Origin: Oligoflexia bacterium
Lineage (GTDB): Bacteria; Bdellovibrionota_G; JANQFH01
Direction of reading: 5' to 3'
Length of the DNA stretch: 64,000 nucleotides
NCBI GenBank assembly: GCA_028277945.1
Contig: JANQFH010000008.1
Location: forward strand, 195,442-259,441
In this document: positions 1 to 64,000 of the stretch, piece by piece
How positions within the stretch are numbered: position 1 is the stretch's first letter
How the letters are laid out: each line of letters opens with the position of its first letter
Position numbers and translations under genes: made by a program
The notes under the pieces: generated by a model
The model's database searches: none
Told to the model about the DNA's origin: nothing
The model's input: the letters and a program-made list of their open reading frames with translations, nothing else

Positions 1-97
1 GCTATAGTCTAAGCAATGAAAACTATGAGGACCTAGGGGGGCAGCTTCGCGACAAGATCGGCGATGCAAGCTGCCGACATTAGTAGAGAAGGTTGAT

Positions 98-481
98 ATG
101 AAAAGACTTTGGCGATACATAAAATTTGTTTTGAAGAGTCTCTTAATTCTTCTGGTCCTGGCAGGTCTGTTTGCTGGACTAGTGTTTTGGAGAACACCTA
201 TAGAGGATAGGCTTGTGGAAACTGTCGCACGTGAAAAGATAGCAGCCATTAAGCAATCCGTTGAGGAGAGAAGACAGGTCGGTTTACCGGAAGGCATTGT
301 TATTCAAGACGATGAGCCTGACGACACCAACGCCTTAGGTGGCTTTTGGGAATTTTGGTACGAGTGCGAACCGAGAGGGTCCCTGTTATTATACTTTGAG
401 GCGAGACGACGTATTCTTTTGTTTCCGTTGTTCAATAGGAAACAGGATATTAAGCTCATACGAGCGGCCTACGTTCCGTAA
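98..481 (+). CDS. small membrane-anchored protein of unknown function (paralog of 9048..9431)
   Basis: 127-aa ORF with GAGAAGG Shine-Dalgarno-like motif before the ATG; N-terminal hydrophobic helix; shares FWEFWYECEP / LFNRKQD-type motifs with the 9048..9431 product. Confidence 0.5.
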   Translation: MKRLWRYIKFVLKSLLILLVLAGLFAGLVFWRTPIEDRLVETVAREKIAAIKQSVEERRQVGLPEGIVIQDDEPDDTNALGGFWEFWYECEPRGSLLLYFEARRRILLFPLFNRKQDIKLIRAAYVP

Positions 482-487
482 GTCCTG

Positions 488-2617
488 TCAAGAGCGCAGC
501 TGCGGGCCTGGTAGGCGGCTGTTGTCCTGGGTGCGCAGGGTGATCTTGTGCTGATCAAAGTACTCTAAAAAGGGTAGGGTGTACTTTCTTGAGGTGCGCG
601 TGAGCTGCTTAAACTCAGCCAGGCTCAGCATCTTGTTCTTATCAAAGTGATGTTGCAACTCAGTTCTGAGTTGGGCGATGGTTTCAGGGTGGGCATAGAA
701 CTCACCAGGTAGCCGCACCACCCGGTTTTCTCGCAGCAGCGACTTGATAAAACCAGCCGCCTTGGCCACAGGCACTTCCAACAGTTGTGCCAGCTCGCCA
801 ATATTGGGTGGGGTAAGCGCTGCCTTGGCAATAAGCGCTTCCATCTTTTCGGTGATCGAGGCGTTTGATGGCTGTGGCGCTGCTTGTTGGGCAAGTGGTG
901 GTGCCACTTTTTTGGAGGGCTCTTTGCCTTTGGTTTGATAGTCCTCGATCTCTTCGCCCACTAGCCTCAACCCACCATCGTCACTCTGTTGGATTTTTTT
1001 ATCCCTGTTGAGCTGCGTGAGCACACGTTTGAACACAGTTGTAGGCAGTGCCCGTCCCATCTTCACCCGCAGCGACTCTTGGTTCATGACTGGATCCTCA
1101 GGGTGGCTCTGTTGGTAGTGTTGCAACTCTGCAATGGCGCTGTCACACAGCTGCTGCAAACTGACCTCGCTTAGCAGTGGCGTTTGCCATTGTGCCGTCT
1201 CTGCCTGGTTGTCTTGCTGTTGCTTCTGCTTATGCTCCAGCGCTGCAACAATGCGCCCTTGCAGCAACTCCTCCTCCAGTGCCAAGGTAATGGTCTCCGG
1301 TGGGCGATCAAAGAAGCGCGCCAACTCTGCTATGGTACAACCGGCGCTGCCCGCACGTTGGATGAGCATCCCTGCAGCTACGGTTAGTTGCTCTTCATCA
1401 TCGATAAAATCTTGCAGTGTCTGCAGTTGTTGCCTCTGCCAACGACTACCGAGAAAACGTTTTTGCTCGTTGATCGGCACCAAGACTCTACCACCACCAA
1501 TGGTCGTCACCGGTGTTTGGCTACGCAGAATCACGGCATCGCCCAATTTCACAAAAACTGGCTCGTCTATTTTAATGAGCGCAAAGCTCTGCTCACCTGC
1601 CGGCAATTGTGGTTCAGCATAAAAACTCCGAAACAACAACCGCGCCCGGCTCTCAGCTGTGCCCCAGTGCAGTCGTACCCAGCTGTTGTGTTTGATGGCG
1701 TTGATATGGGGTAATGTCTTTATATGGACAAGCAATTGCGTGCTCGGTTGCACATTATCTGCAGTGGTAAGGCAGAACCCACGGTTGATTTCATGGGCAT
1801 CGGCGTGTTGCAGGTTGAGCGCCAAGCGCATGCCTGCCTCTCCCACCTGCAGCGGCTGCAGAAAAGACTCTATCTTACGTAGGGTAGTCTCCACCGCACC
1901 GGGAAAGAGTTGCAGCTTATCTCCCAGCCGCACTCTACCCCGGTAGCCGCTACCGGTGAGAACCGTACCAAAGCCTGGTTTAGAAAAGACCCGGTCCACA
2001 TAAAGGCGAAACGGCGCACTCAATCGGTGTGGCTTGGGTTTTGTTTTTGTGAGTTGTTGCAGTTGCTGCTTGAGTGCATCCACACCCTCACCGCTCACAG
2101 CACTGGTAGCAACAATCGGCGCCCCCTCCAGAGAGCTACCCTCTACCAACTTGGTAATCTCTTGGCGCCGCTGATCAATTAAGGTATGCCGTTCAGAGTC
2201 AGCCACACAGTCAATGCGGCTGATGGCAACCACCGCTTTATCAATGCCAAGCAGATTACAGATGTGCACATGCTCTACAGTCTGCGGCTGCACCCCTTGA
2301 TCTGCCGCCACCACCAACAGCAACAGATCCATGCCATAAGCACCGGCCACCATGTTCTTAATAAAGCGCTCATGTCCTGGCACATCGACAAATCCAAGCA
2401 GCCTGCCATCCTCCAGCGGCAGCGGCGCAAACCCCAGATCAATGCTAATACCGCGCTCCTTCTCCTGCGGCAGCTGATCGGTATCCGCACCCGTGAGCGC
2501 CTTAACCAGGGCACTCTTGCCATGATCAATGTGCCCCGCAGTACCGACAATCCACTGCTTCTTGAGCGTTGCTGCTTGCATAGCGGCAGTGATACTAATA
2601 ACCCATGCAATCGGCAA
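488..2617 (-). CDS. selB: selenocysteine-specific translation elongation factor SelB
   Basis: 709-aa ORF; N-terminal GTPase with G1 motif [11 protein letters not shown] and DVPGH G3 region, long C-terminal extension typical of SelB. Start is either TTG at 2617 (GGAG 9 nt upstream) or ATG at 2581. Confidence 0.85.
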
Positions 2618-3144
2618 TGCTAAAGCTCCTCGTCCCCCTGCTATGGGCAGTCAGCCTCCTGCTGCCTACCTCAAAACTACTCGCCTACGAGGCCGATCCC
2701 TTTGATGAGTACAACATGGTCGAGTTTGCCAGTATGGGCCTGGGCACCATGCTCTTTGCCGGTGACTTTGCCGCCCCCTTCAAAGCGGGTGGCTCTGCCA
2801 ACATCAAGCTGGGTCTGCGTGTGGTTGGCCCCCTCCTCCTGGTGCCCACGGTAGGTGGGGCCATTGTTGGCCGTGAGGGGACCTCAGAGAAGGTCTACTC
2901 CTCCTATAGCCTGAGAGCTCGATTCCGCCTCACCCCCAAGCGCTTCCCCCTCAAACCCTACCTCGAGGCCGGCTTTGGCCTCATCACCATTATAGGTACG
3001 GACTTTCAGTGGCTCGCTGGCCTCGGCCTCGATATCCTCGTTTGGGGCTCTGGCAGCCTCGGCATTGAGACCTTCTTCCAACACGTCCCCGTTGAGGATG
3101 GCCTCATCGTCCCCATCCACTTAGCCTTCACCCGCTTTTTCTAG
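2605..3144 (+). CDS. small outer-membrane beta-barrel-like protein (hypothetical)
   Basis: 179-aa ORF; signal-peptide-like N-terminus ([17 protein letters not shown]), alternating hydrophobic pattern, C-terminal aromatic residues (AFTRFF) typical of OMP barrels. Confidence 0.4.
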   Translation: MQSAMLKLLVPLLWAVSLLLPTSKLLAYEADPFDEYNMVEFASMGLGTMLFAGDFAAPFKAGGSANIKLGLRVVGPLLLVPTVGGAIVGREGTSEKVYSSYSLRARFRLTPKRFPLKPYLEAGFGLITIIGTDFQWLAGLGLDILVWGSGSLGIETFFQHVPVEDGLIVPIHLAFTRFF

Positions 3145-3146
3145 CT

Positions 3147-3569
3147 CTAGTTCGCTAGCAGATCTCTCAAAATGGGTAGCGCTCTTTTTATTTGATCAAG
3201 TGTCGTCCAGGTTGGGTTGGCTGCTTTTGGAGATTCATAGCGTTGGTAGGCAGAGACATCTATACCTATTTTATCAGCAACCTTTTGTTGGGTGAGTTTG
3301 CTCTTAAGACGGCTCATCCGAACCAGCATTGCAATTTCCACCCTAGGATGAACCTTTATCCGCACAATATTTTTCCCTCGAACAGACTTCTTCGGCAGTG
3401 GAAAAATGTATTTGGAATCCTCTGGTTCACTTAGATAAAGATTGAGAACTTCTTCCATTCTTTCCTGCAGTTCCTTTTTGGTTTTAGCGTGTGTAAAACA
3501 GCCATCGAGCTCTAGTCCTTGAGCCCAATAGGCATTGCCTTCCTTATGAACTTTGAAATGATAGTGCAT
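3147..3569 (-). CDS. hicB: HicB-family antitoxin with C-terminal helix-turn-helix
   Basis: 140-aa ORF 9 bp downstream of hicA on the same strand; C-terminal HTH-like segment LTQQKVADKIGIDVSAYQRYE. Confidence 0.7.
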   Translation of the reverse strand: MHYHFKVHKEGNAYWAQGLELDGCFTHAKTKKELQERMEEVLNLYLSEPEDSKYIFPLPKKSVRGKNIVRIKVHPRVEIAMLVRMSRLKSKLTQQKVADKIGIDVSAYQRYESPKAANPTWTTLDQIKRALPILRDLLAN

Positions 3570-3578
3570 GACGCTCTT

Positions 3579-3773
3579 CTATTTTCTCTTTAATCCTAGC
3601 TTTTTACGAATCGACATCTCAGTTCCCTTTGGCAAATCTTCGTTTGCATGTAATGGAATACTGACCGGTTTATGGCCTTCTTTTACAACAATGACATGAC
3701 TACCTGTCTGCCGATCCTTACGCCATCCCTCTTTTAGAGCCGCCCGCAATAGCTTCTTTCCACTTGTTGGCAT
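3579..3773 (-). CDS. hicA: HicA-family mRNA interferase toxin
   Basis: 64-aa basic protein with the HicA/YcfA-like core (QTGSHVIVVKEGH); paired with hicB. Confidence 0.75.
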   Translation of the reverse strand: MPTSGKKLLRAALKEGWRKDRQTGSHVIVVKEGHKPVSIPLHANEDLPKGTEMSIRKKLGLKRK

Positions 3774-3906
3774 TTATAGGCTATCCTCAATACTACAACT
3801 TCTATGCGGTAAAGTAAAGATACAATAATAAGTTATTGAAAATAATTTATAATATTTAACAACACAAACACAGTAAATAAGTGTACCAGCTGTTGATGTA
3901 AAGACA

Positions 3907-5727
3907 TCAAGTTTCTGTTATCGAAATCGGCACATAGCCAACGAGTTCTTTTGGGATGATGCCAACAGAGAGTTTGGCACATCGTTGCTGAAGAGGTTTT
4001 TCTTCATAACGATTGGTCACTAAGATACTCTTTTTGGCAATTCCGAGGCTTTCGATCAGGTCAAGACCGTTCTCTTGCTCTCCAGCAAGTTCATAGTCCA
4101 TGAGAAACAGCGACGACCCATTGTGTTCCAACTGTGAGCAGTCGACTTTAAAACTCTTGGCTGAGCGATAGTGCCGGATGTTCAAGTTCACTCCGTTCAA
4201 CTCCTGCTTAAAACGATAGTCCCATGTTTGGTGTACCGACTGGTCATCGTCAAGAACGATTGCATCCATCCCTTGACTCACCTGCAGGCTAGGTACGAAC
4301 CAGGAGGCCGGGGCGGTTCTCGGCAGCACAAGCGTCACGCAAGTACCCTGGCCAACCTCGGAGTCTATACTGAGATTGCCATTCCACGATTCAAGGGCCT
4401 TACGAGCCTGATAGAGACCAAGGCCCGAGCCTCCTTCTTTGTTATAGGTAAATCCGCGCTCACCGAGTTGGCTGAGCACATCTTTGGGAATGCCTTTACC
4501 ATTATCTCGAATAGTAATCCTGATCTTATCCTTGTCTGGAGGTTTATTATCGTTTTTACTAAGTCCAACTTCTATCAATCCTCCTTTGGGCATTGCCTCA
4601 ACGGCGTTGTTGACAAGGTTGGAGATGACTCGCTTAAAGGTCTTGGGGTCTATCTTGGAGAACAGTCCGTAACAGCTGGGTTCAAAGGTGTCCCGTATCT
4701 GCAAGTCTGTCCTCTCTTTAAACTGCATACGTTTTTCAGAGAGAACGCGACTGACAAGGCTGCTGAGTAGTACAGCCTCTCTTTGGCTGACCTCTGCTTT
4801 CTGGCTATCCATGGTGTCTTCTTTTCTTTTATTTAAATCATTGGCAACATCTCGAATTCTGTCGATAACACTGCGAATCAGCGTGCGTACCTGTTCAGGC
4901 AGATCAACGCAGATGTTGGTTACTGTGTCTAAGGCAGTCAAAGGAGATTGGATATCGTGTGCTACCTGTGTGGCGATCTCTCCCAAGGCCGCGTCCCGCT
5001 CCTTTTTCAAAAGCTCATGTTGCAGCTCGGTGATCTTTTCGCCTACCTCATTGATTGTCTTGTCTATCTCTTTTGATTCAGAGAAGAACAGTGGCGGCAC
5101 AGGTGGCGAGTCATGACGTCTGGCAAGGCCCTTGACGCGACTACGAATCGACAGGATTTCACTCCTAAAAATACGAAACTTTCTATGAGCAATGTAGGAG
5201 GATAGCAACAGTAGCACGGCAAGGGCGACTGTAGTGTAAAAAATAAACTTGTTTTGCAAAGAGCGTAGAAAACGGATGTCAGATACCAAAAATAGCCGCG
5301 CTTGAAGATGTTGTTTCCCGCCAACCATGGTGTGGAAGAAATCAGCCGTTTTATATATGAAGTCTTCGGAGTTTTGGTATTGATCTAGCCTGTTGCTTGA
5401 AAAGAAGCTGCATCCGGTATCGGTGCCGTTGCTGAATGCAAGGCACTGTTGCTCATTATCAAGCAAAAATGCCGCCTTGATATTGCTCAACCCTGAGAGC
5501 GTTTTGAAATACTCCTCTGCAGGCAGGTAGTCTGAATAACTCACCGATTTAGCGATAGCCCAGCGGGTCTGAGCAATAATGACGTCGAACTCCTTGAGGT
5601 AGTTGTCCTTTAGAATCTTCGGCACATAGTAAAAGGCAAGAAAGGCACCAAAGAGCAATAGCACAAGCTGACTACTTAAAATCCCAAGCAGGACTACCGT
5701 TGAAATCGATTGATGGTGCGGTTTCAT
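3907..5727 (-). CDS. hybrid sensor histidine kinase (two TM helices, periplasmic sensor domain, HisKA, HATPase_c, C-terminal receiver)
   Basis: 606-aa ORF; H-box VAHDIQSPLTAL, N-box NLVNNAVEA, G-boxes DNGKGIP and GSGLGL; C-terminal REC-like region (VLDDD ... LFLMDYEL ... ILVTNRY). Paralog of 22314..24110 and 35658..37493. Confidence 0.85.
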   Translation of the reverse strand: MKPHHQSISTVVLLGILSSQLVLLLFGAFLAFYYVPKILKDNYLKEFDVIIAQTRWAIAKSVSYSDYLPAEEYFKTLSGLSNIKAAFLLDNEQQCLAFSNGTDTGCSFFSSNRLDQYQNSEDFIYKTADFFHTMVGGKQHLQARLFLVSDIRFLRSLQNKFIFYTTVALAVLLLLSSYIAHRKFRIFRSEILSIRSRVKGLARRHDSPPVPPLFFSESKEIDKTINEVGEKITELQHELLKKERDAALGEIATQVAHDIQSPLTALDTVTNICVDLPEQVRTLIRSVIDRIRDVANDLNKRKEDTMDSQKAEVSQREAVLLSSLVSRVLSEKRMQFKERTDLQIRDTFEPSCYGLFSKIDPKTFKRVISNLVNNAVEAMPKGGLIEVGLSKNDNKPPDKDKIRITIRDNGKGIPKDVLSQLGERGFTYNKEGGSGLGLYQARKALESWNGNLSIDSEVGQGTCVTLVLPRTAPASWFVPSLQVSQGMDAIVLDDDQSVHQTWDYRFKQELNGVNLNIRHYRSAKSFKVDCSQLEHNGSSLFLMDYELAGEQENGLDLIESLGIAKKSILVTNRYEEKPLQQRCAKLSVGIIPKELVGYVPISITET

Positions 5728-5736
5728 TCTCCAAAC

Positions 5737-6675
5737 TCAAGAGATAGGGTGAAGCGCTGCATGTCGTGGTTGGCAAGCATAGCCCAGGCCCTGGGCACGC
5801 TTTTTGTTAATTTGAATCTCGTTCTCGGAAAAGAAGAGCTCTTGTAAACCATTGGAGAACGCCTGGCAGACAACTACGGAAAAAAATGGCAAGAGCTTTT
5901 GTTTGGTAAAGACAAATTCAACATGGATACGGCTTTTTCGCAGGCTATTCTCCAGCTCTCTAAGCGAGTGGTTTGGAAGGCTGGATTCATCAAGTTTCTT
6001 AATGTCATAGTCGGCTGGCGAAAAAGGCGGTATTTCTGTACTGCATACGGTCGGCACGACAAAGGGGAGAATATGCCAGAGGTTGCCACGGATATCTGTG
6101 GGTGGAGGGACATTGCGTGAGTCATAGAGGAGCAGAGCCTCTTTTAGTGCTTTATCCTTGGCTCTGGCCAGATCAAACGCCGCACCAAAACCGTAGCAAC
6201 GTTGTTTCTCAGCAGAAGCAATCTCAGTCATGACCACATGAATGGGAAGATCATGGGTGAGATAGAAGAGGCGAACGTTTTTGTCTTGGTTATGATCGAT
6301 TTCCCATAATACTTTGTTATAGAAGACGGATAGCAGAGCTTGATCGCGCTCAGCCAGTTCGATTAGCGCTGCTTGTCTTGCCTCATTACGGTTGAAGTGG
6401 CAACTCAGGCCGTTGGTGGTTGGCTTGACAGGTTTTGCGTAATAGTGATGTCGCTCCACACACTCCATCAGTGCCGTCAGTTGTGCCTGATAGGGATCTA
6501 AGGCGACACCCACGCCAGCTACCCGATCGTCTCGTCCCTGGGCGTAGACACGGTGCCAGGTGAGGTTGTTAAAGCGAATCTCTTTGTGGGCGAGCGTTTT
6601 GACGATTCCCTGCTGCTGTTTAAGAGTACCCGCAATAACGAGGTTAAGTCGAGCTCTCTGCAGCAGTTGTCCCAT
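5737..6675 (-). CDS. short YcaO-like domain protein
   Basis: 312-aa ORF carrying both YcaO signature segments, ALMECVERH and NGLSCHFNRNEARQAALIELAERD (compare E. coli YcaO SALGEYFERLS and SNGMSAGNTRNEARVQGLSEVFERY, recalled from memory); sits between an SBP5 gene and a histidine kinase gene. Confidence 0.6.
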   Translation of the reverse strand: MGQLLQRARLNLVIAGTLKQQQGIVKTLAHKEIRFNNLTWHRVYAQGRDDRVAGVGVALDPYQAQLTALMECVERHHYYAKPVKPTTNGLSCHFNRNEARQAALIELAERDQALLSVFYNKVLWEIDHNQDKNVRLFYLTHDLPIHVVMTEIASAEKQRCYGFGAAFDLARAKDKALKEALLLYDSRNVPPPTDIRGNLWHILPFVVPTVCSTEIPPFSPADYDIKKLDESSLPNHSLRELENSLRKSRIHVEFVFTKQKLLPFFSVVVCQAFSNGLQELFFSENEIQINKKRAQGLGYACQPRHAALHPIS

Positions 6676-6688
6676 GGCCTACAGTGAG

Positions 6689-8248
6689 TCATGGAGTTGC
6701 CGGCAGAGCAGTTCTTGCCAGCCTCATATCCGCGAAATTGATGTTAAACTCCCACTCTGGCATGTGAGATAGATCGATTTTGGAGGAGGCATAAAAGGGT
6801 GTGGCCAGAAAATAGTAGGGAATAACAAAGCCCTCTTCTAGCATATAGCGGCTGATCTCTCTTGCCATTTGGATACGCTCTTTGGTGTTTCCTGTGGACC
6901 TGGTTGCTTCAATCATCTTATAGAGCCTGCCATCGTTAGGATCACGCACATAAAAGTCATCTGGACCAAAGTCTAGACGAAACACCAAACAAGGGTCTCC
7001 TGGTGGTATGGGTATAATACGGGACCCAAGATCAAAGCCTTGTCCCTGCAATCGGGCTTGTTTCATGGAACTACGAGATAGGGGGGTCATCTCAATTTGA
7101 AATCCATACGCTGAGAGATCATTGATTAATAATAGATCTCTCTTTGTTCTCTTATTCCAAACGTCTGGGTACATATATCTCAACGTCAAAGGCTCCTCTC
7201 TCAACCTGGCATAGATTGCTGTAAACTCTTTGGTCGCAGGTAGTGGGGCTTCAATGCGGCCACTAAAGCCGGGGGGAAAGAACTGATCAGAAGGAGCGTA
7301 AAGAAGTGAGTTACCGAATCTCTTGTGTTGGTGCTCTATGAGAGCTGCAGCAAAGGCAAGCCGTAGGGTTTTGTCCTTAAGGGGGCCTGTAATCGCATTG
7401 ACATAAACAATACGGCTCCAGTTACGTTTTGGTATAAACTGCTGAAAACGCTTTACCCTCTCTTGATCCTCTCGTTCTACTAGTCTATTGCGCTTATCTA
7501 AGAAGATGTCTGTTGTGCCTGCTAAAAGACGCTCCACAGCCTCCAAATCGTCACGCTCATAAACAATAACCGTCTGTGCTCTCTCGCCCCGTGGCTCAAA
7601 CCACTGCTCATGCCACTGCAACTTCACATAGTCCTTACGTTTCCACTCCACAAACTTGTAGGGTCCGCCTAACACAGGAAGCTTTTCTTTATGATAAGGC
7701 TCGTTCTCTGGATAGATCTTCCTCGGTACAACACCAGTACCTGGCATGGCTAGAATAAAGAGAAAGTACTCATAGGGGTTCGATAGGTTAAACTCCAAAG
7801 TGTGTTTGTCGATCATACGAATGGCTTTAGAATCTTTCTTTGGATCGACCCAATCAAAGAGCACGTACTCGGGCCAGTTAGTCTGTTTTCTCTTTAAGGA
7901 GAAGATAACATCTTCAACAGTGATAGGTGAGCCATCGTGAAAGAAGGCATCTTTTCTGATGGTGATCTCATAGCGTCTGCCACCATCATAAGAGCGCCAG
8001 CTCTGAGCTAACATGCCTATCAATGATTGGTCTTCGGCAATAGCAAAGAGGGTGATGGAGGTGCTGTTCAACATATACCAACCGCTGTTGGTCATATTTG
8101 CAGCTGGATCAAGAAAAGCTGGAAAATGATCCAGGTCCAACTTGATTGTGGAGCGGTCATCGCTTTGCAGCTGAGGCAGAGAACTGGCAAAACAGACAGC
8201 CGAAAGGAGTCCTAGGATGCCGACGGCTTTAAAAATCAATCTTTTCAA
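6689..8248 (-). CDS. family-5 extracellular solute-binding protein (peptide/nickel-type SBP), orphan
   Basis: 519-aa ORF with TTG start and N-terminal signal peptide; SBP_bac_5-like length and motifs; paralog of 24097..25611, 37483..39021 and 43334..44740; no ABC permease or ATPase gene nearby. Confidence 0.8.
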   Translation of the reverse strand: MKRLIFKAVGILGLLSAVCFASSLPQLQSDDRSTIKLDLDHFPAFLDPAANMTNSGWYMLNSTSITLFAIAEDQSLIGMLAQSWRSYDGGRRYEITIRKDAFFHDGSPITVEDVIFSLKRKQTNWPEYVLFDWVDPKKDSKAIRMIDKHTLEFNLSNPYEYFLFILAMPGTGVVPRKIYPENEPYHKEKLPVLGGPYKFVEWKRKDYVKLQWHEQWFEPRGERAQTVIVYERDDLEAVERLLAGTTDIFLDKRNRLVEREDQERVKRFQQFIPKRNWSRIVYVNAITGPLKDKTLRLAFAAALIEHQHKRFGNSLLYAPSDQFFPPGFSGRIEAPLPATKEFTAIYARLREEPLTLRYMYPDVWNKRTKRDLLLINDLSAYGFQIEMTPLSRSSMKQARLQGQGFDLGSRIIPIPPGDPCLVFRLDFGPDDFYVRDPNDGRLYKMIEATRSTGNTKERIQMAREISRYMLEEGFVIPYYFLATPFYASSKIDLSHMPEWEFNINFADMRLARTALPATP

Positions 8249-8458
8249 GTTGTGTACTTCTAACTTAGGTTTTAGTGTTCTCTCTAATAATATGAAGAAC
8301 TTCTGTCAACGGGTACTTTTCATCAGCAACTCAACCAACACAAATGTGTTTCATTTTTAGACAAGTTGTTTCGTAAGACGACACTTAAATGATGGTTCAA
8401 TCTAGCTTCGAGAGCTTGACCCTGTCTATAAAATAAGCAATCATCCTGGGTTAAGAGT

Positions 8459-8965
8459 ATGAGGCGATGGTTTTATGAGCTAACCATATTCGGAACCATC
8501 CTTACCAGTTTGAATGCCTATGCAGTGAGTGAGGAGTGTGCGGCCTTTTTCCAGAACAACAACATTTATCCTGGTGCCGATTGTGAATTGTCGTGTGCAA
8601 CTTTGCCGACATCAATGGCTACGTTTGGTTGTCCCGCTCAGTGTCGCGAATACTGTCGTTCCCGGACATTAGCGACAGAACCCTCCAAATCGAATGAGCC
8701 TTTAGATAGCTTGCCAATGGATGAAGAAGAGCGTCGGCAGCGCCTTAAGGAGTTTGCTATAGAAGAGTTCAAGAGTGAAAACCGATGCAACGCCTTGGCC
8801 AATATTGTCGATGAAGCCTCCAGGCTCATTGGGAGTGAGGAGAACCCCTCAAAGACCATGCTTGAGGATCTTAAAGAGGTGCTAATTGGAGAAGGGCTTC
8901 ATGAAGGTCGAGGGAAGGGGCCATATTTTGCTGGTAATGTCTATGGCGCTTTGGTGACGTCCTGA
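8459..8965 (+). CDS. secreted cysteine-rich protein of unknown function
   Basis: 168-aa ORF; signal-peptide-like N-terminus then 7 Cys within about 45 residues (CAAFF...CELSCATLP...CPAQCREYC), acidic C-terminal half. Confidence 0.4.
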   Translation: MRRWFYELTIFGTILTSLNAYAVSEECAAFFQNNNIYPGADCELSCATLPTSMATFGCPAQCREYCRSRTLATEPSKSNEPLDSLPMDEEERRQRLKEFAIEEFKSENRCNALANIVDEASRLIGSEENPSKTMLEDLKEVLIGEGLHEGRGKGPYFAGNVYGALVTS

Positions 8966-9047
8966 ATGATGACAACTATGACACATTAGGGGATAGGATC
9001 AGAACAGCGATTGGAGATGAGAGTTGTCAGAAACTAGAGGAAATCAA

Positions 9048-9431
9048 ATGAAAAGGCTTTGGAAGGTCGCCAAGGTATTACTCTTCATTTTCTTGTTCCT
9101 AGTCGTGGTGGGTTCAGGTTTTGTAGTCGCTCTGATTATGACTAAAGATCAGGAACTCAAGGTTGCTCAGGAGGCGGCCTATGAGGTAGTGACCTCCATT
9201 ATGTCCTCCAAAGATAGACAACGTGAAGTTGGAATGCCTCAAGGTGTGGAACTTATCGACACGGATCCGGAAGATATTGATATATTATTTAGAACTTGGC
9301 AGTTTTGGTACGATTGCAAGCCTGAGGGCGTGCTTTTGTTGGAGTTTTTTCCCAAACGGGGGATTTGGATTTTTCATTTGTTCAACAGGAAAAAAGACCT
9401 AGAACTGATTACAGCAAAATACATAAAGTGA
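9048..9431 (+). CDS. small membrane-anchored protein of unknown function (paralog of 98..481)
   Basis: ATG at 9048 preceded by AGAGGA; 127 aa; N-terminal TM helix; conserved WQFWYDCKPEG / LFNRKKD motifs shared with 98..481. Confidence 0.5.
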   Translation: MKRLWKVAKVLLFIFLFLVVVGSGFVVALIMTKDQELKVAQEAAYEVVTSIMSSKDRQREVGMPQGVELIDTDPEDIDILFRTWQFWYDCKPEGVLLLEFFPKRGIWIFHLFNRKKDLELITAKYIK

Positions 9432-9716
9432 TGGCACTGAGCAAAAGAGACAAAAACAAGATTAAAAGCGTCTAGCTACCTATCTACCTCGTACAACCAT
9501 ATTCTTGGCAATTTTGGTGGAGAATTTCTGGCTTGATCACACCAACTTCAAATTTACTTAATAATTTTAGATGGTTATTATTAAATCTGTTATTCCGGCA
9601 AAAATATCGGCATATTTCTCTTAAAAAATAACTTCCCAAATTTATAACCATTTGTTATAAAATGTTATATATGAAAAATTCATCGGTAATAATACCGGCA
9701 TTTTCGACTTAAATCC

Positions 9717-10907
9717 ATGTCTCATCCAAAACCAGAGTCTCCAGCGCTTATGGAGCCGATGCTTCCGGCTGCAGGACAATCCTCGCAACTCGAGGATCTT
9801 GCTGTTGATCTCATTGCCAAGGGCAGTAGCTTTCACAGCCTTTTGCCCACGAACCTACAGACAGGCATTGCGGATCTGGTGCGCTCGATGAACTGCTATT
9901 ACAGCAATCTCATCGAAGATCATCACACCCACCCCCGCGACATTGATCGCGCTCTAGCAGATGATTTCTCTACTGAACCAAAAAAGAGAGCCTTACAATT
10001 GGAAGCCAAAGCGCACATTGAAGTACAACGCCTCATGGATCATGGAGGCATCCCCGCCAATCCAACGACGTCTACATTTATTACCTGGATCCACCGGAAG
10101 TTTTGTGAGCGTTTGCCCGACAATCTTCTATGGACTGAAAACCCTGACAGTGGAGAACGTCTTCGCATCCACGCAGGCAAGCTCAGACAAACTAATGTCA
10201 TAGTTGGTCGCCACCTTGCGCCTGAGGCAAAAAATCTCCACGCTTTTCTGGCTCGCTTTCAAGAGGCCTATGATCTACAGCGCCTTTCCAAAGTGCAACA
10301 GATCCTCGCAGTCGCTGCGTCACATCATCGGTTACTGTGGATCCACCCTTTTCTCGACGGCAACGGTAGGGTGGCACGTCTCTTCTCGCATGCGCTCTTG
10401 TTGCATCTGGGTATTGGCAGTTCCCTTTGGTCAGTATCACGCGGTCTAGCCCGTAGCGTCGACGACTATAAAAGCATGCTCATGCAGGCAGATCAGCTGC
10501 GCCGCAATGACCATGATGGTCGTGGTACGCTCTCCCAACAAGGGCTGATGGATTTTTGTGGCTTTTTCTTGGCCACATGTCTTGATCAAATTGAGTTCAT
10601 GCGCTCTCTGTTAGAACCTAAAGAGCTTCTAAATCGTGTTGCTGTTTATACCGAAGAAGAGATGCGTGCCAAGAGACTTCCAAAAGGGAGTCTGGCGCTA
10701 TTGCGACATGCCATACTGGTTGGCGAGATTGCGCGCCATGAGCTCTCTGGCATTACGGGTTACAAAGAACGTCAGGCTCGTAATGTATTAAAAGAACTAT
10801 TAGCTAAAAAACTCCTTTACTCAGCAACTCCACGTGGCCGCGTGCGTCTGGGTTTTCCTATTGAGGTGGTAGAGCGCTGGTTCCCAACCCTCTACCCTGG
10901 AGTCTAA
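9717..10907 (+). CDS. fic: Fic family protein (probable AMP transferase) with C-terminal winged-helix-like region
   Basis: 396-aa ORF with canonical Fic motif HPFLDGNGRVARL; AT-rich promoter-like region upstream (9540..9716). Confidence 0.85.
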   Translation: MSHPKPESPALMEPMLPAAGQSSQLEDLAVDLIAKGSSFHSLLPTNLQTGIADLVRSMNCYYSNLIEDHHTHPRDIDRALADDFSTEPKKRALQLEAKAHIEVQRLMDHGGIPANPTTSTFITWIHRKFCERLPDNLLWTENPDSGERLRIHAGKLRQTNVIVGRHLAPEAKNLHAFLARFQEAYDLQRLSKVQQILAVAASHHRLLWIHPFLDGNGRVARLFSHALLLHLGIGSSLWSVSRGLARSVDDYKSMLMQADQLRRNDHDGRGTLSQQGLMDFCGFFLATCLDQIEFMRSLLEPKELLNRVAVYTEEEMRAKRLPKGSLALLRHAILVGEIARHELSGITGYKERQARNVLKELLAKKLLYSATPRGRVRLGFPIEVVERWFPTLYPGV

Positions 10908-11045
10908 TAAGCGCTCTGTCACGATAACAAAAGGATAGACCACCCATAGTGTCCCCAGGGGCCGATTTGCAACTAGCCAGCGCATGCGATAGACTAGATC
11001 TAAGCTAAGACAACGAGATTTTTGAACATCTTCGCGGAGATACGC

Positions 11046-11987
11046 ATGCAACCAACCCCCCGTTTGTGGGTTTTGCCTCTCTTGATACTCTCTCTTCTAG
11101 CCAGTCCACTGATGGCCCAGGGGCCCGTAGAGGAGCTGGAGAAACAGCAAGAGGATACCCGTCTCTACCTTGAGACCATCGACATGCTCAAGGACAACTC
11201 CCTGGAAAATCAAATCAAAGGCTGGGAGAAGTTCCTCAAGGAGCATCCCGACAACTACTTTCGTGATGAGATCGAGGCCAACCTCGATAACATGAAGGCA
11301 CGCCAGGAGATCATTGCCAGAGAGCAGGAAGAGCAGGATTCTCGACGCTACTTTGCAACCGTGGAGCGGGCCGCAGACAAACCCGTAAGCGAGCAGATCC
11401 CTATCTGGGAGAAGTACCTCAAAGAGAACCCAGACTCACTCTTTGCCAACGAGGCACGCACCACCCTAAACCGCCTGCGTCTACAAGCAGGGCCTGCTGT
11501 GGCACCAGCCCAACAACCCCTGCCATCATCGCCACCCCCTCCAGCGCCCCTACCAACAGCTCCGCCAACCGTCGAGACCACCGCCAAAGATCTGACCCTG
11601 CAGGATGATGGGCTGCTCGATCCCAATCGCGCCCTCTTTCTCGCCTCCGTCCCAGGTCTCATTGTTCCAGGCCTTGGCCACTTTTATGCCGGCAACTATA
11701 CTATTGGCGGAGTCCTCGTCGGCCTACGCGTAGGTGGCTTAGCCCTCATGGGCTATGGTTTCTTTGATGAAAACCGCTTAGCGCTGATTATCCCCGGCAG
11801 CCTGGTGGCTGGCTTCTCCTACGTTCTCGATGTGGTCATGGCGCCCATCCAGGTACGCAACCGCAATCACAGCCTCGAGCCACTCCCACCCTTAGAGGGG
11901 AGCCAACTCAGACCTCTCGACCAAGATCACCCCTTCGCCAAGGCAGAGCAGGAGCTGCTCACCCTCACTGTGGGCTTCTCCTTTTAG
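11046..11987 (+). CDS. secreted/membrane hypothetical protein with proline-rich linker
   Basis: ATG at 11046 preceded by GGAG; signal peptide, helical repeat region, Pro-rich linker (PLPSSPPPPAPLPTAPP), glycine-rich hydrophobic C-terminal segment. Confidence 0.45.
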   Translation: MQPTPRLWVLPLLILSLLASPLMAQGPVEELEKQQEDTRLYLETIDMLKDNSLENQIKGWEKFLKEHPDNYFRDEIEANLDNMKARQEIIAREQEEQDSRRYFATVERAADKPVSEQIPIWEKYLKENPDSLFANEARTTLNRLRLQAGPAVAPAQQPLPSSPPPPAPLPTAPPTVETTAKDLTLQDDGLLDPNRALFLASVPGLIVPGLGHFYAGNYTIGGVLVGLRVGGLALMGYGFFDENRLALIIPGSLVAGFSYVLDVVMAPIQVRNRNHSLEPLPPLEGSQLRPLDQDHPFAKAEQELLTLTVGFSF

Positions 11988-12392
11988 GCTGGATAAAACG
12001 GGACTTTGATCTAGTCTGACCTAAGGTTTCTGGCCCCATACTTGGAAGAGCCACGGCACACTCATAAGAGTGCGGGTATCCTGAGACAAAGTCTTTAAGG
12101 TTGTAACGATTGCAAGGATACTTCTTCATCGTGATATTTGTCGAACTCAAGCAAAGCCCTGCCTTCGCCCTGTAATCAAAACAAGTTGGTCGTATAGTGA
12201 CCATTTTGTTTCCATAAAAGACAATCAGCATTCTATCCAACGTTAGGATCAAGACAAAGTTAATCACTCCACTCCCTTCGTGAAGGCTAACAACTGATTA
12301 CTCTTCGGCTAATAATGGTCTGGCTTTCTTGGCACACAATTTGCTTTTTTTTAAGCCAGCCACGTCACCTTCAATTTGTTATGGGAGGAACT

Positions 12393-12515
12393 ATGAAGGA
12401 CGCAAAAAAGACAAAACGTCAACAGTCTAAGTCGTCAAAAAAAATCTTTTCCCCTATTAAGGACAAGCTGTTAGATACAGCTATGTCGACTATCACATAT
12501 GATGTAACTGGCTAA
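12393..12515 (+). CDS. candidate precursor peptide (40 aa): MKDAKKTKRQQSKSSKKIFSPIKDKLLDTAMSTITYDVTG
   Basis: ATG preceded by GGGAGG at 4-nt spacing; lysine-rich N-terminal part and Ser/Thr-rich C-terminal part; 93 bp upstream of the HExxH and YcaO-like genes. Confidence 0.35.
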   Translation: MKDAKKTKRQQSKSSKKIFSPIKDKLLDTAMSTITYDVTG

Positions 12516-12608
12516 GTAGGCAACGAAAATAAGACAACGAAGCTAAGTATGGGAGTGGATGGTCTCTGCTCCCGTACCTTCAAGCCAGGCATATGAGAGA
12601 TCGATTTA

Positions 12609-13601
12609 ATGTGTTTAGAATATCATTCCGCCCCAGGAAAATTATCACCTTTTGTGCTTCGAAAAAATTTTCAAGGATATTTGGTTAAAAGCGCTATTTC
12701 CTACATTAATGAAGTTCAGTCGTCTTTAAAATTGGACCTCAACCACATAATATTAAAGTTATCCAGCCTAGATCAAAACCAGAAATTTTCCCCCTCTATC
12801 TATACAGGGTATCACATACTACAGTCAGCTTACGATAGTCAGAATAAAACCCTTGTGTTGGATGCCCTTCATTTCTTGGTTCAGTATTGCAATGATAAAG
12901 GTGGTAACAATAACATTGATTATTCAACTATACTTACAGAACCATATGAGAATCATTGTATAGACACTTTTCGAAAATCGAACCCTAAAGATGACTTCGG
13001 CGTGCCAGCTTTTGACGTTGTAGAAATGTTTCCAATACTGAATGTTAAAAAATATAAAATTCCTCCGTCTAGCCTTAAAAAGGCTGAAGAAATATTATCG
13101 CTGATTGATATGGATTTATGGAAAGAGTATCAAGCTTACGTTTCTATCTTAAAGATCTTCCAAGGAAAGAGTCTTCAAGGTGGAACAAGTCTCAACTGTT
13201 TTGGTACGGTATACCTGAGAATGCCTGAGGATTCCGAACATCCGGTACTCTACTTCCTGGAACATATTGTGCATGAAACCTCCCATTTGCATCTCTATGC
13301 ATTAGCCGGAGACAGAGACCTTGTTAGAAACGATTCAGCCTCTGTTTATGACTCGCCAATACGACACGACAAACGGCCCATTATTGGGGTATTTCACGCT
13401 ACGTTTGTTTTGGCTCGCTTAGTCCGTATATTTCAGCGCTACCTAAATCATTTTAGCAATGACTATCCAGAAGGAACTACCTTCTACAACAGAATAAGCA
13501 GAGACTTCAAAACCGGATACTCTATATTGAAAGAAAATTGTCTTTTTACAACGCTTGGGCGACAAATTTTTGATTCGTTAGATGATTGTACGAAAATTTG
13601 A
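12609..13601 (+). CDS. HExxH-motif protein (putative metal-dependent peptide-modifying enzyme)
   Basis: 330-aa ORF with HETSHLH motif and downstream RPIIGVFHATF segment; paralog of 26946..27779 (AHELGHH ... RPLFGIYHAAF); 3' end overlaps the next gene by 20 nt. Confidence 0.55.
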   Translation: MCLEYHSAPGKLSPFVLRKNFQGYLVKSAISYINEVQSSLKLDLNHIILKLSSLDQNQKFSPSIYTGYHILQSAYDSQNKTLVLDALHFLVQYCNDKGGNNNIDYSTILTEPYENHCIDTFRKSNPKDDFGVPAFDVVEMFPILNVKKYKIPPSSLKKAEEILSLIDMDLWKEYQAYVSILKIFQGKSLQGGTSLNCFGTVYLRMPEDSEHPVLYFLEHIVHETSHLHLYALAGDRDLVRNDSASVYDSPIRHDKRPIIGVFHATFVLARLVRIFQRYLNHFSNDYPEGTTFYNRISRDFKTGYSILKENCLFTTLGRQIFDSLDDCTKI

Positions 13602-14607
13602 AAGGAACGACCCTCTTGGAAATACCGCGTTTGGCAAACTACCTATCAAAAAACTGGTACGTGCTGCAGTCTTCCCTGATCGCTTTTTTGTAGGCAAAGC
13701 AGGTATCAAGCTTGTCAATTGGCAAGGAAATAATCAGTACCTTTGTGGCTTCTCATGCAGCAGACAACCGGCTATTGCCGAAAATGTAGCTGTTTTCGAA
13801 CTCTGTGAACGCTTGACAGCAAAGTATGAATTTCAATCTTTTCTGGGCACGAATATGAATACTTTCAGAGCGTTTACCTGGCCCGATGGGAATCCAGCTA
13901 GAGTGACAAAATCTCAATTATTCCTTGGTCCAAATCCATTTTCCCAATTTGGACAAGAGGCAACTGGCCTAGGTTTTGGCCCTGATTATCATCAAGCATT
14001 AAATCACGCTATTCTTGAATTGTTGGAGAGGCACATCTGCGCAGGTCTTTGGTATGAAGCAAAATATAGGCTATGCAAGGCAATCGACAGAGTATCTTTA
14101 GACTCCTTTGACATTTTCTACTATACCCTCCACAGACCGAAGATACCATTTGTTCTAGCCATTATATACTCGAATGAACTTGAGGTGCTTTCAGTCGGCC
14201 ATGCAATAAGATCTACGTTTGAGGAGGCGAAGGAAAAATCCTACTCCGAAGCAGTGATGCTGTTAGATTGTGTTCTCCACAAGGATAACGGTATCTGTAC
14301 CAATTTAAGAACTAAAAATCGTTTGCTTTCTCAAAGAGGTCCCTTAGCAAAAGAACGATTCCAACAATTTAACGATCTGACAGTAAACGTGGCAGCAGCA
14401 AAAAATATCCTAAGCCGATATTTTTCAATATCTGAGATTACTGCGGCGGTGCTTGGCACTAATGACGATATCGAAATTATTCAACTTTTCCGGGATAGAA
14501 ACTTCTGGTCTCTACGAGCACTTTCGAAGAAGGTGGCTACCTTGGCAGAACGTCGACAATCGAATCGATATTCAGAAAAACAAAAGATTCTGGACCCTTA
14601 TTGCTAA
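13582..14607 (+). CDS. short YcaO-like domain protein
   Basis: 341-aa ORF with YcaO signature segments VAVFELCERLTA and TGLGFGPDYHQALNHAILELLERH; overlaps the upstream HExxH gene. Confidence 0.6.
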   Translation: MIVRKFERNDPLGNTAFGKLPIKKLVRAAVFPDRFFVGKAGIKLVNWQGNNQYLCGFSCSRQPAIAENVAVFELCERLTAKYEFQSFLGTNMNTFRAFTWPDGNPARVTKSQLFLGPNPFSQFGQEATGLGFGPDYHQALNHAILELLERHICAGLWYEAKYRLCKAIDRVSLDSFDIFYYTLHRPKIPFVLAIIYSNELEVLSVGHAIRSTFEEAKEKSYSEAVMLLDCVLHKDNGICTNLRTKNRLLSQRGPLAKERFQQFNDLTVNVAAAKNILSRYFSISEITAAVLGTNDDIEIIQLFRDRNFWSLRALSKKVATLAERRQSNRYSEKQKILDPYC

Positions 14608-14619
14608 GATCAGCATACA

Positions 14620-15888
14620 TTAGAGCTTGTCGGAAATAAGGCTATATCTTTTGGCCGTGCTCCACAACAACAGTGTTGAAGCAAGCCCCACAATGCCAGA
14701 AAGACCAATTAACTTGCCTATGGCTGGATCGGCTTTCATAAGTACAGTGAAGATTACCATGGACAGTATATACCCGACTCTGCCATAAGCCTGTCCTTTC
14801 GATATTGAGTAGGTAAACCGATCTTGGCTAAATTGTGACTGAATCTTGTTTGAAAACATTATAAGGGAAACACCGTACAGGATACCGATAATGATCATTA
14901 GGGCAATAAAGGAGTCTCGAGAAGTTCCTCCAGCAAGAATTAGTGTTAGACTTAGAGCTACAAGAAGAAGAATCAATTTATGAATACTACGGAAGTACAC
15001 TTGAAATGCATTTGGGAAGAGAGTAATTGCGGTTAATGCTAGGAGGAATCCAAAGTAGATAGACGATGGACCTGAAAGTATTCGTGTAATTCCAGAAAGA
15101 TGTTTTGATGCTGCTAGCGATTGCATAAGAATAAAGGCAACCGCTCCAAAAGCTAAATTTGTCAAAAATAGAAACTGATTGTTCCATTTTAGCCAATGGT
15201 CGTCTTTTAAATCTATGATACGTTGATTTGCATTGTTCTGAAAAACATCAACCGATACTTGTTGCATACTGGTTATCTTTTTCATAAAGGATAGTAAAAG
15301 GAAGAGTCCAAGTAGAGAAATAAGGTAGGTTATGGAGTTTACGATGCAGACGACAGACCATCCACTAGTTAGCAGCAACGCTGCGACTGAAGCACTTACC
15401 ATGTTTACTCCACGATTTGCAGCATTCGAGAACGCTAAAGCTCTAGGTAGAGGGAAAAAATTATTCCTATCCAGGAAGATAGGAATAATGGTGGTCAGTT
15501 GTCTTGTTATAAGTGATAATGTACGCATTACTATCATCAGAGCGAGAAATAAGCCGTAAAATAGGTGCCTTGGAAGATATGATATTAAGATAGGCAGAAT
15601 GGTCAGTCCCATTAGGATAAATTCGATACATAGGGCGTAAAAAATTCTATCCTTGATATTTATAATGCGATCAATGTATTTTCCAAGAAAGGGTGCTAAA
15701 CCAATTTGCAGTATGGCATCTGTAGAGAACAGAATCCCCGATAACAATATTCCCGAACTATCGTCAAGAAAGAGTGCAACTGCGAAGAAAAGTAAAAGGC
15801 TATCCCCAAGTTTGGAAATAATCGATAAAGAAAGATACCCCCAAATAGGCGCCTTTGTCATGTTGTGGATTGGCTTTTCTCTATCCAT
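14620..15888 (-). CDS. MFS-type transporter
   Basis: 422-aa polytopic membrane protein (about 12 predicted helices), MFS-like loop motif GKYIDRIINIKDR; AT-rich. Confidence 0.7.
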   Translation of the reverse strand: MDREKPIHNMTKAPIWGYLSLSIISKLGDSLLLFFAVALFLDDSSGILLSGILFSTDAILQIGLAPFLGKYIDRIINIKDRIFYALCIEFILMGLTILPILISYLPRHLFYGLFLALMIVMRTLSLITRQLTTIIPIFLDRNNFFPLPRALAFSNAANRGVNMVSASVAALLLTSGWSVVCIVNSITYLISLLGLFLLLSFMKKITSMQQVSVDVFQNNANQRIIDLKDDHWLKWNNQFLFLTNLAFGAVAFILMQSLAASKHLSGITRILSGPSSIYFGFLLALTAITLFPNAFQVYFRSIHKLILLLVALSLTLILAGGTSRDSFIALMIIIGILYGVSLIMFSNKIQSQFSQDRFTYSISKGQAYGRVGYILSMVIFTVLMKADPAIGKLIGLSGIVGLASTLLLWSTAKRYSLISDKL

Positions 15889-15905
15889 ATACTATCATCA
15901 ACAAG

Positions 15906-16033
15906 GCAAGAATTAGGCCAATAGGAATGTCCGGTATTCCAATGGGTTGTAGATAGGTAACGCTTAGGAACAGTATGTCTGATATAGGACGCTCTGTTCA
16001 CCCTGAAGACAGTTTGTTTGTATTGCGAACAAT
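15906..16033. repeat. conserved ~128-bp operon-leader element, copy 1 (pairs with 28018..28145)
   Basis: About 80 percent nucleotide identity to 28018..28145 by eye; internal dyad symmetry (ACAG..GTCTGATATAGGAC..CTGT) and ACAGTTTGTTTG core; lies 17 bp upstream of the MFS start at 15888. Confidence 0.6.
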
Positions 16034-16149
16034 TGAGCCGTTGCCGGTCTGCCATCATGGAACCTCGCATCTGCCTTCAAGGTAAAGGTATACTCATCTC
16101 CTGCATCAGAGAGCAGCCCATTTTCTTGACCACAAACCAACGAACGCAT
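15964..16149 (-). pseudogene. internal fragment of a family-5 SBP gene (deletion remnant)
   Basis: Translation LLSDAGDEYTFTLKADARFHDGRPATAQ matches residues of the SBP5 paralogs (SDAGDEYTFTLNSDARFHDGSPVTAR in 43334..44740), then runs into the leader repeat; no signal peptide and no remainder of the roughly 500-aa protein. Confidence 0.5.
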
Positions 16150-17643
16150 CTAGCGTACCCACAAGACAGATGTATCATGTCTCGTTAGATTGATACTTTC
16201 AGGAAGCATGCCCGCAGAAGCACGATCATCGTGTACCAGGGTCTCAATAGCTCGGCCATCCGCAGATTCACCATGAAAAGCAAAGTAGCCACACCAATAG
16301 CTTAGTGGATCTGCCATGGCATTCAAGTAGGAATAGACATCTATGAGTTCAGAACGTAGCTGAGCAATCTCCGTTTCTGTTTCTCCAAGACCAAAACTCA
16401 GTTCTTCGATAGTCTCTTCCAAGTCGTGAGATGACCGCAAGTCGCCGCTGAAGCAGGTCGCAATAGCAGAAAGTCTTTCCTTCTCTAACCGGCTCAGCTT
16501 TCCTTCGTCGTGAAGTACTTGAACTTTTTGTCTAAACTCCTGTGGATTTTTCTCGATTTCCTCTACAGTAAAACTAATCGACTCTCTCTTATTTTCCAAA
16601 ATTGACAGGCCTCTCAGCGCGTCGATCAGTGTATCTATGACTACTACATCCTCGCCTTTCAAATCCTTGCGAAATTTTTCGAGACTTTGGACAGCCAATT
16701 CGACTGTCGCAAGACTTTCTCTAAAGTAGCTCCCCAGGGCCCTTCGAACAGTCATAGCATCTCCTATTAAAGAGACGAGTTCTCTTGAAGAGTCAGCAAT
16801 AGCCTCTAATCTTCTCAACCTCTGGCCTATTTCCTGACAAGGTTCGAGCAAAATTTTTCTTCTAGCACCTACTCTCAATATCAAGAGAGGAACATGATAT
16901 GGCCGATAGAACATCACAACTTCTGATAGGTCTGTCCTCGACCGCTCATCATATGAGCCCGTAATCGGATGAGGGTAGTATCGCCCTCGAAAATAATTAT
17001 CCACCACTCTTCTAATCAGTTCCCCTTTGAGACGAATTTCCAAAATTCCAGGCTCATCGATTTCAAAAGCTAGTTGAACAAACTCTGGACCAAGTTCAAA
17101 TTGCCTACCCATATCTGCATTTCTGTACATACCCCTATCGGCAAACATAATAGGTTCGCTTAGGGCAAAGTGGGAAACCCCATAATAAGCTTCCCTTTTC
17201 CTATCCCATCTCTTCAAGCTCTTCCAGGTAGTTAGAATGGTCTTTGAGTTTAAACGAACATCAACGTTTACCTTTAATCCGTCTAAACTCCTTTCCAGAT
17301 CGGTTCTCTCACCTCGCCGTTCTTCAAAACTTGCTCCAACAAAATGTAGATCTAGCTCCAAGAGGTACGGCCCTGGGCGAATGATTTTCACTCCTGGGAA
17401 CCTTAGTTCTTTGTTGCCATCTATGATATCAGGATAGTCCGAAGATAGACTGGTAATAAATCTACCGTTTTCCATCCTCCCAAAGAGTCGAAAATTAGTA
17501 ATATCAGCGTAGCTTCCAATTCTAGGACCACGAACTCCATGATAAAAAGTATCTCCAGCCTCTGCAGCACGATCACATAGCGCTACTAGTGCAACCAGAG
17601 ACAATAGGAGCCAATGGTACTTTTGTGTCTTTAGAATTATCAT
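16150..17643 (-). CDS. secreted hypothetical protein
   Basis: 497-aa ORF with N-terminal signal peptide; no recognised motif; the C-terminal end may be derived from the adjacent SBP5 remnant. Confidence 0.4.
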   Translation of the reverse strand: MIILKTQKYHWLLLSLVALVALCDRAAEAGDTFYHGVRGPRIGSYADITNFRLFGRMENGRFITSLSSDYPDIIDGNKELRFPGVKIIRPGPYLLELDLHFVGASFEERRGERTDLERSLDGLKVNVDVRLNSKTILTTWKSLKRWDRKREAYYGVSHFALSEPIMFADRGMYRNADMGRQFELGPEFVQLAFEIDEPGILEIRLKGELIRRVVDNYFRGRYYPHPITGSYDERSRTDLSEVVMFYRPYHVPLLILRVGARRKILLEPCQEIGQRLRRLEAIADSSRELVSLIGDAMTVRRALGSYFRESLATVELAVQSLEKFRKDLKGEDVVVIDTLIDALRGLSILENKRESISFTVEEIEKNPQEFRQKVQVLHDEGKLSRLEKERLSAIATCFSGDLRSSHDLEETIEELSFGLGETETEIAQLRSELIDVYSYLNAMADPLSYWCGYFAFHGESADGRAIETLVHDDRASAGMLPESINLTRHDTSVLWVR

Positions 17644-17648
17644 GCTAT

Positions 17649-18392
17649 TCAGTCTTTTCGCGGTGAAAAAATTACGCCCCCAAGCGTTTCAAAAGGCCTT
17701 CCTATATCTACATCTACCTTCAATACATCGCGGGTCTTGATTCTTGCCCAAAGCGTAGTCGGATCCACACGCCTTTCCTCTTCCATCCAAAACTCGTACT
17801 CGCGAACGAAGAATGCTGGAGAGGTAATATCCGCATCAAAAGCGTTCGGATTAAGATAGTAAATTCTAGGTACCCTATGTTGATGGACCCAATCTATGTC
17901 AGGTTTCTCACTACGAGGCCACTTGTGTGTTTCATAGTTGACCTCATCCACACGTGTTCCGTCGTAGCGGCGACTGTGTTTGAATGTTGCCTTGAGCTTC
18001 CGATTCTCTAGTGCTGATTTTATAATTTTGACTTTCCCAACTCCTGCATAGTGAAAAAATAGAATTACAAGTGCCGTTCGGCCTGAATCGATGTCCTGTA
18101 GAAGTTTCTGAGGAAGAACGGAATCTCTAATTTTATCCGTACCTTCCCTACTTAGGAAGTCAAAAAACCAAATTAGGAAGTCTGATCGAACGAAAAAGAA
18201 AAGTCGATCACCAACGGGATCATGAAATACAAGCGGTTCTTTTATAATCTCCTCCGCCTCGTTCTCGGAAAGCTTCACTCGATGAAAATATTTTGATTCC
18301 TTAATCACTTTGTCCGATGGAAAGTAAGAATCAGCATACAACACTGGCGTCACCACTATAAGAACACTCAAACACAACGTAAAGCGATACAA
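17649..18392 (-). CDS. secreted hypothetical protein
   Basis: 247-aa ORF with signal peptide, 5-bp gap to neighbours in a same-strand gene string. Confidence 0.4.
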   Translation of the reverse strand: MYRFTLCLSVLIVVTPVLYADSYFPSDKVIKESKYFHRVKLSENEAEEIIKEPLVFHDPVGDRLFFFVRSDFLIWFFDFLSREGTDKIRDSVLPQKLLQDIDSGRTALVILFFHYAGVGKVKIIKSALENRKLKATFKHSRRYDGTRVDEVNYETHKWPRSEKPDIDWVHQHRVPRIYYLNPNAFDADITSPAFFVREYEFWMEEERRVDPTTLWARIKTRDVLKVDVDIGRPFETLGGVIFSPRKD

Positions 18393-18395
18393 CTT

Positions 18396-19142
18396 CTACT
18401 CTCCAAAACCCTTCACAAAAAACTTCTCATCGATCAACCGCAGACCCTCATAGACCTCATACTTGATCAAGGCACCCTTGGTATCGCGGTAGAGCCCTTT
18501 GCGCACTTGTCTTGGTTTTTTGTAAAGGCCCTCAACCTTGCTCAAAAAGGCTGCCAGTTCCTCTCTACTAAAAGGGCCATGCCGTTCCCAATCGAGCCAA
18601 TCAGGGCCAATGGAGACCACCACCGATAGCTCACGGCTGCCAGGTTTTACTCCACCAAAGAGCTTCTTTGCCATCCTCTGACTGCCAAGCGTCAGGAGGT
18701 GCCAGTTGCGGCTTTCAAAATGCTCTCGCTTGTTCTGCTGATCCATAAACATAAAATAGACGCCTTCGCTCCAGGAGCTACGATCCAGATTGACGCCTTT
18801 TTTGAAGCGCTCTAAAAATGTTTTTAAATCGGCAGGTTGATCATGCCAATGCCGTATGATCCTTTTGATAAAAGACCAGGTTGAGATGACAGACATGCCC
18901 TCCTCATCTTGCGACTGATCCAGAGAGTCGAGTTTTTCTAATTCATAACCTCTAAACAGTTCCGAACCTGTATCAGGCTCTGTTACCAGCAGCAGAGCAC
19001 CATCTTTAAGTTCCACAGTATCTCCAAACTCTATAGGTCTTTCGATATCCTCAGGAACTCCAGGGATATCAATCACTGTATCTCCCTGCTGTGCAAAGGG
19101 AGAGTCTGGATGGGGGGGTCGTTTTTCTCTCTCACGCATCAC
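18396..19142 (-). CDS. hypothetical protein, possible immunity/partner protein for the upstream RES-domain protein
   Basis: 248-aa ORF whose start overlaps the stop of 19139..20923 by 4 nt; no signal peptide; acidic. Confidence 0.4.
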   Translation of the reverse strand: MMREREKRPPHPDSPFAQQGDTVIDIPGVPEDIERPIEFGDTVELKDGALLLVTEPDTGSELFRGYELEKLDSLDQSQDEEGMSVISTWSFIKRIIRHWHDQPADLKTFLERFKKGVNLDRSSWSEGVYFMFMDQQNKREHFESRNWHLLTLGSQRMAKKLFGGVKPGSRELSVVVSIGPDWLDWERHGPFSREELAAFLSKVEGLYKKPRQVRKGLYRDTKGALIKYEVYEGLRLIDEKFFVKGFGE

Positions 19143-20923
19143 TCTAGGGCCTCAAAAAGAACGACGTTAAAGCCATCTGGATTTCTTGCCGAGGGTACGA
19201 CAATACCACGATAGTGCAGCCGCGCCAATTCTCCTATTATTTGTGTTATTGAGTAATCCTCAGAGATCAAAGCTTCAGGAGCTATATTTAATAGCTCCCT
19301 GACACTTGGTTCATTAAGATCGAGCATGTTGTCGAGTGTGACATAGCGGCTTCTTGTTTCAATCACCCCCTTGACACCATGGGCTCGCATTTCCGCGGCG
19401 ATGGTCTGCCGATCGCCGCTCATGTAAAGCGCGCTTCTTCCCGGCGCTGAATAGCGATGGTTGGCGGCAATATTACCCTGCGGTATTTTCCACGAACCTG
19501 CTCGGTAAACATCACCTCTGTATTTACTTCCCTTGACAACACCTTGAACCAGCTTTTTGGTGGTATCAGGCCCCAAAGCTTGGCTCGCCCTTATCACCGC
19601 AGGCAGATGCTGCTGATCAAAGAGCTTTCTTGCCAAGCCACCACCACCGCGCCCTAGCAAACTGGTGGTCCCTCGGACCATGACCGTGCCTGACAGGACC
19701 ATAGGCACCATCATGGAGACAACTGTCTCTAAAGCCATCTCAAGCGGCAAGCTCGCCTCGACAACTCCAGTTGACGAATCCTCTTGTAGTGCCCACAAAT
19801 GGTAGTCTGCTGCCGCCATTTTGAGTGCTCCTGACAAGAACTCGCCGTCTCGGATATCTTGCACTCCCTCAATCATTAAATAGGCGGCATCTATAAGATG
19901 TGGCAGATCTGGCAGGGTTAAGGCATGATCGAGGGTAATCTCCACATGTTGCCAGATGTGTTGGGAGAGCCTCTCACCTAGATCGCGCTCTAACAGCGCC
20001 AACTCATCGAAGGTCTCAACACGGATGCGCGCCATGGAGCTGTCTGCTTCCAAATGGAGTCGACCTTTGGCCGTTGATTGAGCGCGTTCTGCTCGGTCAA
20101 TGAGTTCGTCTAATGTCTCCTGTATCCAGCGATGTCGTATGAGATCTCGCATGCTGCGAAGCTCGTGAACCCGCCGTGAGAATGCCGCGTAGCCATAGGC
20201 AACCACCTCCTTACTTGAAGCCCGTTCCACAGCCGCCAGGGCAACATCGGTGGAGGTGGCCGTGAGCCCCAGAAATAGTGGCAATCCATGTCTGTTTTCA
20301 GGAAGTGGCAACTGAGCTTGCTGTTGAAGTTGCACAAAAAGAGAGGAGTTGTGGATCATGTCACTAGCGGAACTGTGAGAAGCGAGATCGGAACCACCCC
20401 TTTCGTGGAGGGTGCGAATGTCGAGGCCGCTTGCAGATGATTCATCTCGAAGCTGATCATCTTGAGCTTGCTCTGCAGAGAGGCTTAGATGTTTGTTACT
20501 CTCTGCAACTGCAGTGTTGGCTTGAAGTAGGCTGAGGCCACGTTGCAACCCTGTAAGGTACTGAACTCTACGCCGAGCTTCCACATCACTGTGAGTCGGT
20601 GCTGAGCCTTCTTCATCCTCATCATCAAATCCACCGATCTCTCCTCTCGGGCTATCAAAGAAAGGGTCAAATCCTTCATCTTCTGTTTTGTCTTTGGGTT
20701 TTTGAGAGGAAACGATAACAATAGGCGTGTCAAAAACAATATGGACGTTGCCATCGGAGTCAACGGTCACATTTCCTGGCTCTGTGGTGTAGTCGTGCTC
20801 TCTTTCCTGAGCTGATTCAGTTTGTCCTGCATCATCTTGTGCAACAAGCTCTCTCTGCAACGGCGAAAAAAGACAAATCGTCGCGATCAATAAATAAAGC
20901 AGGCTTTTACATGAAATTTTCAT
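19139..20923 (-). CDS. secreted protein with C-terminal RES-domain (NAD-targeting toxin-like) module
   Basis: 594-aa ORF; signal peptide; C-terminal region with RES-domain signatures YRAGSW ... RYSAPGRSALYMSGDRQTIAAE ... VVPSARNPDGFNVVLFE. Confidence 0.6.
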   Translation of the reverse strand: MKISCKSLLYLLIATICLFSPLQRELVAQDDAGQTESAQEREHDYTTEPGNVTVDSDGNVHIVFDTPIVIVSSQKPKDKTEDEGFDPFFDSPRGEIGGFDDEDEEGSAPTHSDVEARRRVQYLTGLQRGLSLLQANTAVAESNKHLSLSAEQAQDDQLRDESSASGLDIRTLHERGGSDLASHSSASDMIHNSSLFVQLQQQAQLPLPENRHGLPLFLGLTATSTDVALAAVERASSKEVVAYGYAAFSRRVHELRSMRDLIRHRWIQETLDELIDRAERAQSTAKGRLHLEADSSMARIRVETFDELALLERDLGERLSQHIWQHVEITLDHALTLPDLPHLIDAAYLMIEGVQDIRDGEFLSGALKMAAADYHLWALQEDSSTGVVEASLPLEMALETVVSMMVPMVLSGTVMVRGTTSLLGRGGGGLARKLFDQQHLPAVIRASQALGPDTTKKLVQGVVKGSKYRGDVYRAGSWKIPQGNIAANHRYSAPGRSALYMSGDRQTIAAEMRAHGVKGVIETRSRYVTLDNMLDLNEPSVRELLNIAPEALISEDYSITQIIGELARLHYRGIVVPSARNPDGFNVVLFEALE

Positions 20924-22077
20924 TTTGCCAGGCTCAGAATCAACTGTAATAGAAATGTGCCGTCCCCCTCCAAGGCTTTGGCGATCTCCAACAAGAGTTC
21001 AAGCTCTTTTGCCTTTTCAGTATCTCCTTGCGCCTTCAAAGCGCTGATTCTTTTCTCAGCCTCTGCAACTGGATTGAATCCCTTGACAATACCGGCAATT
21101 CTCTCGATATCCTCTTGACTATGAGCAACAAGTACTTCCAGGTCTCCTTTCAGCTCAGCATCGCTCAACTGTGGTAACACCTCCTCCCGGATCATGTGCG
21201 TTGCTGTAGACCACGTGAAAATGGCTTCTAATGCGGCAAAGAAATCTCGATTGACCAAAACCTCTTTTTGAACCTCAAGCTTCAACGAGGAGAAGAGATC
21301 GGAAATGTCGAAAAGAAAATCAATCCGTTGAAAATCAGCAAAGTATTGTTCCTTGAGCTCCTTATAAATCGCCGCTGACAGTTCAGCGGGTGCAGCGGCA
21401 AGATAGGAGGCAAGCTGATTGTCACTGCGATCGAGTTTTCGCAGCAGAACATCAACCGCCTGTACGAGCCTATCCCCAGTCTCCAAAGCTTCTTTAAAAC
21501 CAATAATGACCTTGCGGTCCTCTTCTCGAATCCGCCGTTCCACTTCCCGAAATCCTTCTAAGTAGAGAGGATCTAATCGGTTACCAGGCGGAGGTATCCG
21601 TTCATCGATGTCTTCTCGGGTTAGCTCTGGAATAACCGCTGATAGACCGGAAGTCGCCGACAGGGCGACCTGTCGAGAGCCTGCAAGCAGGTTTCTCGCT
21701 GCATCAATGTGCGAGCGGACTTGAAAGGCGAGCGACACAGCCTGACGTATCTCTTCTCTAGAGGATGCTGTTTTAACGGCGTTGACTTTGGCAAAGGGAG
21801 CCTCCAACCCTTCTTTGGTACGGCGAAATTCGTTAAGGGCAGCCGTTAGTCGACGCGTTGACCTCGAGGCCCTTGCATAAAGACCCCGATAGTGCTTATG
21901 CGCTGCGGTGCGTCCCTCACTCTTAACGGTAGCGCTCCTGGTCTGCTCGTATTTAAGCTGGAGACGCCGCAGCTCACCTTCCAGTTCCTCTACCGACTGC
22001 GCAAAGGCAGGTGAAAGAACAAAAAGCGAGATCAGCAACGATTTTAAGACCGACATGGGTAAGTATTTAAAGCACAT
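20920..22077 (-). CDS. secreted coiled-coil hypothetical protein
   Basis: 385-aa ORF with signal peptide (LISLFVLSPAFAQS); overlaps the downstream gene start by 4 nt; similar N-terminal organisation to 54768..55964. Confidence 0.4.
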   Translation of the reverse strand: MCFKYLPMSVLKSLLISLFVLSPAFAQSVEELEGELRRLQLKYEQTRSATVKSEGRTAAHKHYRGLYARASRSTRRLTAALNEFRRTKEGLEAPFAKVNAVKTASSREEIRQAVSLAFQVRSHIDAARNLLAGSRQVALSATSGLSAVIPELTREDIDERIPPPGNRLDPLYLEGFREVERRIREEDRKVIIGFKEALETGDRLVQAVDVLLRKLDRSDNQLASYLAAAPAELSAAIYKELKEQYFADFQRIDFLFDISDLFSSLKLEVQKEVLVNRDFFAALEAIFTWSTATHMIREEVLPQLSDAELKGDLEVLVAHSQEDIERIAGIVKGFNPVAEAEKRISALKAQGDTEKAKELELLLEIAKALEGDGTFLLQLILSLAK

Positions 22078-22313
22078 TTAATGCCATCGAGCTGAGAGTT
22101 CAACTTTTTAAACAAAGTTCGTACCTTCTGAAACAAACTAGCCACCACAAGAACTGCTGCCACGCGTTTCAAGAACGACCACTTTGTCCATATAAGAAAC
22201 AAACCGTTCACGATCAAATCAGTCGTCGAAAAGCCTTCTTGTTCTTGGTGATGGCTACCGGGACGGTTCTGTGCACCAGCCCATCCGGTCCAGACTTCAC
22301 CGCTCTAAACTCT

Positions 22314-24110
22314 CTAACTCTGAGGCCGCAGGCCAATTGGAACGAGGCTAGCGAGACTTTTAGGAATACATTTCACACCAAGTCGAGCACAATTCATGAG
22401 GACAACCTCCTCTTCAAAATGGCTTGTCACAAGTATAGCCTGATCTTGAAGGTTGAGCTCTTCAATGAGATCGAGCCCGGTTTCCTTAAAGTTGAGAAGT
22501 TCATAGTCACACAGAAATAAAGCATTGTGTGTATCATTCTTCTCAACCCATGTTCTTATGGCGTCGGGTGTAGACAGATTGTCAAGTTTGATCCTATTTC
22601 CTCCTCCGTTGCGTAATGCATGAAATCGCTCTCGCCAAATCTGATGAATCGTAGGATCGTCGTCCAAGGTTACAATGCGGGAGTCTGGCGCAACTTCAAG
22701 TCTGGGTACAAACCAAGACGGAGGACTTTCTTTGGGTAAAAGCAGAGATATCTGAGTACCTTGTCCTTCCGTACTCTCAATTTTAAGCTCACCTCCCCAG
22801 CTTTCAGCGGCCACTTTTGCATGATAGACTCCAAGACCTAGACCACTATCCGTTCCCCCCTTTCCATAGGTCACTCCCTTTTGGCCCAGTTTTCCGAGAA
22901 TGTCCGGTGGTATTCCTGTCCCGTCGTCTTTTACATAGAGACACAATGTTGAATTATTATGTTGGAACAGGCCAATTTCGATGACACCCTCATCGGTCAT
23001 TGCTTCAACAGAGTTATTTACAAGATTTGAAATTACACGCTTAAGCTCAACAGCACTGACTTTGGCAAACAGTCCGTAGGATTTTTCATCCAATTTGGCC
23101 TCAATTCGGATTCCTGTTTTAGTTCGGAATTGACCCCGTTTTTCGCTGACGATACTTTCTATAATACTTGATATCAACCAAGTCCTTCTCATGGCTTGAT
23201 TGGGCCTCTCGTCATGTTGAGCCTGATGTATATTTCTGCCCAGCAAGTTGTTGGCGATATCTTTAATACGTTGGGACGCATTACGTATAAGAACGCGTTT
23301 CTCTTCCGGAATGTCTACAAGAGTGCCAGCCAAAAGATCCAATGCTGCTACAGGAGCTCGTATATCATGCGCGATTTGTTGAGCCACTTGGTAAACAGCT
23401 TCCGCCTTTTTTGTTTCGATCCTATATTGATTTGACTGAAGAGTTTGTTGCGCAAGTTTCCTAATGGAAGAGGTGAGAATAACAACTTCGGACAGATCAC
23501 CCTTGATATTTGGCTGATCAAGGAGTGAAAGATCTTCTAAGTTGCCACTTTCAGCTGTTTGACTAAGCGTGTGTAGCGGTGCTGAGATCCGATGTGCCAC
23601 TCTTTTTAGCATAAGGAAAGCTATAGCAGCGATAGTCATTAAGACAAATAGAGATACTCCCATAATCCGGTAGTATAGACCACGAATGATTCCGGTATTA
23701 AACCTCATACTAACCATAGCCGCTGGTTGTGTCTTTTCGTCGTCAAAATATACAGTGCGTTCAACGACAAATTTACTCGTCCTCGACACTTCTGCAGTTT
23801 CTGGTAAACTCTCGTAAATAACTTCTCCTCTTATGTTCGAAATAATAATGTTATCTATGGCCTCTTTTTTTATCAAGAGATTGCACTTTTCACGGATGCT
23901 GAGGTGAGAGCCGGTAAGAATTTCGTAGCGAATATTCTCGGAAAAGAGTTCTAAAATCATCTCATGTTTTGACGCAACTAAGTTATCGAAACTCTTGTTA
24001 ACCGCAAATAGAATTAGGATTCCCACAAGAATTAAACCCAATGATACTGTTATTGAAAAAGTTCTGAGTAAACTGGTGAATACAGTATGTTGACGTTTAG
24101 GCATTTCCAC
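22314..24110 (-). CDS. hybrid sensor histidine kinase with C-terminal receiver domain
   Basis: 598-aa ORF; two TM helices flanking a periplasmic domain, H-box IAHDIRAPVAAL, HATPase_c motifs (NLVNNSVEAM, DDGTGIP, GLGLGVY), REC-like C-terminus (TLDDD ... LFLCDYEL). Confidence 0.85.
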   Translation of the reverse strand: MEMPKRQHTVFTSLLRTFSITVSLGLILVGILILFAVNKSFDNLVASKHEMILELFSENIRYEILTGSHLSIREKCNLLIKKEAIDNIIISNIRGEVIYESLPETAEVSRTSKFVVERTVYFDDEKTQPAAMVSMRFNTGIIRGLYYRIMGVSLFVLMTIAAIAFLMLKRVAHRISAPLHTLSQTAESGNLEDLSLLDQPNIKGDLSEVVILTSSIRKLAQQTLQSNQYRIETKKAEAVYQVAQQIAHDIRAPVAALDLLAGTLVDIPEEKRVLIRNASQRIKDIANNLLGRNIHQAQHDERPNQAMRRTWLISSIIESIVSEKRGQFRTKTGIRIEAKLDEKSYGLFAKVSAVELKRVISNLVNNSVEAMTDEGVIEIGLFQHNNSTLCLYVKDDGTGIPPDILGKLGQKGVTYGKGGTDSGLGLGVYHAKVAAESWGGELKIESTEGQGTQISLLLPKESPPSWFVPRLEVAPDSRIVTLDDDPTIHQIWRERFHALRNGGGNRIKLDNLSTPDAIRTWVEKNDTHNALFLCDYELLNFKETGLDLIEELNLQDQAILVTSHFEEEVVLMNCARLGVKCIPKSLASLVPIGLRPQS

Positions 24111-25611
24111 CTAATCCTTTTCGGTGCAATTTCCATAATTCATGAAAAAATGTCTCTCCAAATTTTGGCATGTCTATTTGCTTTTTTAAGAGAATAGGAT
24201 AGTCAAAGGCCAGAATAGGGACAAAAAAATGTCTGCTTTCAAAATCTACCAGCTCTCTCTCGTACAGTTTTAGGCGTCGCAAGCGTTTTTTAGTAAACCG
24301 GATTGCCGAAATCCTATCCAAGAATTCTTTAACGGGAAATAATCTTTCAACGCCAAATAGCTTGCTCTGTAGAGGCCACAGGTAGCCATCTGGATCAGTT
24401 AGGCCTGCACCAAAAATAAAAGAGATCAGATCGAAATCCCCTGTCTTGTAGTAATTCAATAGCAGGGCCAAATCGACGATTCGAATATCCGGAACTAACC
24501 CTAGTCGTTCTAAAAGGGAGGAAACGCTATTGATGTGTTGCTGAGACATAAAACCTTTGTATACAACGACTCGAAATTTGTGGCCCTCAAGTTTCGGATA
24601 TTTTGTGACAAAGTTATCTTCAGTGATTTGGCTTTTTCTTGGTCCATAATAAGACATCGGAAGAGTACCCTCGGGAAGGAAGGTATGAAGAGATTTCTGG
24701 AAAGGCACTAGATTTTTCTTGATGGTGGATAGTGATGAAATAAGATAGCTTAAGTCGCGTCGTAGATTAGAGGACTTTAGATGGGCTCTATGTGTGTTAT
24801 ATAGGAAATGTAACACAAACACATTGTTGGGAAGAACCACATCAAAGCTGCTGCTATCAAGTTTGATTTTCGCAAGTTCATATGGGGCCACACCCAAAAA
24901 AACATCGAATTTGTTGGCCTCTATCAAGGTTCTTAAATCACTATAATCGTATCCTTCAACCACAAGTTTATAAATATTTTCGGAGGAAGTTCTTGGTTCA
25001 AAGCTCCAAGTTTTTCCTTTATTTGTTAGACTTGCAGTCATTAAACCGGAGCCGGTACAACAAAACGATTCTTTTTCGACAATGCCAAAAAGAGGATTGT
25101 TAAGAAGCTTTAGAAAAGGAGGATAGGGCCCCTTGAGATAAAATCTAATGTGTTGTTCGTCTATTGCCTCGACAGCATTGGTGCCTGCTTTGGTCTTGGG
25201 TTGCAGGGCAAGCTCCAAAATCGATCGTGAAGAAAAGTTTGATTCTAAAATTCTGAGAAATGAGTGCTCAACATCTTTGGCAGTGATTTTTCTTCCATTA
25301 TGAAAGCGTAGGTTAGGTTTTAGCTTAAAAGTGTATTCTCTGCCACTATCGTTTATGCTCCAACTTTCGGCTAGTTCAGACACAACAATACCTCTCTCAT
25401 TCAGGCGGACTAGACGCGAAAATACACAGGCGCTCATCATAAGGTGCGATACCGATACTATTTTCATTGGATCTAGAGTTTGTGGGAGAATGCTCACACC
25501 AATCTTTAGTTCATTGTAATTCGTCAGGTCTTTTGCCAGCAAATCAGTACTCAAAAAGCATATTAAGAATAGCACGGAGAAAATATTGAATTGTTTAGCA
25601 CTCTTTTTCAT
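24097..25611 (-). CDS. family-5 extracellular solute-binding protein, orphan
   Basis: Start chosen at ATG 25611 (MKKSAKQFNIFSVLFLICFL signal peptide) rather than the upstream in-frame start at 25701; stop overlaps the histidine kinase start by 14 nt. Confidence 0.8.
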   Translation of the reverse strand: MKKSAKQFNIFSVLFLICFLSTDLLAKDLTNYNELKIGVSILPQTLDPMKIVSVSHLMMSACVFSRLVRLNERGIVVSELAESWSINDSGREYTFKLKPNLRFHNGRKITAKDVEHSFLRILESNFSSRSILELALQPKTKAGTNAVEAIDEQHIRFYLKGPYPPFLKLLNNPLFGIVEKESFCCTGSGLMTASLTNKGKTWSFEPRTSSENIYKLVVEGYDYSDLRTLIEANKFDVFLGVAPYELAKIKLDSSSFDVVLPNNVFVLHFLYNTHRAHLKSSNLRRDLSYLISSLSTIKKNLVPFQKSLHTFLPEGTLPMSYYGPRKSQITEDNFVTKYPKLEGHKFRVVVYKGFMSQQHINSVSSLLERLGLVPDIRIVDLALLLNYYKTGDFDLISFIFGAGLTDPDGYLWPLQSKLFGVERLFPVKEFLDRISAIRFTKKRLRRLKLYERELVDFESRHFFVPILAFDYPILLKKQIDMPKFGETFFHELWKLHRKGLGGNA

Positions 25612-25616
25612 TTGTG

Positions 25617-26933
25617 TTATGATCCTGACCGCACAGAGCTCTTTCGTTTTTGTTCGGATAATAAATAGACAGAAAAAATAGAAACAACACAGATGATACA
25701 CACTGTAATCATGGCCTCTTCAACAGAAGGAGCTCCATCTCTACATTTGCCTAGGTACCAGCTGTAGAAGCCGATACCTGCAAAAGCAGGCATATTCTGT
25801 AAACTTAGAGCTGTTGCCAATTCCTCATTGTCTACTACGGAGCATAGAAGGTTAGTTGCTAATGCGCCTGTGGCTCCGACCACAACATCAGCCATAACGG
25901 CGTATACTAAGATCATGAGGATTAGCATCGTAGGGTTTAGTGAGCTGAATGTACATAAAATATACAGACTGATTGTAGCAAGAAGAGTAAAGTGAATTAA
26001 GAGGTAATTATTTGTACTTAATCTTTTGCTCATCACTAGCCTTGGTAGTACATGTCCTCTTACAATCCATCCTATTCCACCATAAGCAAAGGTAAAGAGT
26101 CCCATGATAAACCACGAGAATAGGCCGTGGTCCGCATTTCCAAACTGTCTACCCAGAGTGATCGCAAAGTAGCCCGCGTTTACTGCAGCTAACATAAAGG
26201 CTGATAGCCGTAAATAAATCGCCTTTTTGGCGACCATACTTTGCCGTAACCTGCTGATTAGATTCGATGTGCTTGGTCTCCCCCCACTTATTGAAGTATC
26301 ACCATAAATACGAAAGTCCCTGAAAAGACGATAGAATCCTGCATACCATAGCAAAATACCGATGATCAGTGTGTGATGCACTCCAATGGTGTGATAGGTA
26401 ACAAAAAGTAAGACAAAAGCCAGCAGGATAACCAAGGCTGTGAGATATTTCCCGGCATGTTGGCTGAGAGTAAAACTTTGGCTGGCCATTTTCTCTGCTT
26501 CGTTATGTCCTTTTGATAACCTACGGATAGCATCCTGGTAGAAAGCCTCCACAGATCCTGAAATCAATGGCTTTGAAAATCCAACAATGACGCCATGTAT
26601 GATAAAAAGAAGCCGAGAAAAGGTGTTCGGCATGCTCGGGAAAAGGGCCACATAGATGCCACAGGTTCCAAGGAGAATAAGAAAACCGCCCAATAGTGCG
26701 CAAGGAATTCTACCAAAACGATCCGCAACGTATCCCATTGGAACTTCAAAAATCACATTCATCAGAAACTCAATGCCCGTAAGCAGAGCAACTGTATCAA
26801 GCGGTACGTTAGCCAGCACACCAGCAGTAATACGGAAAGTGATCGAAATGAAATGAGTTGATGCGAGGTTGAGAGCTCTAAATATACCTAAACTTTTAAC
26901 ACATGCTTGAGTTTGTGCGAGGGTTTGATCCAT
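25617..26933 (-). CDS. MFS-type transporter
   Basis: 438-aa polytopic membrane protein with MFS motif-A-like loop GYVADRFGRIP. Confidence 0.7.
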   Translation of the reverse strand: MDQTLAQTQACVKSLGIFRALNLASTHFISITFRITAGVLANVPLDTVALLTGIEFLMNVIFEVPMGYVADRFGRIPCALLGGFLILLGTCGIYVALFPSMPNTFSRLLFIIHGVIVGFSKPLISGSVEAFYQDAIRRLSKGHNEAEKMASQSFTLSQHAGKYLTALVILLAFVLLFVTYHTIGVHHTLIIGILLWYAGFYRLFRDFRIYGDTSISGGRPSTSNLISRLRQSMVAKKAIYLRLSAFMLAAVNAGYFAITLGRQFGNADHGLFSWFIMGLFTFAYGGIGWIVRGHVLPRLVMSKRLSTNNYLLIHFTLLATISLYILCTFSSLNPTMLILMILVYAVMADVVVGATGALATNLLCSVVDNEELATALSLQNMPAFAGIGFYSWYLGKCRDGAPSVEEAMITVCIICVVSIFSVYLLSEQKRKSSVRSGS

Positions 26934-26945
26934 TATGATCTCTAT

Positions 26946-27779
26946 TTACACTTCTATTCTCTCTCTGACACCTAGCATAAACAACTTAATGTCCTTATCG
27001 AATTCCAGAAGACCAGATTTTGTAATAGTAGTAAGATCCTTTATATACTTGTTCTTATAACAATCTAAAATACGACTGGAACTCTGCTTGATTAACTCTT
27101 CTATCGAGTGATTCGAATGTATCCGCAAACCAAGTTCCAGCATGGCCGCCTCAGCAAAGGCTGCATGATAGATACCGAACAGTGGCCTTTTCATGTTTCT
27201 CAAAGCTGATCGGTCTTCTTTTGCCCATGGATAGCGATTCACTGTGGCTTCACTTTTTGTTGCAAAGACAATAGTAAGGTAGTGATGGCCCAACTCGTGA
27301 GCTAGAATTTCTGCCCACTTCACAGGGTCATCACTATTCATTACATATTCAATAAGTCCAAAGACTTGGGGATCAGAGGCTGATTCGTGTTCAACACCTT
27401 GCCTGGGAAAACACATTCTTGGTTTGATAATTTGCTCAAATGCAAATAGTTTCTTCCATACTACTCCGATAATTGTTCTTGCTGCAGAGTATAGTGCTTC
27501 TTTTTCTGGATAGCGTTGCAGTGAAGAATCAAAAATAATGTTACTGCCAACTACGAACTTGCTACGTGCGATATCACGAGTTATTAGATTGCTAACTTGG
27601 TCAGTTGACAGACTAAACTTATCACGATTGAAATAGATCCAAGAGAGAGTTGATAAGCTCAATTCTCTATTAATGTCTATATTGCGGAATGCTGGTATGA
27701 GCTTAAGAGCTTGCATTCCCTGCTGTCTAAATTGACTAACGTATTTTTTTGTCAGATCAATTGAGAATATAGAAGGCAT
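26946..27779 (-). CDS. HExxH-motif protein (paralog of 12609..13601)
   Basis: 277-aa ORF with AHELGHH and RPLFGIYHAAF segments; first long gene after the candidate precursor ORF. Confidence 0.55.
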   Translation of the reverse strand: MPSIFSIDLTKKYVSQFRQQGMQALKLIPAFRNIDINRELSLSTLSWIYFNRDKFSLSTDQVSNLITRDIARSKFVVGSNIIFDSSLQRYPEKEALYSAARTIIGVVWKKLFAFEQIIKPRMCFPRQGVEHESASDPQVFGLIEYVMNSDDPVKWAEILAHELGHHYLTIVFATKSEATVNRYPWAKEDRSALRNMKRPLFGIYHAAFAEAAMLELGLRIHSNHSIEELIKQSSSRILDCYKNKYIKDLTTITKSGLLEFDKDIKLFMLGVRERIEV

Positions 27780-27817
27780 TCATCATGCCAATTTTTTATT
27801 ACGTTTTAGTTGCCTCA

Positions 27818-27922
27818 CTACGACCCGGTAGGTATGCTAGCTAACTTAGCACCTAGCACACGGTGTGATTGAAAAGAGAAATTGAAGGAAACTGTCTTTT
27901 TACTTTCGTTGCTTTTTGCCAT
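27818..27922 (-). CDS. candidate precursor peptide (34 aa): MAKSNESKKTVSFNFSFQSHRVLGAKLASIPTGS
   Basis: Below the ORF-track size cutoff; ATG preceded by AGGAG at 7-nt spacing; stop lies 38 bp upstream of the HExxH gene start. Confidence 0.35.
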   Translation of the reverse strand: MAKSNESKKTVSFNFSFQSHRVLGAKLASIPTGS

Positions 27923-28017
27923 TTTCTAGCTCCTGGTTACAGATGGTTTGTAACTTGTTTGTAATTTTGTCAGTTACACATTATCTGGAATCGATAGCAA
28001 TTAATACCTTTTCAAAA

Positions 28018-28145
28018 GCAAGAGTTAGGCCAATGGGAATATCCAATATTTCAATACGTTGTAAATATATGATACTCGGAGACAGTGTGTCTGATATAAG
28101 ACATTCTGTTCACTATGAAGACAGTTTGTTTGTATTTCGAACAAT
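28018..28145. repeat. conserved ~128-bp operon-leader element, copy 2
   Basis: Paralogous to 15906..16033; contains GTCTGATATAAGAC imperfect palindrome and ACAGTTTGTTTG; lies about 95 bp upstream of the candidate precursor ORF at 27922. Confidence 0.6.
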
Positions 28146-28499
28146 AGCCTCAGTAAGGATTGAGGTAGGTTAGGCTCCATTTTTTATTCCTAGGTAACCC
28201 ACTGAAAGTAAACAAAAGGTGCAGTTGACGCAACTTGGGTTGGCACCGATCTGATGCGGCGCGCCCTTATTTGATATATTCTTGTTATTTTCATATAGTT
28301 AGCGAACCTATCTTCTGGTACACTAGTTGCAACTCCTAGAGAGTAGGGTACTAGGAGTTAATAGGGAACTAAAGTTACAAAAACCTCGGTATGAGGTTGC
28401 AATGTAACACGATAATGTATTAAAATTAAATTCTTAATTGAAAAAATAATACGTAACTTCTAGAGCTACGAACGTGTGTCATCAAAGGAGGGGGGCAAC

Positions 28500-29189
28500 A
28501 TGTTTCGCAACAAGGGTAGACGGTTTTCAAATAACGGCTTTTCTCTAACCGAGGTGATGATCTCGGTATCGATTGTTGGCATCCTCTCTGCTGTAGCCAT
28601 TCCTACGTATAAGAAACACTTCCGCCGCGCAAAAATCGCTGAGGCGCATCTGGGTTTGGCTGACCTACACAAATCCATGCAAGCGCACTTTCTCCAACAT
28701 CGTTGGTACAACGCCAATATAGATCAACTAACTAGTGACGCTAAGTTCACAGACTCAAAGTCACGGGCAATCTATGGGTTTAATGCAAACCAATATACTG
28801 GAGGTACATTCCCAACATGTAAAACCACCAACGAGGACTGCTTTACTACTCATGGGGAGGGTAATGATTTAAACGTAACTCCTGCGGATATCTTATTTGA
28901 ACGAGCCTGCCCCCAAGTGTCCTTCGGATCACTAGTAAAGTGTTCCTTTCCTATTCCGAGCTATGATCCTCGCAGCGGCGACCCTAAAGCCAGCGATTTT
29001 ACGTGGGGTCGACCAACCCGTTATGAAGCGCATGCAGTCATGGATATAGATAACGACGGCGAGTTGACAGTCTTTGGTGTTAATGAAACAGGTACGATTT
29101 TCCAGCTCTGTAATGATGGTGACAGTGTTGAAGTGGCTGGCAGTTATACTGGGGCACTTGCGGGAGATGTTATCTGTAGTAGACCCTAG
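28500..29189 (+). CDS. type IV pilin-like protein (prepilin-type N-terminal cleavage/methylation domain)
   Basis: ATG at 28500 preceded by AGGAGG; N-terminus RRFSNNGFSLTEVMISVSIVGILSAVAIP matches the prepilin G-F-(S/T)-L-x-E motif plus hydrophobic helix; Cys-containing C-terminal domain. Confidence 0.7.
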   Translation: MFRNKGRRFSNNGFSLTEVMISVSIVGILSAVAIPTYKKHFRRAKIAEAHLGLADLHKSMQAHFLQHRWYNANIDQLTSDAKFTDSKSRAIYGFNANQYTGGTFPTCKTTNEDCFTTHGEGNDLNVTPADILFERACPQVSFGSLVKCSFPIPSYDPRSGDPKASDFTWGRPTRYEAHAVMDIDNDGELTVFGVNETGTIFQLCNDGDSVEVAGSYTGALAGDVICSRP

Positions 29190-29207
29190 TAGATCACCTT
29201 TAAGACT

Positions 29208-31196
29208 ATGCCCCGAAGATTTAACTATAACTTTTCTGGCTGGCTGAAGAAGTATTTCATTCCTCTTTTTATCTTCCTATTAAGCCTTACCACGGTCTTC
29301 AGCTTTTACCTTCTCAGTTCTCCCTCTGATCAAAAAACTGTCTTCAGCATTGTAGACCGCTCCCTCTACCACTCCTTTTTATTGCCAACAACTACCCAAG
29401 AGCTCTCTAGCAACGCCCCCATAACTATCGTCGCCATAGACGACGAAGATCTAGAGCGTTATGGCTCTTGGCCTTGGTCACGAGCGCTCTTAGCCAACGG
29501 TATCGAGGCGATTAATCGTTACGATCCAGCCCTGGTTGGGTTCTCTATCCTCATTGATCCTTTGCGCACGGTGGCCCCTTCAGAGAACGCAGCGCTATTC
29601 AAAGAACTCGCTGCCACTAAACACTTGGTTACTGCCTTTAACTTCAACTTCTCTCAACGCTTTCAAATAGGCACTGAAGAAGTCAGCTGGATCGCCAAGG
29701 CCGCTTTAGATGATCGACCAACTACAGAGGTCTCTGTCTTTCCCTATCAGCGTCCATTTAGCTTTCATGCTGCTGCACCTGAAGTCGTCAACGCCTCTGC
29801 CAACATGGGCTTTCTCAGCTACGCCAACTCTAAGGGACTTCTAGTCTACCCAACACTCTCTTACTTTGGCAGTCACTTCTACAAATCCTATCCGTTGGCA
29901 ATCGCGCAGAGTTTTAAACAGCAACAAACCCCAACAAAACTCTCCATCTTACGTAATAGAGAAGGTGTAGAGGGTTTGGAGTTTGGTAACCACACCCTGC
30001 CTACCCTTAACAACGGTACCATTCTATTGAGACCCTACAAGAAGCTCTCCCAAAGGAACGACCGTGCCTTTCCACAACTACGCTTTCGTGATCTTTTAGA
30101 AGGCAAAATACAACCGCACAAGTTGCGCGATAAGATCGTCCTGGTTGATCTAACTGCTTCAGGTTACTCACAGTCCTTCAACGTTCTCGATGGTGGTTTG
30201 GCCTCGAGACCAGTGATCCATGCCACTGCTGTGGCCAACCTGTTGCAAAACGACTTTATCCGTCGCGATGGGCGGGCCACGCTGCTAGAGACCCTATTGA
30301 TTCTCCTGGTAACCCTCTTGGTTTGGTGGTGCTCACGTAACCTCAAGGCAGTTACGGCAGTATTTGCCATCTGCCTTACGATTCCAGCTACCTTGCTCCT
30401 CATTGCATTAGCTGCGATCCACTTTGCCAACCTCTGGTTGCTGATCTCCTATCCATTAGCAGCACTGCTGATCTCCTTTCCCCTGCAGTTTGGCTACAAA
30501 CACTTTGTTGAAGATCGCCAGCGTCGCATAGTCGAGCGAGCACTCACAGGTTACACCTCAAAAACCGTGATGGACCGCTTGATTGAGAGAGGAGAGAGCT
30601 TTTTAACCTTAGGGGGTGAACGCCGTGATCTCACTATCTTGTTGTTCGATATCAAGGGTTTTACCCAACTATCCCACCGTCTGACCCCTGAAGAGACCTT
30701 TAAGCTGTTAAACCACATCTTTAAGCTTACGGATGAGATCATTATCGATCGCTTCAATGGAATGATTGATAAAAAGATGGGTGATGCTTGCATAGCTCTC
30801 TTTGGTCTTGATGGTGGCAAGGAGCATGCTCTGCATGCTGTGCAGGCAGCGCTGGCTATACAGGAGACTTTGTTTGAGCGCTTTGCTGAGCTCTCTCGCT
30901 TGGCTCACAAACAGGAGCTGGGTCCAGGTTGTATCCAGATCCGCGTTGGCATCACCACCGGTACCGTACTCCTTGGCAATGTCGGCTCTGAGCGACACAA
31001 GAACTTTACGGCCGTGGGTGAGATCGTCAACCAATGCCAACGCCTTGAGGCAGCTTGCAGTCTAGGTGAAGTGTTGATCAGTGAGGAGACCTACAGACGT
31101 TTAGGTGACCAAGTCAGGGTTGAGAAGAAGCAAGCACCCGGCAAACGAGAGGAAGAGTCTTATCTCGCTTACCGGGTACTGGGTTTAGCACATTAA
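29208..31196 (+). CDS. CHASE2-sensor adenylate/guanylate cyclase (class III nucleotidyl cyclase)
   Basis: 662-aa ORF; N-terminal TM helix, extracytoplasmic CHASE2-like region, TM cluster, C-terminal cyclase homology domain (ILLFDIKGFT ... MGDACIALFG ... GNVGSERHKNFTAVGEIVN). Confidence 0.8.
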   Translation: MPRRFNYNFSGWLKKYFIPLFIFLLSLTTVFSFYLLSSPSDQKTVFSIVDRSLYHSFLLPTTTQELSSNAPITIVAIDDEDLERYGSWPWSRALLANGIEAINRYDPALVGFSILIDPLRTVAPSENAALFKELAATKHLVTAFNFNFSQRFQIGTEEVSWIAKAALDDRPTTEVSVFPYQRPFSFHAAAPEVVNASANMGFLSYANSKGLLVYPTLSYFGSHFYKSYPLAIAQSFKQQQTPTKLSILRNREGVEGLEFGNHTLPTLNNGTILLRPYKKLSQRNDRAFPQLRFRDLLEGKIQPHKLRDKIVLVDLTASGYSQSFNVLDGGLASRPVIHATAVANLLQNDFIRRDGRATLLETLLILLVTLLVWWCSRNLKAVTAVFAICLTIPATLLLIALAAIHFANLWLLISYPLAALLISFPLQFGYKHFVEDRQRRIVERALTGYTSKTVMDRLIERGESFLTLGGERRDLTILLFDIKGFTQLSHRLTPEETFKLLNHIFKLTDEIIIDRFNGMIDKKMGDACIALFGLDGGKEHALHAVQAALAIQETLFERFAELSRLAHKQELGPGCIQIRVGITTGTVLLGNVGSERHKNFTAVGEIVNQCQRLEAACSLGEVLISEETYRRLGDQVRVEKKQAPGKREEESYLAYRVLGLAH

Positions 31197-33940
31197 GGCA
31201 AATTGGGATCAATTGTAAACGTTCCCTGGGTGGTCTCCTCTAAGCCATTGTCATACAAGACCGTGGCGCTGACGTTAATTGGTTGGTCCTGCGCGGTGAT
31301 AGGTTGCGACACGTCACCAATAAGAGCACGGTTGTAGAGTTTAACGGTATGGGGTGAATTGGGCTGCAACATACCCTGGGTACCATCACCCCAATCAATG
31401 TTGACGCTGACAATATCAAGCGTTGGGTTAAGCAGTTCAGACATACTTGCATCCACAAAGAGCCACATTGGGTCTTTAAAAGGCACGGCTGAAGCGCGTA
31501 GGACAAAACCATTCTGAGGTGTTGATGGAGGAGGATCATCCGGTGGCTTGATCATTGCTTTGGTCACGAGGTAGCCAGGGCCACGTTTTCCATCGGCCAG
31601 GGAGTTTAATTCTAGGATGACCGTATCGCTGTCTGTGGCTGCATCCAGAGGTATAGTAACAGTGACTCCTTGTAGCTCGGTGTTTTTGTAGGTGTTGACA
31701 ACGGTTTCAATAGTACCGGTGGTGTCCAGCTTGATAATGGTGAGTGTGTCTTGATTGCCGGTATCGTCAAAGAAGAAGCGAGTTAGGTTATCAAAGGTGA
31801 GCATCATGCCCCCTGCAGCTGCAGCTCCAACCACGGTCTTTTTCTGTCTGAATTTATCCACCAAATCAGGGTAGGGACGTGGGGATTCAAGGTTGGACCC
31901 ATCATCTGCTGATTCAACAAAGCCTGGTGGGTTGGTAAAGCTGCCAACGCCTCGGGAAGCAAAGGCCTGTTGGATATCTTGGCTGTGCAGGCCACCAAAC
32001 ATCAGTTGATCAGTTGCTTGTAAGATGGTGGGAACATCGGGCAATCCATCCAATGAGGTGAAGCTAGCAACAGATTCTTGCATGATTAGGTAGGCTAAAT
32101 CGCCACGCATTTTGCTCCATTCCCAACCGGCAGAAGAACAAATCCGACTATCTTCGTGTTTTTCGCCAACAATGTCATCAGGAAAGGTAAGGGTGTTGTC
32201 GACGTTGCGGATGAACTGGAAACCAAAGTTCTTTGCATAGTACGGAGCAATTTCCGGGAATTTCAACATCAACGCAGAGTTTAGATCAGCAAAGCACTCG
32301 TCAATCAGCTCGTTGGCCGGGCCGCCAGTAAACGGGTAAATACCACCACCACGTACATGGTTAGCCCAGTGCTGCCACTCATGATATCCTACACTAGCGT
32401 CCCTCGATCCTTCAAACGAAGGACCGGCATCAAAGATTACCTTGCCAGTAATCGAATCATAAAAGTTTCCGAATGCACTCAAATTGATAGCCTCTGCTAG
32501 AGCGGCTCCTGGTAGGCCTGGGGGGTGGTCTAGAGGACCTGAGAATAAGTCGTCTAAGCTGAGGAGCTCAAAGGCATGTCCTTGGTCTGTGAGCCAACCG
32601 AGCACATTCACTTCAAGAGCGTGCAGTTTGTCAAGCGGAGAGCCAGCAGTCAAATAGCCGGTAAAATCGAGATCAGCTTCAAAAGCACGTTCAAACGGAG
32701 GCTCAACGATCGTTTTGACAAAATTGTTTTGTAGAAAACCCGTACCATCCACAAAGATCGGCTTGCCAAAATGAGTATGGTCTCCATCGGGATCTTGAAC
32801 ATCACCAATACCCACAGCCGCTATCAAAGGATTTTTCACTCCAAGAATGTCGCCATTTTCTGCATCAAAATATACTATCCGCTTGGTTTCTCTGTAGACT
32901 CGTTTACCATCATCGAGAGTTCTAGAATAGGCAAAGTCTGCATGTCTGCCGTTGTCTACGAAGTGTCCCTCTACCACAGCCTTGTCAACCACCTTGGGTG
33001 TAGTCTGAGCGGCATCTTTTTCTATTATGGCTCTGCCATCGTGAAGGATATTAGTATTAGCAACCTTGTCGGCATTGTAGGTAGTCTCTACGAGAATGCC
33101 CTTATCCATAATCTCGATGGATTCAATTTCCATCACGACGCCAACGGTTTTTGGAACACGTCTAGAGGTGTAATAGGTCTCTAACACATCGAGCTGTGCG
33201 CCTTGCCATCTGCTAATAATCTCTCGTTCACTCAACCACTCACTCGAGTCGACTGTTTCCTCAGGACGCGGGTTATCAAGCATTTGTATGGCTACTTGGG
33301 TAAGCGTGCCGGCGTTGGCTTGCCCGCTACCAACCAATTCAGTAGATCTCTGTCCACTAAAGAGATTTCCACCTGAGCTTTTTACCAAGGGTAGGGCCTT
33401 TTGCTCTCCTGGCTGTAGTGCCAATCGTTCAACGATCAACTTGGCGATCTCTTCAGGATCTTCTGGCTTCTCTATAGGAGGCTCATAGGCTGAGAAGAGC
33501 ACCTTCACCAGGCCACCAAAGACTGGCAGCTCTCCTAGCTTTTGTTTAAAGATAACCACGGTTGTGCGCTTTCCAGGCACGATTGTGGGGTCTTCTAGCT
33601 CATCGACACTTATTTCTAGCTCGGCGGCATTAGCCCGCAGAAACTCTAGGGCAAAGTCTTCGTAGTCTTCATTACTGTAGTGACTCTGACTACCCAATTG
33701 GTTGGCTAACGAGTGCCCTCGGATACCATAGACACGCTTAATACGGGTATAGTTAGGGTGGTTGGTATTTTCTTGCCAGGTCTCACCACTATATAATTGA
33801 TAGTAGCGAAGATCTTCAGAAGGCGCTGCAACCAGTTGTTGCTGGGTGACGACTCCCAAGAAAAGCAGTGGCAGGAGCAAACTCCCTGCCTTGACTAGAA
33901 AAGTTCTAGGACGACTGAGGCTCATGTCACTATCCTCCAT
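31193..33940 (-). CDS. large secreted protein with HExxH-like motif (possible metallopeptidase)
   Basis: 915-aa ORF with signal peptide; HEWQH motif followed by an acidic ELIDECFAD segment; family not assignable by eye. Confidence 0.4.
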   Translation of the reverse strand: MEDSDMSLSRPRTFLVKAGSLLLPLLFLGVVTQQQLVAAPSEDLRYYQLYSGETWQENTNHPNYTRIKRVYGIRGHSLANQLGSQSHYSNEDYEDFALEFLRANAAELEISVDELEDPTIVPGKRTTVVIFKQKLGELPVFGGLVKVLFSAYEPPIEKPEDPEEIAKLIVERLALQPGEQKALPLVKSSGGNLFSGQRSTELVGSGQANAGTLTQVAIQMLDNPRPEETVDSSEWLSEREIISRWQGAQLDVLETYYTSRRVPKTVGVVMEIESIEIMDKGILVETTYNADKVANTNILHDGRAIIEKDAAQTTPKVVDKAVVEGHFVDNGRHADFAYSRTLDDGKRVYRETKRIVYFDAENGDILGVKNPLIAAVGIGDVQDPDGDHTHFGKPIFVDGTGFLQNNFVKTIVEPPFERAFEADLDFTGYLTAGSPLDKLHALEVNVLGWLTDQGHAFELLSLDDLFSGPLDHPPGLPGAALAEAINLSAFGNFYDSITGKVIFDAGPSFEGSRDASVGYHEWQHWANHVRGGGIYPFTGGPANELIDECFADLNSALMLKFPEIAPYYAKNFGFQFIRNVDNTLTFPDDIVGEKHEDSRICSSAGWEWSKMRGDLAYLIMQESVASFTSLDGLPDVPTILQATDQLMFGGLHSQDIQQAFASRGVGSFTNPPGFVESADDGSNLESPRPYPDLVDKFRQKKTVVGAAAAGGMMLTFDNLTRFFFDDTGNQDTLTIIKLDTTGTIETVVNTYKNTELQGVTVTIPLDAATDSDTVILELNSLADGKRGPGYLVTKAMIKPPDDPPPSTPQNGFVLRASAVPFKDPMWLFVDASMSELLNPTLDIVSVNIDWGDGTQGMLQPNSPHTVKLYNRALIGDVSQPITAQDQPINVSATVLYDNGLEETTQGTFTIDPNLP

Positions 33941-34453
33941 GCAGATTCACATTCTGTTCGCGCTATTGGGTTGCTCCCCACAACCATCACCACAACTTTG
34001 CGAACCTTACACCCGGTCGTGACTCTATTTAGTCTAGGTTGGCTATTGCTCTACAAGCCACACGACTGTCATCCCTCCTAAGTTGATGTCGAACAAACGA
34101 TGCGTTGTTGACAGCTTCGTGTCCACACCGGGATGAGTGCCCGTCTTTGGTACCCCCCAAAATGACGCACACTCGCCAGGGTGCTTAGCCCGCTTACTTA
34201 GTACACTTTGACCCACTTTGTCAATCCTGAAGACCTAACCCACTGTTTTTAAACAAAAATATTCAGAAAGCCACTATTGTTATCATCACGGTGACAAAGC
34301 TTATACCACACGGTATCAAAGTCTTAATTGATAGAGTGCCAGTAGAGTAGAGTAAGGAATAAAGCGTCTCTCGATCTCTTATCATCACGAGAGAAGAAAG
34401 AGGGCCTCCACTAATATAGATTTCGGAAATTGGTCTATTAAAAAGTGTGACTT

Positions 34454-35638
34454 ATGAATAAAGAAAAGACGATTAAGAGCTCTCTTTTCAATGGATTTTC
34501 TCTCCAGGCCTTTATCTCCTCCACTCCAAGCATTGTGACGGTTGCGATTATTCCATTTATCGTTAAACACCTCGGTTTAGCATATATATGGATCGGAGTT
34601 ATTTTTTTTCTATTACGAGTGGGTCTAATAAGCGGTCGGTTTATCGGTCCGTTCTTTCTAAAATGGCTAAAACCACATTACCTCTGTGCTATTTTTGAGC
34701 TAAAGAATTTTTTCTTGATTACCATTATCTGGTTTTATTTCGACAGGATACCTTCTTCCCTCTTTGCTATTCTTTGGCTGCTAAAAGGAATCATCATTGG
34801 AGCCATATCAACCCTGGTATTTTCTTGGCTGCGTCATCTATCCGACGTCAGTAAGACCAAGCGAACGTTAATTACGGTTATGGCTATTATACAGTCTAGC
34901 TATGGTGTAGCAGGAGTTATCATTCTTACTACAACTCCTGATATAAATCTTATCAAGAATATCTTGTTAATTGATGCGCTGTCATCCTGTGTAGGACTAG
35001 TTACATTTTTGAATCTTAGGCGTTTTCGGGCTAAGGACACAGGTCGTGGAAACGCATTCTCCATATTTAAATTTCCATTTCTCAATAGAGAACGCGTCAT
35101 TCTTCTTATTGTGGATATTTTGGTAGCGGCAGGTCTTGGCGGTGCAAATATTCTACTAGTGAAGTATGGTGAAATGTACTTTTCTACCATAGGCGGATAT
35201 GGCACGACGCTTGTCGTATATGCGATAGCTTTTCTAATCGTTGGCTTTCTATTTAATATAGAACAGTCAGATACAGATCTCATTATTCGTAGACTGACGA
35301 TGCTTTGCGTGCCTCTAATGTGGGCAGGGTTGGTTGTTTTGGCTATCGCATCAGATAAGTCTTTGTTAGGTATTGCTGGATTTTCACTAGTCTATTTAAA
35401 CTTACCTATTTTCTTTTTAAGAATACAGGCGAAATGGTTCACGTTAAGTACCCCTGAAGAAGCGGCTAAGATATTCGCTTACAGAAGTTTACTTGTAGAT
35501 GTTGTTAGTGCTGTCGGTGAAGTGGTCTACGGTAGTATTAAAGAAGATATTCTGATAAGAATTACTCTCTTAACTCTTGCTATTATTCTTGGAATTGCTT
35601 TCCGAAATATGATCTTTCCTCACACACAACAATCATGA
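34454..35638 (+). CDS. polytopic membrane transporter (MFS-like)
   Basis: 394-aa ORF with about 12 hydrophobic segments; convergent with the histidine kinase at 35658..37493. Confidence 0.5.
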   Translation: MNKEKTIKSSLFNGFSLQAFISSTPSIVTVAIIPFIVKHLGLAYIWIGVIFFLLRVGLISGRFIGPFFLKWLKPHYLCAIFELKNFFLITIIWFYFDRIPSSLFAILWLLKGIIIGAISTLVFSWLRHLSDVSKTKRTLITVMAIIQSSYGVAGVIILTTTPDINLIKNILLIDALSSCVGLVTFLNLRRFRAKDTGRGNAFSIFKFPFLNRERVILLIVDILVAAGLGGANILLVKYGEMYFSTIGGYGTTLVVYAIAFLIVGFLFNIEQSDTDLIIRRLTMLCVPLMWAGLVVLAIASDKSLLGIAGFSLVYLNLPIFFLRIQAKWFTLSTPEEAAKIFAYRSLLVDVVSAVGEVVYGSIKEDILIRITLLTLAIILGIAFRNMIFPHTQQS

Positions 35639-35657
35639 AGAATGAGCTTTGTATAGC

Positions 35658-37493
35658 CTAGGCACTATATCTCGCCAGTGATGATTGATTGTTCAATTCG
35701 GGCATTACTAGTAGCGGCACAGTATTCGCCAGCATTTTAGGTAGTAATTTCACTTTCCACTTAGTACATAATTCTTGAATTTCCATTTCTTCAAAGCGAG
35801 AAGTTACAAGTATTGATTGTTGCTCCAGCCTGTATTCCTTGATCAAATCCAATCCGGTTTTTTTACTTCCTAGCAATTCATAGTCAAAAAGATAAATTGA
35901 TGGTCCCTGTTCTTTATGTTGTGCTAGATAGCTTGATGCATCGGTATAATTAGACAAATCAACTTGATTAATGGAATGTAGATATTTCAGCGGGCCAAGC
36001 CGGTTTGTCCACACGTGGTGGATAAATATATCGTCGTCAAGTACTACAAAGTCACTATTTGGCTTTATATGAATTTTTGGAACATACCAATTTGGTGGAG
36101 GAGCCTTGGGAACTATCATCTTCACATTCGTTCCCATGTTTTGCCGTGAGTCTATTGTTAGTTCTCCATGCCAACGTCCTAAGGAGCTCTTCGCATAGTA
36201 TAAGCCTAGTCCTAATCCATGTTTCTTGTTAGCAGTCACACCTCTCTCTGTCGCTTTTTTAAGCAGTTCCTCTGACATGCCGCATCCATTATCCGAGACT
36301 TCAATACAAAAATTGTCTCCGGAACAATTGCATAGTCGTATACTAACTTCACCATTATTTGGAATAGCTTCCACGGCGTTATTAATAAGGTTCGAGAGAA
36401 TTCTTTTGAACTCGACAATCTCGACCTTCGCAAAGATACTATAGGCTTCTTCCGTAAAAACTGTATTAATCTTTATATCCTTACGTCCTGAAAACTGAAT
36501 CCTCTTTTCGGACACAAGAGTTTCTATAAGCACGGCGATCTGCTGAGTACTTACACGTTCGAAGTGAGTGTTGTCTAAATGGCGGGCATCCTGATCTGAG
36601 TAATAGGTATTGTCATTCCAAAGTAGCTGACGATGCTTTTCTACTAAGCTATTAGCAATATCCTGAATACGTGTGGCCGCTTGTCGCAAAAGAACACGTT
36701 GTTCTTCAGGGATATCACTAGAAGACTTGCCCAACATCTGCAAAGCAGTCAACGGTGATCTGATATCATGGGCCACTCTTGAGGCAATCTCGCCCATTGC
36801 GGCCTTCTTTGTTGCTCGTACTAGAACAGCTTGGGCTGTTTCTAATTCTTTTACCAATTTTCGAGTATTTTTGTATAATTCATTAATCTCCTTTATGTTT
36901 GAAAATCGTACTTCTTGAGAATTCTCAAATAGAGACCTTAGTCCATGTTGCGAAAGTCGTCTAGATAGATGCACTATCGGCCAAGTAATTTTTTTTCCTA
37001 TAACCCCTCCTATCCAGACGAATATAATAAATAGGGAAACAAGGGCTATTACGAGCACTACTAACGCTCGATAAACAGATCGTGATAATAGTTGTTGTGA
37101 AAAAACAATCTGGATCGTTGCTGCCATTTCTTTGCTAGTTTGATCAAAGTAGACATGAGAGGTAATAACTTCAGTTGAGGAGATTCCCTCACGTTTGGTG
37201 GTACTGCAGATTGAAAAATTTTGACTGTCAACAACACTTATACCCAAAATTGACCGGTCACGTAAAAGTATTTTACATTTTCTGTAGACTTCCGCATGGG
37301 CTCCTATAAGAAGACTGTGGCTTATGTCCTCGGTAAAGATGTTTACGATAGATTGGAACTTTGCTTGAAGCTCCTCCTCTGCACTCTTCTTTATCAAGTA
37401 GAGTGCCAATGCCCCACTAAGTACGACAGTTGCCGCCGTTATGACGGCTGAGGGAACGAACATAGCCCTGCCTAATGTCCACCTAAATCTCAT
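35658..37493 (-). CDS. hybrid sensor histidine kinase with C-terminal receiver domain
   Basis: Paralog of the other two kinases; H-box VAHDIRSPLTAL, N-box NLINNAVEA, G-box DNGCGM, REC-like VVLDDD ... LFDYEL; start taken at ATG 37493 (track TTG start at 37532 is the alternative). Confidence 0.85.
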   Translation of the reverse strand: MRFRWTLGRAMFVPSAVITAATVVLSGALALYLIKKSAEEELQAKFQSIVNIFTEDISHSLLIGAHAEVYRKCKILLRDRSILGISVVDSQNFSICSTTKREGISSTEVITSHVYFDQTSKEMAATIQIVFSQQLLSRSVYRALVVLVIALVSLFIIFVWIGGVIGKKITWPIVHLSRRLSQHGLRSLFENSQEVRFSNIKEINELYKNTRKLVKELETAQAVLVRATKKAAMGEIASRVAHDIRSPLTALQMLGKSSSDIPEEQRVLLRQAATRIQDIANSLVEKHRQLLWNDNTYYSDQDARHLDNTHFERVSTQQIAVLIETLVSEKRIQFSGRKDIKINTVFTEEAYSIFAKVEIVEFKRILSNLINNAVEAIPNNGEVSIRLCNCSGDNFCIEVSDNGCGMSEELLKKATERGVTANKKHGLGLGLYYAKSSLGRWHGELTIDSRQNMGTNVKMIVPKAPPPNWYVPKIHIKPNSDFVVLDDDIFIHHVWTNRLGPLKYLHSINQVDLSNYTDASSYLAQHKEQGPSIYLFDYELLGSKKTGLDLIKEYRLEQQSILVTSRFEEMEIQELCTKWKVKLLPKMLANTVPLLVMPELNNQSSLARYSA

Positions 37494-39021
37494 TGTCTTT
37501 AGCCCACTGTAGTCGGTAGAGAGGAAAGTCAAATTGGTAGCGTTTTTCCGGGACTTTAATATGTTTGTGGTAAATTACCGGAGTATAAAGATGAAATAAT
37601 GGAACGATAAATGACTTTTCCTCAAACTCAATCATTAGATCAGTGTATTTTTCTAATCTCCGTATACGGTCAGATATGAAACTGATTTCATCAGCACCCT
37701 TTAAAAGCTTCGTTGTGGGGAAATTGCCAAATTGGATTGGATTTTTGGCTCGAAACAAGTCTAGGAAGCCATCTGGGTCTGGTATGACTCCAAAATAACC
37801 TACCATAATCAAATCGTAATCTTTGCTTTTTAGAAGAGGTATAACCTCTTCAATATTTTTGAACTCTATAATCGGGATCATACCTACGTTGGTCAACACT
37901 TCACTGATAGCCTTACCTACAGGTATGTTTAAATATTCTTTCCTCAAAACTATTCTAAGCTTTTTATGTTTTACTTTATTTTTCCAGAGCTTTTTGAAAC
38001 TGATCGGACTCATACGGCGAAAGTCACGTTCGTAGTATCTTCTTAGAAGAACGCCATGTGGTAAAAAATGCTTCTGATGGTCTATAAAGAAACCGGGTTT
38101 CTCTATCTGGGAAACTCGAGTTTTTATTAGCGCCGCAATATCTCTTCTAAAACTTTCATTACTTAGTGCTGGATTGTCAGTGTTTGTATATAGATGTAGG
38201 ATGCCCAGTCCTCCTAGACGGAGTAACTGATAATTATTTGGTAGTGTTCCCGGTTGTAATCCTGGATCAGCAAAGCCTAATGCGAAGTCAATCGAGTCAT
38301 TCCGTAATTGTGATAGTAGTTGATTTGCGCTTTCTACCCGTCGAAACGAAAGCCTGGATATATGGCTATCATTGGGAACGAACGGAACCATCTGCAGACG
38401 ATTTGGCAGTTGTACTGAGTCCAGAGAAAAAGAGCCAGACCCCACTACCTGAGAAGAACTACCAGAGGACTTTTTAGTTACACCGTAACCAGGTACTGCT
38501 AACAATTCTAACAGATACGGATACGGACGCTTGAGGCTTAGAATAATCGTGTGCTGATTCGGAGTGATAATTCCCGATGGTATTTGTCCATCTTTCAGGT
38601 TTTCGGCACCTACCACGATACGACCTAGATAGCTGGATATTTGCGTCATACTACCTTGCCATAAATGGCGTGACAGACTAAAGGCGATATCTTTACTCGT
38701 AATGAGCGCACCATCATGGAACCGAGCATGACGATCCAGATGAAAGCTATAACGTCTTCCATCTGAAGATATCTTCCAGCGCCTTGCAAGATCAGCTGTA
38801 ATACGATTTTCTTTGTCTAACTTTACTAGAGTGCGTAAGTATGGTCTAAGAAGGTCAGAATGTACGTAATGCCACGCATCTATTGGATCCAGAGAGCTGG
38901 GCAAAATAGGCAACGCTATCTCAAAGCTGTTGGTTGTCTTACGGTACTTCTGTTTAGATGATGCTGCATAAGTATGAAAGACAAATGAAAATAAAAGAAA
39001 GTGCAACAGGCACGCCTTCAT
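37483..39021 (-). CDS. family-5 extracellular solute-binding protein, orphan
   Basis: SBP5 paralog; start taken at ATG 39021 (MKACLLHFLLFSFVFHTYAASS signal peptide; GTG at 39042 is the alternative); stop overlaps the kinase start. Confidence 0.8.
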   Translation of the reverse strand: MKACLLHFLLFSFVFHTYAASSKQKYRKTTNSFEIALPILPSSLDPIDAWHYVHSDLLRPYLRTLVKLDKENRITADLARRWKISSDGRRYSFHLDRHARFHDGALITSKDIAFSLSRHLWQGSMTQISSYLGRIVVGAENLKDGQIPSGIITPNQHTIILSLKRPYPYLLELLAVPGYGVTKKSSGSSSQVVGSGSFSLDSVQLPNRLQMVPFVPNDSHISRLSFRRVESANQLLSQLRNDSIDFALGFADPGLQPGTLPNNYQLLRLGGLGILHLYTNTDNPALSNESFRRDIAALIKTRVSQIEKPGFFIDHQKHFLPHGVLLRRYYERDFRRMSPISFKKLWKNKVKHKKLRIVLRKEYLNIPVGKAISEVLTNVGMIPIIEFKNIEEVIPLLKSKDYDLIMVGYFGVIPDPDGFLDLFRAKNPIQFGNFPTTKLLKGADEISFISDRIRRLEKYTDLMIEFEEKSFIVPLFHLYTPVIYHKHIKVPEKRYQFDFPLYRLQWAKDNEI

Positions 39022-39038
39022 CAAAATGTGAATGAGTT

Positions 39039-40130
39039 TCACTGCGTACTCCGGTCACAGTAGATCTCAATATCATTCTGTTTTATCAGTATATGTTTTT
39101 GTGTATACGTTACTTCTACGCCTTTATGGTGTGCTTTGTAATCATATCTATAATGACCATCGAAATATCGGCATATTTGTAACGGCCCTGATTTTTTTAG
39201 TAGGTCTGTCACCCCCAATTGTAGAGGATTTTTATTTCCCGAACGTGATGACGAGGCCATCTCCTGAAACGGATGCAATTTTGAATCAATTCGCTTAGGT
39301 ACATTAGGATGAGCGTAATAAAATATTTCTCTGTCACCGCACTTCCTAAAGTAATAGGGAATGTCACCTCGTTCTAATTGTTCTAGCTCACTAGGTAGAA
39401 ATTCGTTCCCGTTTAAATTATTCGCCTTCTTTGTCAAGAAGGAATGATAATCTCTTGTAGACCGAGGAATGACCCGAATCGGATTTTGCATGAATCCATC
39501 AATGGAAGCAAAAAGATTCGCTGTGAGTTCTGTTACTGATGAGAGAAAGTTCAATGCGTCAAAAAAACCAAAGCAAATTGCAGCAACGCCACTGTGGGAT
39601 CTATCCAACTCTCGAAAGTTATTTAATAGGTGGGAGAGTCCTGAATCTTCAAATGTCAATGCAGGGGAAGGTATGAGTGCTGTTTCAGAGAGAAGTGTGT
39701 GATCTTCAAAGATACATTCTATATCGATAGGGCTGAATATGATACTGCCAGCAGAAGTCTTGCCAAGCAATACATTGGCACGGTGCAGATCTCCAATTCC
39801 GAACCAAGTAATAAGTGCGATGGTACGGCCAATATCTTCTAATACTTCTAAATCTAGATCTTTGGAAATGAGAGGTTTAAGTAGGAGTTCCTCTACTCTG
39901 CCAAAACATTTTTCACCAGGAGATGACATTTCGACATATAGTTTTGGTAAAGATCTTCCTGGGTATACAAATCCCCTTTTCTTAGCTTCAGATTCTAATA
40001 AAGATGTTAAGGGACTTAATCGAGATAAGAAGAGGTATTCCCAAAATACAGTTCTAGGCTTGCAAATCCTTTGGGTACCATCACGACAAACTCGCTGTCC
40101 AAAATTGTGAGGGTCGCCTAACGGTTGCAT
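39039..40130 (-). CDS. hypothetical protein, possible kinase-like phosphotransferase fold
   Basis: 363-aa ORF with GGGAGG before the ATG; segment GIGDLHRANVLL resembles catalytic loops of aminoglycoside/protein-kinase-like phosphotransferases; occupies the modifying-enzyme slot of the cassette. Confidence 0.35.
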   Translation of the reverse strand: MQPLGDPHNFGQRVCRDGTQRICKPRTVFWEYLFLSRLSPLTSLLESEAKKRGFVYPGRSLPKLYVEMSSPGEKCFGRVEELLLKPLISKDLDLEVLEDIGRTIALITWFGIGDLHRANVLLGKTSAGSIIFSPIDIECIFEDHTLLSETALIPSPALTFEDSGLSHLLNNFRELDRSHSGVAAICFGFFDALNFLSSVTELTANLFASIDGFMQNPIRVIPRSTRDYHSFLTKKANNLNGNEFLPSELEQLERGDIPYYFRKCGDREIFYYAHPNVPKRIDSKLHPFQEMASSSRSGNKNPLQLGVTDLLKKSGPLQICRYFDGHYRYDYKAHHKGVEVTYTQKHILIKQNDIEIYCDRSTQ

Positions 40131-40144
40131 ATGCCTCCCATCAG

Positions 40145-40258
40145 TCTATGCGGGTAGAGAAAGGGGAGGCTTACCTAGATCCCTACAGTCACGCCACGTA
40201 TTACGACAATCTTCTCCAATTTATCTAAATCTATGTATTCTCGTCTTCTTTTTTTCAT
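40145..40258 (-). CDS. candidate precursor peptide (37 aa): MKKRRREYIDLDKLEKIVVNTWRDCRDLGKPPLSLPA
   Basis: Below the ORF-track cutoff; ATG preceded by AGGAG at 6-nt spacing; stop lies 14 bp upstream of the 39039..40130 gene. Confidence 0.35.
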
Positions 40259-40895
40259 GATTTACTCCTATTTAGGTTATATCCACCAATTTTTCAAGCT
40301 CTTATTTGATATCCTTAAAGCTTAGGATGCACCCTATCCTAATTTATTTCTGCAAGGAACGTGCTAACAAAAAAGTTAATGATTTTAAAAGATTGGGTTC
40401 TTCAGGAAAGAGTATTGTTGGTTTTTGCAACAATCTAGTGCATAAAACGACAAATTGTATCTCTTACGACCAAGGTTAATAAAAGTTAATAGTGATTGAA
40501 GGGGAGGATTAGTTGTGGAGTGTTAACCCTTGGATGATATTAGACGAATTTTGAAAATCGGTCTTAATCTATTGATAAAAAAGAAACTTTTTGGGAAATT
40601 GGGGTTGATTGCCGACTGACCCAACAAAATACTACAGAAGTCTTAATGTGACAGACGTAACACATGATTCATTTCAGATGCTTATGTTGTAGTGCAGAGT
40701 GTATAGAATTTTCTCAACAAGAAGGCATATATCCTGGGAAAGGCTGCTGGTTATGGGATGTGGCCTTGCCTACTGGTATGGCGACTTACAACACTTACTC
40801 TTTTGTTAATTTCCGTAGGACTAAGAGTGGTTGCGAGGCTGGTGTACAGCATTCTCCCTATTTCAGTGGAGGGCTTGTTTTCAGAGTTTAAACAC

Positions 40896-41000
40896 CTAGT
40901 TCGCTATGAGGCTTTCCATAAACTGGTAGCCTTCGGCAATTGCAGCATCGGTAATTTGGTCCTTCAAACTGTCAACACTTCTCCGTCCCCAAGCACATGA
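40896..41000 (-). pseudogene. 3'-terminal remnant of a paralog of the lipase-like gene 44960..46414
   Basis: Minus-strand translation ...SVDSLKDQITDAAIAEGYQFMESLIAN-stop matches the C-terminus ...GLKDQITDAAITEGRQFMESLIVN-stop of 44960..46414, with a nucleotide match of about 70 bp; no upstream body. Confidence 0.5.
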
Positions 41001-41116
41001 AGTGTGTTGAACTTGAAATAGGTCTGCTACCTAAGCGAATGCTTTCCTACATTCCTATTGAAGTAGTTGGGCATAAATTACGTTAGTGGTTTTAACAAAT
41101 ACTAGTTAAGGTCTTG

Positions 41117-42331
41117 ATGTTTAGATTCTATTTCAACTCTTTTCGAGGTTTACCCAGGGCGGGAGTGTTGCTTTCATTGGCTGCATTGATAAACCGTCTT
41201 GGAAGTGTGGTGTTGTTTTTCTTTGCGATCTATTTAACGAAAAATAATTGGAGCGTATTTGATATTGGGAAGGTTCTATCAGCCTATAGTTTTGGCTATG
41301 CAGGTGGGGCTTATCTTGGTGGTCGTCTTAGTGATCGTTATGATAGCCGTTTTATACTTATAATTACACTAATGGGTTCTGGCTTATGTTTCTTCGGACT
41401 TTCTATAGCGGATTCTTTTACACCTGTTATTCTTTTACTTTCTATGGCTGGCATTTTGGAAGGTGCCTTTAAACCAGCATACAATGTTACAATGACCCGA
41501 TGTTGTACCCAGGACGAGTGGTCACGTGCTTATGCACTGTATATGACCACGACTTATTTAGGAGGAGCTATAGCTTCAATGGCAGGTGGATTTTTGTCCA
41601 AATGGAACTTTAGCTACATTTTTTATTTTGATGGTGTAACGTGTATCATTGCAGCGGTTTTTGTGTGTATTGTTTTCGATCGGCTAACCCGTTCAGTGGA
41701 AGCAGAGAAAGAGCAAATCACCGATGAGTTCAGTCTATCTAAAAATACACCTCCATCTTCTCTAGTTATTTGGATAATTTTTGTATCCATGTTTTTTGTC
41801 TATCTTGTTGATCAACAGGAGTCTGGAAGCTATATGATTCATATTACAAAACAGTATGGTATTGATACTCACCAGGTAGGTATGTTGATTGCTTTTGGCT
41901 GTGTACTTATGGCACTGACCACTGTACCTTTGACTCAGTTTTTCAAACGCATTCCGGATTTTATCGCGATGACTTTAGGATCTTTGATTCTTTGCCTGTC
42001 CTTTGGTCTTTTGAATCAGGGTGATAGTTTTGCCTTTCTTTTCTTGTTGATGGCTATGTGGTCCTTGGGCAGCATCATATCATTTCCGACCGTAGTGAGC
42101 CTCATTGGTAAGTACTCAACAAAGGAAAGGGTTGGACATAACATGGGAATTTACCATTTCATCTCTGGCTTAAGCAGAATCGTCGCGCCCTCTCTTGGTA
42201 CCTATGTCTATCAAAACTTGGGTCCGAATATCTTGTGGAGTGCTTGCACTGCTATTGGTGTTTTCAGTGGTGTATCCTTCCTTCTCATTTATCGTTTTAG
42301 TTTAAGGTCAATTCACTCCAGAGAAGCATGA
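41117..42331 (+). CDS. MFS-type transporter
   Basis: About 404-aa polytopic membrane protein, motif-A-like loop GGRLSDRYDSR; ATG at 41117 (track start is TTG at 41114). Confidence 0.7.
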   Translation: MFRFYFNSFRGLPRAGVLLSLAALINRLGSVVLFFFAIYLTKNNWSVFDIGKVLSAYSFGYAGGAYLGGRLSDRYDSRFILIITLMGSGLCFFGLSIADSFTPVILLLSMAGILEGAFKPAYNVTMTRCCTQDEWSRAYALYMTTTYLGGAIASMAGGFLSKWNFSYIFYFDGVTCIIAAVFVCIVFDRLTRSVEAEKEQITDEFSLSKNTPPSSLVIWIIFVSMFFVYLVDQQESGSYMIHITKQYGIDTHQVGMLIAFGCVLMALTTVPLTQFFKRIPDFIAMTLGSLILCLSFGLLNQGDSFAFLFLLMAMWSLGSIISFPTVVSLIGKYSTKERVGHNMGIYHFISGLSRIVAPSLGTYVYQNLGPNILWSACTAIGVFSGVSFLLIYRFSLRSIHSREA

Positions 42332-43131
42332 AACTGATCGAAAGAGATGTAGCTTTAATCAACCATGAATATTACATCGATGGAATTGCTGGCAGTCAGT
42401 ATACATCGAGACAGGTGTTTACGTGCCGAGGTAAACTATTTGTTGTGATTGATGAATTGTGTGTCGATAAGTTACATGATATAGCGGTTAACTACGTTGG
42501 CCAATATAGTACTAAGAGTATAGTGTGTCTTTGCTCACATTTACGTGTTAGACAAATTAGTGAAATGTGGGAAAAGACAAGTTCAAAATTCTATTCGTGG
42601 TTTGGTTTTACGTTTGATCCGGCATTGTCCCGGTTCGACTTTGCTTACTCGAAAAGTGCACTAGAGGGATTCGACGTATCGGTCGGTATGCCAATTAGTA
42701 AGGTTGAAAAGGAAACACTGTTAAAATTGTGGCAAAAACACTATATTGAAAAGGTTCTCCTAGGTTATCCGGAGAAAATAAGGCATCGTTATCTTGAAGA
42801 ATTTCAACAAAGATTGGGTTCTGATAATGAAAATCGGCATACCATAGTTCGGCAGGATAGTGAGATTGTGGCCCATCAGATGCTACGAAGACTTTTTACG
42901 GAGCAAAGAAACTGTTGGGATAAAGAGTTGCACTTTTGGGTCGATGGACAGCTGAATAAGTCGATTCGACGAGAAATTCATCGACGGTTTTGGTATGAAG
43001 TACATGAGGCATCGAGAAAACATATGGTGCTTGGTGGTGTTGCGAGTAATAATATATCGAGTATCAAACATCTCATTAAAAATGGTGGCCGATTACTTTT
43101 TATTCAATACATAGGGTTATCGTCTTACTAG
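42328..43131 (+). CDS. hypothetical protein (cassette enzyme slot)
   Basis: 267-aa ORF whose start overlaps the MFS stop by 4 nt; no recognised motif. Confidence 0.4.
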   Translation: MKLIERDVALINHEYYIDGIAGSQYTSRQVFTCRGKLFVVIDELCVDKLHDIAVNYVGQYSTKSIVCLCSHLRVRQISEMWEKTSSKFYSWFGFTFDPALSRFDFAYSKSALEGFDVSVGMPISKVEKETLLKLWQKHYIEKVLLGYPEKIRHRYLEEFQQRLGSDNENRHTIVRQDSEIVAHQMLRRLFTEQRNCWDKELHFWVDGQLNKSIRREIHRRFWYEVHEASRKHMVLGGVASNNISSIKHLIKNGGRLLFIQYIGLSSY

Positions 43132-43253
43132 TGGTCTGACATATCTTGGTTGTCACCCTACAAACTACACATAGATTGTGTCAAAATTGAACAGTTTGTT
43201 TGAAATGGAGACAGTAACAAACCAAGTAAAAACTAACTGATTTTATGCCTGTG

Positions 43254-43343
43254 TAACCTTGACGGATTTAAGCGATCAGGGTAAGCATTTATAATTAGAC
43301 GAGATTATAAATGAGCTTAGAAAGGGAAGCGCAATGCGGAGTT
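43254..43343. repeat. duplicated promoter/5'-leader element, copy 1 (pairs with 47260..47352)
   Basis: AACCTTGACGGATTTAA ... ATTATAAAT.AGCTT.GAAAGG.AA..GCAATGCGGAGTT shared with 47260..47352, including a TTGACG -35-like box, a purine-rich RBS and the ATG CGG AGT start. Confidence 0.6.
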
Positions 43344-44740
43344 CAAAAATTGGTATGACAAACGTTCCAAGTGACCTTGATCCATTGAAGGCACGATATG
43401 CTTACGACCTGATGATGAACGCATGCGTTTTTTCGCGACTTGTACAGCTTGATGGTAATGGTCAGGTGGTGTCAGAGCTTGCGTCCAGTTGGAAGGTTAG
43501 TGATGCAGGAGATGAGTATACCTTTACCTTGAATTCGGACGCGAGATTTCATGATGGGTCACCAGTAACAGCTCGAGATGTTGTCTATACCTTCGAAAGG
43601 ATCTTGAAGTCAGATCGGCCACCTGCTTCGATTCTTCGTCTAGCATTAGATCCTTCCTTTCGTTCGGATGAGGATTGTCCGGTAAAGGCAGTGAACGATC
43701 GTCAGGTCAAATTTCATTTACCTGGTGCGTACCCGCCATTTCTGTCTCTGCTTTGTAATCCTGTTTTTGGAATAGTTGCTCAGGATAGTGATGGTAAGAT
43801 TGGCTCTGGTCCAATGGTGCTGGAGGCTGACGAGCATAGTAAGACATTGAAGTTTAAACCCTTCCAGGAAGGCGCCGGTCTCGGCGAGTTTTATGTAAAG
43901 CAGATCTCCCGTGACAGCTTACCGGAAGTTATTGCCGAAGATGAACTAGATCTGATTTTTGGGCTCAATTCAATAGATTTTCAGAACGTAATCCGCATAG
44001 ACCCATACAAGGTCGTCAGAGGCCATGATTCGTTTGTCGCTCACTTTTTATGCAATACCAAAAGTCCAGTACTAGATTCTTTAGAGAGGCGACGTAATCT
44101 AAGCTATTTGATCAATTCGCTTTCAGATGAAGTGAGCAATTTAGCAGAATATCAAAAACCGCTGAAAAGTTTTCTACCAAGTGGGTTGTTGTCGCCATCT
44201 TATTACCAGAGAGCAACATCGCCTGTATCCGAGGATGCCTTTAGTGCAAAAAACAGCCAATTCAAAGCCCAACCGCTGCGTATCGTGGTTCAGAAAGGTA
44301 TTTTTTCTCAGAGTTATATGAGTGCGCTAGGTTCTCTAATAGAAAGGCTAGGTATGGTACCTGATATTCAACTAGTGGATTCAGACGCATTATGGAACCG
44401 CTATGCAAAGGATGATTATGATCTTATATCTTTTAGTTACAGTTTGGCGATTCCCGACGATCCAGATGGCTACCTATGGCCCTTCGACAATAAGGAGCTC
44501 GGCATTGATAATCGGTTTCCTATGAGCTCTTTTCTTCAGAAGATTGAAAAGGTCCGTTTTACGTCGAACCAGAAAGAGAGACTCGAGCTCTATGAACGTG
44601 AGTTCAAGCAGTTTGAACAGGAACATTACTTTATTCCAGTGCTTCAACATGACCATCTTATTGCTTTTAAAAACCGGAGCGAAATACCGACTTTAAAGCC
44701 TACATTCCTTTATCGATTGTCTGATTTTATCAGACCTTAG
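43334..44740 (+). CDS. family-5 solute-binding protein lacking a signal peptide (N-terminally truncated paralog)
   Basis: 468-aa ORF aligning to the other SBP5 paralogs from about residue 40 onward (SKIGMTNVPSDLDPLK vs LKIGVSILPQTLDPMK); begins MRSSKIG with no hydrophobic leader. Confidence 0.65.
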   Translation: MRSSKIGMTNVPSDLDPLKARYAYDLMMNACVFSRLVQLDGNGQVVSELASSWKVSDAGDEYTFTLNSDARFHDGSPVTARDVVYTFERILKSDRPPASILRLALDPSFRSDEDCPVKAVNDRQVKFHLPGAYPPFLSLLCNPVFGIVAQDSDGKIGSGPMVLEADEHSKTLKFKPFQEGAGLGEFYVKQISRDSLPEVIAEDELDLIFGLNSIDFQNVIRIDPYKVVRGHDSFVAHFLCNTKSPVLDSLERRRNLSYLINSLSDEVSNLAEYQKPLKSFLPSGLLSPSYYQRATSPVSEDAFSAKNSQFKAQPLRIVVQKGIFSQSYMSALGSLIERLGMVPDIQLVDSDALWNRYAKDDYDLISFSYSLAIPDDPDGYLWPFDNKELGIDNRFPMSSFLQKIEKVRFTSNQKERLELYEREFKQFEQEHYFIPVLQHDHLIAFKNRSEIPTLKPTFLYRLSDFIRP

Positions 44741-44959
44741 CCTAGATCCGGACACAGACATATTTTTTAACGAATTTATTATGGTTCATTTCGTGTAATA
44801 GTGTGTTCGATCCGAGTGTGTACCCTAGGCTTTTTCAAGAATGAGTTTGGTTTTGAGCCGAAAGGGCTCTAGCAGTATATCCAGGGTACCCCGTTTCAGG
44901 CGGCGACGTCCTTTAAGAAAGGCGGAGATGTTTGCTGGCGTTGCATGGGCAAGTAAAGC

Positions 44960-46414
44960 CTAATTCACTATTAGGCTCTCCATAAACTGGCGGCCTTCGG
45001 TAATTGCCGCATCGGTAATTTGATCCTTTAAACCTGTGGCATTCTTTGCCCAACACTCAGGGCTTTTTGAGAATAGGAATCGCTGCTGGTTGGCCTTGAA
45101 CCCATATTGGTGTCCGCCACCTCTGCCGCGCTGGGCGTGACCGTTGTAAGAGGTACAATAAGACATCTCTGCCCATTCTAAATCCTCTCGTCTCGCTTTC
45201 AAAACCAATGCCGGACAATCATCAAACCATTTCAACACGGCATCTGCCTGTTCACTACATTTAAGCAAAAGACCAGAGATAACATCCATAAAAGCCATTC
45301 CTGCCATACACTGACCTACACTCAACTTTTGCGGCCTATGAATATGCCGATGCATCCAATGCCAAACAGGCATTAAAGAAGAGTGTAATCCATTTACCAG
45401 TTCATGCATATAGGCTCGTTCGTATTGTACTACCGGATCTTCAGAATTGATTGATCCGATCAAAAATTCTTCTTTAATCTTTATCTTCATCTCTCCATTG
45501 TTTTCAAAAACCCATTTTTCAAACATCTCGTCTATAGCCGAACGGATCATCAGCATTACAAAATCCCATGCTGAACCACTAAGATAATGCCTTACAAAAT
45601 CGTGCCCCGTACCTGTCGCCTCCTCATCACTCCAGTTTGGCGGTAGTTTTTTTGGCACTGCTCTGATAATTCGATCTTGCTTCAGCGTAATATGCAATGG
45701 CTTGATATAAGGGGTGTCTCCAGGACCTTTTGCTCTAGATAAATCACCCAACTTAGTTCGCTCAAACCGAGTATCAGACACCTTACTTGCTGGCGTTGCC
45801 ACTGAAATCAGCATCATGATACCTTTAAAGCCTCCGTTATCACCCTCGAACATCACCTTTTCATAAGCCTCATTTGAAAAGAAATTCCCTTGTGAGTGAC
45901 TGACTGTTAATGTATTGTAACCTTCCTCCAGTGATTTTCGATAAGCCGCTACTTGTTCAGCAATGTCAGCTCTTCTTTGTCTGTTCACAAATTCGTCAAA
46001 TAACCCCCTAATCGACTTAGAGATGTTCACCAAAAAATCCGGCGCTAGGTGCTGCTGGGAGAACAGACGAAACATGCTCCCTGAATCTAAGACAACGTTT
46101 TTTCTACGCAGATCGTCCCGCTTTTGATCCATTGCCTCGGCAATCTGCAGCAAAACTGTTTGATCGGTGTTGAACGCGATGTTCGGCTCAGCGTCTCGTA
46201 CTAGCCCTTCCACACCTCTCAAAACACGCATTTTCTCCCAAAGCTGAGTCCAAGATTTTTGTGCCTCCTCAAAAGAGGTAAACATTCCATTTGCGAAATA
46301 TAATCTCGATTTCCTCCAACACTCACCTGCACCATAACCTACCTCAGCCACAGTCAGCAGAACGACAAGGATCCCTAGAGCAATGTTCAAATTTCTACTT
46401 GTGTTCAAATTCAC
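44960..46414 (-). CDS. secreted hypothetical protein, possible alpha/beta-hydrolase (lipase-like)
   Basis: 484-aa ORF with signal peptide; SxSxG-type nucleophile-elbow candidate (TVSHSQGNFF); its C-terminus is duplicated as a remnant at 40896..41000. Confidence 0.35.
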   Translation of the reverse strand: MNLNTSRNLNIALGILVVLLTVAEVGYGAGECWRKSRLYFANGMFTSFEEAQKSWTQLWEKMRVLRGVEGLVRDAEPNIAFNTDQTVLLQIAEAMDQKRDDLRRKNVVLDSGSMFRLFSQQHLAPDFLVNISKSIRGLFDEFVNRQRRADIAEQVAAYRKSLEEGYNTLTVSHSQGNFFSNEAYEKVMFEGDNGGFKGIMMLISVATPASKVSDTRFERTKLGDLSRAKGPGDTPYIKPLHITLKQDRIIRAVPKKLPPNWSDEEATGTGHDFVRHYLSGSAWDFVMLMIRSAIDEMFEKWVFENNGEMKIKIKEEFLIGSINSEDPVVQYERAYMHELVNGLHSSLMPVWHWMHRHIHRPQKLSVGQCMAGMAFMDVISGLLLKCSEQADAVLKWFDDCPALVLKARREDLEWAEMSYCTSYNGHAQRGRGGGHQYGFKANQQRFLFSKSPECWAKNATGLKDQITDAAITEGRQFMESLIVN

Positions 46415-46898
46415 AAGGATCTACCTTTGGATCATGCCCGCCAAGCATCTTCCCTGAAAGCTTACCGTTGAACTCTATATAACGCCTCGCTCTTGCTCGT
46501 GTGTTCACTACGAGATCTTCGATTACCTCACCAGCCTCCCCAGCATAAGCCTCCAAATCTACCTTGGCAAAACAAAGCGATGCTCTCGTAATCTGTCCTG
46601 CCACTACCTCAGCGTCTAAGTCGTTTTTAAGGGCATTCTGTAGGGCCTTTGCCTGTTGTCGCATCGCCATCTGTACCATTCTATCTCCGGCATACTCCCT
46701 CTCAATGAGGGCTTCCACGTCATCTCGCACGCCGTCTTGGTTTTTATCTACCCCCTCAATTGTCTCGTCTTCTGCTTTCTTACTACAGGGCCCACATCCA
46801 GCTCCCACCAGGCTTCCTAAGGTAAGACTAAGCAGCAGGACAAAAGAGGCACCGGTCATACGGATTGTCTTCAGAATCAACAACCATAAATTCATCAT
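46395..46898 (-). CDS. probable lipoprotein of unknown function
   Basis: 167-aa ORF; signal peptide with lipobox-like LVGAGC; 3' end overlaps the start of 44960..46414 by 20 nt. Confidence 0.4.
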   Translation of the reverse strand: MMNLWLLILKTIRMTGASFVLLLSLTLGSLVGAGCGPCSKKAEDETIEGVDKNQDGVRDDVEALIEREYAGDRMVQMAMRQQAKALQNALKNDLDAEVVAGQITRASLCFAKVDLEAYAGEAGEVIEDLVVNTRARARRYIEFNGKLSGKMLGGHDPKVDPCEFEHK

Positions 46899-47259
46899 CT
46901 CTATTCTCCTTCTTTAGTTACTACGATTGCGGAAAGTTGTTCTGTTTCCTTAATAACGCAAGAATCGTGCCTATACAGGGTCATATAGGCAATCTCATGA
47001 TTCGGGTTTCTGATGTATCTGATAAAACAAAGATGGATGAAGGAAAATGAAACAACCTGACGTTAATCCAAGCAATATGTATGAAAAGAAAACAACAGCG
47101 TGTATGTCATGCTTGGAGTCTTTTCACTCGGTATAAGTAAAAGAGCCTCGACAGAAACGACGTGGATATGTTTGTGCTGAGTCAATTGTTATTTGCGCAT
47201 CTCCGGATCTGATGAAACAGCGACAAACTGAAAGAAGAACTGACCAACTTTACCATTTA

Positions 47260-47352
47260 TAACCTTGACGGATTTAATCAGTCAAGGTAGTCAATGAACT
47301 AGGATTAGTAGGATTATAAATAAGCTTGGAAAGGAAATTGCAATGCGGAGTT
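47260..47352. repeat. duplicated promoter/5'-leader element, copy 2
   Basis: Matches 43254..43343; here the shared ATG CGG AGT start opens only a 16-codon upstream ORF (MRSLMLQFIGRKYVSR, stop 47391..47393) overlapping the start of the gene at 47380. Confidence 0.6.
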
Positions 47353-47379
47353 TAATGTTGCAGTTTATAGGAAGAAAGT

Positions 47380-47748
47380 ATGTCAGCCGTTAAAATTACA
47401 GCAAATTTATTTTCGCTGTACTTTGTAATAGTGCCTTTCAGCAATGCAGCAAACTGGTCACTCGTAGAGAAGATTGACCCAAGCACAACGGCTCAGACCA
47501 AACGTGAATTAACCGACAGCGAGTATTCGTATATTTCTGGTAAATTCAAATGCACTGTTTTAGCACCAGAGAAAGACTCAAATAAAAAACGTGGGTGGTT
47601 TAGAACTATTAAGTGTAAAAATGGCGATCTAGTATTTGAAGATACTGCTTCTTGTGGCGGTATACATGGAGAATTCGGTATTGTCGGGGTTAAAGTTACC
47701 TATAAAGGTGAAACTTTTCAGCCATTGCTAGTTTGTCAGGCAAAATAG
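47380..47748 (+). CDS. small secreted hypothetical protein
   Basis: 122-aa ORF with signal peptide and four Cys. Confidence 0.45.
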   Translation: MSAVKITANLFSLYFVIVPFSNAANWSLVEKIDPSTTAQTKRELTDSEYSYISGKFKCTVLAPEKDSNKKRGWFRTIKCKNGDLVFEDTASCGGIHGEFGIVGVKVTYKGETFQPLLVCQAK

Positions 47749-47975
47749 TTTCATCGCCTAAAATGGCCTAGTCAAGAAAAGCGTTTACAGGTTGTGAAAA
47801 GAGAAGGCCCTCTTATTTCAATGAGGCCGAATTTATCCGCGATATAAATTAGTTGTACAATGGAAACGCATAAGGAACCAGGGCATTCTAGATTTCTCCG
47901 CCCGTCTAAAACCGTGTATATCTGGTATGTAACATCAATAATGCATGATATTGGTCGAAGAAAAGGTTAACATGC

Positions 47976-49151
47976 GTGGATAGGTTAATGAGCGGAAGCT
48001 TGGTCCGTGTCTATGTTGTCCGATTTTGTGCTTCAAGCATTGAAGGGATCGTAGCCGTAATCACGATTACAGCCTTCATCAGAGCGACGGGATCAGTTAG
48101 TGCGGCAAACCTTCTCAATTCCATATTTTGGCTGACGTTATTTTTTGCAGAGCTGCCAACTGGCTATCTAACAGATAAGTGGGGTGGTAAAAGAGCGCTA
48201 GGTATTAGCTTAACTCTACGGGCTATTGGGTTTTTAATTTTCTACCTTGCTGGAGGCTCTTGGATTCTGCTTATAGTAGGCTGTATATTAACAGGCGTCG
48301 CTGTAACTTTCCTAAGTGGAACCTTTGAGCTACAAGTAAAGCAAATTCAAAAAGAGGCACAGACACAAGAGCTAGCCGGAGATTCCTCAAAGACCGTCAT
48401 TTCTTATCTACATTTTTCTCACTATCTGGGCCTATGTACCGGGTCACTTCTCGTAACACTTTGGCTGCTTAAAATGGAGATACAGACAGCATGGCTATTG
48501 TCGGCTTGTCTATCATTTATTGCGCTCGGTATCTTATCCTTTACCTGGGATTCTCTTAAGCCTGCTTATGATAAGGGTCCTTTTATTCATTTCAAAGAAG
48601 CTGTCTCGAAAGTTATTAATGAGCAGAAAGTTCGGAGCCTATTTGTATATCAATTTATCTTTGTACTTTTTTCGATATCGTTTCTAACGAACTGGGTAGT
48701 GATTTTTGTCCCAAGACTAGACAATACGCCGATTCAGCTCGGCGTATTAACGGTGGTTTTTTCTATGCTGATTAGTTTTTTTGTATGGACGTGGAAGTAC
48801 CTAGAGATACTTAAAAGATTAACTATACCTTATGTTTTCATTGGATTTTCTATATCGCAAGTGCTCGCATGCAGCGATGTTATGGTGTTTAGATTTCTTG
48901 GCGGATTAGGTGCCTTATTTTTCTTTGCTGGCTGCCAGATAGGCATCCGGCATGCAATATTTTCATCTATTTCGTCCTCGAAAGCGGGAGCTATCTTGTC
49001 GCTATTTAGTTTGCAGGAAAATTTTTCTGGTTGGGTTGGTTTACTTTCATTGGCATTCTTTCTGAAGCTCTATTCAGTTGAGGTATCCTGGATAGCCTCA
49101 GGAGCCTGCATGGTTGCTGCAGTTGGCTTTTATTCATTCCATCGACGTTGA
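47976..49151 (+). CDS. MFS-type transporter
   Basis: 391-aa polytopic membrane protein; motif-A-like loop GYLTDKWGGKRAL; GTG start at 47976 or ATG at 47988. Confidence 0.55.
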   Translation: MDRLMSGSLVRVYVVRFCASSIEGIVAVITITAFIRATGSVSAANLLNSIFWLTLFFAELPTGYLTDKWGGKRALGISLTLRAIGFLIFYLAGGSWILLIVGCILTGVAVTFLSGTFELQVKQIQKEAQTQELAGDSSKTVISYLHFSHYLGLCTGSLLVTLWLLKMEIQTAWLLSACLSFIALGILSFTWDSLKPAYDKGPFIHFKEAVSKVINEQKVRSLFVYQFIFVLFSISFLTNWVVIFVPRLDNTPIQLGVLTVVFSMLISFFVWTWKYLEILKRLTIPYVFIGFSISQVLACSDVMVFRFLGGLGALFFFAGCQIGIRHAIFSSISSSKAGAILSLFSLQENFSGWVGLLSLAFFLKLYSVEVSWIASGACMVAAVGFYSFHRR

Positions 49152-49213
49152 AAGGACCGGTTAATAGCTACGGTCATATTGCACTTTCAGCTTCTATGAT
49201 CTATTAAGTCGAA

Positions 49214-50011
49214 ATGGCAAGAAAGTCGGTCTACACAAAGGAGTGGTGGAACGCCGCATTTCAAGGAGGTGTCTATCCTCTTACGCAACTGGCGGCCTTA
49301 AAGGATCAAGTGGGGTTAACGCGAAGAGAGGTTCAGGGTATTAAAAAACTGTTGAATCTTCCAAAAGGGTCAAAGATCTTGGATTTAGGATGCGGAGTCG
49401 GACGACACTCGCTAGGTCTTGCAAGACATTCATATGATGTAACCGGAGTTGACATCTCGAATACGTTCCTTAGATATGCACGAGCGAGAGCTAGAAAAAT
49501 GAAACTGCAAGTCAATTTTATACGAAAAGATATGCGACTCCTATCTTTCAAGGGTCAATTTGATGCAGCTATAAATATTTTTACCAGCTTCGGATACTTT
49601 CCGCAAAAGTCTGATGATCTCCGCGTTGCTAGAAAAGTCTGTAAATGCCTTAAGCCAGGCGGTAAATTTCTTCTAGAGATCTTCAACGGTACAAAAATTC
49701 AAAAACTCCTGGTTAATGCCAATAGCAATAGAGAACCCGTCCGCCGCTGGTATGAATTTGCAGATAGGAGTCTGCTGTTAGAGCATCCAAGCTACTCCAA
49801 GCGTCTCGGGGGGACAGTCACGAGGTGGATTTATATCACTAAGGGAAAACGAAAAGAAGTGACTTCGTTCACCAGAGCGTATTCTAAGAGCAGTTTAGTC
49901 CATTTGCTGAAAAATGCAGGATTCAGACAGGTGACAGTTTATGGAGACCTGGAATGTTCACGTTACTATCCGCATAAATCTAACCGCCTAGTAGCAGTAG
50001 CAACGAAGTAG
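49214..50011 (+). CDS. class I SAM-dependent methyltransferase
   Basis: 265-aa ORF with motif I ILDLGCGVGRHS and downstream acidic-loop and motif-II-like segments. Confidence 0.75.
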   Translation: MARKSVYTKEWWNAAFQGGVYPLTQLAALKDQVGLTRREVQGIKKLLNLPKGSKILDLGCGVGRHSLGLARHSYDVTGVDISNTFLRYARARARKMKLQVNFIRKDMRLLSFKGQFDAAINIFTSFGYFPQKSDDLRVARKVCKCLKPGGKFLLEIFNGTKIQKLLVNANSNREPVRRWYEFADRSLLLEHPSYSKRLGGTVTRWIYITKGKRKEVTSFTRAYSKSSLVHLLKNAGFRQVTVYGDLECSRYYPHKSNRLVAVATK

Positions 50012-50306
50012 AGGATGACGGGGGAAAACTAGCAGTCGATCGACAATTTGGAAACCCTATTCCGGATTTTGAGGATATACTAAATGGAAGATTTTGAGAC
50101 ATTGACTCCGCAAATAAATCCTATGGGCGCTATTCGTCCTGTATCCTACGACCAACGGTTGAGGAGGCTGTACGCCGCTATCCTGAGAGTGTCACAATGC
50201 AAAAACTCGTTCAGGCGTTAAAAGCTGCTACTCCGTTCCCCACGCCAGTTCCTAAAAATTAAATCGCTATTCACTGCTTCGGTTGGTGGCAACGCATTAG
50301 GGAAAA

Positions 50307-50426
50307 AATTCCCGATCGGTAATAAATAGGCCTCAAATCTGTCTTATTTGATATAAAATTCCCGATCAGGAATAATTTTCTTGATTTCAGTCTAGGTGTA
50401 GATTAATATTCCCGTACGGGAATATG
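50307..50426. promoter_or_regulatory. three spaced palindromic operator-like sites upstream of hipBA
   Basis: AATTCCCGATCGGTAAT (about 50307..50323), ATTCCCGATCAGGAAT (about 50358..50373) and the perfect 16-bp palindrome ATTCCCGTACGGGAAT (50407..50422) at about 50-bp spacing; the third ends 1 bp before the hipB ATG at 50424. Confidence 0.55.
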
Positions 50427-50654
50427 AAACAGGCAGCAGCACAGATTGGTCATTTAGTGAAAAAGACCCGTAAAAGTCTAGGTGTCACCCAGAAGGAGTT
50501 GGCGCTGACCTCGGGTACAGGTCTGCGCTTCATCATTGAGCTGGAGAAGGGCAAACCGACCTGTCAACTAGCCAAGGTGCTGACGGTTCTACATACGCTG
50601 GGCATCAAGCTTGAGCTAACGGCGCCAGCCACTGCAAGAGATGACGGCAAATGA
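50424..50654 (+). CDS. hipB: HipB-like XRE-family HTH antitoxin
   Basis: 76-aa ORF with HTH segment LGVTQKELALTSGTGLRFIIELEKGK; overlaps the hipA start by 4 nt. Confidence 0.7.
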   Translation: MKQAAAQIGHLVKKTRKSLGVTQKELALTSGTGLRFIIELEKGKPTCQLAKVLTVLHTLGIKLELTAPATARDDGK

Positions 50655-51907
50655 GCAAGACTCTTGATGTTTATTTGTACCGCCACCTGGTTGGCTGCCT
50701 CATACAGGATGAGCATGGTCTGATGGTATTTGATTATGCAGAGAACTGGCTAGAGAATCCCAACGCAATTCCTCTATCGTGTTCGCTACCGCTAAGAAAA
50801 GAGCGCTTCTCGTTTAAGGAATGCCGAGGATTTTTTACCGGCGTCCTACCAGAAGAAAGTAAACGAGAGGTGATTGCGCGCATTTTTGGAATTAGTGCAC
50901 GCAATGACTTTGCCATGCTTGAGCAAATTGGCGGTGAGTGCGCTGGAGCAGTTACTTTCATTCCCACTGGTCAATTGTTGCCGGAGCGTGACGAGCACTA
51001 CCGTGAGGTTTCCAACCAAGAGTTGGCGGAAGTTCTTCGAACACTACCAACTCGGCCCCTTTTGGCGGGAGAAGAGGGCGTCCGTCTATCGCTAGCAGGT
51101 GCACAGGACAAAATTGCTGTTCGTATGGATGGCGATAGAATCTCCATTCCGCTTGGAGACTCTCCCAGCACACACATCCTGAAGCCCGACATCGAGCGTT
51201 TCCAAGGGGTGGTTTTCAACGAGGCGCTCTGTATGCAATTGGCGGCCTCTATCGGCCTACCAACGGCGAATGTACAAACCCGCAGCGTTGAAGGCATCGA
51301 TTATCTTTTGATTGAACGCTATGACCGAGTGGTTCATATGACGTCCGATGGTCAGGCAAAGCTTCAACGTCTGCATCAGGAGGATTTTTGTCAGGCACTC
51401 GGTATTCCATCCGAGATGAAGTACCAGAGCGAGGGAGGGCCATCTCTCAAACAGTGCTTTAGCTTACTGCGAGAAGTTTCCAGCGCACCGGTGATCGACC
51501 TACAGCATCTTCTAGATGCCGTTATTTTTAATCTGCTGATTGGCAATCACGATGCGCATGCAAAGAACTTTTCATTTTTGTATGGAGATGGGACATCAGT
51601 AGAGCGGGGGACAAGACTTGCACCTCTGTATGATCTGATCAGCACCGTCTATTACCCAGAACTATCCAAGAAGATGGCCATGAAAATTGGTGGTGAGTAT
51701 GCTGCAGACAAAATCTTCCCAAGACATTTTGAGAGACTTGCCGAAGAGGCTGCCTTAGCCAAGCCGATGGTCAAGAAACGTATACCGGAGGTAGCTGAAT
51801 CCCTGATACACAGTCTAAGCAGCTTAACTACTGAAGAGTCGGTAGCAAAGGGTGTCACTCAAACTATACAAAAGCAGGCTGAATTGGTTCTGGAACGATT
51901 CAGATAA
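50651..51907 (+). CDS. hipA: HipA-family serine/threonine kinase toxin
   Basis: 418-aa ORF; HipA N-terminal region and catalytic motif FNLLIGNHDAHAKNFSF, plus LAGAQDKIAV. Confidence 0.85.
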   Translation: MSKTLDVYLYRHLVGCLIQDEHGLMVFDYAENWLENPNAIPLSCSLPLRKERFSFKECRGFFTGVLPEESKREVIARIFGISARNDFAMLEQIGGECAGAVTFIPTGQLLPERDEHYREVSNQELAEVLRTLPTRPLLAGEEGVRLSLAGAQDKIAVRMDGDRISIPLGDSPSTHILKPDIERFQGVVFNEALCMQLAASIGLPTANVQTRSVEGIDYLLIERYDRVVHMTSDGQAKLQRLHQEDFCQALGIPSEMKYQSEGGPSLKQCFSLLREVSSAPVIDLQHLLDAVIFNLLIGNHDAHAKNFSFLYGDGTSVERGTRLAPLYDLISTVYYPELSKKMAMKIGGEYAADKIFPRHFERLAEEAALAKPMVKKRIPEVAESLIHSLSSLTTEESVAKGVTQTIQKQAELVLERFR

Positions 51908-51913
51908 GGTTAG

Positions 51914-52180
51914 TTATTTCCCCCATCCGATATATTTCTTGTAACCTTTTTCTAAATTTATAATTTCAAAGACATCACCATCAAATGTTGAGCACTGCAA
52001 TTTTTTTCCATTACATCCAAGATTGGCGTAGTTAATTTCTGGCTGGTGTCTGGATGGCGGTGCTAGGGTCCACATTTCTTTACCGTTTAGATCGAACGCT
52101 CGGATGTTTTGTGGGTCTCTGGATTCAAAGAGAAAGACGATGAGTTTATCAGCTAGGTAGGCTGTTTGATACATTCCCAC
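51914..52180 (-). CDS. immunity-like small protein, N-terminally shortened paralog of 52293..52658
   Basis: 88-aa ORF sharing RDPQNIRAFDLNG ... DVFEIINLEKGYKK with 52293..52658; in-frame stop about 8 codons upstream of its start. Confidence 0.4.
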   Translation of the reverse strand: MGMYQTAYLADKLIVFLFESRDPQNIRAFDLNGKEMWTLAPPSRHQPEINYANLGCNGKKLQCSTFDGDVFEIINLEKGYKKYIGWGK

Positions 52181-52292
52181 AATGCTTTGGGATTGGTACA
52201 GGCTTGAGGTTATCAGTTTTTATCTCTATGTTATCGCCGTTAGTAATAAAATATATTGAATTGAGCATTCTGAGTTTGCCAAACAACGTTGA

Positions 52293-52658
52293 TTACTTAC
52301 CCCATCTTTTTTTAAAACCTTTTTCTAGGTTTATGATCTCGAATACATCGCACTCCACTGTAGCGCATAGCAGACTGTTTTCATATTCCCATAGATTGAC
52401 GTAGTAGACCTCCGGTCTATATCTAGATGCCTTTGTTAGTGCCCATAATTCATTGCCATGGAGATCAAAAGCACGGATATTCTGTGGGTCTTTGGATCTA
52501 AAAAGTACAATAATGATGTTATCGATCAGATATCCTACTGTAATCTTCCCATATGTTTTAGGAAGGAGTATGGATTTGTGATTGTCTACTTTTATTTCTA
52601 TTCTATTGTCTCTTTCTAGAAGTTTTTGTAATTTCACCATATTATTGGTTCGCTCCAT
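52293..52658 (-). CDS. immunity-like small protein (downstream of large secreted toxin-like gene)
   Basis: 121-aa ORF overlapping the 3' end of 52634..54766; no signal peptide. Confidence 0.4.
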   Translation of the reverse strand: MERTNNMVKLQKLLERDNRIEIKVDNHKSILLPKTYGKITVGYLIDNIIIVLFRSKDPQNIRAFDLHGNELWALTKASRYRPEVYYVNLWEYENSLLCATVECDVFEIINLEKGFKKRWGK

Positions 52659-54766
52659 GCTTCAACCGATGATTCTAGAGGTTCATCAATCAATTCCCAT
52701 TGAATGCCTCCACCCGGAGTACCGAATTCATCAACTTTGTCGACGATTCCCTTTCTTAGAACAGTACTCGTAGGGACACGAACTTCGACCATGAAGGTCA
52801 TACTATTATTTGGAGGAAGAGAATATAAATCCCTTACAACACTTTTACTCAGAGTTCGAGGATCAACTTCCATTAACCATGGCCCCATTTTGTCAGAATT
52901 ATCTCCAAACACTCGATAGAAGATTTTTGTTTCTTTTAGTTCTATTGTTTCAACAATCTGATTTGGGGCATAGGGCCTGATACCTTTGGCATATTTCCAA
53001 TAGCTGTCAACCGCACCGGCGGTCTGTTTGCCAGGAAGAGCAGCTTTTGCCAGTTTGGTCCAGGTCGAGGCTTGTGTGAGCTCTTCTGGGGTTATCTGGT
53101 CCTTTTGTACGGCGCGGAAGCCGCGAAGGGAGAGGAGGACAGGACGTTTTTTGACGAAGGCTTCTACGGTCTCTGGGCCCAGCTCTGCGACCACCGTGGC
53201 GAATCCGGCGCTGGCCTGCTTTTCTCCGGAAATGGCCATCTTTAGGGCGATGGCTTGGGTATAGGGGCCGAGACGGGGCAGGGTATCGACAAGAACGCCA
53301 GACTGTAATGCCTTTGCCATCCTGGCGTGGTGGATTTTGGCGAGGGGGATGCCAACTTTACTCAAGACAACGCGTAATGATTGGACGCCGATGGCTCTGG
53401 CAAGACCGCCGATGGTATTAACGCCGAGGCTGCCGAGTGCCAGGACCGTTTCCCCAGCTATCCCTGGGGCAGTGATGGCGTCACGATCCACAAAGCCATC
53501 GGTGAGATACTTGGCGATGGCTGCTGCGGTTGCTGCTCGCAGGTAGTCGCCTTGGGAGAGGGCCTCTTGGCTACTGCGGATCTGCTCCTGCAGTAGGGCA
53601 GGTGAGTACGGTTGGTTGTAAGGGGTGATCTTACCGGCAACCACCTGCTGGTTGTAAAGGGCAGCACGGATCAGGGTGTTGAACACGGCACTTTCGGCTG
53701 CTGCATCGATCTCCGCCAGTCCTTCGTGCAGAGTGCGTTCAAAATCGTAACTGCGGAGAATTCCCGCCAGTCCTGAACGGAGTGTGGCGAGTTTCGTGCG
53801 CATGCTTTCAAAAAGCTCACGGGTTGCCAGCATCGAGGCATGCAAGTTGGGATCTTCAATCAGATCGGCAACAGCCTCGATGGTAAGCAGATGCAGATCA
53901 ACAGCTTCGGTGAGCTCTAAGACAAGATACTCGTCGTTGACACGAATGGCCTCCTCGACTTTGGCTCCTAGAGGCGCGTACGCAGCTGCCAGGGACTGTT
54001 TGAGTGGGTCTCTGAGAAGAGAGAGAGGATTTTGAAAGACATCATGGAAGATCTGTTCAGGGTTCCAGAGATTTTCTAGATCCACCTCCTGCATGGCTTC
54101 TTCAATGAGCTCTCTGTGGGTGGCACGGGCCATGTTTGCTACTGCCTTGTCCCCCTCTAAGGTATCGAGGCCGACGACAATGGTGTTTTCACTCAAGTGG
54201 CTCCATTTGAGATTTGCCTGTTGATGAAAGCGCTGGTAAAGCGCTTGCATCCGGGGGATTAAGGATTGTTGTTCGTAACCTTTCCACTGTTGGTGTTTGA
54301 TGCGGATCACTTCTGAATTGGGACGAACAGTGTGCAATGGCTCAGGTCTTTTAGGTGGCTCTCTAGGATCGACCTCACCAGGATGAGGTCTGTCCCAGTG
54401 AAAGGGATCGAAGTCATTAAAATGATCATGACCGTTGCTGTTGGGAAGGTCGTCTTCAGCATACTGTTCATCGACCGGATGAGGTCGTTCTGTCGGGTTT
54501 TTTGGGGATTCGTTCTTTACGGGAAATTCAACATCACGCTCCATCGTGACGGTGATTTTTCCTGTTTTAGGATCTATATAAACTCCAGGATAACCTCCAG
54601 GCATGATGTCTTTAGGCGCGTGGTTATTTCCTGGTTTTTCGACCTCGCTCCCATTGCCATCACCGCCGCCTGTTTCCTGAGCGCTAGCTGATAAATCAAC
54701 AGCTGATGTGGCCATGATATAGAGAGTCAACAAGAAGGTGATAAATCTCTTCAGAGAGTCCTTCAT
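52634..54766 (-). CDS. large secreted polymorphic-toxin-like protein
   Basis: 710-aa ORF; signal peptide, Gly/Pro-rich region, long helical region; C-terminal about 100 residues contain an R ... TST ... QWE arrangement (FYRVFG, PTSTVL, IQWELID) compatible with, but not proving, an ADP-ribosyltransferase-like domain. Confidence 0.45.
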   Translation of the reverse strand: MKDSLKRFITFLLTLYIMATSAVDLSASAQETGGGDGNGSEVEKPGNNHAPKDIMPGGYPGVYIDPKTGKITVTMERDVEFPVKNESPKNPTERPHPVDEQYAEDDLPNSNGHDHFNDFDPFHWDRPHPGEVDPREPPKRPEPLHTVRPNSEVIRIKHQQWKGYEQQSLIPRMQALYQRFHQQANLKWSHLSENTIVVGLDTLEGDKAVANMARATHRELIEEAMQEVDLENLWNPEQIFHDVFQNPLSLLRDPLKQSLAAAYAPLGAKVEEAIRVNDEYLVLELTEAVDLHLLTIEAVADLIEDPNLHASMLATRELFESMRTKLATLRSGLAGILRSYDFERTLHEGLAEIDAAAESAVFNTLIRAALYNQQVVAGKITPYNQPYSPALLQEQIRSSQEALSQGDYLRAATAAAIAKYLTDGFVDRDAITAPGIAGETVLALGSLGVNTIGGLARAIGVQSLRVVLSKVGIPLAKIHHARMAKALQSGVLVDTLPRLGPYTQAIALKMAISGEKQASAGFATVVAELGPETVEAFVKKRPVLLSLRGFRAVQKDQITPEELTQASTWTKLAKAALPGKQTAGAVDSYWKYAKGIRPYAPNQIVETIELKETKIFYRVFGDNSDKMGPWLMEVDPRTLSKSVVRDLYSLPPNNSMTFMVEVRVPTSTVLRKGIVDKVDEFGTPGGGIQWELIDEPLESSVEAWSEPIIW

Positions 54767-54767
54767 G

Positions 54768-55964
54768 TTAATCTTCTTCTAGTTTGTTGAGAGCTAGTTC
54801 CGCGAACGCGGCATATGTGCCATGGCTGTCTTCGTTAGCGATTTCTGCGTAGAGTAGAAGTGCCTTTGCCTGTTCAAGCTCTGCTGGCAGGACTCTGCCG
54901 CTCTTTTCTAGCTTGCGGATACGCTTTTGGATCCAATAGGAAGGTGGATTCTTTGTGACCAGGCGTCGGTATTTTTTGACCTTTGCTGTCCATTCAACGG
55001 CCAGCTCTTTTGCCTTTTTCGCCTCTTTTTCGCGCAAATCAAGCGACAGTAGGGCATTAAGGAGGATGAGAGAACCTGTTTGCAGGACTTCTAACCTTCG
55101 TAGGGCCTCAAAGTAACGGTAGTGCAGGAGTAAAGCATCTTGAAACTGTTGCTCCAGCTCCACCAATACATTCTCGGCATCGTAGTAGGCGTCAAGACTG
55201 ACTTCTGCATGAGCCAGCCTCTCCTGAAAATCCTTGTACATACCATGGGCTAAAACTTCGGAGGTGTGGTCGAGGTATTTCTCCAAAGTTTCGCCATACT
55301 GCTCGAAAATGCGCCCATAAGCTTGCTCGACTTGTGGCAATGGTTGCCTGAGCTTTTCGCAGTAATCCACCAGAGGGGAGAAACCATGTGATTTGAGCCA
55401 AGAGATTGCACCTGCAAGGGATGGCTTGTAGCCGTATTGCAGATCTTGTGAATATTCGGGAGGAATGGCATCTACAAGTCGGTCGGCGTTGGTTTCGAGG
55501 ACGATGCGACACTGTGCTTCCATGGACGATAACGACCTACGGTATCGTTCCAAGGCCGTGGTGGCTTTATGTTCTTCCTCGGCAAACCCAAAAGCCGCCG
55601 TATGGAGCTTTTGTGTCCACTGCTTTGCCTCTTCAGCCCCTAGACTCTCAACCTCCGGAGGTTGTATTACTTGGACATTCTCAGCAGCTACAGCAATGGT
55701 CCTGAATGCAGACTTCATCACCTCACGATGTTTGACCCCTTGTAGATATGCCCCATTCAAGAAATCGTAGGCTTGCAGGCGGGCCTTTTCATGGACTATC
55801 TTGCGTTTTAGCTCATCTTTTTGCGTCTCAATTTCTCTCCTCTCACGTGCCATTTCTTCGACAGATTGTGCCTGACTAAGAGAAGGAAGTGAGACAAACA
55901 ACAAAAGTAAAAGAGGAAGATTGAACAGGTTTGTCATAACAACGTTACTTTTAATCGCCCTCAA
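54768..55964 (-). CDS. secreted coiled-coil hypothetical protein
   Basis: 398-aa ORF with signal peptide (LFVSLPSLSQAQS); 1-bp gap to the downstream toxin-like gene. Confidence 0.4.
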   Translation of the reverse strand: MRAIKSNVVMTNLFNLPLLLLLFVSLPSLSQAQSVEEMARERREIETQKDELKRKIVHEKARLQAYDFLNGAYLQGVKHREVMKSAFRTIAVAAENVQVIQPPEVESLGAEEAKQWTQKLHTAAFGFAEEEHKATTALERYRRSLSSMEAQCRIVLETNADRLVDAIPPEYSQDLQYGYKPSLAGAISWLKSHGFSPLVDYCEKLRQPLPQVEQAYGRIFEQYGETLEKYLDHTSEVLAHGMYKDFQERLAHAEVSLDAYYDAENVLVELEQQFQDALLLHYRYFEALRRLEVLQTGSLILLNALLSLDLREKEAKKAKELAVEWTAKVKKYRRLVTKNPPSYWIQKRIRKLEKSGRVLPAELEQAKALLLYAEIANEDSHGTYAAFAELALNKLEED

Positions 55965-55969
55965 TAGTG

Positions 55970-57538
55970 CTAATAGCGGCGTCCTACTTGGTCTCCATAT
56001 CTATCTAGTATAGGAGTTTGCGTCCTGTACTTTTTATCGCCTTCGATAGCCCCAATAGCGGCGTCCTCCTTGGCCTCCATACACTTTGTATAGAGCAGAT
56101 CGCGTCCTGTATCTTTTAAGGCGCGAATAAACTTTTGCAGGTGTTTGGTTTCATCTTGCACTTCAAAACTCTTGGAAATCAGCATGGCATGCAGCTCTGT
56201 TAAGCGAGTGAATGCTCTGCCTATCTCGTCTTCCGGGCCGACTGTATCTGTAGGTTCCTGCATAAGGCTGTAAACGGCGATCAGGCGCTCATAGTCGCTT
56301 AGCGACAATTCTTCGTCTTCATAGAGCTCTTCTACTGTCTTCCGAAACGCTTTCGGGCGCTTCTCGATCTTAGCTAGCGTCCATTCCTGCAGATTCCCTA
56401 CTTTTTTGAGTAACAACAGCCCTTCGAGTGTTGCGGCTGTAAGTTCTAACTCTTGGAAGGTATCGTCGTACTCCTCATCGTTTATAGCGCGGAGACGATC
56501 GATGATTCTTTTTAGCGAGGATTCGGATTTCTTGAAATAGGCTTTGAATATCCTGCGTGCCTCAAAATTGACCATTAACGCTCTTTCAAGATCTTCTTTG
56601 TCTGATTTAATTAGCGTTTCGAGCCAACTCAGGCGATTTTCTGCATCACCAAGGTTTGTGCAAGCTTCGAGCACAGAGTCTTCATAAACAAGGAGATCGT
56701 AACCAACGAGGTTAAGGGAGTAACTACGAAGCATCCCAACAGGCATTTTTATCTTTATTGTTGTGTTTCCCAGCAGGTCTAACTGCTGTCTCATGCTGGA
56801 CCTTGCTGTGTAGGTCCATCGCTGTGGTCCTCTTTCTTGACACCAAAATCCGTCTTTAGGATTATGATGGTGTGCGTGACGCCCATTTAAATTGCAGTAA
56901 CACCAGCCACTGTCACCCGTGTAGGTGGGTTTTCCATAGCGCCAATGATCCTCGGGAAAGACGATTTCAACACGGTGCATACGGTATAGAGAGTTTAACT
57001 TGCTTAAAGGGGTGTCACCGAGAAATGCATTGGTCGTCTGTTCGGTGCGAAATTTATTCCAGTCTATGACTGCGAGTGGAAGAGGAAAGTTTTCAATATC
57101 ATACCTCTTATAAGATGCTGGAGGATCTAACGCAGACGAGAAAGGTCGATAGCTGACGGTTGTTTGGGGAAATGGATATTTGTATTTAAACAGTGTTTCG
57201 TCATTTTGTTTATAATAGAGCTTAAAATAGACGTTGCTTCCTAAGAGCTGCTGCTCCAGCTCTCTATGTACTTCGGAATCATCAATTCCTTCGCCTTTCG
57301 CACCCATCTTGCCAAATAGCCGAACTTTGTAGGTGGCGGGATAGAGATATGATTCTCTTTCGTCAATATCCTCAAAATCTGAAAGGAATAATCCCAAGGA
57401 AGGAAGGCCTTGCTTCATCGCATAGCTGTTAACGTAGTAAATTTCACTCTTAGCCCAGGAGATTGGTGGAAAAATAATTAGGACCATGGTTAGAAGCAGA
57501 AAATATAGCCAGGGGATATGTGTTACTCGGTTTGACAT
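55970..57538 (-). CDS. membrane-anchored hypothetical protein
   Basis: 522-aa ORF; N-terminal TM/signal segment; His-rich patch HAHHHNPKDGFWC; first gene of a same-strand string ending at 51914. Confidence 0.4.
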   Translation of the reverse strand: MSNRVTHIPWLYFLLLTMVLIIFPPISWAKSEIYYVNSYAMKQGLPSLGLFLSDFEDIDERESYLYPATYKVRLFGKMGAKGEGIDDSEVHRELEQQLLGSNVYFKLYYKQNDETLFKYKYPFPQTTVSYRPFSSALDPPASYKRYDIENFPLPLAVIDWNKFRTEQTTNAFLGDTPLSKLNSLYRMHRVEIVFPEDHWRYGKPTYTGDSGWCYCNLNGRHAHHHNPKDGFWCQERGPQRWTYTARSSMRQQLDLLGNTTIKIKMPVGMLRSYSLNLVGYDLLVYEDSVLEACTNLGDAENRLSWLETLIKSDKEDLERALMVNFEARRIFKAYFKKSESSLKRIIDRLRAINDEEYDDTFQELELTAATLEGLLLLKKVGNLQEWTLAKIEKRPKAFRKTVEELYEDEELSLSDYERLIAVYSLMQEPTDTVGPEDEIGRAFTRLTELHAMLISKSFEVQDETKHLQKFIRALKDTGRDLLYTKCMEAKEDAAIGAIEGDKKYRTQTPILDRYGDQVGRRY

Positions 57539-57901
57539 GTGGCACTTTCCATGTGCAAAGAAAATGCCACTGTCATTTCGAAACGCCGATCTCTGCTAAA
57601 TTACAACAGAGATGTTCATTGAAAATTGAAGCTTAAGATCTATGCATATTTTTTTCAGTTGTTGGTTCCTCGTACAGGCTATTGCATATCTGGGCAACTT
57701 GTCTCTTCAGCAGGCAATGACAGATGGGAGAATCACTGAAAGGTGGACGGGATCGGCTGTTCATGTCTAACCTTATGATATAACAGGGATAAACGACTAA
57801 ACTGCAAGGCACAGGAGTTGCAAAAGTTAGATCAAAGAACTTGACGGAGCCCCAAAAAGTATATACTATTAAATATATACTATAATCTCGTCCTGAGTAA
57901 G

Positions 57902-58138
57902 GTGATGAAACAAGCGAAGCTATTTAAGAACGGTCAGAGTCAGGCGGTGAGACTGCCGAAGGAATTTCGTTTTAAGGGGAATCGGGTATTTATTCGTCGG
58001 ATTGGGAATGCTGTGGTACTTCTTCCTGAAGATCAGCCATGGCAACCACTGTTAGAAAGCCTGGAACACTTTTCAGATGATTTTATGCAGCAACGTCGTC
58101 AGCCTTCCTCGCAAGAGAGAGATCTCTCTTTTGACTGA
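57902..58138 (+). CDS. vapB: AbrB/MazE-fold antitoxin (VapB-type)
   Basis: 78-aa ORF with SpoVT/AbrB-like segment KNGQSQAVRLPKEFRF; stop overlaps the vapC start. Confidence 0.7.
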   Translation: MMKQAKLFKNGQSQAVRLPKEFRFKGNRVFIRRIGNAVVLLPEDQPWQPLLESLEHFSDDFMQQRRQPSSQERDLSFD

Positions 58139-58536
58139 TGTATCTTCTTGATACCAACATTTGTATTTATATTATCCGAAAAAAACCGAAGAAAGTATTA
58201 AACCAACTGCAGTCTATATCTCCTACTGAGATTGGCATCTCTGCTGTGACCCTTGGCGAGTTGCAGTATGGTGTTGAAAATAGTAAACAGCCGACAAAAA
58301 ATCAAGAGGCGCTGAATTATTTTTTGGCACCATTAGAAATCTATCTGTTCGGTGTGGAAGCAGCTCAGATGTATGGTAAGGTACGTGCTGATCTCGAGAC
58401 CAGAGGCAAGACCATTGGGCCGTTTGATACGATGATTGGGGCACACGCTTTGGCATTAGGGGCGATTTTGGTTACAAATAATACTAGGGAGTTTTCGCGG
58501 ATTAAGAGTCTATCTGTCGAAAACTGGACTCGGTAG
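58138..58536 (+). CDS. vapC: PIN-domain ribonuclease toxin VapC
   Basis: 132-aa ORF; PIN-like acidic residues (MYLLDTNICIY ..., TLGELQYG, FDTMIGAHALALGAILVTNN). Confidence 0.8.
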   Translation: MYLLDTNICIYIIRKKPKKVLNQLQSISPTEIGISAVTLGELQYGVENSKQPTKNQEALNYFLAPLEIYLFGVEAAQMYGKVRADLETRGKTIGPFDTMIGAHALALGAILVTNNTREFSRIKSLSVENWTR

Positions 58537-58591
58537 ACTCTTCAACCCTTGTGATGCACCGCATCTAGAGTCTGGGAATCTGCTGCAACGC

Positions 58592-60259
58592 CTACCGTAA
58601 CATATCTTCGACCTGGGCATAGAGGTCATCGCCGCGCAGGTCCTTAGCTGCTATGGTGCCCTCTTTATCAATCACGAAAACCCGGGGGTAGGAGCGTACG
58701 CAGTAAAGGGTGCGGATATTATGTGTTGCATCGTGGAGCTGTGTCCAGTCCATAGTGAACCTGCCGGAGTCAAGAAAACGTTTAAGATCGGCCAAACTAT
58801 TGTCAGTAGAAACTGAAACCAATGCAAACTCGTTTGAGTCGCCAAAAGCTTGGTGCAGTTTAATAAGGTTTGGTAACTCGTTGATGCAGGGAGGGCAGGT
58901 GGTGTACCAAAAATCAAGTACCACGACCTTGCCTTTGAGGTGTTCTAATTCAATTGGATTGTTGTCCAAATCTTTTATGTTGCCGCCAAAACCAAAGTCT
59001 GGCGCTGGTTTGCCTACTACCAAGTGGTCTAATTCCGTGAGCATTCTCTCACAGTAAGACAGGTCTCTACTGTTTGGAAAGTGCTCGATCATGAGGTTGC
59101 AGTATTCTCTTGCTGTATCGAGATGGCCGGTTTTCTCGGCATGGTATGCAAACGCGTAGAGGAGGAATGGACCGGTATAGGAGTTGGTGCGCACATCCAT
59201 ATTGTTGGTGGCTAGGGTTTGCTCGATGCTTGTACTCAGGGCGATGTCGATGGCCTCCAACCAGGTTTTATCGTCGTCTCGCTTAGAGATCTCTTCTTCA
59301 CTATCGTCCATAATGCGGGCGAGGGATAGTGCTCGCCTTGCATCCATGCCAACCTCTGGTGCTGTGGGGTGGTTGGTGGCGAGATCTTCGAAGTGCTGTA
59401 ACCATTTTAGGGTGGCCACCTCTGGGTCGATCCATTCTACGTCTGTTTCCGGGCCTCGATACGGTCTCCGTAATTTGAAAAGAATAGTGAGAAGATCGAA
59501 GTAAATCTGGGATTGAATGCGTGGTGCTCTGTGGGTCTCTAGCATTGCTTCAAAGTACGGTAGCCACTCTTCTTGCGCCTTCTGTCGATCCCGCTGGCTA
59601 CGAAGATAGTCGCGTCTTTGGAGTGCATAGTGGATTGCTGAAGCACTCGACGTTGTCGGATGCCCATCTAGGCTAGCCCTTAATGCATCTACGAGTTTTT
59701 GCGACCTACCGCTGACTGCAGCCCACTTTAGTGCTGTTACAGCAAGGTTGCCGACCGCTTCGTCTTCGGGTCTTTGCTCGAGCATGGTGAGGTAGAGCTC
59801 TACTGCCTTGGCTAAATAGGCAGCAGGTTCTTGGGCTTGATGGGCTGCACGTTGGTAGGCAGCTAGCAGATCGTGCTGCATCTCAGGTATGCGTGCCTGG
59901 TTTTCTTCTGCTGCGAGGGCTTTTTCCAAGCGGCCGAGCCAGTCGGGATAAAAATCTGCGGGCTCTTCGGGCACATCCTTAACCGAACCTGTTTTGATGG
60001 CCGCTTCAAAGCGTTGCATGGCGATGGCATCGTCGCTGAGATCGATGGTTGCTGCTAGGCCATGGCGTTGGCGTTGTTCTAAGCGCCAGCGGATAAAAGC
60101 TTTTTGACGGTCCTTTTTTATCCTATGCCAAGTTGCTTCAGTAACGGTAAAAGTAGCGGAAAAATCTTGTTCGAACCTCTCATACCCCTGCTGAGCGTAA
60201 CTATTAGAGATTATTAGGCTAGAGACAATGATGGCAAGGATGGTGCGGTGTAGAGACAT
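58592..60259 (-). CDS. secreted TPR-like / TlpA-like thioredoxin-fold thiol-disulfide oxidoreductase
   Basis: 555-aa ORF; signal peptide, helical N-terminal region, C-terminal thioredoxin-like domain with WYTTCPPC active-site motif. Confidence 0.65.
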   Translation of the reverse strand: MSLHRTILAIIVSSLIISNSYAQQGYERFEQDFSATFTVTEATWHRIKKDRQKAFIRWRLEQRQRHGLAATIDLSDDAIAMQRFEAAIKTGSVKDVPEEPADFYPDWLGRLEKALAAEENQARIPEMQHDLLAAYQRAAHQAQEPAAYLAKAVELYLTMLEQRPEDEAVGNLAVTALKWAAVSGRSQKLVDALRASLDGHPTTSSASAIHYALQRRDYLRSQRDRQKAQEEWLPYFEAMLETHRAPRIQSQIYFDLLTILFKLRRPYRGPETDVEWIDPEVATLKWLQHFEDLATNHPTAPEVGMDARRALSLARIMDDSEEEISKRDDDKTWLEAIDIALSTSIEQTLATNNMDVRTNSYTGPFLLYAFAYHAEKTGHLDTAREYCNLMIEHFPNSRDLSYCERMLTELDHLVVGKPAPDFGFGGNIKDLDNNPIELEHLKGKVVVLDFWYTTCPPCINELPNLIKLHQAFGDSNEFALVSVSTDNSLADLKRFLDSGRFTMDWTQLHDATHNIRTLYCVRSYPRVFVIDKEGTIAAKDLRGDDLYAQVEDMLR

Positions 60260-60390
60260 GGGCTCTCCTTTTTCGATGCATTACTGAGCCCATAACTGAT
60301 TTCTGCCAATTTAGCAATGGCGTCAAATGGCTTTGCGAGAGCTCTGATATTGTTCATACAAACACTCACTTATAGTATATTTCAGAGACT

Positions 60391-61332
60391 ATGGTCTGCC
60401 GTTGGGTCTTGTTGGGAGTACTGTTTGCTAGCGTTTCTGGCTATGGCAACTCCTTAGAGTACCATCCGGTGACGCCGGGTAAGGTGTGGTGGATTGTGGC
60501 GCCGGATGAGAAGATACCCCGGTTTGATCCTTCGGGCTTGGTGAAATACCAAGGCCAGTGGCTGGTGGTGAGCGATCGGACGGCTTACAACGATATCTAC
60601 AAACTTACTGAAGTGGGACGGTCTAAGCTGCAAGCAGAGACATTTTTACAACTACAGTTGCCAGCAAGCCAATCCAAAGGCCAACCCAAGCATCGTCAAG
60701 ACTTTGAAGGCATTACCTATTGTCATGGGCGTTTCTATATCGTCGAAGAGATAACCAACTCACTGTTGACGGTGGAGCTGTCTGGAAAGACTACAGTACA
60801 ACCCTTGGATCTGGTTTCTATCCATAAGGAGAGATCCCAGGCTCCAGCTACGGGTACTAGCCGTGGTGGCTTGGAAGGTGTTAGCTGCGATGCCCACAAG
60901 CAGCAACTCTATGTGGCCAACGAGCGGCAGTTCCGTATGATCTACGTGTTAAAACTTGGTATGGCTAAACCCTTTGACTTTTTTGATGTGCCAGCTGGTT
61001 GGGATTCACCAAGATGGGAGGGGCGGTTTGATGTCTTTCCTGACTATACGGGTCTGCACTTTGCGGATGGCTTTCTCTATGCGCTACAACGTAGCGACCA
61101 TCAGATCTTAAAGATTGATCCAAAGAAGAAACGTCTGGTCGCTGTACTCAAGTACGATTTGGATGAGAGGACGATCTACCGCTGGAAAAAGCCCTTTGGC
61201 ATGGCGGAAGGACTCTATGTGGATAAAGAGAAGATCTATCTGTTGCTGGATAACAATGGTGTCGGGCGAAGAAAGAAGCGCAGAGATATCTCAGCGAGCT
61301 TGGTCGAACTCGCACGTCCACAGGGATTTTAG
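60391..61332 (+). CDS. secreted hypothetical protein
   Basis: 313-aa ORF with signal peptide; no recognised catalytic motif. Confidence 0.4.
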   Translation: MVCRWVLLGVLFASVSGYGNSLEYHPVTPGKVWWIVAPDEKIPRFDPSGLVKYQGQWLVVSDRTAYNDIYKLTEVGRSKLQAETFLQLQLPASQSKGQPKHRQDFEGITYCHGRFYIVEEITNSLLTVELSGKTTVQPLDLVSIHKERSQAPATGTSRGGLEGVSCDAHKQQLYVANERQFRMIYVLKLGMAKPFDFFDVPAGWDSPRWEGRFDVFPDYTGLHFADGFLYALQRSDHQILKIDPKKKRLVAVLKYDLDERTIYRWKKPFGMAEGLYVDKEKIYLLLDNNGVGRRKKRRDISASLVELARPQGF

Positions 61333-61337
61333 CGATT

Positions 61338-61832
61338 TTAGTTTGCCAGCTGTTCTAGGGAAGCCTTAAGCTTTTTGTTGAGGCGATCGCCACGATACTG
61401 AATTCTGCCATGCTGATCAACCAGAATGATGGTTGGGGTGGCGTTTACTTTAAAGAGTTCTGCAAGCTCTATATTGGAGTCGATGAGGTTGGGGTAGGGG
61501 AGTGAGGTCTTATTAATAAATGCCTGTGCCTTGGCAACTTTAATGTCAACGCTGATGCCAACGATATCGACCTTGGTGTGGAGTTGCTCATAGAGCTTTA
61601 GAAGCTCAGCGATTTCATAGTGGCAGGACTGGCACCAACTGGCCCAAAAGAGCAACAGTGTTGGTTTTTGGCGGCTGGCTGGATCAAACTGCCACGGCTG
61701 ACCACCCAGCGTTTGCGCGGTGAAGCTTGGGGCTAACGCTGTAGCAGGAGTAGGATTGGTTTTACCGAGAGCAAACGTGGCGACGACGCTGCTTAAGACA
61801 ACCAACAACAGAATGGGCTTTGCTGTGTGCAT
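61338..61832 (-). CDS. TlpA/ResA-like periplasmic thioredoxin
   Basis: 164-aa ORF; signal peptide; WASWCQSC CxxC motif in a thioredoxin-size domain. Confidence 0.75.
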   Translation of the reverse strand: MHTAKPILLLVVLSSVVATFALGKTNPTPATALAPSFTAQTLGGQPWQFDPASRQKPTLLLFWASWCQSCHYEIAELLKLYEQLHTKVDIVGISVDIKVAKAQAFINKTSLPYPNLIDSNIELAELFKVNATPTIILVDQHGRIQYRGDRLNKKLKASLEQLAN

Positions 61833-61895
61833 GAGGAAAATGTAACCTACCGAGTTTGAGTTGACAAATGACCTTTATATAGTCATAGTATAGTC

Positions 61896-62183
61896 ATGAA
61901 AAGGTCATCAGCACTACCCAAAAAATCTATTAATATCGCAAGCTTAAAGGCAGAGTTGGCGAAGTATCTGCGCTTGGTTAAAGCTGGAGAGGAGGTTGTG
62001 GTGTTGGAGCATAGGATGCCGATTGCCAAGATTATCCCGTTTGCGACCGATAGCACGCTCGAGTCTATTCAGCCTAAAGGGAACTTTGCCGCCAAGGTGG
62101 CTAAATTAAAGATTCCGCCGCTAAAGAGGAGAACTGGTGTTGATTCCCTCAAGCTTCTTTTGGCCGAACGTGGTCAGCGCTGA
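61896..62183 (+). CDS. Phd/YefM-family antitoxin
   Basis: 95-aa ORF with Phd/YefM-like N-terminal region (ASLKAELAKYLRLVKAGEEVVVLEHRMPIAKIIP); overlaps the downstream PIN gene start. Confidence 0.55.
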   Translation: MKRSSALPKKSINIASLKAELAKYLRLVKAGEEVVVLEHRMPIAKIIPFATDSTLESIQPKGNFAAKVAKLKIPPLKRRTGVDSLKLLLAERGQR

Positions 62184-62596
62184 TGTTAGCCTACGTGGAT
62201 TCGTCTGTACTACTGCGCATTGTTCTTGCGGAACCTCACGCCCTAAAAGAGTTCAGAGAGATCAACTTTGCGGTCTCTAGTGAGTTGATTCGGGTTGAGT
62301 GTTTAAGAACGATGGATCGTTATAGAGTGCAAGCGTCTCTGTCGGAGGAGGAGTACCTATCTCGTGTTGGTCTTGTGCACGACCTTCTTGCTGAGTTTGA
62401 ATTGATTAAAATTTCATCCATGGTTTTGAACCGAGCCTGTCATCCCTTTCCCGTCAGGCTAGGAACCTTGGATGCTATCCATCTTTCAAGCTGCCTATTG
62501 TATGGAGAGAGGGCCGAACAAGAGATCACCCTCTGCTCCCATGACGAAAGCTTAAAAAGAGCAGCGCGATCTCTTGGACTAGCTGTGCTTGGTTAG
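62183..62596 (+). CDS. PIN-domain toxin (VapC-like)
   Basis: 137-aa ORF; PIN-type pattern (LAYVDSSVLL ..., TLDAIHLSS). Confidence 0.65.
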   Translation: MLAYVDSSVLLRIVLAEPHALKEFREINFAVSSELIRVECLRTMDRYRVQASLSEEEYLSRVGLVHDLLAEFELIKISSMVLNRACHPFPVRLGTLDAIHLSSCLLYGERAEQEITLCSHDESLKRAARSLGLAVLG

Positions 62597-62768
62597 ACCA
62601 CATACCTTCAGGCCAAAAAACAAATAATTTCAAATAGTTATTTTATATTCTGGTTTAAACAGAGGTCAGCTTTCCATATTTGTATAAATTTAGAAACTAT
62701 ACTTGCCAAATTTGTACAAATACAGCGCACTGATGTGGTCACACTGTTGGAGTTTCTGACCTGATGGG

Positions 62769-63206
62769 TTAGCGCTCGAGCCAGGCGGCAACGATGCCCA
62801 TGCAGGTGACGGCAATGGTGTCGAAAATGATCTGTTTGAAAACAAGCATGCCTGGTGTGGGCTGAACGGCGTAGTAGATGAGATAGACCGGAATGATGGC
62901 GATCAAGGCGACGGCGATGCCGTAGCGCAGACCCTGACCGAGCCACGGTTTGTTTGCTTTACCCTGACGGTAAATCCAGACAAAGCCAAAGCTGAAGAGG
63001 ATGTGCGCGAGCAGCATAAAGTGGAAGTAGTTTTGTGAGTCTTCGGGAGTGCGAAAGAGCTCTGGCAGGGTGGCGTAGGTGCCTCCTAAGAGAGCGCCGT
63101 GGACGACAAAACCAAACACCATGGAGAGAACAAAAACAGCCAGTGCAGCTAGGAAGAACTTCTTATCCATGTCCATGATGGTAATGTGATTGAGGGGCTT
63201 AATCAA
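62769..63206 (-). CDS. small integral membrane protein of unknown function
   Basis: 145-aa ORF with about four hydrophobic helices; alternative starts at the internal MDMDKK. Confidence 0.45.
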   Translation of the reverse strand: MIKPLNHITIMDMDKKFFLAALAVFVLSMVFGFVVHGALLGGTYATLPELFRTPEDSQNYFHFMLLAHILFSFGFVWIYRQGKANKPWLGQGLRYGIAVALIAIIPVYLIYYAVQPTPGMLVFKQIIFDTIAVTCMGIVAAWLER

Positions 63207-63367
63207 TGCTTTTCAGCTGGGACATCGATGCCCCTGATATCCAAGCCTTGAAGCAGATTTATCGAGAGTGCCGGTTTGCTTTCGTGAAATAACCACTTGA
63301 AATCTATGAAATATCTGGCAGGATGCAGACAGAGCGGGTGGCATATTCGTTGCTTCACTAGGTCCTG

Positions 63368-64000
63368 ATGAGAAGCCAAAGCCAAAGAGCTCAGCTAGGT
63401 ATTGGTTCACAGACACTGCGGTCATGGTCGTTGCTTGTGGCCTGGATTTTTTTGGTGGCCATGGCTGTCTGCGAGCCACTCTTTGCCCAGATCCCAAGAG
63501 AAAAAGCTCCTCTAACGACACCGCAGCTGCACGGACAAGTCGATGAGGAAGACGCAGAGGCACTCTATGATCTGCTTGTCTTTCTGCATCATGGCGACAT
63601 GGATGCTATTCTAAACTACCTCAAAGAAGAAAAGAACATTAAGACCAAGGAAGATGATGAGCCCCTTAGTAAGAAGCTCATCGTCTATCTCTACTTTTAC
63701 TTTGGCCTGATGGATCCAGATTATGAAGGAACGATTTATTTACGTCCAGTGGAAGGGAGGAGTGGCGCTGAAAGACCAGACTTGGTTTTCAGAAGAGACC
63801 GTGCTGATGGGGCGCACCTGTTTTTCAGGCCTAATGCGGACGATCGGCTTTTTCTGACAGAGCTCGATGAGGCTTATGCTGAACAGAAGACAAACCCGCA
63901 GGTCTCTTTGGATTCACCTGCGCCGTCCTCTTCTCTAACAACCGAGAGCGCTCACCTGACTCGCCTAATTGTTAATTTTAATAACACCCTGTTCGAACAG
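63368..64000 (+). CDS. secreted hypothetical protein (3' end outside window)
   Basis: Open frame from ATG 63368 to the window end with no stop (hence absent from the ORF track); signal-peptide-like LLVAWIFLVAMAVCEPLFAQ. Confidence 0.4.
   Translation, partial: MRSQSQRAQLGIGSQTLRSWSLLVAWIFLVAMAVCEPLFAQIPREKAPLTTPQLHGQVDEEDAEALYDLLVFLHHGDMDAILNYLKEEKNIKTKEDDEPLSKKLIVYLYFYFGLMDPDYEGTIYLRPVEGRSGAERPDLVFRRDRADGAHLFFRPNADDRLFLTELDEAYAEQKTNPQVSLDSPAPSSSLTTESAHLTRLIVNFNNTLFEQ

Follow-up and report, generated by a model that had tools for sequence, protein, structure and literature searches.

A modular operon family pairing peptide-modification genes with a family 5 solute-binding protein and a sensor kinase in an Oligoflexia bacterium

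The window (the whole 64 kb stretch of Oligoflexia DNA that was analysed) carries a series of related gene cassettes, here called A to E (Table 1). Profile searches identified four SBP_bac_5 solute-binding proteins (SBPs), three paralogous sensor kinases and several polytopic transporters, together with two compact YcaO proteins, two aKG-HExxH peptide hydroxylases and one protein resembling the LanM dehydratase (DUF4135). The first-pass annotation of the region is largely correct. Its SBP5 and YcaO assignments, on which it had staked its hypothesis, are upheld with scores above the Pfam cut-offs (E-values of 1e-31 to 1e-36 for the SBPs), and the HExxH enzymes that it placed in B and C match TIGR04267 above cut-off. 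The D enzyme, which it left as unknown, is a match to DUF4135. Its MFS exporters fare unevenly: the E protein is a clear member of the family, but the B and C proteins score below the Pfam cut-off and the D protein has no MFS match, an MFS identity for the latter finding no support from Pfam, PDB or hhalign. The SBP genes lack an ABC permease or ATPase partner, as had been claimed, since neither family was found among the window proteins scanned (the majority of ORFs with 100 aa or more). A search of the 64 kb for an Hpt protein or a DNA-binding response regulator was also negative.

Table 1. Genes and regulatory features of cassettes A to E (positions are those of the window).
Cassette	Feature	Position	Strand	Evidence
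A	Predicted hybrid sensor histidine kinase	3907..5727	-	2 TM segments, periplasmic loop, HisKA/HATPase core, receiver fold
A	Compact YcaO, 312 aa	5737..6675	-	PF02624 58.3 bits (cut-off 25.7); two ExxER motifs, C-terminal HPIS
A	SBP_bac_5 protein, Sec signal peptide	6689..8248	-	PF00496 E 1.8e-35; hydrophobic N-terminal signal sequence
B	Perfect sigma-54 promoter consensus TGGCACACAATTTGC	12330..12344	+	49 nt upstream of precursor B start codon
B	Candidate precursor peptide MKDAKKTKRQQSKSSKKIFSPIKDKLLDTAMSTITYDVTG	12393..12515	+	GGGAGGA Shine-Dalgarno 5 nt upstream of ATG
B	aKG-HExxH-type peptide beta-hydroxylase	12609..13601	+	TIGR04267 66.4 bits (cut-off 40); HETSH motif
B	Compact YcaO, 341 aa, subfamily other than that of A	13582..14607	+	PF02624 37.2 bits (cut-off 25.7); two ExxER motifs
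B	11-TM transporter, weakly MFS-like, convergent with B enzymes	14620..15888	-	MFS_1 24.1 bits, below cut-off
	Regulatory segment in common with C promoter region, ending in sigma-54-like site TGGCCTAATTCTTGC	15903..16033	-	131 nt, 80% identical to 28015-28145
	SBP gene relic, reads SDAGDEYTFTLKADARFHDG	16035..16108	-	84% identical to E SBP codons; inverted repeat I1 with 43501-43574
C	Predicted hybrid sensor histidine kinase	22314..24110	-	SBP gene overlapped by 14 nt
C	SBP_bac_5 protein, 504 aa as called	24097..25611	-	PF00496 E 1.9e-31
C	Polytopic transporter, weakly MFS-like	25617..26933	-	MFS_1 29.2 bits, below cut-off; TM profile
C	aKG-HExxH-type peptide beta-hydroxylase	26946..27779	-	TIGR04267 43.6 bits (cut-off 40); HELGH motif
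C	Candidate precursor peptide MAKSNESKKTVSFNFSFQSHRVLGAKLASIPTGS	27818..27922	-	AGGAG 9 nt upstream of ATG
C	Promoter region with sigma-54-like site TGGCCTAACTCTTGC (28018-28032)	28015..28145	-	96 nt upstream of precursor C
D	10-12-TM membrane protein, putative exporter	34454..35638	+	TM segments; ortholog in cassette L002
D	Predicted hybrid sensor histidine kinase	35658..37532	-	HATPase_c, HDIRSP H-box; overlaps SBP gene
D	SBP_bac_5 protein, signal peptide	37483..39042	-	Enzyme gene overlapped by 4 nt
D	Stand-alone DUF4135 (LanM dehydratase/kinase-like) enzyme	39039..40130	-	PF13575 39.7 bits (cut-off 29)
D	Candidate precursor peptide MKKRRREYIDLDKLEKIVVIRGVTVGI	40175..40258	-	AGGAG 7 nt upstream of ATG
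E	MFS transporter, divergent from D operon	41114..42331	+	MFS_1 192 bits
E	267-aa protein	42328..43131	+	No Pfam, NCBIfam or PDB match
E	SBP_bac_5 paralog of C SBP, 42% identical	43334..44740	+	Profile match; no signal peptide

The cassettes had been described as five mosaic copies. “Mosaic” is literal at the DNA level, where promoter segments are shared and gene relics persist, but the “copies” are distant paralogs: the kinases are 34–37% identical to one another, the SBPs 26–42% and the HExxH proteins 28%, while no BLAST alignment was obtained between the YcaO proteins of A and B. Only C and D are complete. B lacks a sensor; E has neither a precursor nor a kinase, and none of its proteins is a recognised enzyme; A has no visible exporter, and no credible precursor was found in it. 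All reading frames of the cassette genes are intact. Operon junctions vary between gaps of up to 44 nt and overlaps of 4–50 nt, the overlaps being exaggerated by gene calls that take the most upstream start codon. The SBP reading frame of C extends over 24097-25701(-), but the start is likely to be the internal Met at 25611, which would yield a signal peptide. No frame gives the E SBP a signal peptide, the lack of which had been noted. The statement that SBP and kinase genes abut or overlap is true of C and D, where they overlap, but in A the YcaO gene stands between them, separated from its neighbours by 13 and 9 nt. The G+C content of the cassettes is below that of their flanks, and toxin-antitoxin-like genes are dispersed across the region.

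The candidate precursors of B, C and D are short ORFs, each with a GGAGG/AGGAG Shine-Dalgarno sequence 5–9 nt upstream of the ATG. None of the three has a signal peptide, and their core peptides contain no Cys/His-rich metal-binding motifs. The precursor C ORF ends 38 nt before the C enzyme gene. Conservation of such ORFs in homologous loci is seen for the D type, which occurs at five loci (D, L002, L008, L027 and L060) in two phyla and shares a motif, recognised post hoc, of [IL]DLxx[LV]E followed by an 11–13-residue Thr/Ser-containing tail, the putative core. Precursors B and C, however, have almost no homologs by which conservation could be gauged; the B HExxH protein has four relatives, and at one locus (L090) a 48-aa ORF occupies the position matching precursor B, beside a homolog 37% identical to that enzyme. 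Polytopic transporters accompany precursors without a Sec signal in 6/6 evaluable cassettes, versus 3/12 for Sec-signal precursors, a correlation that was likewise found post hoc.

The site upstream of precursor B is the only zero-mismatch sigma-54 site in the window. The sites ahead of C are imperfect matches; ahead of D, the GG of the site is broken. The shared segment with its sigma-54-like site precedes both precursor C and the B transporter. Upstream of homologous operons, three sigma-54 sites were observed against 0.56 expected, a modest enrichment.

All three kinases contain HATPase_c and an invariant HDIRSP H-box, and their cores are conserved while the N-terminal parts, with the periplasmic domains, diverge, as originally described. 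Their description as hybrid kinases draws no support from Pfam or a PDB sequence profile, both of which missed a receiver domain, but the C-terminal domain, modelled at pLDDT 94.5, is predicted to have a receiver fold: the top Foldseek matches are all receiver domains, and the DDD/D/T/K residues are invariant. Among SBP-linked kinases of the family, 27/29 have two TM segments and a loop of 88–148 aa, whereas unlinked kinases are heterogeneous. The periplasmic loop is modelled as PDC-like; in the PDB it matches best, though weakly (E 3.6e-3), the periplasmic domain of a LapD ortholog, which serves in protein docking.

In species-representative genomes, relatives of the kinase family number at least 537. 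The best 80 of these come mostly from Bdellovibrionota/Oligoflexia and Elusimicrobia, often with many loci per genome and up to 10 in one. Many of the host lineages are predatory or host-associated. An SBP5-like gene is present in the operon of 29 of the 63 kinase homologs with at least 2.5 kb upstream, the other half or so having none; Pfam calls SBP_bac_5 in 26/133 upstream proteins. Further homologs have Peripla_BP_6 or ABC_sub_bind binding proteins in the operon. The accompanying enzymes include YcaO (8), Radical_SAM (8, four of them similar to the YydG peptide epimerase), methyltransferases (6) and DUF4135 (3). Neither ABC permeases nor ATPases are among the 25 commonest families upstream or downstream of the homologs (about 280 neighbouring genes). 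An adjacent response regulator is found in only about 10% of homologous loci, and sigma-54 activators adjoin some.

Gene order is also conserved. At L002/L003, L004, L007, L008 and L009 it runs from a small ORF through one or more enzymes to the SBP and the kinase, and 20/20 adjacent SBP-kinase pairs elsewhere overlap or abut (-38 to +17 nt). The A YcaO has ten homologs in SBP-YcaO-kinase operons, and orthologs of the D enzyme lie upstream of SBP-kinase pairs at the four other loci with D-type precursors. Cassette D has four orthologous proteins (29–34% identity) and the peptide motif in common with an Elusimicrobia locus; the D transporter has a 32% identical ortholog in the Elusimicrobia cassette L002. 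The D SBP is most similar to SBPs from other DUF4135-type cassettes; generally, the best SBP matches go with the enzyme type, also between phyla, and not with the taxon. The same design recurs in two Gram-negative-type phyla, and conservation of the combination extends well beyond the window. The first-pass annotation did not recognise it as a described system, and no description was found in the literature searched.

The current thinking is that these operons form a modular family in which the cell detects modified peptides of its own making by means of an SBP-kinase co-receptor, a reading towards which the balance of evidence leans somewhat. A short ribosomal precursor, consisting of a leader and a core of about 12 residues, would be modified in the cytoplasm by interchangeable enzymes: here an aKG-HExxH hydroxylase, a compact YcaO or a stand-alone LanM-like DUF4135 protein, elsewhere radical SAM enzymes or methyltransferases. 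That aKG-HExxH enzymes modify ribosomal peptides has been established by experiment (PMC12636437). The product would leave the cytoplasm through the cassette-encoded transporter, or through Sec in relatives with Sec-signal precursors, and be captured in the periplasm by the cassette’s own SBP. The liganded SBP may then dock on the small PDC-like loop of the co-encoded kinase and switch it. The phosphoryl group would pass to the receiver domain and on to components outside the window, which are likely to be an Hpt protein and an activator dependent on sigma-54; the latter may feed back on the sigma-54 promoters ahead of the precursor operons. The proposal that each cassette makes, exports and senses a peptide fits C and D by gene content, but A, B and E only in part. 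Such a cycle would amount to an autocrine or quorum-type loop, and each genome would have several orthogonal channels.

The SBPs could instead be uptake receptors of the PrgZ/MbnE kind, which would pass the peptide on after its export, as such or loaded with metal, to a generic ABC permease of the Opp/Dpp type whose genes lie elsewhere; the kinases would then be independent or sense something else. The PDB relatives of the window SBPs include OppA, NikA and the pheromone-binding OppA homolog PrgZ, and their best NCBIfam matches are transporter SBPs such as SapA, NikA, OppA and CntA, all far below cut-off. As the likeness to OppA, NikA and PrgZ is distant, the peptide specificity of the SBPs is not established. 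MbnE, also OppA-related and encoded in the methanobactin cluster, has as yet no known inner-membrane importer (PMC7558416), and the E SBP has no kinase. Uptake is nevertheless an unlikely role, given the close coupling of SBP and kinase genes in all 20 adjacent pairs, the uniformly small loop that sets SBP-linked kinases apart from unlinked ones, the lack of any enriched permease or ATPase family in about 280 neighbouring genes and the pairing of the kinase family with two other binding-protein families; the metal-loaded form would, moreover, have to do without Cys/His-rich motifs in the window core peptides.

Alternatively, the SBP-kinase pair may sense an external cue, such as peptides derived from prey, cell walls or other strains, and switch on the adjacent operon, whose product would be an effector, for example a bacteriocin or predation factor. 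The predatory or host-associated habit of many host lineages fits this idea, as do the common SBP5 ligands (unmodified oligopeptides or murein peptides), the non-peptide binding-protein families that also accompany these kinases, and cassette A, a sensor without a visible precursor. That SBPs resemble one another by enzyme and precursor type across phyla, not by taxon or habitat, and that enzyme, SBP and kinase genes appear translationally coupled in one operon, makes it rather doubtful; divergent SBP-kinase pairs beside different enzyme sets in one genome are better suited to private ligands than to common nutrients. It is highly improbable that a recombination-prone island has simply gathered SBP pseudo-transport genes, orphan kinases and enzymes that are unrelated, with short ORFs arising by chance. 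The relics and duplicated promoter pieces do point to frequent rearrangement, and the low G+C content, scattered toxin-antitoxin-like genes and incomplete A, B and E cassettes are compatible with such an island, but it is contradicted by the synteny between phyla at 29–34% ortholog identity, and by intact reading frames, Shine-Dalgarno sites and a D-type motif at fixed spacing.

The proposed co-receptor sensing of a self-made peptide has partial counterparts among known systems. In LuxP-LuxQ and TorT-TorS, the binding protein is the ligand-binding half of the receptor, and Vibrio has several kinases in parallel that all feed into an Hpt protein and the sigma-54 activator LuxO, a convergence only predicted here. 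As in those pairs, a binding-protein gene lies beside a kinase with a putative C-terminal receiver and has no ABC transporter partner. However, the binding protein is SBP_bac_5 rather than Peripla_BP_4 or similar, the tandem PAS of LuxQ (about 250 aa) gives way to one PDC-like loop some 110 aa long, and the Lux ligand is a small molecule whose synthase lies outside the operon. A review of such pairs lists only one that combines SBP_bac_5 with a sensor kinase, CBP-ChiS of Vibrio chitin sensing (PMC8050422). Unlike the window SBPs, CBP comes from an ABC transporter operon, binds chitin oligosaccharides and is not accompanied by peptide biosynthesis genes; nor did it appear when the window SBPs were compared with PDB sequences.

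PrgZ/TraC and MbnE, the latter from within a cluster that produces a modified ribosomal peptide (PMC7558416), are likewise dedicated OppA-family proteins for a specific peptide product without their own permease, the ligand here being predicted. They differ in serving import, with no kinase activation and no coupled sensor kinase. Bufferins and oxazolins resemble related loci whose small precursors bear N-terminal Sec-type signal peptides, which are uncommon among such precursors and have been described for MNIO-modified peptides (PMC12452194). They function in copper buffering and depend on MNIO/DUF692 rather than YcaO or DUF4135-like enzymes, and the window’s own precursors have no such signal.

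The Agr (AgrBDCA), ComQXPA and NisRK/SpaRK loci each unite a ribosomal precursor, modification or export machinery, and a kinase that senses the mature peptide, with positive feedback. Precursor, modifying or export genes and a histidine kinase share one locus here as well, with sensing predicted. In contrast to the window system, those systems are Gram-positive and use other enzyme families, the peptide is bound by the kinase itself, at a polytopic membrane domain and with no binding protein involved, and the operon includes the gene for a cognate DNA-binding response regulator. By analogy, the operon design is best read as LuxPQ-like sensing combined with Agr- or nisin-like autoinduction.

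The five cassettes A to E, which the first-pass annotation had taken for copies of one cassette, are parallel members of one design. They are distant paralogs, C and D being the only complete ones. Since paralogs are just 26–42% identical (kinases 34–37%, solute-binding proteins of the SBP_bac_5 family, or SBP5, 26–42%, HExxH proteins 28%), a recent cassette duplication was rejected. The YcaO proteins of A and B cannot be aligned by BLAST. Cassettes A, B and E may have degenerated or may use parts in common; the MFS gene of E diverges from D, and the sensor of A lies 4 kb from the peptide-making genes of B.

Features of cassettes A–E and of a possible partial sixth unit
Feature	Position	Strand	Assignment or order
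A SBP_bac_5 protein, signal peptide	6689-8248	-	
A YcaO, 312 aa	5737-6675	-	
A sensor kinase, 606 aa	3907-5727	-	
B short ORF, 40 codons	12393-12515	+	
B aKG-HExxH peptide beta-hydroxylase	12609-13601	+	TIGR04267
B YcaO, 341 aa	13582-14607	+	
B transporter, 11 TM	14620-15888		convergent with B genes
C peptide ORF	27818-27922	-	first in C
C HExxH enzyme	26946-27779	-	second in C
C transporter	25617-26933	-	third in C
C SBP5	24097-25611	-	fourth in C
C kinase	22314-24110	-	last in C
D peptide ORF	40175-40258	-	first in D
D enzyme, 363 aa	39039-40130	-	second in D; DUF4135 (LanM dehydratase domain) match
D SBP5	37483-39042	-	third in D
D kinase	35658-37532	-	last in D
D 10-12-TM protein	34454-35638		downstream of D kinase, convergent
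E MFS transporter	41114-42331	+	clear assignment; divergent from D
E 267-aa protein (E_unk)		+	no family assignable
E SBP5		+	
Secreted 122-aa ORF, sixth unit	47380-47748		
MFS transporter, sixth unit	47976-49151		
Methyltransferase, sixth unit	49214-50011		

The term "mosaic", used of the cassettes earlier, is literally true at the DNA level, where a duplicated upstream segment and gene relics are found. A segment of 131 nt with 80% identity is shared between 15903-16033, upstream of the B transporter, and 28015-28145, upstream of the C precursor. Adjoining the copy at the B transporter are 74 nt (16035-16108) left over from an SBP gene and 84% identical to codons of the E SBP. Between D and E lies a 75-nt copy (40895-40969) of the 3' part of orf484, and the 5' region of the E SBP gene is duplicated at 47260-47355, upstream of orf122, which encodes a 122-aa product. 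These three gene relics are traces of cassette shuffling.

Several other features accompany the cassettes. Toxin-antitoxin-like genes lie between them (3147-3773, 9717-10907, 19139-20923 and 50651-51907), and include HicA with an HTH partner, Fic, a RES-domain protein and HipA. The G+C content is about 40% in the cassettes and about 50% in the flanks. A possible partial sixth unit at 46395-50011 comprises the secreted 122-aa ORF, an MFS transporter and a methyltransferase. Near it is a divergent operon for a 167-aa secreted protein and a 484-aa protein, preceded by a sigma-54-like site, AGGCACGATTCTTGC, at 46958-46972. At 55946-56081 are two 54-nt direct repeats, 85% identical and 82 nt apart, at and just inside the 3' end of a 522-aa gene (55970-57538, minus strand), by the junction with its unannotated neighbor.

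The gene calls themselves were borne out by the ORF listing and profile searches. The A and B YcaO proteins score 58.3 and 37.2 bits, above the PF02624 gathering threshold of 25.7, and each carries two ExxER motifs of the ATP/Mg-binding kind. Against the TOMM cyclodehydratase SagD (TIGR03604, curated cut-off 219) the two reach 45.2 and 19.9 bits, and profile searches of the cassettes found no E1-like, TfuA or nitroreductase partner gene. The HExxH enzymes match TIGR04267 / IPR026337 at 66.4 (B) and 43.6 bits (C), with a curated cut-off of 40; the motif is HETSH at residue 222 in B and HELGH at residue 161 in C. Enzymes of the aKG-HExxH family are proven modifiers of ribosomal peptides (PMC12636437). 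In the D enzyme, DUF4135 is matched in the C-terminal third only (residues 182-260). This protein lacks a LanC domain and scores 27 bits against LanM (TIGR03897), for which the cut-off is 304.

Four proteins have the SBP_bac_5 fold at 109–124 bits (cut-off 32.4), as had been proposed; the one in E has no signal peptide in any frame. The assignment of the exporters to MFS (MFS_1, cut-off 33.4) stands for E, at 192 bits, while B (24.1) and C (29.2) fall below the cut-off and D gives no match. The D transporter aligns to the other three with an hhalign probability of 0.7%, and neither it nor the unassigned E protein matches any PDB sequence. Ten unannotated window proteins gave no match in NCBIfam, and Rfam and tRNA scans found nothing.

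Each sensor kinase consists of two TM segments around a loop of about 120 aa, an H-box, an HATPase_c domain and a C-terminal domain of about 125 aa. The H-box reads HDIRSP without variation in the window kinases, and HATPase_c scores 69–92 bits; HisKA scores 20.6–25.4 bits, just under its cut-off of 26.9. The C-terminal domain has no match in Pfam, Response_reg included, or by PDB profile search. An AlphaFold (AF2) model built from a 16-sequence alignment has (beta-alpha)5 topology at a pLDDT of 94.5, and its top 50 Foldseek matches are nearly all receiver domains, such as those of RcsB, Spo0A and PhoP. The DDD/D/T/K positions are invariant in this domain. The description of these kinases as hybrid thus appears right at the level of the fold, the predicted receiver being resolved only by structure modeling. 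Homologs of about 710 aa have a second receiver domain. In the C/D subgroup, the model of the periplasmic loop shows one PDC-like domain (pLDDT 84). It matches PDB structures weakly; the list is led by 4u64, a LapD-type periplasmic domain that docks a periplasmic protein, followed by CitA and KinD.

Homologs of the C kinase number in the hundreds and come from sources labeled Elusimicrobia, Bdellovibrionota, Bdellovibrio and Oligoflexia, with at least 537 relatives in species-representative genomes. Oligoflexia/Bdellovibrionota (the isolate Fluviispira multicolorata among them) and Elusimicrobia account for most of the best 80 loci; a few are labeled otherwise, e.g., Legionellales, Tatlockia, Nitrospirae and one Streptomyces griseus bin. 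Among these 80, a single genome holds up to 10 loci.

By simple in-house gene calling, 56 of 83 homologous kinase genes have co-directional genes upstream, encoding 133 proteins in 82 similarity clusters. By Pfam, 26 of the 133 are SBP_bac_5 proteins, eight are YcaO, eight are Radical_SAM (four of which resemble the YydG peptide epimerase), six are methyltransferases and six are alpha/beta hydrolases, followed by Peripla_BP_6 (four), DUF4135 (three), MFS (three) and ABC_sub_bind (two). Among the 63 kinases for which 2.5 kb or more of upstream sequence is available, iterative HMM searching finds an SBP5-like gene in the operon of 29, adjacent to the kinase in 18 and separated from it by one gene in 10. 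The intervening gene is often a YcaO of about 320 aa, exactly the arrangement of cassette A. Within the 80 fetched loci, no homologs of the B YcaO, the HExxH proteins or the unassigned E protein were found. A search for SBP homologs at a strict E-value limit, with candidates pre-filtered by shared words, yielded the query alone.

Other kinds of protein are seen beside the kinase as well. In six loci (L009, L015, L028, L048, L083 and L084), the gene immediately before the kinase, where an SBP gene would stand, follows radical SAM genes and encodes a member of a protein family of about 470 aa that has no Pfam match. This family was linked to SBP5 by iterative HMM searching, and is probably a very divergent clade of binding proteins. 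Some kinases of the family have Peripla_BP_6 or ABC_sub_bind proteins as partners instead (L037 and three similar loci; L029 and L062), and the kinase scaffold thus accepts several binding-protein families.

In the window, all three short ORFs have a Shine-Dalgarno sequence (GGAGG/AGGAG) 5–9 nt ahead of the ATG and end 38–93 nt before the enzyme gene. Their conservation, which the precursor reading presupposes, holds for the D type and extends in B to one homologous locus. Upstream of all five DUF4135-type enzymes is a small ORF that ends in [IL]DLxx[LV]E plus 11–13 residues including Thr/Ser: EYIDLDKLE-KIVVIRGVTVGI in the window, WIDLSDVE-AGSDVLFTTDTM in L002, SLDLRNLE-EELKSSINQTY in L008, EIDLRLLE-NDLKKSIHDTGGF in L060 and TIDLKKLE-LESKGPATITSG in L027. 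The D type thus has the makings of a RiPP cluster as judged from sequence, with a predicted precursor ORF beside the enzyme, a conserved leader and a variable core. The same is plausible for the B type, since L090, the sole good homolog of the B enzyme, has before it an ORF of 48 aa that contains the element LLDLEE. For the C type, no homologs were found. A metallophore is an unlikely product, as the cores in the window lack Cys and His.

The ORFs upstream of the A SBP are all unconvincing as precursors. Divergent from A, at 8459-8965 (plus strand), is a gene for a secreted protein of 168 aa that is rich in Cys and has an acidic, helical middle region. By analogy with the signal-bearing ORFs of 100–130 aa that lead homologous operons, this protein might be the missing precursor of A.

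Many related loci have a precursor with a Sec-type signal peptide and no transporter; such N-terminal signals are found on the leading small ORFs of L008, L028, L036, L042, L049, L056, L060, L069, L078, L082, L085 and L086. A polytopic transporter is present in 6/6 evaluable cassettes without a precursor signal versus 3/12 with a Sec signal, a correlation found post hoc and resting on heuristics. Among RiPP precursors, a Sec signal counts as highly unusual; bufferins are a described case (PMC12452194).

The window has a single perfect sigma-54 consensus, TGGCACACAATTTGC, 49 nt ahead of the start codon of the B precursor. The shared 131-nt segment ends in a sigma-54-like sequence, TGGCCTAAYTCTTGC, in which GG and GC are both preserved; in C, it lies 96 nt upstream of the peptide ORF. 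This shared segment suggests that the B transporter and the C operon are co-regulated. In D, the site is degenerate. Upstream of 41 homologous operons, three sites with at most one mismatch were observed versus 0.56 expected, and nine response regulators, six of them sigma-54 activators, are encoded downstream of homologous kinases. These sites and the activators adjacent in some loci suggest, but do not prove, a sigma-54-dependent output. The window encodes neither an Hpt protein nor a response regulator. In a scan of 22-41 kb for sigma-70 promoters and terminators, the counts matched those of shuffled controls. A further sigma-54-like site, TGGTACACTAGTTGC (28316-28330), is found 146 nt upstream of a type IV pilin-like gene and, next to it, a CHASE2-adenylate/guanylate cyclase gene (28476-31196 for the two genes).

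The model with the best support is a modular circuit of the autocrine or quorum type. Its observed parts are the gene content, the synteny, the precursor motif, the receiver fold and the promoter sequence; the mechanistic steps are those we infer. One or more enzymes would modify the precursor, and the modified peptide would be exported and captured by the dedicated SBP, which would then activate or inhibit the hybrid kinase. A phosphorelay from the kinase would lead to a sigma-54-driven response, possibly covering the cassette itself.

Less probably, the SBP would have a role in import, as PrgZ or MbnE do. As had been noted, it has no ABC permease or ATPase partner among the scanned window proteins (most ORFs of at least 100 aa), nor are these among the commonest families beside about 80 homologous kinases. 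Another, likewise less probable, reading is that the SBP–kinase pair senses foreign peptides; the best matches of the SBPs track enzyme type across phyla, not taxonomy.

That the juxtaposition of the genes is meaningless is very unlikely. Cassette D and the Elusimicrobia locus L002 have transporter, enzyme, SBP and kinase in common at 29–34% identity, and the same layout is found in 5/5 Pfam-annotated contexts. These include DUF4135-like, SBP5 and kinase in Elusimicrobia and Bdellovibrio; a 40-aa ORF, B12-radical SAM, M19 peptidase, SBP5 and kinase in Bdellovibrionota; and a small ORF, MFS, SBP5, methyltransferase and kinase with an adjacent sigma-54 activator in Elusimicrobia. Another has small ORFs, TldD/PmbA, radical SAM, a 479-aa protein and the kinase. 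SBP–kinase junctions range from -38 to +17 nt (20 adjacent pairs in simple in-house gene calls, with overlaps inflated by start-codon choice). Of the SBP-linked kinases, 27/29 have two TM segments and a loop of 88–148 aa; the other 34 have 0–11 TM segments and loops of 4–365 aa. Operon coupling, the uniform loop and the co-variation of SBP and enzyme lend indirect support to a putative LuxPQ/TorTS-type complex, in which the SBP would modulate the kinase.

Tentatively, and with less than even confidence, the cassettes may represent an unrecognized, widespread class of peptide pheromone systems in Bdellovibrionota/Oligoflexia and Elusimicrobiota. Each channel would have a private modified peptide, its own SBP5 and a hybrid kinase, with up to 10 or more orthogonal channels in one genome sharing a common kinase core and receiver and converging on Hpt and a sigma-54 activator. 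In double-membrane bacteria, mainly small-molecule signals are known. To our knowledge, kinase-sensed peptide pheromones are regarded as a Gram-positive trait and these lineages are thought to be without peptide quorum sensing. A conserved, multi-copy operon family of enzymes, SBP and hybrid kinase would alter that view, giving predatory and uncultured groundwater lineages a private peptide "language" and binding-protein-dependent kinases a new class of ligand. It would also supply a genome-mining rule, by which looking upstream of this kinase family leads to bioactive modified peptides and their natural receptors. The swappable enzyme sets, which include compact stand-alone YcaOs and a stand-alone LanM-like domain, are a natural experiment on the co-diversification of signal and receptor.

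The first-pass annotation did not recognize this gene combination, and a full-text literature search found no description of it. CBP-ChiS is the sole SBP5–kinase pair in a review of SBP signaling (PMC8050422). The design resembles LuxPQ and TorTS in combining a binding protein with a hybrid kinase, and the Agr, nisin and ComX loops in having a kinase detect a modified peptide of the cell's own making. It differs from both groups in its binding-protein family, sensor domain, enzyme sets and host phyla, and is a member of neither. If the proposed class is real, it would match, with peptides as signals, the LuxN/LuxPQ/CqsS network of Vibrio.

Follow-up and report, generated by a model that had tools for sequence, protein, structure and literature searches.

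A compact YcaO variant with a conserved association with a periplasmic binding protein and a sensor histidine kinase

Signalling by modified peptides is textbook knowledge for Gram-positive bacteria, in which the Agr (AgrD/AgrB/AgrC), ComX/ComQ/ComP and nisin (NisBC with NisK) systems mediate autoinduction. In these systems, the kinases bind the peptide directly and without a solute-binding protein (SBP), the modifying enzymes are unrelated to YcaO, and a single membrane is involved. To our knowledge, modified-peptide signalling is barely documented in bacteria with a periplasm. In AI-2 sensing by Vibrio, the periplasmic binding protein LuxP controls the hybrid histidine kinase LuxQ. The known roles of YcaO enzymes lie in the maturation of antibiotics, cofactors or proteins. 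TorT/TorS and GltB/GtrS are likewise named as SBP-dependent hybrid kinases (PMC7927077). The importer YejABEF, which takes up the YcaO-made peptide phazolicin, has YejA as its SBP, and MbnE has been cited as a structural relative of YejA (PMC10128002).

The DNA analysed here (a stretch of 64,000 nucleotides, referred to as the window) contains an operon on the minus strand that consists of the genes SBP1, YcaO1 and HK1, in this order, with intergenic gaps of 13 and 9 nt. The first gene, SBP1 (6689..8248), encodes a periplasmic family-5 SBP of the peptide/nickel type (cluster C) with 519 aa, which matches PF00496 with 123.2 bits (E=1.8e-35) and has an N-terminal signal peptide, with MKRLIFKAVGILGLLSAVCFASS as the N-terminus. 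The second gene, YcaO1 (5737..6675), is an ATG-to-TGA ORF of 312 aa for a compact YcaO-domain enzyme. The initial annotation had reported an ORF of about 310 aa at 5737-6675 between an SBP gene and a histidine-kinase gene; coordinates and placement are exactly as described there. The third gene, HK1 (3907..5727), encodes a membrane sensor histidine kinase of 606 aa (HATPase_c, 92.3 bits; HisKA, 20.6 bits). In HK1, a presumably periplasmic stretch of about 125 aa is enclosed by two hydrophobic segments. These are followed by HisKA, HATPase_c and a receiver-like C-terminal domain with the pattern DDDxSIHQxW...LFLxDYEL...ILVTSR. A response regulator with an output domain was not found in the operon. 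Upstream of SBP1 lies a non-coding stretch of 210 nt (8249..8458, minus strand), the presumed promoter region, which holds only a weak 25-aa TTG ORF (8323..8400) that lacks a ribosome-binding site; ORFs with a strong Shine-Dalgarno (SD) site were not found in it. A scan for promoters and terminators yielded no more sites than expected by chance, among them one promoter-like site (8428-8399) upstream of SBP1.

As in LuxPQ, TorTS and GltB/GtrS, the genes of an orphan periplasmic SBP and of a membrane-bound hybrid kinase that has a periplasmic domain are neighbours, and transporter genes do not accompany the pair. Unlike in these three systems, SBP1 belongs to family 5 (peptide type) and a putative peptide-tailoring enzyme is encoded in the same operon. 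The signal-peptide-bearing SBP1 is located next to a membrane kinase, and genes for ABC permeases or ATPases were found neither in the operon nor in the window, despite the presence of four SBP_bac_5 genes, one of them an orphan at 43334..44740. This combination fits sensing, not uptake. The classical role of family-5 SBPs is that of a receptor for importers of the Opp/Dpp/Yej type. One of these, YejABEF, imports azole peptides (PMC10128002). SBP1 could accordingly capture an external peptide that YcaO1 modifies, detoxifies or activates inside the cell, in which case the kinase would only regulate the operon. Given the missing permease and ATPase genes, which are also missing from the gene calls of the related loci that were read, we consider uptake and processing very unlikely. 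MbnE (of the methanobactin system) and YejA resemble SBP1 insofar as a family-5/cluster-C SBP is involved in the handling of heterocycle-containing ribosomal peptides, as is proposed here for the window (PMC10128002). However, they feed transporters (MbnT-linked uptake and YejBEF) and not a kinase, and no permease occurs with SBP1. By analogy, they provide a precedent for cluster-C SBPs such as SBP1 taking part in the handling of RiPP products.

The assignment of YcaO1 to the YcaO superfamily (PF02624/IPR003776) is borne out by profile, fold and motifs. The profile search that the initial annotation had proposed gave a PF02624 score of 58.3 bits (E=1e-15; gathering cut-off 25.7). The match is limited to residues 83-181 of YcaO1, which correspond to positions 112-228 of the 325 positions of the profile. 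The structure comparison, also proposed there, led to the same result: The predicted model is confident, has the YcaO fold and superposes on active enzymes. It consists of the YcaO core only. A phmmer search of YcaO1 against the PDB sequences returned nothing significant.

Motifs and ligands were placed by profile alignment to MJ1094, the M. kandleri YcaO, TruD and McbD; the roles of the residues were taken from McbD (PMC6395948) and, for E202 of E. coli YcaO, from PMC13063428. The two YcaO signature segments named in the initial annotation are present, but YcaO enzymes have three ATP-binding motifs, and YcaO1 contains all of them. Motif 1 reads ...TALMECVER (T67, E71, E74, R75). Motif 2 reads TTNG...IELAERD and comprises the turn T87-N88-G89 followed by E106, E109, R110 and D111. 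Motif 3 reads GFG...KDKALKEA (G162, G164, K175, E179). In the profile alignment, E106 corresponds to E167 of McbD, whose replacement nearly abolishes catalysis (PMC6395948), and T87 corresponds to T148. A C-terminal Pro of McbD is also important for catalysis (PMC6395948). The tail of YcaO1 (...LHPIS) is reminiscent of this: a single Pro, invariant in the clade, lies two residues from the C-terminus. The tail is not of the PxPxP type. On the strength of these sequence features, we propose that YcaO1 is a catalytically competent, stripped-down YcaO that would activate a peptide backbone amide in an ATP-dependent manner.

With 312 aa, YcaO1 is small compared to McbD, the YcaO domain of LynD/TruD, MJ1094 and the enzymes from M. 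kandleri and E. coli, which have 365-586 aa; it is 50-95 residues shorter than every solved YcaO that was aligned. The small size is due to a missing internal segment. Motifs 1 and 2 are separated by 35 residues in YcaO1, whereas each solved YcaO has about 50-60 and the canonical relative P0011 about 95 extra residues at this place. Compared to the solved stand-alone enzymes, YcaO1 thus lacks a segment of about 50-95 residues between motifs 1 and 2. A second, shorter insertion of about 14 residues, which follows motif 2 in the solved structures, is likewise missing. The 50-95 missing residues might affect substrate binding beyond what the model shows. YcaO1 may define the smallest natural YcaO core, and the 50-95 residues between motifs 1 and 2 would then be dispensable. 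This would be useful for understanding and engineering amide-activating enzymes.

YcaO1 stands outside the SagD/TOMM, TfuA-linked, methanogen and E. coli subfamilies, since their defining features were tested and did not apply. Its scores are 45.2 bits for the SagD-type TOMM cyclodehydratase model TIGR03604 (cut-off 219.25) and 19.2 bits for the methanogen marker TIGR03266 (cut-off 365); for TIGR00702, the score is also far below the cut-off. YcaO1 has neither an RRE (leader-recognition) domain nor an RRE partner. The traits of the E. coli type, namely about 586 aa, a C-terminal dimerisation domain and a strongly acidic pI, were not found in YcaO1. Furthermore, the ORFs of the 64 kb include no E1-like/Ocin-ThiF partner, no fused leader-recognition domain and no FMN dehydrogenase, and E1/ThiF-like, TfuA and nitroreductase genes were not detected either. 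In comparison with known YcaO enzymes, YcaO1 is therefore distinguished by a gene neighbourhood that is a sensor pair and not a biosynthetic cluster, by the absence of an E1-like/RRE partner, TfuA or dehydrogenase, and by the C-terminal tail of its clade, HP[IL]x instead of PxPxP.

Both the small size, 50-95 residues below every solved YcaO aligned, and the scores far under the cut-offs of the SagD, methanogen-marker and TIGR00702 models would be expected for a non-catalytic relic that scaffolds or regulates the kinase, or that is its neighbour by chance. The relatives of YcaO1 argue against such a relic. The compact clade is very rare: When 1.84 billion representative proteins were searched exhaustively with phmmer, there were only 14 matches with E<=1e-3 and four with E<=1e-10. 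In a word-indexed homologue search, YcaO1 alone retrieved only itself, and the clade alignment retrieved seven proteins, several of them outgroups. A metagenome scan for compact YcaO enzymes added one locus (L009). No compact relative was found in a collection of species-representative genomes scanned with the alignments A3 and A5, and tblastn of YcaO1 against plasmids gave no match. The clade is known from about a dozen sequences, mostly from short metagenomic contigs. In one of them, P0012, the N-terminus is truncated, and an integrase is its neighbour. P0016 (thiopeptide-like cluster), P0017 (TfuA-linked) and P0019 (E. coli type) were considered and classified as outgroups; P0017 is merely a distant match.

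Twelve members of the clade (284-364 aa, plus one truncated copy) can be aligned from end to end, with 20-48% identity. No substitution occurs at G89, E106, E109, R110 or P310; E71, R75 and E179 hardly vary, and ten of the 12 members retain E74 and K175. The spacing between motifs 1 and 2 is 31-38 residues in ten of the 12 members. Two signatures are specific to the clade, namely His201 in the loop after the motif-3 helix, which occurs in all ten members that align there, and a QDLFF motif near the C-terminus. The conservation of ligand residues over such a divergence argues for an active enzyme. More specifically, the positions of the Mg/ATP ligands and the C-terminal Pro were retained although the sequences are only 20-48% identical, a sign that the active site is under purifying selection. 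Together with the confident model that superposes on active enzymes and with the synteny found in about ten independent loci (see below), this makes a non-catalytic relic or chance neighbour extremely unlikely.

The initial annotation had regarded the placement of YcaO1 within an SBP-kinase pair as unusual and had suggested that the modified substrate is linked to signalling. The genomic neighbourhoods of the relatives support this view, as SBP and kinase recur in them. In every relative with enough flanking DNA (20-48% identity of the YcaO), the compact YcaO adjoins a family-5 SBP; full-length or partial SBP homologues were found beside it in L002, L003, L005-L009 and L012. An orthologous histidine kinase, mostly of the hybrid type, is a neighbour in nine loci including the window. 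In the closest relatives L002 and L009 (42-48% identity), the order is SBP C-terminus, YcaO, kinase N-terminus, and the flanking fragments are 51-56% identical to SBP1 and HK1. L012 contains a secreted ORF of 58 aa, an SBP_bac_5 gene, YcaO and a hybrid kinase, and L003 a kinase, a secreted ORF of 62 aa, an SBP and YcaO. In L005 (NCBI GCA_040960375.1), YcaO is followed by a 53-aa ORF, a GNAT gene, an SBP and a hybrid kinase; in L006, which is from groundwater, it is followed by a 67-aa ORF, a 304-aa protein that matches no family, an SBP and a hybrid kinase. L007 has a divergent kinase and then a 60-aa ORF, an SBP, YcaO and a GNAT gene. L008 consists of SBP and YcaO, and in L011 an upstream fragment that has no significant family match precedes YcaO and a kinase.

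The kinases are orthologous through their cytoplasmic part and the C-terminal domain. HK1 and its counterparts in L005, L006 and L007, for example, share 33-36% identity, which extends to the unusual receiver-like C-terminal domain; in L005 and L012, this domain scores as Response_reg. The YcaO-linked SBPs align over their full length, with D418 and P477 as the only invariant residues. The distant YcaO matches are found in ordinary thiopeptide-like or TfuA contexts; the association with SBP and kinase is therefore specific to the compact clade. Its recurrence in about ten independent loci excludes chance. A full-text literature search for YcaO together with a histidine kinase or a binding protein revealed no description of such an arrangement. 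As far as the literature was searched, this compact YcaO variant thus has a conserved, so far undescribed association with a sensor pair. The recurring three-gene arrangement suggests a cassette in which a modified peptide signal is produced as well as sensed.

Candidates for such a peptide were found in the relatives. An ORF of 53-67 aa lies beside SBP or YcaO in five of them (L003, L005, L006, L007 and L012), and all five ORFs have Sec-type N-termini, such as MSVSKKVAITVASLIAASSAQA followed by TETE... in one case. The mature part contains a single Cys in four of the five peptides; the peptide of L012 has no Cys. Both small ORFs whose upstream sequence was checked are preceded by good Shine-Dalgarno sites. 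Sequence homology between the small ORFs is detectable only for L005 and L006.

We tentatively prefer a reading, somewhat short of probable, in which YcaO1 tailors a ribosomal peptide that is then sensed by SBP1 and HK1. We infer substrate, chemistry, export, binding, coupling and output; all functional links in this reading rest on gene neighbourhood. In the cytoplasm, YcaO1 would modify a short peptide of ribosomal origin, most likely by cyclodehydration of Cys, Ser or Thr to an azoline, with backbone thioamidation or amidine formation as alternatives; the azoline is favoured because of the single Cys in the peptides of four relatives. The peptide would then reach the periplasm. In the relatives, its Sec signal would presumably bring this about, and the lack of a dedicated protease and exporter in the cassette would thereby be explained. 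It would be unusual for a Sec signal to double as a RiPP leader. Once exported, the modified peptide would be bound by the orphan family-5 protein SBP1, which would dock on the periplasmic domain of HK1, and docking would switch the phosphorelay of HK1 in the manner of LuxP on LuxQ. The proposed logic resembles that of Agr, ComX and nisin, in that a ribosomal peptide, a co-encoded modifying enzyme, export and a co-encoded histidine kinase are combined. Unlike in those systems, the host of the YcaO1 cassette has a periplasm, and the peptides of the relatives carry Sec signals. A clade of YcaO enzymes that is linked to sensors would tie YcaO chemistry to signal transduction.

The precursor is missing from the window, and this is a real gap in the argument that the cassette makes and senses a peptide. 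SD-filtered intergenic ORFs of 15-90 aa across the 64 kb included no candidate precursor for the YcaO1 operon, small ORFs with a Sec signal were found nowhere in the 64 kb, and tblastn of the relatives' peptides against the window gave no match. The peptide gene must therefore lie elsewhere or has been lost. According to the initial annotation, neither a precursor nor a partner protein was visible nearby. This holds for the operon and, with respect to E1-like, TfuA and dehydrogenase genes, for the entire 64 kb, with the qualification that a second YcaO, with a cluster of its own, lies about 7 kb away (see below). Two precursor candidates that are left over, both unsupported, are the 25-aa TTG ORF at 8323..8400 and a divergently encoded, Cys-rich secreted protein of 168 aa at 8459..8965.

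Since the operon of the window has no peptide gene, the substrate might be a protein. In this case, YcaO1 would introduce a thioamide or an azoline into the backbone of the unfolded SBP prior to Sec export, or into a cytoplasmic segment of the kinase, and thereby tune sensing instead of producing a diffusible signal. In L003, L007, L008 and L012, the SBP and YcaO genes overlap or directly adjoin each other; in L011, the upstream gene is overlapped by the start of YcaO. Such an arrangement suggests translational coupling. There are also YcaO enzymes that act on folded proteins: The E. coli enzyme acts on uL16, as was shown experimentally and without TfuA (PMC13063428), and methanogen YcaOs act on McrA (PMC5589413). 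However, no Cys, Ser or Thr motif distinguishes the YcaO-linked SBPs and kinases from the YcaO-less paralogues in the window, and D418 and P477 are, as stated, all that is invariant in the YcaO-linked SBPs. The pI values of the clade range from 5.2 to 9.2, so that a uniform charge bias is missing; in E. coli, such a bias (acidic YcaO, basic uL16) served to match enzyme and substrate. The small ORF in five relatives speaks against a protein substrate as well, as do the paralogous modules described in the following, which pair a similar SBP and kinase with small-peptide enzymes and small ORFs of their own. Taken together, we judge modification of the sensor proteins themselves to be unlikely. 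The idea that the conserved 'GDPC' of SBP1 is a modification site was dismissed, since only the closest relatives share this motif.

Two paralogous modules are located on the minus strand of the window. Module 2 (22314..27922) consists of the small ORF P2, an aKG-HExxH hydroxylase, an MFS protein, SBP2 and HK2. P2 (27818..27922) encodes 34 aa and is preceded by AGGAG 7 nt before the ATG. The peptide beta-hydroxylase of the aKG-HExxH type (26946..27779) reaches 43.6 bits with TIGR04267 (cut-off 40), and the MFS gene follows at 25617..26933. SBP2 (24097..25701) matches SBP_bac_5, and HK2 (22314..24110) matches HATPase_c and is 37% identical to HK1. Module 3 (35658..40258) consists of P3, a DUF4135 protein, SBP3 and HK3. 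P3 (40175..40258) encodes 27 aa and has AGGAG 6 nt before the ATG. The DUF4135 protein (39039..40130) is of the LanM-dehydratase type; it reaches 39.7 bits with PF13575 (cut-off 29) and matches region 447-480 of the LanM model. SBP3 (37483..39042) matches SBP_bac_5, and HK3 (35658..37532) matches HisKA and HATPase_c.

The two modules reveal a recurring pattern, in which a small peptide and a tailoring enzyme (in some cases with an exporter) are followed by a periplasmic peptide-binding protein and then by a hybrid kinase. Examined for the components of a RiPP cluster, modules 2 and 3 contain a small ORF with a strong SD site plus an enzyme, and module 2 contains the MFS protein in addition. 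In module 1, the YcaO1 operon, only the tailoring enzyme is present; the small Sec-signal ORF occurs in the relatives. Strong SD sites precede only four of the small intergenic ORFs in the 64 kb; three of these (P2, P3 and Pb, see below) lie immediately upstream of tailoring enzymes. It is conceivable, if rather doubtful, that we are dealing with an unrecognised form of peptide cell-cell signalling in double-membrane bacteria, in which a minimal YcaO, a Sec signal that serves as leader and export tag, and a hybrid kinase coupled to an orphan family-5 SBP, which would read the mature peptide with its heterocycle or thioamide, represent one variant of a modular family. With the same reservation, the window would hold three such circuits, with a YcaO, an aKG-HExxH hydroxylase and a LanM-type protein as the respective enzymes. 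The design of tailoring enzyme, peptide-binding protein and hybrid kinase occurs three times in the window, which would make the question of such signalling directly testable with a handful of genes.

A separate RiPP-like cluster (12393..15888, plus strand) contains the small ORF Pb, an aKG-HExxH hydroxylase, a second YcaO and a convergent MFS gene, and has no SBP or kinase of its own. Pb (12393..12515, plus strand) encodes 40 aa and has GGGAGG before its ATG. The hydroxylase (12609..13601, plus strand) reaches 66.4 bits with TIGR04267, and YcaO2 (13582..14607, plus strand) 37.2 bits with PF02624; the MFS gene is encoded on the minus strand (14620..15888). YcaO2 is unrelated to YcaO1, and a 23-bit motif match is all that the two have in common. 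With this second YcaO about 7 kb away, accompanied by a small ORF, a hydroxylase and an MFS protein, the neighbourhood of YcaO1 is not free of RiPP-type genes.

The contents of this cluster and of module 1 are complementary: The cluster has a precursor, enzymes and an exporter and no SBP or kinase, and module 1 combines an enzyme with SBP and kinase and lacks precursor and exporter. The loci are about 4 kb apart, and combined they would give one complete order of the module 2 type (peptide, enzyme, MFS, SBP, HK). The ligand of SBP1 and HK1 might thus be the product of the cluster at 12.4-15.9 kb, with YcaO1 adding a second modification to that or to a distant peptide. However, the two loci are on opposite strands and separated by four unrelated genes, including one for a Fic protein, and the G+C content of the cluster differs (0.40 versus 0.47). 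Moreover, the compact YcaO accompanies SBP and kinase elsewhere in the absence of HExxH or second-YcaO genes. A sensor that is shared with the cluster is therefore improbable in our view.

The three kinases of the window are 34-37% identical to each other, with values of 36-37% for HK2 and HK3 compared to HK1. Members of the HK1 kinase family were also found on plasmids of Legionella and Cysteiniphilum.

Two further sensor modules, paralogous to module 1 (the SBP1-YcaO1-HK1 operon around the compact YcaO), are encoded on the minus strand. Module 2 (22314..27922) comprises, in this order, a 34-aa ORF with AGGAG (MAKSNESKKTVSFNFSFQSHRVLGAKLASIPTGS), an aKG-HExxH hydroxylase, an MFS transporter, an SBP_bac_5 protein (SBP2) and the hybrid kinase HK2, which is 37% identical to HK1. 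In module 3 (35658..40258), a 27-aa ORF (MKKRRREYIDLDKLEKIVVIRGVTVGI), again with AGGAG, is followed by a DUF4135/LanM-dehydratase-type protein of 363 aa, an SBP_bac_5 protein and HK3. Divergent from module 3, positions 41114..44740 (+) code for an MFS transporter, a 267-aa protein, for which a family search gave no match, and a fourth, orphan SBP_bac_5 protein with 42% identity to SBP2.

A second YcaO gene belongs to a RiPP-like cluster (12393..15888), which is separate from module 1 and lies in a stretch of low G+C content (0.40). The cluster contains a small ORF of 40 aa (MKDAKKTKRQQSKSSKKIFSPIKDKLLDTAMSTITYDVTG) whose Shine-Dalgarno site is strong, a peptide beta-hydroxylase of the aKG-HExxH type (66 bits with TIGR04267), the short YcaO2 (341 aa; PF02624, 37 bits), whose gene overlaps that of the hydroxylase, and an MFS transporter in convergent orientation. 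YcaO2 is not a close paralog of YcaO1.

Next to module 1, a 168-aa protein (8459..8965, +) is transcribed divergently from SBP1. It possesses a signal peptide and several Cys residues within the first ~70 positions, and a family search yielded no match. This protein is a candidate for an alternative substrate or ligand of module 1. In L005, a locus related to module 1 (GCA_040960375.1), the genes directly downstream of the kinase (15748..20171) code for three PALP enzymes, a NIL-domain protein, a JAB peptidase and a ThiS-like sulfur carrier. The carrier could in principle be the sulfur source for thioamidation; these genes may equally constitute an unrelated Cys/Met biosynthesis operon. P0012 (L014, 999..1742; also L015 and L016) is a copy of the compact YcaO that has been shortened at the N-terminus. 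It is probably a disrupted remnant, because its gene in L014 directly adjoins genes for an integrase of the phage type and an HTH_17 protein.

Kinases of the HK1 type were also found on plasmids of Legionella and Cysteiniphilum (L013, L017 and L018); the 36% identity extends from residue 227 to 601 and thereby covers the receiver-like domain at the C-terminus. On the Legionella pneumophila plasmid NZ_CP011106.1 (L013, 133126..139066), the kinase is encoded after a hypothetical protein, an alpha/beta hydrolase and a binding protein of the Peripla_BP_6 type, and a response regulator gene adjoins it on the opposite strand. The layout appears to be a further arrangement of enzyme, binding protein and kinase, assembled from different parts.

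The density of toxin-antitoxin or addiction-type genes (3147..3773, 9717..10907, 19139..20923, 50651..51907, 58138..58536 and 61998..62596) suggests that the window represents a variable region resembling a genomic island. They encode HicA/HicB, Fic, a RES-domain protein, HipA and two PIN-domain proteins. An ORF of 59-61 aa with a strong Shine-Dalgarno site precedes the second PIN-domain gene. Neither tRNA genes nor Rfam matches were detected across the 64 kb. The window also encodes the selenocysteine elongation factor SelB (488..2617, -) and a CHASE2-domain adenylate/guanylate cyclase (29208..31196, +).

Follow-up and report, generated by a model that had tools for sequence, protein, structure and literature searches.

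Classical azoline-forming YcaO enzymes work with an E1-like or Ocin-ThiF partner that carries an RRE and with an FMN dehydrogenase, and they end in a proline-rich PxPxP C-terminus. Across the superfamily, YcaO proteins make azolines, amidines or thioamides, or cleave peptides (PMC13063428, PMC10885120). The αKG-HExxH enzymes β-hydroxylate His, Asp, Phe, Gln and Pro residues in RiPP precursors, and oxidative cleavage of the peptide backbone is also possible for them (PMC12636437, PMC13060819); according to papers from 2025-26, their reactions "at present cannot be predicted". Hydroxylation and YcaO chemistry meet on a single substrate in E. coli uL16, where the Fe/2OG enzyme RoxA β-hydroxylates Arg81 and EcYcaO thioamidates the adjacent Met82 (PMC13063428). 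In the phenyloxazole pathways of curacozole, YM-216391 and mechercharmycin, a P450 serves as the β-hydroxylase, and a cyclodehydratase then closes the β-hydroxy residue onto the backbone (PMC11575548). The YcaO and αKG-HExxH superfamilies are both being actively explored as sources of new peptide chemistry.

Here we analyze a locus in which an αKG-HExxH gene overlaps the gene of a short YcaO protein. The first-pass annotation knew of no description of this pairing, and our literature search agrees, having found no YcaO paired with any characterised αKG-HExxH member; supplementary neighbourhood surveys may yet list one.

Organization of the cassette

The locus lies in a low-GC island of the window, by which we mean the whole 64,000-nt stretch of DNA that was analyzed. 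Its features, by window position, are as follows.

12393..12515, + strand: candidate precursor peptide gene, 40 aa, MKDAKKTKRQQSKSSKKIFSPIKDKLLDTAMSTITYDVTG, with GGGAGGA 5 nt upstream of ATG 12393
12547..12577, + strand: 13-bp stem-loop in the gap that separates the precursor ORF from ORF A, predicted by folding
12609..13601, + strand: predicted αKG-HExxH peptide hydroxylase gene (ORF A), 330 aa, with H222-E-T-S-H226
13582..13601, + strand: overlap of the ORF A 3' end and the ORF B 5' end, 20 nt, in different frames
13582..14607, + strand: compact YcaO gene (ORF B), 341 aa
14620..15888, - strand: MFS-like transporter gene, 422 aa, with a weak MFS_1 match

The 20-nt overlap that had been claimed for the HExxH and YcaO genes is borne out by direct reading of the window, in which the junction sequence is ...gttagATGattgtacgaaaatttTGA. 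ATG 13582 is the sole ATG, GTG or TTG in the ORF B frame 5' of the conserved LPIK segment, and because it is the only usable start of ORF B, the overlap is not a gene-calling artefact. Inspection of the window sequence revealed no Shine-Dalgarno-like sequence upstream of ATG 13582. PADLOC found no defence-system match for the cassette, and the Rfam and tRNA scans of the window gave no matches.

Conservation of the hydroxylase-YcaO pair

An αKG-HExxH gene lies directly upstream of the family YcaO in all 11 distinct loci that can be inspected in their context (the window, L001, L002, L003, L008, L011, L013, L014, L015, L018, and L019). The same order and adjacency in 11 of 11 distinct related loci indicates that the juxtaposition is not due to chance, and the absence of co-occurrence elsewhere, which had been named as the outcome that would count against the pairing, is not what this check returned. 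The start of the YcaO gene falls between -28 and +11 nt relative to the HExxH stop in these loci, and the junctions of the 10 loci other than the window vary from genes that overlap by 28 nt to genes that stand 11 nt apart. This conserved tight or overlapping junction supports the coupled expression that the first-pass annotation had proposed.

The compact YcaO family comprises about 204 clusters, and a protein homologue search with a 61-sequence family profile yielded at least seven proteins. The profile search of genome contigs with A5 recovered L008 as the one true family locus, along with L009 and L010, whose YcaOs are unrelated. The same kind of search with A1 gave no matches. In L010 (Archangium), the next gene downstream of the unrelated YcaO looks TfuA-like, as read by eye only. 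Among the 150 family representatives listed, all of 122-359 aa, there is no natural HExxH-YcaO fusion. Related HExxH genes also occur without a YcaO, in L005, in L006 and at 26946-27779 of the window, and in L022 a related HExxH gene is paired with an ATP-grasp enzyme instead. The distribution of the cassette across genomes is rare and patchy; one related locus comes from a Chlamydiae MAG, and transposases flank the cassette in L011 and L013.

The predicted hydroxylase

ORF A scores 66.4 bits (E 3.1e-18) on TIGR04267, whose cutoff is 40, and the match covers residues 206-322. It carries the motifs H222-E223-x-x-H226 and R256-P257-x-x-G260-x-x-H263-A264, in which H222, E223, H226, R256, P257, G260, H263, and A264 show no variation across A2 and A6. 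These motifs align to HEHRH…RPPSGLLHA of ChlH (8s5f), with a profile match at E 8e-9. The AF2 model of ORF A (pLDDT 74) matches the 8s5f chains in Foldseek at E 3.5e-8 and TM 0.59-0.65, in an alignment that spans the whole length (about 350-368 columns), and the next match is SjiH (22ob). By profile and modelled fold, ORF A is a member of the αKG-HExxH peptide β-hydroxylase family (TIGR04267 / IPR026337) with the ChlH/8s5f fold, and its activity is predicted accordingly. ORF A is not a protease-type zincin. An RRE-like extra domain was also considered for ORF A and rejected, as the AF2 model consists of a single ChlH-like domain with no separate leader-binding domain.

The compact YcaO protein

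ORF B scores 37.2 bits on the Pfam YcaO model PF02624, above the gathering score of 25.7, in a match that covers profile positions 111-240 only, and a complete YcaO fold is predicted for it. On the strength of this match and model, ORF B is a member of the YcaO superfamily (PF02624 / IPR003776), in which it belongs to a distinct compact clade. Statistically, the family assignments of ORF A and ORF B are both sound. Its characteristic features are E73-x-x-E76-R77, E146-x-x-E149-R150, K219, E223, and the C-terminus ...ILDPYC. Across 61 family members, some with as little as about 22% identity, E73, E76, E146, E149, and E223 never change and R77 and R150 hardly ever do; K219 is invariant in a 12-sequence set, and two ExxER motifs are present in 122 of 153 family representatives. 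The ATP/Mg2+ residues of E. coli YcaO, which we take after Dunbar et al. 2014 to be E75/E78, E199/E202, and R286/E290, agree in numbering with the E. coli sequence, and the conserved residues of ORF B stand in the same topological positions. Alignment of the ORF B family with E. coli YcaO by hhalign gives two competing registers, with probabilities of 51% and 20%, so that the correspondence is one of topology and is not claimed residue by residue. No PDB sequence match for ORF B was found even at E 1, and the SagD-type model TIGR03604 scores 19.9 bits on ORF B, far below its cutoff of 219.

The surroundings of ORF B also differ from those of a classical azoline YcaO. Neither an E1-like, Ocin-ThiF or RRE partner nor an FMN dehydrogenase is encoded within about 5 kb in the window or in the inspected homologous cassettes, and the C-terminus of the compact family is DP[FY]C, not PxPxP. 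Neither the cassette of the window nor its homologous loci contain a tfuA gene; thioamide chemistry is possible without it, because TfuA-independent thioamidation exists (PMC13063428).

Candidate precursor, stem-loop, and transporter

The small ORF upstream of ORF A reads MKDAKK…LLDTAMSTITYDVTG and contains the leader motif K-I-F-S-P-I...LL followed by the core DTAMSTITYDVTG. An alternative start at ATG 12315 (66 aa) was rejected: unlike ATG 12393 it has no Shine-Dalgarno sequence, and it is the 40-aa product, not the 66-aa one, that agrees in length with the homologues. ORFs of 22-43 aa lie directly upstream of the pair in nine loci, the window included, where the contig extends far enough; those outside the window are in L001, L002, L008, L011, L013, L015, L018, and, uncertainly, L014, and most have a Shine-Dalgarno sequence. 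One Phe, part of the leader motif φ-x-F-[EDSA]-x-φ (in short, φ-x-F-E-x-φ), is the same in all of the small ORFs, whereas their C-terminal cores vary; the core ...TAMSTIT[YW] is common to the window, L001, and L002. A short precursor with a conserved leader, a variable core and adjoining enzymes is the arrangement of a RiPP cluster.

The stem-loop at 12547..12577 is possibly an attenuator or a transcript stabiliser. On its own the window hairpin is not significant (z -1.6), whereas a strong hairpin stands at the same position in all six of the other loci folded (z -2.4 to -5.2), in several cases followed by T-runs.

The MFS-like protein encoded at 14620-15888 is probably the exporter of the cassette. 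It shares 32% identity (E 8e-53) with the product of the gene that comes after the YcaO gene on the same strand in L001; compared with the homologous cassettes, the window gene is inverted. In L002, L008, L013, and L018 the pair is likewise followed by an MFS or MatE gene, and in L011 such genes are found farther downstream; L011 also encodes a TldD/PmbA-type peptidase.

Proposed function and alternatives

We propose that ORF A and ORF B are probably the enzyme core of a RiPP-type four-gene cassette whose YcaO relies on the hydroxylase, and that precursor, hydroxylase, compact YcaO and exporter most likely make a modified peptide. The 40-aa precursor would be recognised through its conserved φ-x-F-E-x-φ…LL leader, and the αKG-HExxH enzyme, using Fe(II), α-ketoglutarate and O2, would oxidise, most likely by β-hydroxylation, a residue of the core DTAMSTITYDVTG. 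The compact YcaO would spend ATP on activating a backbone amide in that core; a heterocycle of the oxazoline type, a thioamide, an amidine and cleavage are the candidate outcomes, and the product would be exported by the MFS-like protein. The YcaO would be an obligate partner of the hydroxylase: because it has no E1-like, RRE or TfuA partner, it would need the hydroxylase either to present the leader-bound substrate or to supply the hydroxylated residue. Translation of ORF A and ORF B would be coupled, and the two enzymes may form a physical complex.

A bolder version, which we regard as distinctly doubtful, makes the compact YcaOs with their DPFC tail and the αKG-HExxH partners an obligate two-component maturase that defines a new RiPP class. 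The hydroxylase would dock the leader in place of an E1-like/RRE partner and install the β-hydroxyl, and the YcaO chemistry would follow. The YcaO might use the installed hydroxyl as a nucleophile, giving an oxazoline at a non-Ser/Thr residue, or its conserved C-terminal Cys might serve a new amide-activation chemistry. The ATP-grasp partner in L022 would follow the same logic of hydroxylation and ATP-dependent condensation.

The two enzymes could also act independently within the same cassette, the YcaO being a stand-alone Ser/Thr cyclodehydratase on M-S-T-I-T, the hydroxylase decorating another residue, and the overlap reflecting no more than a compact operon. We consider this unlikely. It leaves unexplained the strict adjacency, order and junction in 11 of 11 loci across about 22-44% YcaO identity, which contrasts with the occurrence of HExxH genes without a YcaO, and a cyclodehydratase of this kind would have to work without a leader-binding partner or RRE, a PxPxP tail or a dehydrogenase, at a TIGR03604 score of 19.9 against 219 bits. 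If instead the YcaO-like protein were a non-catalytic scaffold or substrate-binding subunit and the hydroxylase alone did the chemistry, the partial Pfam match (profile positions 111-240), the lack of a PDB sequence match even at E 1, the shortness of ORF B and its unusual C-terminus would all be accommodated. The conserved ExxER motifs, K219, and E223 are what is expected of a retained ATP/Mg2+ site, the predicted YcaO fold is complete, and related HExxH enzymes work without such a subunit (L005; PMC12636437), all of which makes a scaffold very improbable.

It is also very improbable that the HExxH protein is mainly a hydrolytic or oxidative peptidase that takes a YcaO-modified peptide and cuts off its leader or trims its C-terminus. 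The zincin-derived fold of ORF A and the lack of any other protease gene in the cassette would suit such a role, but they are outweighed by TIGR04267 membership, the αKG-HExxH-specific RPxxGxxHA motif and the ChlH fold; the characterised members are all Fe/αKG oxygenases with hydroxylation as their primary reaction, and the cores contain no ARMD-like cleavage motif. There is, lastly, only a very small chance that no RiPP is made and that the pair modifies a cellular protein, the small ORFs being fortuitous. E. coli uL16 provides the precedent of one protein whose neighbouring residues are modified by a hydroxylase and by a YcaO that needs no TfuA (PMC13063428), but the small ORFs are conserved with their leader motif, Shine-Dalgarno sequence and downstream hairpin, a dedicated transporter is present, and the low-GC island, the transposases flanking L011 and L013 and the rare, patchy distribution also speak against a cellular target.

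The RiPP cassette with a hydroxylase-dependent YcaO would offer a compact and directly testable system of one peptide and two enzymes. It could be used to ask how YcaOs recognise their substrates when no RRE is present and whether the oxidative chemistry of the backbone is linked to the ATP-dependent one, and its useful traits are the lack of every classical YcaO accessory protein, the conserved C-terminal Cys and a total of only four genes. It would add a RiPP family apparently found in poorly studied bacteria. It brings no new principle of biology, and should the pair do no more than hydroxylate a single residue and cyclise a Thr, it would be one more RiPP variant.

Comparison with known systems

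ORF A shares the family model, both motifs and the predicted ChlH fold with the αKG-HExxH family (ChlBH/ChlH, BpmH, PflC/PosC, and PesO), whereas its sequence identity to ChlH is only about 15%. A short candidate precursor gene adjoins it, much as precursor genes adjoin characterised stand-alone members (PMC12636437, PMC13060819). The difference lies in the partner: the characterised enzymes have fused radical SAM domains, or MNIO, nitroreductase, GNAT or Asn-synthetase-like enzymes, whereas ORF A has a YcaO.

By analogy with the phenyloxazole pathways, the order of oxygenase and then cyclodehydratase is one plausible reason for an obligate hydroxylase-YcaO pair. The curacozole-type clusters, however, rely for hydroxylation on a P450, still without reconstituted activity, and are large cyanobactin-like BGCs with an E1-like protein and a dehydrogenase. 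The uL16 case likewise combines a 2OG β-hydroxylase and a TfuA-less YcaO, which modify adjacent residues of one substrate, and the two marks show epistasis (PMC13063428). Its substrate is a folded ribosomal protein and its genes are unlinked, while those of the window are linked; in addition, RoxA is a JmjC cupin rather than an HExxH enzyme, and EcYcaO has 586 aa. Compared to the azoline-forming McbD/LynD, the thioamide-forming M. kandleri and M. jannaschii YcaOs and E. coli YcaO, the compact YcaO is much shorter (about 320 aa) and ends in D-P-F/Y-C instead of PxPxP. In place of the E1-like/Ocin-ThiF/RRE, FMN dehydrogenase and TfuA partners of known YcaOs, its obligate neighbour is an αKG-HExxH oxygenase.

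Overlap and conserved pairing of the hydroxylase and YcaO genes

The central features in the window are as follows:

12547-12577: hairpin of 13 bp, comparatively weak (z -1.6)
12609..13601, plus strand: ORF A, 330 aa, motif H222-E-T-S-H226
13582..14607, plus strand: ORF B, 341 aa, compact YcaO
14593-14604, plus strand: D-P-Y-C tail of ORF B, seen in the family alignments A4/A5
14620-15888, minus strand: MFS-like transporter gene, its product 32% identical (E 8e-53) to the transporter of the homologous locus L001

The first-pass annotation had reported a 20-nt overlap between the HExxH and YcaO-like genes and proposed coupled expression and possibly a two-enzyme complex. The ORF coordinates and the junction sequence (…gttagATGattgtacgaaaatttTGA…) bear out the overlap: the same 20 nt end ORF A and, in a different frame, begin ORF B. 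Since ATG 13582 is the only ATG, GTG or TTG in the ORF B frame ahead of the conserved N-terminal segment (…LPIKK…), the overlap is real and the start is not mis-called. No Shine-Dalgarno-like sequence is found ahead of this ATG.

Genomic context was drawn from contig look-ups, one genome scan and one metagenome scan, and all six-frame ORFs of every locus were searched with HMMs of the HExxH and YcaO families. In 11/11 distinct loci with a YcaO of this family (E < 1e-49), covering 11 of the ~204 compact YcaO family clusters, an HExxH homologue lies directly upstream on the same strand. These loci are the window, L001, L002, L003, L008, L011, L013, L014, L015, L018 and L019; L008, from a Chlamydiae MAG, is the same as L012 and was counted once. 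The YcaO proteins are 24-44% identical to that of the window. In each of the 11 loci the most plausible YcaO start is at most 28 nt ahead of the HExxH stop or 11 nt past it, so the tight or overlapping junction is a family trait. The 11/11 result confirms that the two families co-occur elsewhere and rules out chance adjacency of the two genes.

The linkage is asymmetric. Related HExxH genes with no YcaO partner are found in L005, at window 26946-27779 and in L006, which is degraded; in L022 such a gene is followed by an ATP-grasp gene, not by YcaO. The more distant YcaO-like matches (L009, L010, L020 and window 5737-6675) are of other kinds: in L010 the gene after the YcaO-like gene is TfuA-like as read by eye, and the other three proteins have the C-terminus HPI[MYS], their genes adjoining histidine kinases. 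Neither the window nor the homologous loci have an E1-like, ThiF-like, RRE, dehydrogenase or TfuA gene in the vicinity of the pair.

Predicted activities of the two proteins

ORF A has no match in Pfam. It passes the NCBIfam model TIGR04267 "aKG-HExxH-type peptide beta-hydroxylase" (66.4 bits, cutoff 40, E 3e-18), and a profile built from ORF A together with its relatives matches the ChlH crystal structure 8s5f at E 8e-9. The HExxH motif and the downstream R-P-x-x-G-x-x-H-A segment, whose residues are invariant in the relatives, both align with ChlH in this profile alignment. The AF2 model of ORF A (pLDDT 74; medium confidence, shallow alignment) superimposes on the 8s5f chains over its full length with a TM of 0.59-0.65. 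The score, profile match, invariant motifs and model place ORF A, as a stand-alone protein, in the family of Fe/α-ketoglutarate-dependent HExxH oxygenases that was defined in 2024. A zincin protease was rejected as its identity by the TIGR04267 score and the ChlH motifs and fold. Members of the family β-hydroxylate His, Asp, Phe, Gln or Pro in RiPP precursors, and two of them show oxidative backbone cleavage as an additional activity (PMC12636437, PMC13060819).

When 1.84 billion cluster representatives were searched exhaustively with HMMER, 204 relatives of the compact YcaO were found at E <= 1e-3. The best 150 of these 204 are 122-359 aa long (median 323 aa), with no fusion to another domain among them. 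Close homologues of ORF B are very scarce, with 4 found in an index of 5.8 billion proteins. In an alignment of 61 members, with identities as low as ~22%, G56, E73, E76, G129, E146, E149, W157, G206 and E223 are invariant and R77, R150, D338 and P339 nearly so; K219 is invariant in a 12-sequence alignment of the closest members. Two ExxER motifs are therefore kept in the family, and in the predicted model of ORF B (medium confidence, shallow alignment) each sits on a helix after a β-sheet unit. The motif order is that of E. coli YcaO (E75/E78/R79, E199/E202/R203, R286/E290), residues that reportedly bind ATP/Mg2+ according to the 2014 work of Dunbar and colleagues. Because hhalign against E. 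coli YcaO gives two competing registers, we regard the residue equivalence as likely rather than proven. At the carboxyl end, azoline-forming YcaOs have a proline-rich PxPxP tail, whereas the compact family has a conserved D-P-[F/Y/I/V]-C in its place (alignments A4/A5), with DPFC in 65/153 family representatives.

Putative precursor peptide, transporter and possible mobility of the cassette

Nine loci have a short ORF ahead of the hydroxylase gene, mostly with a Shine-Dalgarno sequence. In the window, GGGAGGA stands 5 nt ahead of ATG 12393 and the 40-aa peptide is MKDAKKTKRQQSKSSKKIFSPIKDKLLDTAMSTITYDVTG; the other products are …FAEIKEEVLATAMSTITWSIMPEPSK (L001 and L002), …VFEDVSEELLLMSTTMQED (L018), …KFEAITNITLEETMATEQRSVSPYEE (L011), …TFEVIENDLLILNKPTVQLYGN (L008), …TFDVIESELLAINRPTVQVYGS (L013) and …SFESFNNQEFTSEDHPLNGLMMEED (L015). 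Aligned, they share an invariant Phe within a φ-x-F-[E/D/S/A]-x-φ motif; in most cases …LL comes next, and then a short C-terminal segment that varies. Their predicted organization is the classic leader-plus-core layout. A stem-loop lies 3' of the small ORF in 7/7 loci folded, six of which have z-scores from -2.4 to -5.2; T-runs accompany several of these hairpins. Stem-loops of this kind are a usual feature of RiPP operons in which the precursor is made in excess.

In the cassettes a transporter gene comes after YcaO. It is of the MFS type in L018 and MatE-like in L008 and L013; those of L001 and L002 have no significant Pfam match and are homologous to the weakly MFS-like protein of the window. 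By this homology the window gene is assigned to the cassette, inverted relative to all homologous cassettes. In L011, a TldD/PmbA-type metallopeptidase gene (7199-8683) directly follows the HExxH-YcaO pair and a MatE gene lies further on; this protease family removes the microcin B17 leader (PMC10885120). Upstream in L011 are genes for an F-box protein and a transposase.

Transposase genes flank the cassette in L011 and L013, which suggests cassette mobility. In the window, GC content falls to ~0.40 at the cassette (12000-16000), against 0.535 just upstream and 0.45-0.50 downstream, and this trough and the inverted transporter gene suggest horizontal acquisition followed by local rearrangement.

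Other putative peptide-modification clusters and neighbouring genes

The window holds a second RiPP-like cassette, which has no YcaO (22314-27922, minus strand), another compact YcaO-like gene of a different kind within 3907-8248 (minus strand), and a third cluster of the same pattern (35658-40130, minus strand):

27818-27922, minus: 34-aa ORF, MAKSNESKKTVSFNFSFQSHRVLGAKLASIPTGS, with a φ-x-F-x-φ-like motif
26946-27779, minus: second αKG-HExxH gene, TIGR04267 43.6 bits (cutoff 40)
25617-26933, minus: MFS gene, second cassette
24097-25701, minus: SBP_bac_5 protein, second cassette
22314-24110, minus: hybrid histidine kinase, second cassette
6689-8248, minus: SBP_bac_5 gene flanking the YcaO-like gene
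5737-6675, minus: YcaO-like gene for a 312-aa protein that ends in …HPIS, has two ExxER motifs and scores 58 bits with Pfam YcaO
3907-5727, minus: hybrid histidine kinase flanking the YcaO-like gene
39039-40130, minus: 363-aa protein with a DUF4135 / LanM-dehydratase-like segment, third cluster
37483-39042, minus: SBP_bac_5 gene, third cluster
35658-37532, minus: hybrid histidine kinase, third cluster

Across the three clusters the kinases are paralogues of ~31% identity, and the SBPs are ~21-23% identical. Within 40 kb the combination of a peptide-modifying enzyme, a peptide-binding protein and a sensor kinase is seen three times, a hint of possible modified-peptide signalling. HPI[YM]-tailed YcaO-like genes also adjoin histidine kinases in L020 and the Oligoflexus MAG locus L009.

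More distant αKG-HExxH genes (P0009 and P0008, in the regions L022 981-3018 and L007 7736-8939) follow small ORFs for Lys/Gly-rich products such as MAKTKIDSAKTFGTAADGRKIGSEKAGATKKTKK; the L022 ATP-grasp gene is TupA-like, a further case of a hydroxylase accompanied by an ATP-dependent enzyme. Around the window cassette lie toxin-like modules (9717-10907, 19139-22077 and 50651-51907), namely genes for a Fic-domain protein, for a 594-aa protein that has a RES domain at its C-terminus, this gene overlapping an upstream one for a 385-aa protein without family assignment, and for a HipA kinase. The stretches 488-2617 (minus strand), 28476-29189 and 29208-31196 hold between them genes for a SelB selenocysteine elongation factor and a CHASE2-adenylate/guanylate cyclase, and a type IV pilin-like N-terminus (…FSLTEVMISVSIVGIL…) that was read by eye. 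Scans of the 64 kb window yielded no tRNA and no Rfam family.

Proposed mechanism and alternatives

We propose, as the most likely mechanism, that the precursor peptide would be bound via its leader, the HExxH enzyme would oxidise a core residue, most likely by β-hydroxylation, the YcaO would use ATP to phosphorylate a backbone amide of the same core, and the transporter would export the product. In the 11 loci the YcaO is never without the hydroxylase, the hydroxylase for its part also occurs alone, and none of the known accessory proteins accompanies the YcaO. From this we infer a dependence of the YcaO on the hydroxylase. It could be for substrate presentation, that is, in a complex, or for the hydroxylated residue itself. 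The most far-reaching reading, an obligate two-component maturase with the oxygenase replacing the RRE partner and/or making the nucleophile, is quite unlikely.

Four chemistries are possible. The YcaO may cyclodehydrate Ser/Thr in M-S-T-I-T, or carry out a cyclodehydration with the newly installed β-hydroxyl; the latter logic is known from phenyloxazole formation, where a P450 acts before a cyclodehydratase (PMC11575548). It may form a thioamide beside a β-hydroxy residue, by analogy with E. coli uL16, where RoxA modifies Arg81 and a TfuA-independent YcaO modifies Met82 (PMC13063428). Finally, it may catalyse ATP-dependent peptide cleavage, as MusD does (PMC10885120), which is attractive because most cassettes have no protease.

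Two independent tailoring enzymes with no dependence would be consistent with the Ser/Thr cores but fit the strict asymmetric linkage poorly, and we consider this unlikely. That the HExxH protein is a hydrolytic or oxidative peptidase, for which PflC is a precedent, is improbable, as the characterised members are all primarily hydroxylases. A non-catalytic role for the YcaO-like protein is, if anything, slightly less probable still, given the invariant residues of both ExxER motifs and Glu223. A pair modifying a protein, like RoxA/YcaO on uL16, has very little probability: the small ORFs are conserved, a transporter is present and the surroundings are island-like.

Comparison with known systems

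In the full-text articles searched we found no description of an HExxH/YcaO pair, in agreement with the first-pass annotation, which knew of none; supplementary neighbourhood analyses may mention one. The cassette offers RiPP enzymology a small system open to experiment and is not a new biological principle. Neither the two enzyme superfamilies nor the general layout of the RiPP cassette is new. What appears to be new is the separate compact YcaO clade with its DPFC tail, its invariable linkage to an αKG-HExxH oxygenase that replaces any classical YcaO partner, and the associated precursor family.

Follow-up and report, generated by a model that had tools for sequence, protein, structure and literature searches.

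A segment of 78 nt on the minus strand, lying between a 497-aa orphan gene and a duplicated non-coding segment, is probably the non-functional remnant of an SBP5 (family-5 solute-binding protein) sensor-partner gene that was left between two illegitimate-recombination breakpoints and became joined to a re-used non-coding upstream module. It is a real but ordinary rearrangement scar, situated in a region of peptide-signalling cassettes that is prone to rearrangement, and not a working gene. The relic matters little alone and its value is that of a marker of reshuffling. The features discussed below are listed in Table 1, with positions counted in the window, i.e. the whole stretch of 64,000 nt that was analyzed.

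Table 1. Positions of the SBP5 relic, its neighbours and the related elements of the window.
Feature	Position	Strand	Remarks
MFS-type transporter gene (MFS-422)	14620..15888	-	422 aa; Pfam MFS_1, weak; directly downstream of repeat copy 1
Repeat copy 1	15903..16033	-	131 nt; ends 14 nt before the ATG of the MFS-422 gene
61-aa chimeric ORF	15964..16149	-	spacer + SBP5 relic + repeat; MRSLVCGQENGLLSDAGDEYTFTLKADARFHDGRPATAQLFAIQTNCLQGEQSVLYQTYCS
SBP5 gene relic	16035..16112	-	26 codons, SDAGDEYTFTLKADARFHDGRPATAQ; ~codons 56-81 of the paralog at 43334..44740
33-nt exact-identity block	16076..16108	-	reverse complement of 43501..43533; inside the relic
37-nt spacer	16113..16149	-	follows the 497-aa TAG without a gap; includes the start codon (ATG) of the 61-aa ORF
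497-aa orphan gene	16150..17643	-	TAG directly before the 61-aa ORF; last of the five-gene block 16150..22077
Repeat copy 2	28015..28145	-	between divergent genes; 92 nt separate it from a downstream 34-aa ORF (27818..27922)
Intact SBP5 gene	6689..8248	-	Pfam search
Intact SBP5 gene	24097..25701	-	Pfam search
Intact SBP5 gene	37483..39042	-	Pfam search
Intact SBP5 gene	43334..44740	+	468 aa; closest relative of the relic; no signal peptide
Paralog segment matching the relic	43501..43574	+	inside the gene 43334..44740
Second relic	40899..40982	-	matches the final 28 codons of the 484-aa gene; protein identity 71%
Second duplicated upstream module	43208-43346 / 47214-47355		source of the start codon for the SBP5 gene at 43334

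The identity of the relic was established at the protein and the DNA level. When the 61-aa ORF was compared with Pfam, its residues 14-39 aligned with positions 13-38 of the 368 positions of the SBP_bac_5 profile (E = 5.7e-6). The score of 26.1 bits stays under the gathering score of 32.4 bits solely because the match is short, and the E-value is significant as homology. With tblastn, the four intact SBP5 paralogs of the window all matched the region 15900..16400 significantly, the best match being that of the paralog at 43334 (E = 5e-13), followed by the other three with E-values of 1e-8, 1e-6, and 2e-5. Between residues 55-81 of the paralog at 43334 and the relic, 21 of 27 residues were identical (78%), and a tblastn search with this paralog against the whole window returned the relic with E = 9e-9. 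At the nucleotide level, the reverse complement of 43501-43574 matched 16035-16108 with 84% identity over 74 nt (E ~1e-15 to 1e-17). A custom HMM made from 13 SBP5 N-terminal regions aligned exactly the 26 residues of the relic, which are those quoted in the earlier note, and nothing on either side of them, and a second SBP5 HMM likewise gave no extension. No further SBP5 pieces outside the four full genes were found in the window by tblastn. The relic corresponds to ~codons 56-81, which bears out the description in the earlier note of an internal SBP5 fragment that lacks the signal peptide and the remainder of the gene. With significant homology to a functional family and truncation at both ends, the segment is classified as a gene relic.

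SBP_bac_5 (PF00496) comprises periplasmic peptide- and nickel-binding proteins, e.g. OppA, DppA and NikA. The 26 residues of the relic span the conserved motif YTF.L....FHDG.P.TA near the start of this domain, and only profile positions 13-38 of the complete two-lobed domain (~368 positions) are present. Retaining 26 of 368 profile positions and lacking both the signal peptide and the second lobe, the relic differs from the OppA/DppA/NikA-type proteins to the extent that it cannot be a member of the family as a protein. Neither a signal peptide nor a lipobox was found in the relic ORF, which starts with MRSLVCGQENGLL and shows no hydrophobic signal, while the paralogs at 24097, 6689, and 37483 carry a signal peptide. 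The parent gene would have had a length of ~470-530 codons, and we infer that 26 residues of a two-lobed protein of ~500 residues would be unable to bind anything, leaving the relic without function. Compared with the short gene relics that illegitimate recombination leaves in bacterial genomes, it shares the internal piece of a family, the loss of both ends, the intergenic position at a rearrangement junction and the absence of its own start context. It differs from them in being unusually short (78 nt), in having kept 84% identity to a living paralog, with a perfect block of 33 nt, and in its in-frame fusion to a duplicated non-coding module.

The relic and the paralog at 43334 differ at 16 nucleotides, nine of which are third codon positions; 7 of the 26 codons differ synonymously and 5 non-synonymously. 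The excess of synonymous changes fits divergence mostly under purifying selection, i.e. a once-separate paralog, although with only 16 differences an old partial copy is also compatible. Since 26 codons are compared with one paralog in a single genome, the lineages of the relic and of the paralog at 43334 are inseparable by substitutions. Among the called proteins of public collections, a search with the paralog at 43334 (5.8 billion clusters) returned no intact parent closer than this paralog itself. After it, the closest protein anywhere was 42% identical and is encoded in the same window (24097..25701).

Within the relic, the differences from the paralog at 43334 leave a block of 33 nt without any mismatch. 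A run of this length was rare in a permutation test (P = 0.0006 for all sites and 0.016 for third codon positions), which was a post hoc test, and the paralog at 24097 showed no nucleotide conservation at the block. A perfect block in an otherwise diverged match is not what simple decay would predict and hints at a later sequence exchange with the paralog at 43334. Judged from this pattern, a short-patch exchange between the two may have taken place after their divergence.

The same block bears on the correctness of the assembly. In an independent Logan assembly of run SRR20820740, two contigs matched the window at 100%, one (L001) corresponding to 27643..16079 and the other (L002) to 16105..9886, and each relic junction sits inside one Logan contig, base for base. 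The two contigs break inside the 33-nt block and contain 30 nt of it each, which is expected for a k=31 graph; the link across the block is thus provided by the public 514-kb contig only. If a wrong path had been taken through the block, the side of the 497-aa gene would in reality continue into the body of the SBP5 gene at 43334, and the 5' part of that gene would continue into the repeat. This is highly improbable. The break of the Logan assembly exactly within the block would fit such an artefact, as would the record of the product of the gene at 43334 (P0004), which comes from NCBI only and not from Logan. However, a repeat of 33 nt is far below the length of a sequencing read, the public assembly places it inside its 514-kb contig, and the wrong-path reading requires two truncated genes rather than one. 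Moreover, the alternative path would still join an SBP5 coding segment to the repeat at 16034 in one Logan contig and would keep the join between the 37-nt spacer and SBP5 in the other, so that the relic would stay and would only be longer. As the fusion of SBP5 to the repeat is retained on either path, the core observation is robust to the assembly question.

At the 3' side of the relic, the match to the paralog at 43334 stops at 16035 and the match to the repeat starts at 16033, so that the sequence switches sharply at 16034. The earlier claim that the frame of the fragment runs into the repeat was correct. The microhomology at this junction amounts to 1 nt in strict register and to up to 4 nt (GGCT) with a slip of 1 nt; it is uninformative on the mechanism of joining.

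The two copies of the repeat, the leader element of the earlier note, form a direct repeat with a distance of 12,112 nt and are 80.2% identical over 131 nt (E ~1e-27), with 89% identity in the 5' 62 nt and 72% in the 3' 69 nt. The 26 mismatches are distributed over the codon phases as 10/11/5, without a third-position bias, most codon changes between the copies are non-synonymous, and the stop codon of copy 1 aligns with CGA in copy 2. From the mismatch phases, the non-synonymous changes and the differing stops it is concluded that the repeat is non-coding, and on the same grounds the possibility that it is a small protein gene, represented by a 51-aa ORF in copy 2, was rejected. Decayed SBP5 coding DNA was also considered: a blastx extension of the match to the paralog at 6689 (NPLEYRTFLLA versus NPYEYFLFILA) added less than 1 bit, copy 2 alone gave no match, and neither copy scored against the SBP5 HMM that covers this region. 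Rfam covariance models gave no match at the gathering score in the window and none with E<=1 in either repeat region, so that a known RNA was likewise rejected. The consensus fold of the two sequences was weak, with only two compensatory pairs, and scans with the sigma-70 consensus gave only weak matches that were not above the shuffled background. No extra copies of the repeat were found in the window at <=3 mismatches in two core motifs, and in genome_contigs and metagenome_contigs only chance-level matches of 21-33 nt were obtained.

The genes around the two copies of the repeat are different. Upstream, copy 1 is preceded by the 497-aa gene and copy 2 by a divergent pilin-like gene. The first ORF downstream of copy 1 is MFS-422, while copy 2 is followed by the 34-aa ORF and then by an aKG-HExxH peptide hydroxylase (TIGR04267, above cutoff), an MFS transporter of 438 aa (MFS-438), an SBP5 protein of 534 aa and a histidine kinase. 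No similarity could be detected between MFS-422 and MFS-438. Since unrelated genes lie downstream of the two copies, the repeat is regarded as a discrete duplicated non-coding module and not as a part of a duplicated cassette. Homologous upstream regions beside non-homologous genes have been described as putative mobile promoters, defined by at least 50 nt aligned at >=80% identity with upstream and downstream flanking coding sequences that do not align; in that survey, families with two members were the most frequent (Matus-Garcia et al., Nucleic Acids Res 2012, PMC3488235). With 131 nt at 80.2% identity and non-homologous flanking genes, the repeat resembles these elements in sequence, and it is a putative promoter region. 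It differs from the elements described in PMC3488235 in that copy 2 is not placed directly at the first ORF but 92-222 nt before it, and in that the 5' edge of copy 1 carries a piece of a gene, marking the breakpoint.

Relic and repeat are connected by the 61-aa ORF, whose ATG comes right behind the 497-aa TAG in the same frame and whose C-terminal 23 codons as well as its stop codon come from the repeat. The earlier note had extended the fragment to 16200, which reaches 51 nt into the 497-aa gene; the ORF occupies 15964..16149 on the minus strand. Most likely the ORF is fortuitous, an accident of the join. Its location directly behind the 497-aa TAG, the 61 open codons and the richness of the region in peptide-modifying enzymes would agree with a genuine small gene, such as one for a novel precursor peptide or micro-protein, that is translationally coupled to the 497-aa gene. 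This is extremely improbable, however, as the 23 codons from the repeat have no coding signature and the stop is placed differently in the other copy. The candidate precursor peptides of the neighbouring cassettes are also unlike the product of this ORF, being Lys/Ser-rich and 34-40 aa long. As a called protein it was absent from the public collection in which the neighbouring genes are present. Amber read-through from the 497-aa ORF into the in-frame relic ORF was rejected, because TAG ends 15 of 40 genes here and is an ordinary stop. The relic mainly warns annotators against calling the 61-aa ORF a gene.

At the 5' side, the homology to SBP5 begins at ~16108-16112, which places the junction at ~16112/16113. 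The earlier note let the fragment begin directly behind the stop codon of the upstream 497-aa gene; this holds for the start of the ORF and not for the SBP5 homology, which begins 37 nt later. The 37-nt spacer in between had no match in the window, was not aligned by the SBP5 HMM and showed no in-register similarity to the paralog at 43334 upstream of 16108. A MAFFT alignment had paired LVCGQENGLL with LVQLDGNGQVV of the paralog by skipping 9 residues; this apparent homology upstream of the relic was dismissed, since neither SBP5 HMM extends into it and in-register similarity is absent upstream of 16108.

The 497-aa product that precedes the spacer belongs to no Pfam or NCBIfam family and had no relatives in searches of 5.8e9 and 1.84e9 proteins; one weak paralog is encoded in the window (55970..57538). 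The five-gene block that it terminates lies between cassette B and the relic and encodes one RES-domain protein, while the other four products are without Pfam family. The GC content is 0.43-0.51 in this block versus 0.39-0.43 in the cassette genes. No direct or inverted repeats flanking the block were found, the two ends sharing no 9-mer, and an origin as a plasmid-borne mobile element was rejected, as no match was obtained in the plasmid collection.

Because the relic is cut at both ends, a single simple deletion is insufficient, and the arrangement requires two or more breakpoints or else one complex event. The suggestion in the earlier note that one deletion or recombination removed most of a cassette does not account for the two junctions. 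We propose that, on the 3' side, an SBP5 gene was broken at ~codon 81 and connected there to one of the copies of the 131-nt non-coding module, which now lies upstream of the MFS gene, the other copy being located upstream of a different cassette. On the 5' side, the first ~55 codons would have been lost, and their place is now taken by the orphan-gene block whose last member is the 497-aa gene. Today the relic would be passive, i.e. untranslated DNA between the 497-aa and the MFS genes and a short patch of homology to the paralog. The number and the order of these events are inferred. Since the locus was found in a single genome, no ancestral arrangement can be demonstrated and any order of events is guesswork; with no related genome in the collections searched, a deletion, an insertion, a tandem-duplication junction and templated patching are indistinguishable.

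Three junctions lie within 250 nt (~16112, 16034, and 15902), with short segments from two loci side by side. Such a structure could have been made in one step by serial template switching or as filler DNA, when 78 nt from the lineage of the paralog at 43334, in inverted orientation, and 131 nt from the locus of copy 2 were copied upstream of the MFS gene, in which case a separate SBP5 gene never existed at the site of the relic. Both segments have diverged from their partners to a similar degree (84 and 80% identity), no intact parent gene besides the paralog at 43334 was found, and the share of third positions (9/16) is also compatible with copying followed by neutral decay. We nevertheless consider a one-step patch unlikely: a divergence of 16-20% points to an old event that is indistinguishable from the decay of a relic, the preponderance of synonymous over non-synonymous changes fits a once-functional separate paralog slightly better, and the junction provides no informative microhomology. 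As a point against the remnant reading, the similar divergence of the relic and the repeat pieces would also fit a single event in which both were copied.

A tandem duplication could likewise have produced the 3' junction without any deletion, if a unit that begins with the repeat and extends to ~codon 81 of an SBP5 gene had been duplicated head to tail and later replacements had erased the rest. The geometry of the join, in which the end of the unit would be followed by its start, agrees with this, as do the direct orientation and the distance of the two repeat copies. Elsewhere in the window, collinear direct repeats occur as a second pair whose spacings are almost the same (4064 and 4006 nt), and this suggests that segmental duplication does take place here. 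Nonetheless, no similarity was detected between the genes behind the two repeat copies, no intact SBP5 gene of the relic lineage follows copy 1, and a further event would be required for the 5' truncation in any case, which makes a tandem duplication improbable. The favoured explanation is that of an SBP5 gene remnant between two breakpoints.

Related genomes with the relic locus were found neither in genome_contigs and metagenome_contigs nor in the protein collections, so that the locus is present in one genome only. The clusters of the neighbouring proteins contain this genome only, and a search with the histidine kinase returned relatives from other phyla and no further cassette of this genome.

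The relic is not the only displaced piece in the window. The second relic and the second duplicated upstream module (Table 1) indicate that a patchwork of short conserved pieces beside unrelated genes is typical of the region. Together with the SBP5 relic, they show that illegitimate recombination is reshuffling the array of modified peptide, exporter, SBP5 and histidine kinase, and that short non-coding modules are re-used upstream of unrelated genes. Instead of being mere debris, the short pieces might even act as homology anchors for exchanging, inverting or converting the peptide-signalling cassettes; these pieces are the SBP5 relic with its perfect 33-nt block, the 75-nt relic at 40895, the 131-nt repeat and the 140-nt module at 43208/47214. 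This idea is very improbable; if it were true, the expressed paralog at 43334 would still exchange sequence with the relic, which would amount to a partial silent cassette, and a crossover between the inverted 33-nt blocks would invert 27 kb and give the SBP5 gene at 43334 a different 5' context.

The surrounding cassette array and its reshuffling are a more interesting subject than the relic. Four to five cassettes are present in the window, in which a small ORF is combined with genes for a peptide-modifying enzyme, an MFS transporter, an SBP5 protein and a histidine kinase, the modifying enzyme being an HExxH hydroxylase, a YcaO or a LanM/DUF4135-like protein. If the cassettes prove to be peptide-signalling systems, the scars would record the evolution of their number and wiring. 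Unlike the genes of OppA/DppA/NikA-type proteins, the intact SBP5 genes adjoin histidine kinases and none adjoins ABC transporter genes; no ABC permease or ATPase genes were found among the ORFs screened in the window. The nearest outside relatives of the SBP5 genes are encoded in Bdellovibrio-like MAGs (28-30% identity), and the order of modifying enzyme, SBP5 and kinase is found again in a Bdellovibrionota genome as well as on a contig with a protein that NCBI names Elusimicrobia.

Within the otherwise diverged match between the relic, a 78-nt remnant of a family-5 solute-binding protein (SBP5) gene, and its closest intact paralog, SBP5-468, a perfectly identical block of 33 nt was identified. 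The length of this block exceeds chance expectation, both when all sites (P = 0.0006) and when third positions (P = 0.016) were considered, and the independent Logan assembly breaks at the copy in the relic. The block possibly resulted from short-patch gene conversion, or it is possibly an inversion substrate.

SBP5-468 was found to be without a signal peptide. Its product begins MRSSKIGMTNVPSDLDP, which aligns to the paralog at 24097 at about residues 64-80, and just 13 in-frame codons are open upstream of its start. The ATG falls within the first copy of a second duplicated upstream module, and SBP5-468 may itself be 5'-truncated or re-wired.

The two copies of this module are followed by unrelated genes. 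A second gene relic, which is intergenic and located just upstream of the MFS-405/267-aa/SBP5-468 cassette, showed 71% protein identity to the end of a 484-aa gene and 87% DNA identity over 75 nt. The second relic and the true gene end are direct repeats with a spacing of 4064 nt, and this cassette lies between them. The spacing of the module pair (4006 nt) is nearly the same, whereas the DNA enclosed by the module pair and that enclosed by the 75-nt repeat pair are unrelated and on opposite strands. Both pairs could be what is left of a segmental duplication with a replaced interior.

Coordinates of the features (window positions, except for the outside loci)
Feature	Position	Strand	Remarks
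33-nt perfect identity	16076..16108 and 43501..43533	- and +	inverted, 27 kb apart
SBP5-468 gene	43334..44740	+	
Second duplicated upstream module	43208..43346 and 47214..47355		74% over 144 nt, cores 86-87%
Second gene relic	40899..40982	-	matches 44960..45043 (-), final 28 codons of 484-aa gene
Cassettes	3907..8248, 12393..15888, 22314..28145, 35658..40130, 41114..44740		
Outside loci with modifying enzyme, SBP5, kinase order	L005 3516..10145; L007 2890..7684		
Candidate precursor peptide	27818..27922	-	directly upstream of HExxH hydroxylase gene; MAKSNESKKTVSFNFSFQSHRVLGAKLASIPTGS
Candidate precursor peptide	12393..12515	+	directly upstream of other HExxH hydroxylase gene; MKDAKKTKRQQSKSSKKIFSPIKDKLLDTAMSTITYDVTG
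Five-gene block	16150..22077	-	GC somewhat above cassettes
Second block	52634..57538	-	
82-nt tandem duplication	55946..56118		79-85% identical
Small paralogous ORF pair	51917..52219 and 52296..52661	- and -	adjacent

Four to five cassettes were observed in the window, in which small ORFs and genes for peptide-modifying enzymes stand together with genes for MFS transporters, SBP5 proteins and histidine kinases. The modifying enzymes are an aKG-HExxH hydroxylase (TIGR04267), YcaO or a LanM/DUF4135-like protein, and a screen of window ORFs revealed no ABC permease or ATPase genes. The gene order modifying enzyme, SBP5, kinase was seen again in a Bdellovibrionota genome, where it is accompanied by a 40-aa ORF and by genes for a radical SAM enzyme and an M19 peptidase, and on an Elusimicrobia contig. 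These cassettes look like systems for modified-peptide sensing via an SBP5-kinase pair; a literature search found no published description of them. The N-termini of both candidate precursor peptides are Lys/Ser-rich, and the ORF at 27818 has been called as a gene in the public collection.

One gene of the five-gene block encodes a 594-aa protein that looks secreted and carries a RES domain at its C-terminus, and no Pfam family was found for the other four genes. For the 497-aa protein, no relatives were identified among 1.84 billion representative proteins. Weak paralogs of two genes of this block are located in the second block, with the 497-aa protein showing 27% identity to a 522-aa protein over 134 aa, and the 385-aa protein 21% to a 398-aa protein over 373 aa.

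Other small duplications were also observed. The tandem duplication extends across the boundary where the 398-aa and 522-aa genes adjoin, and the products of the adjacent ORF pair are 55% identical over 87 aa (DNA 68% over 217 nt).
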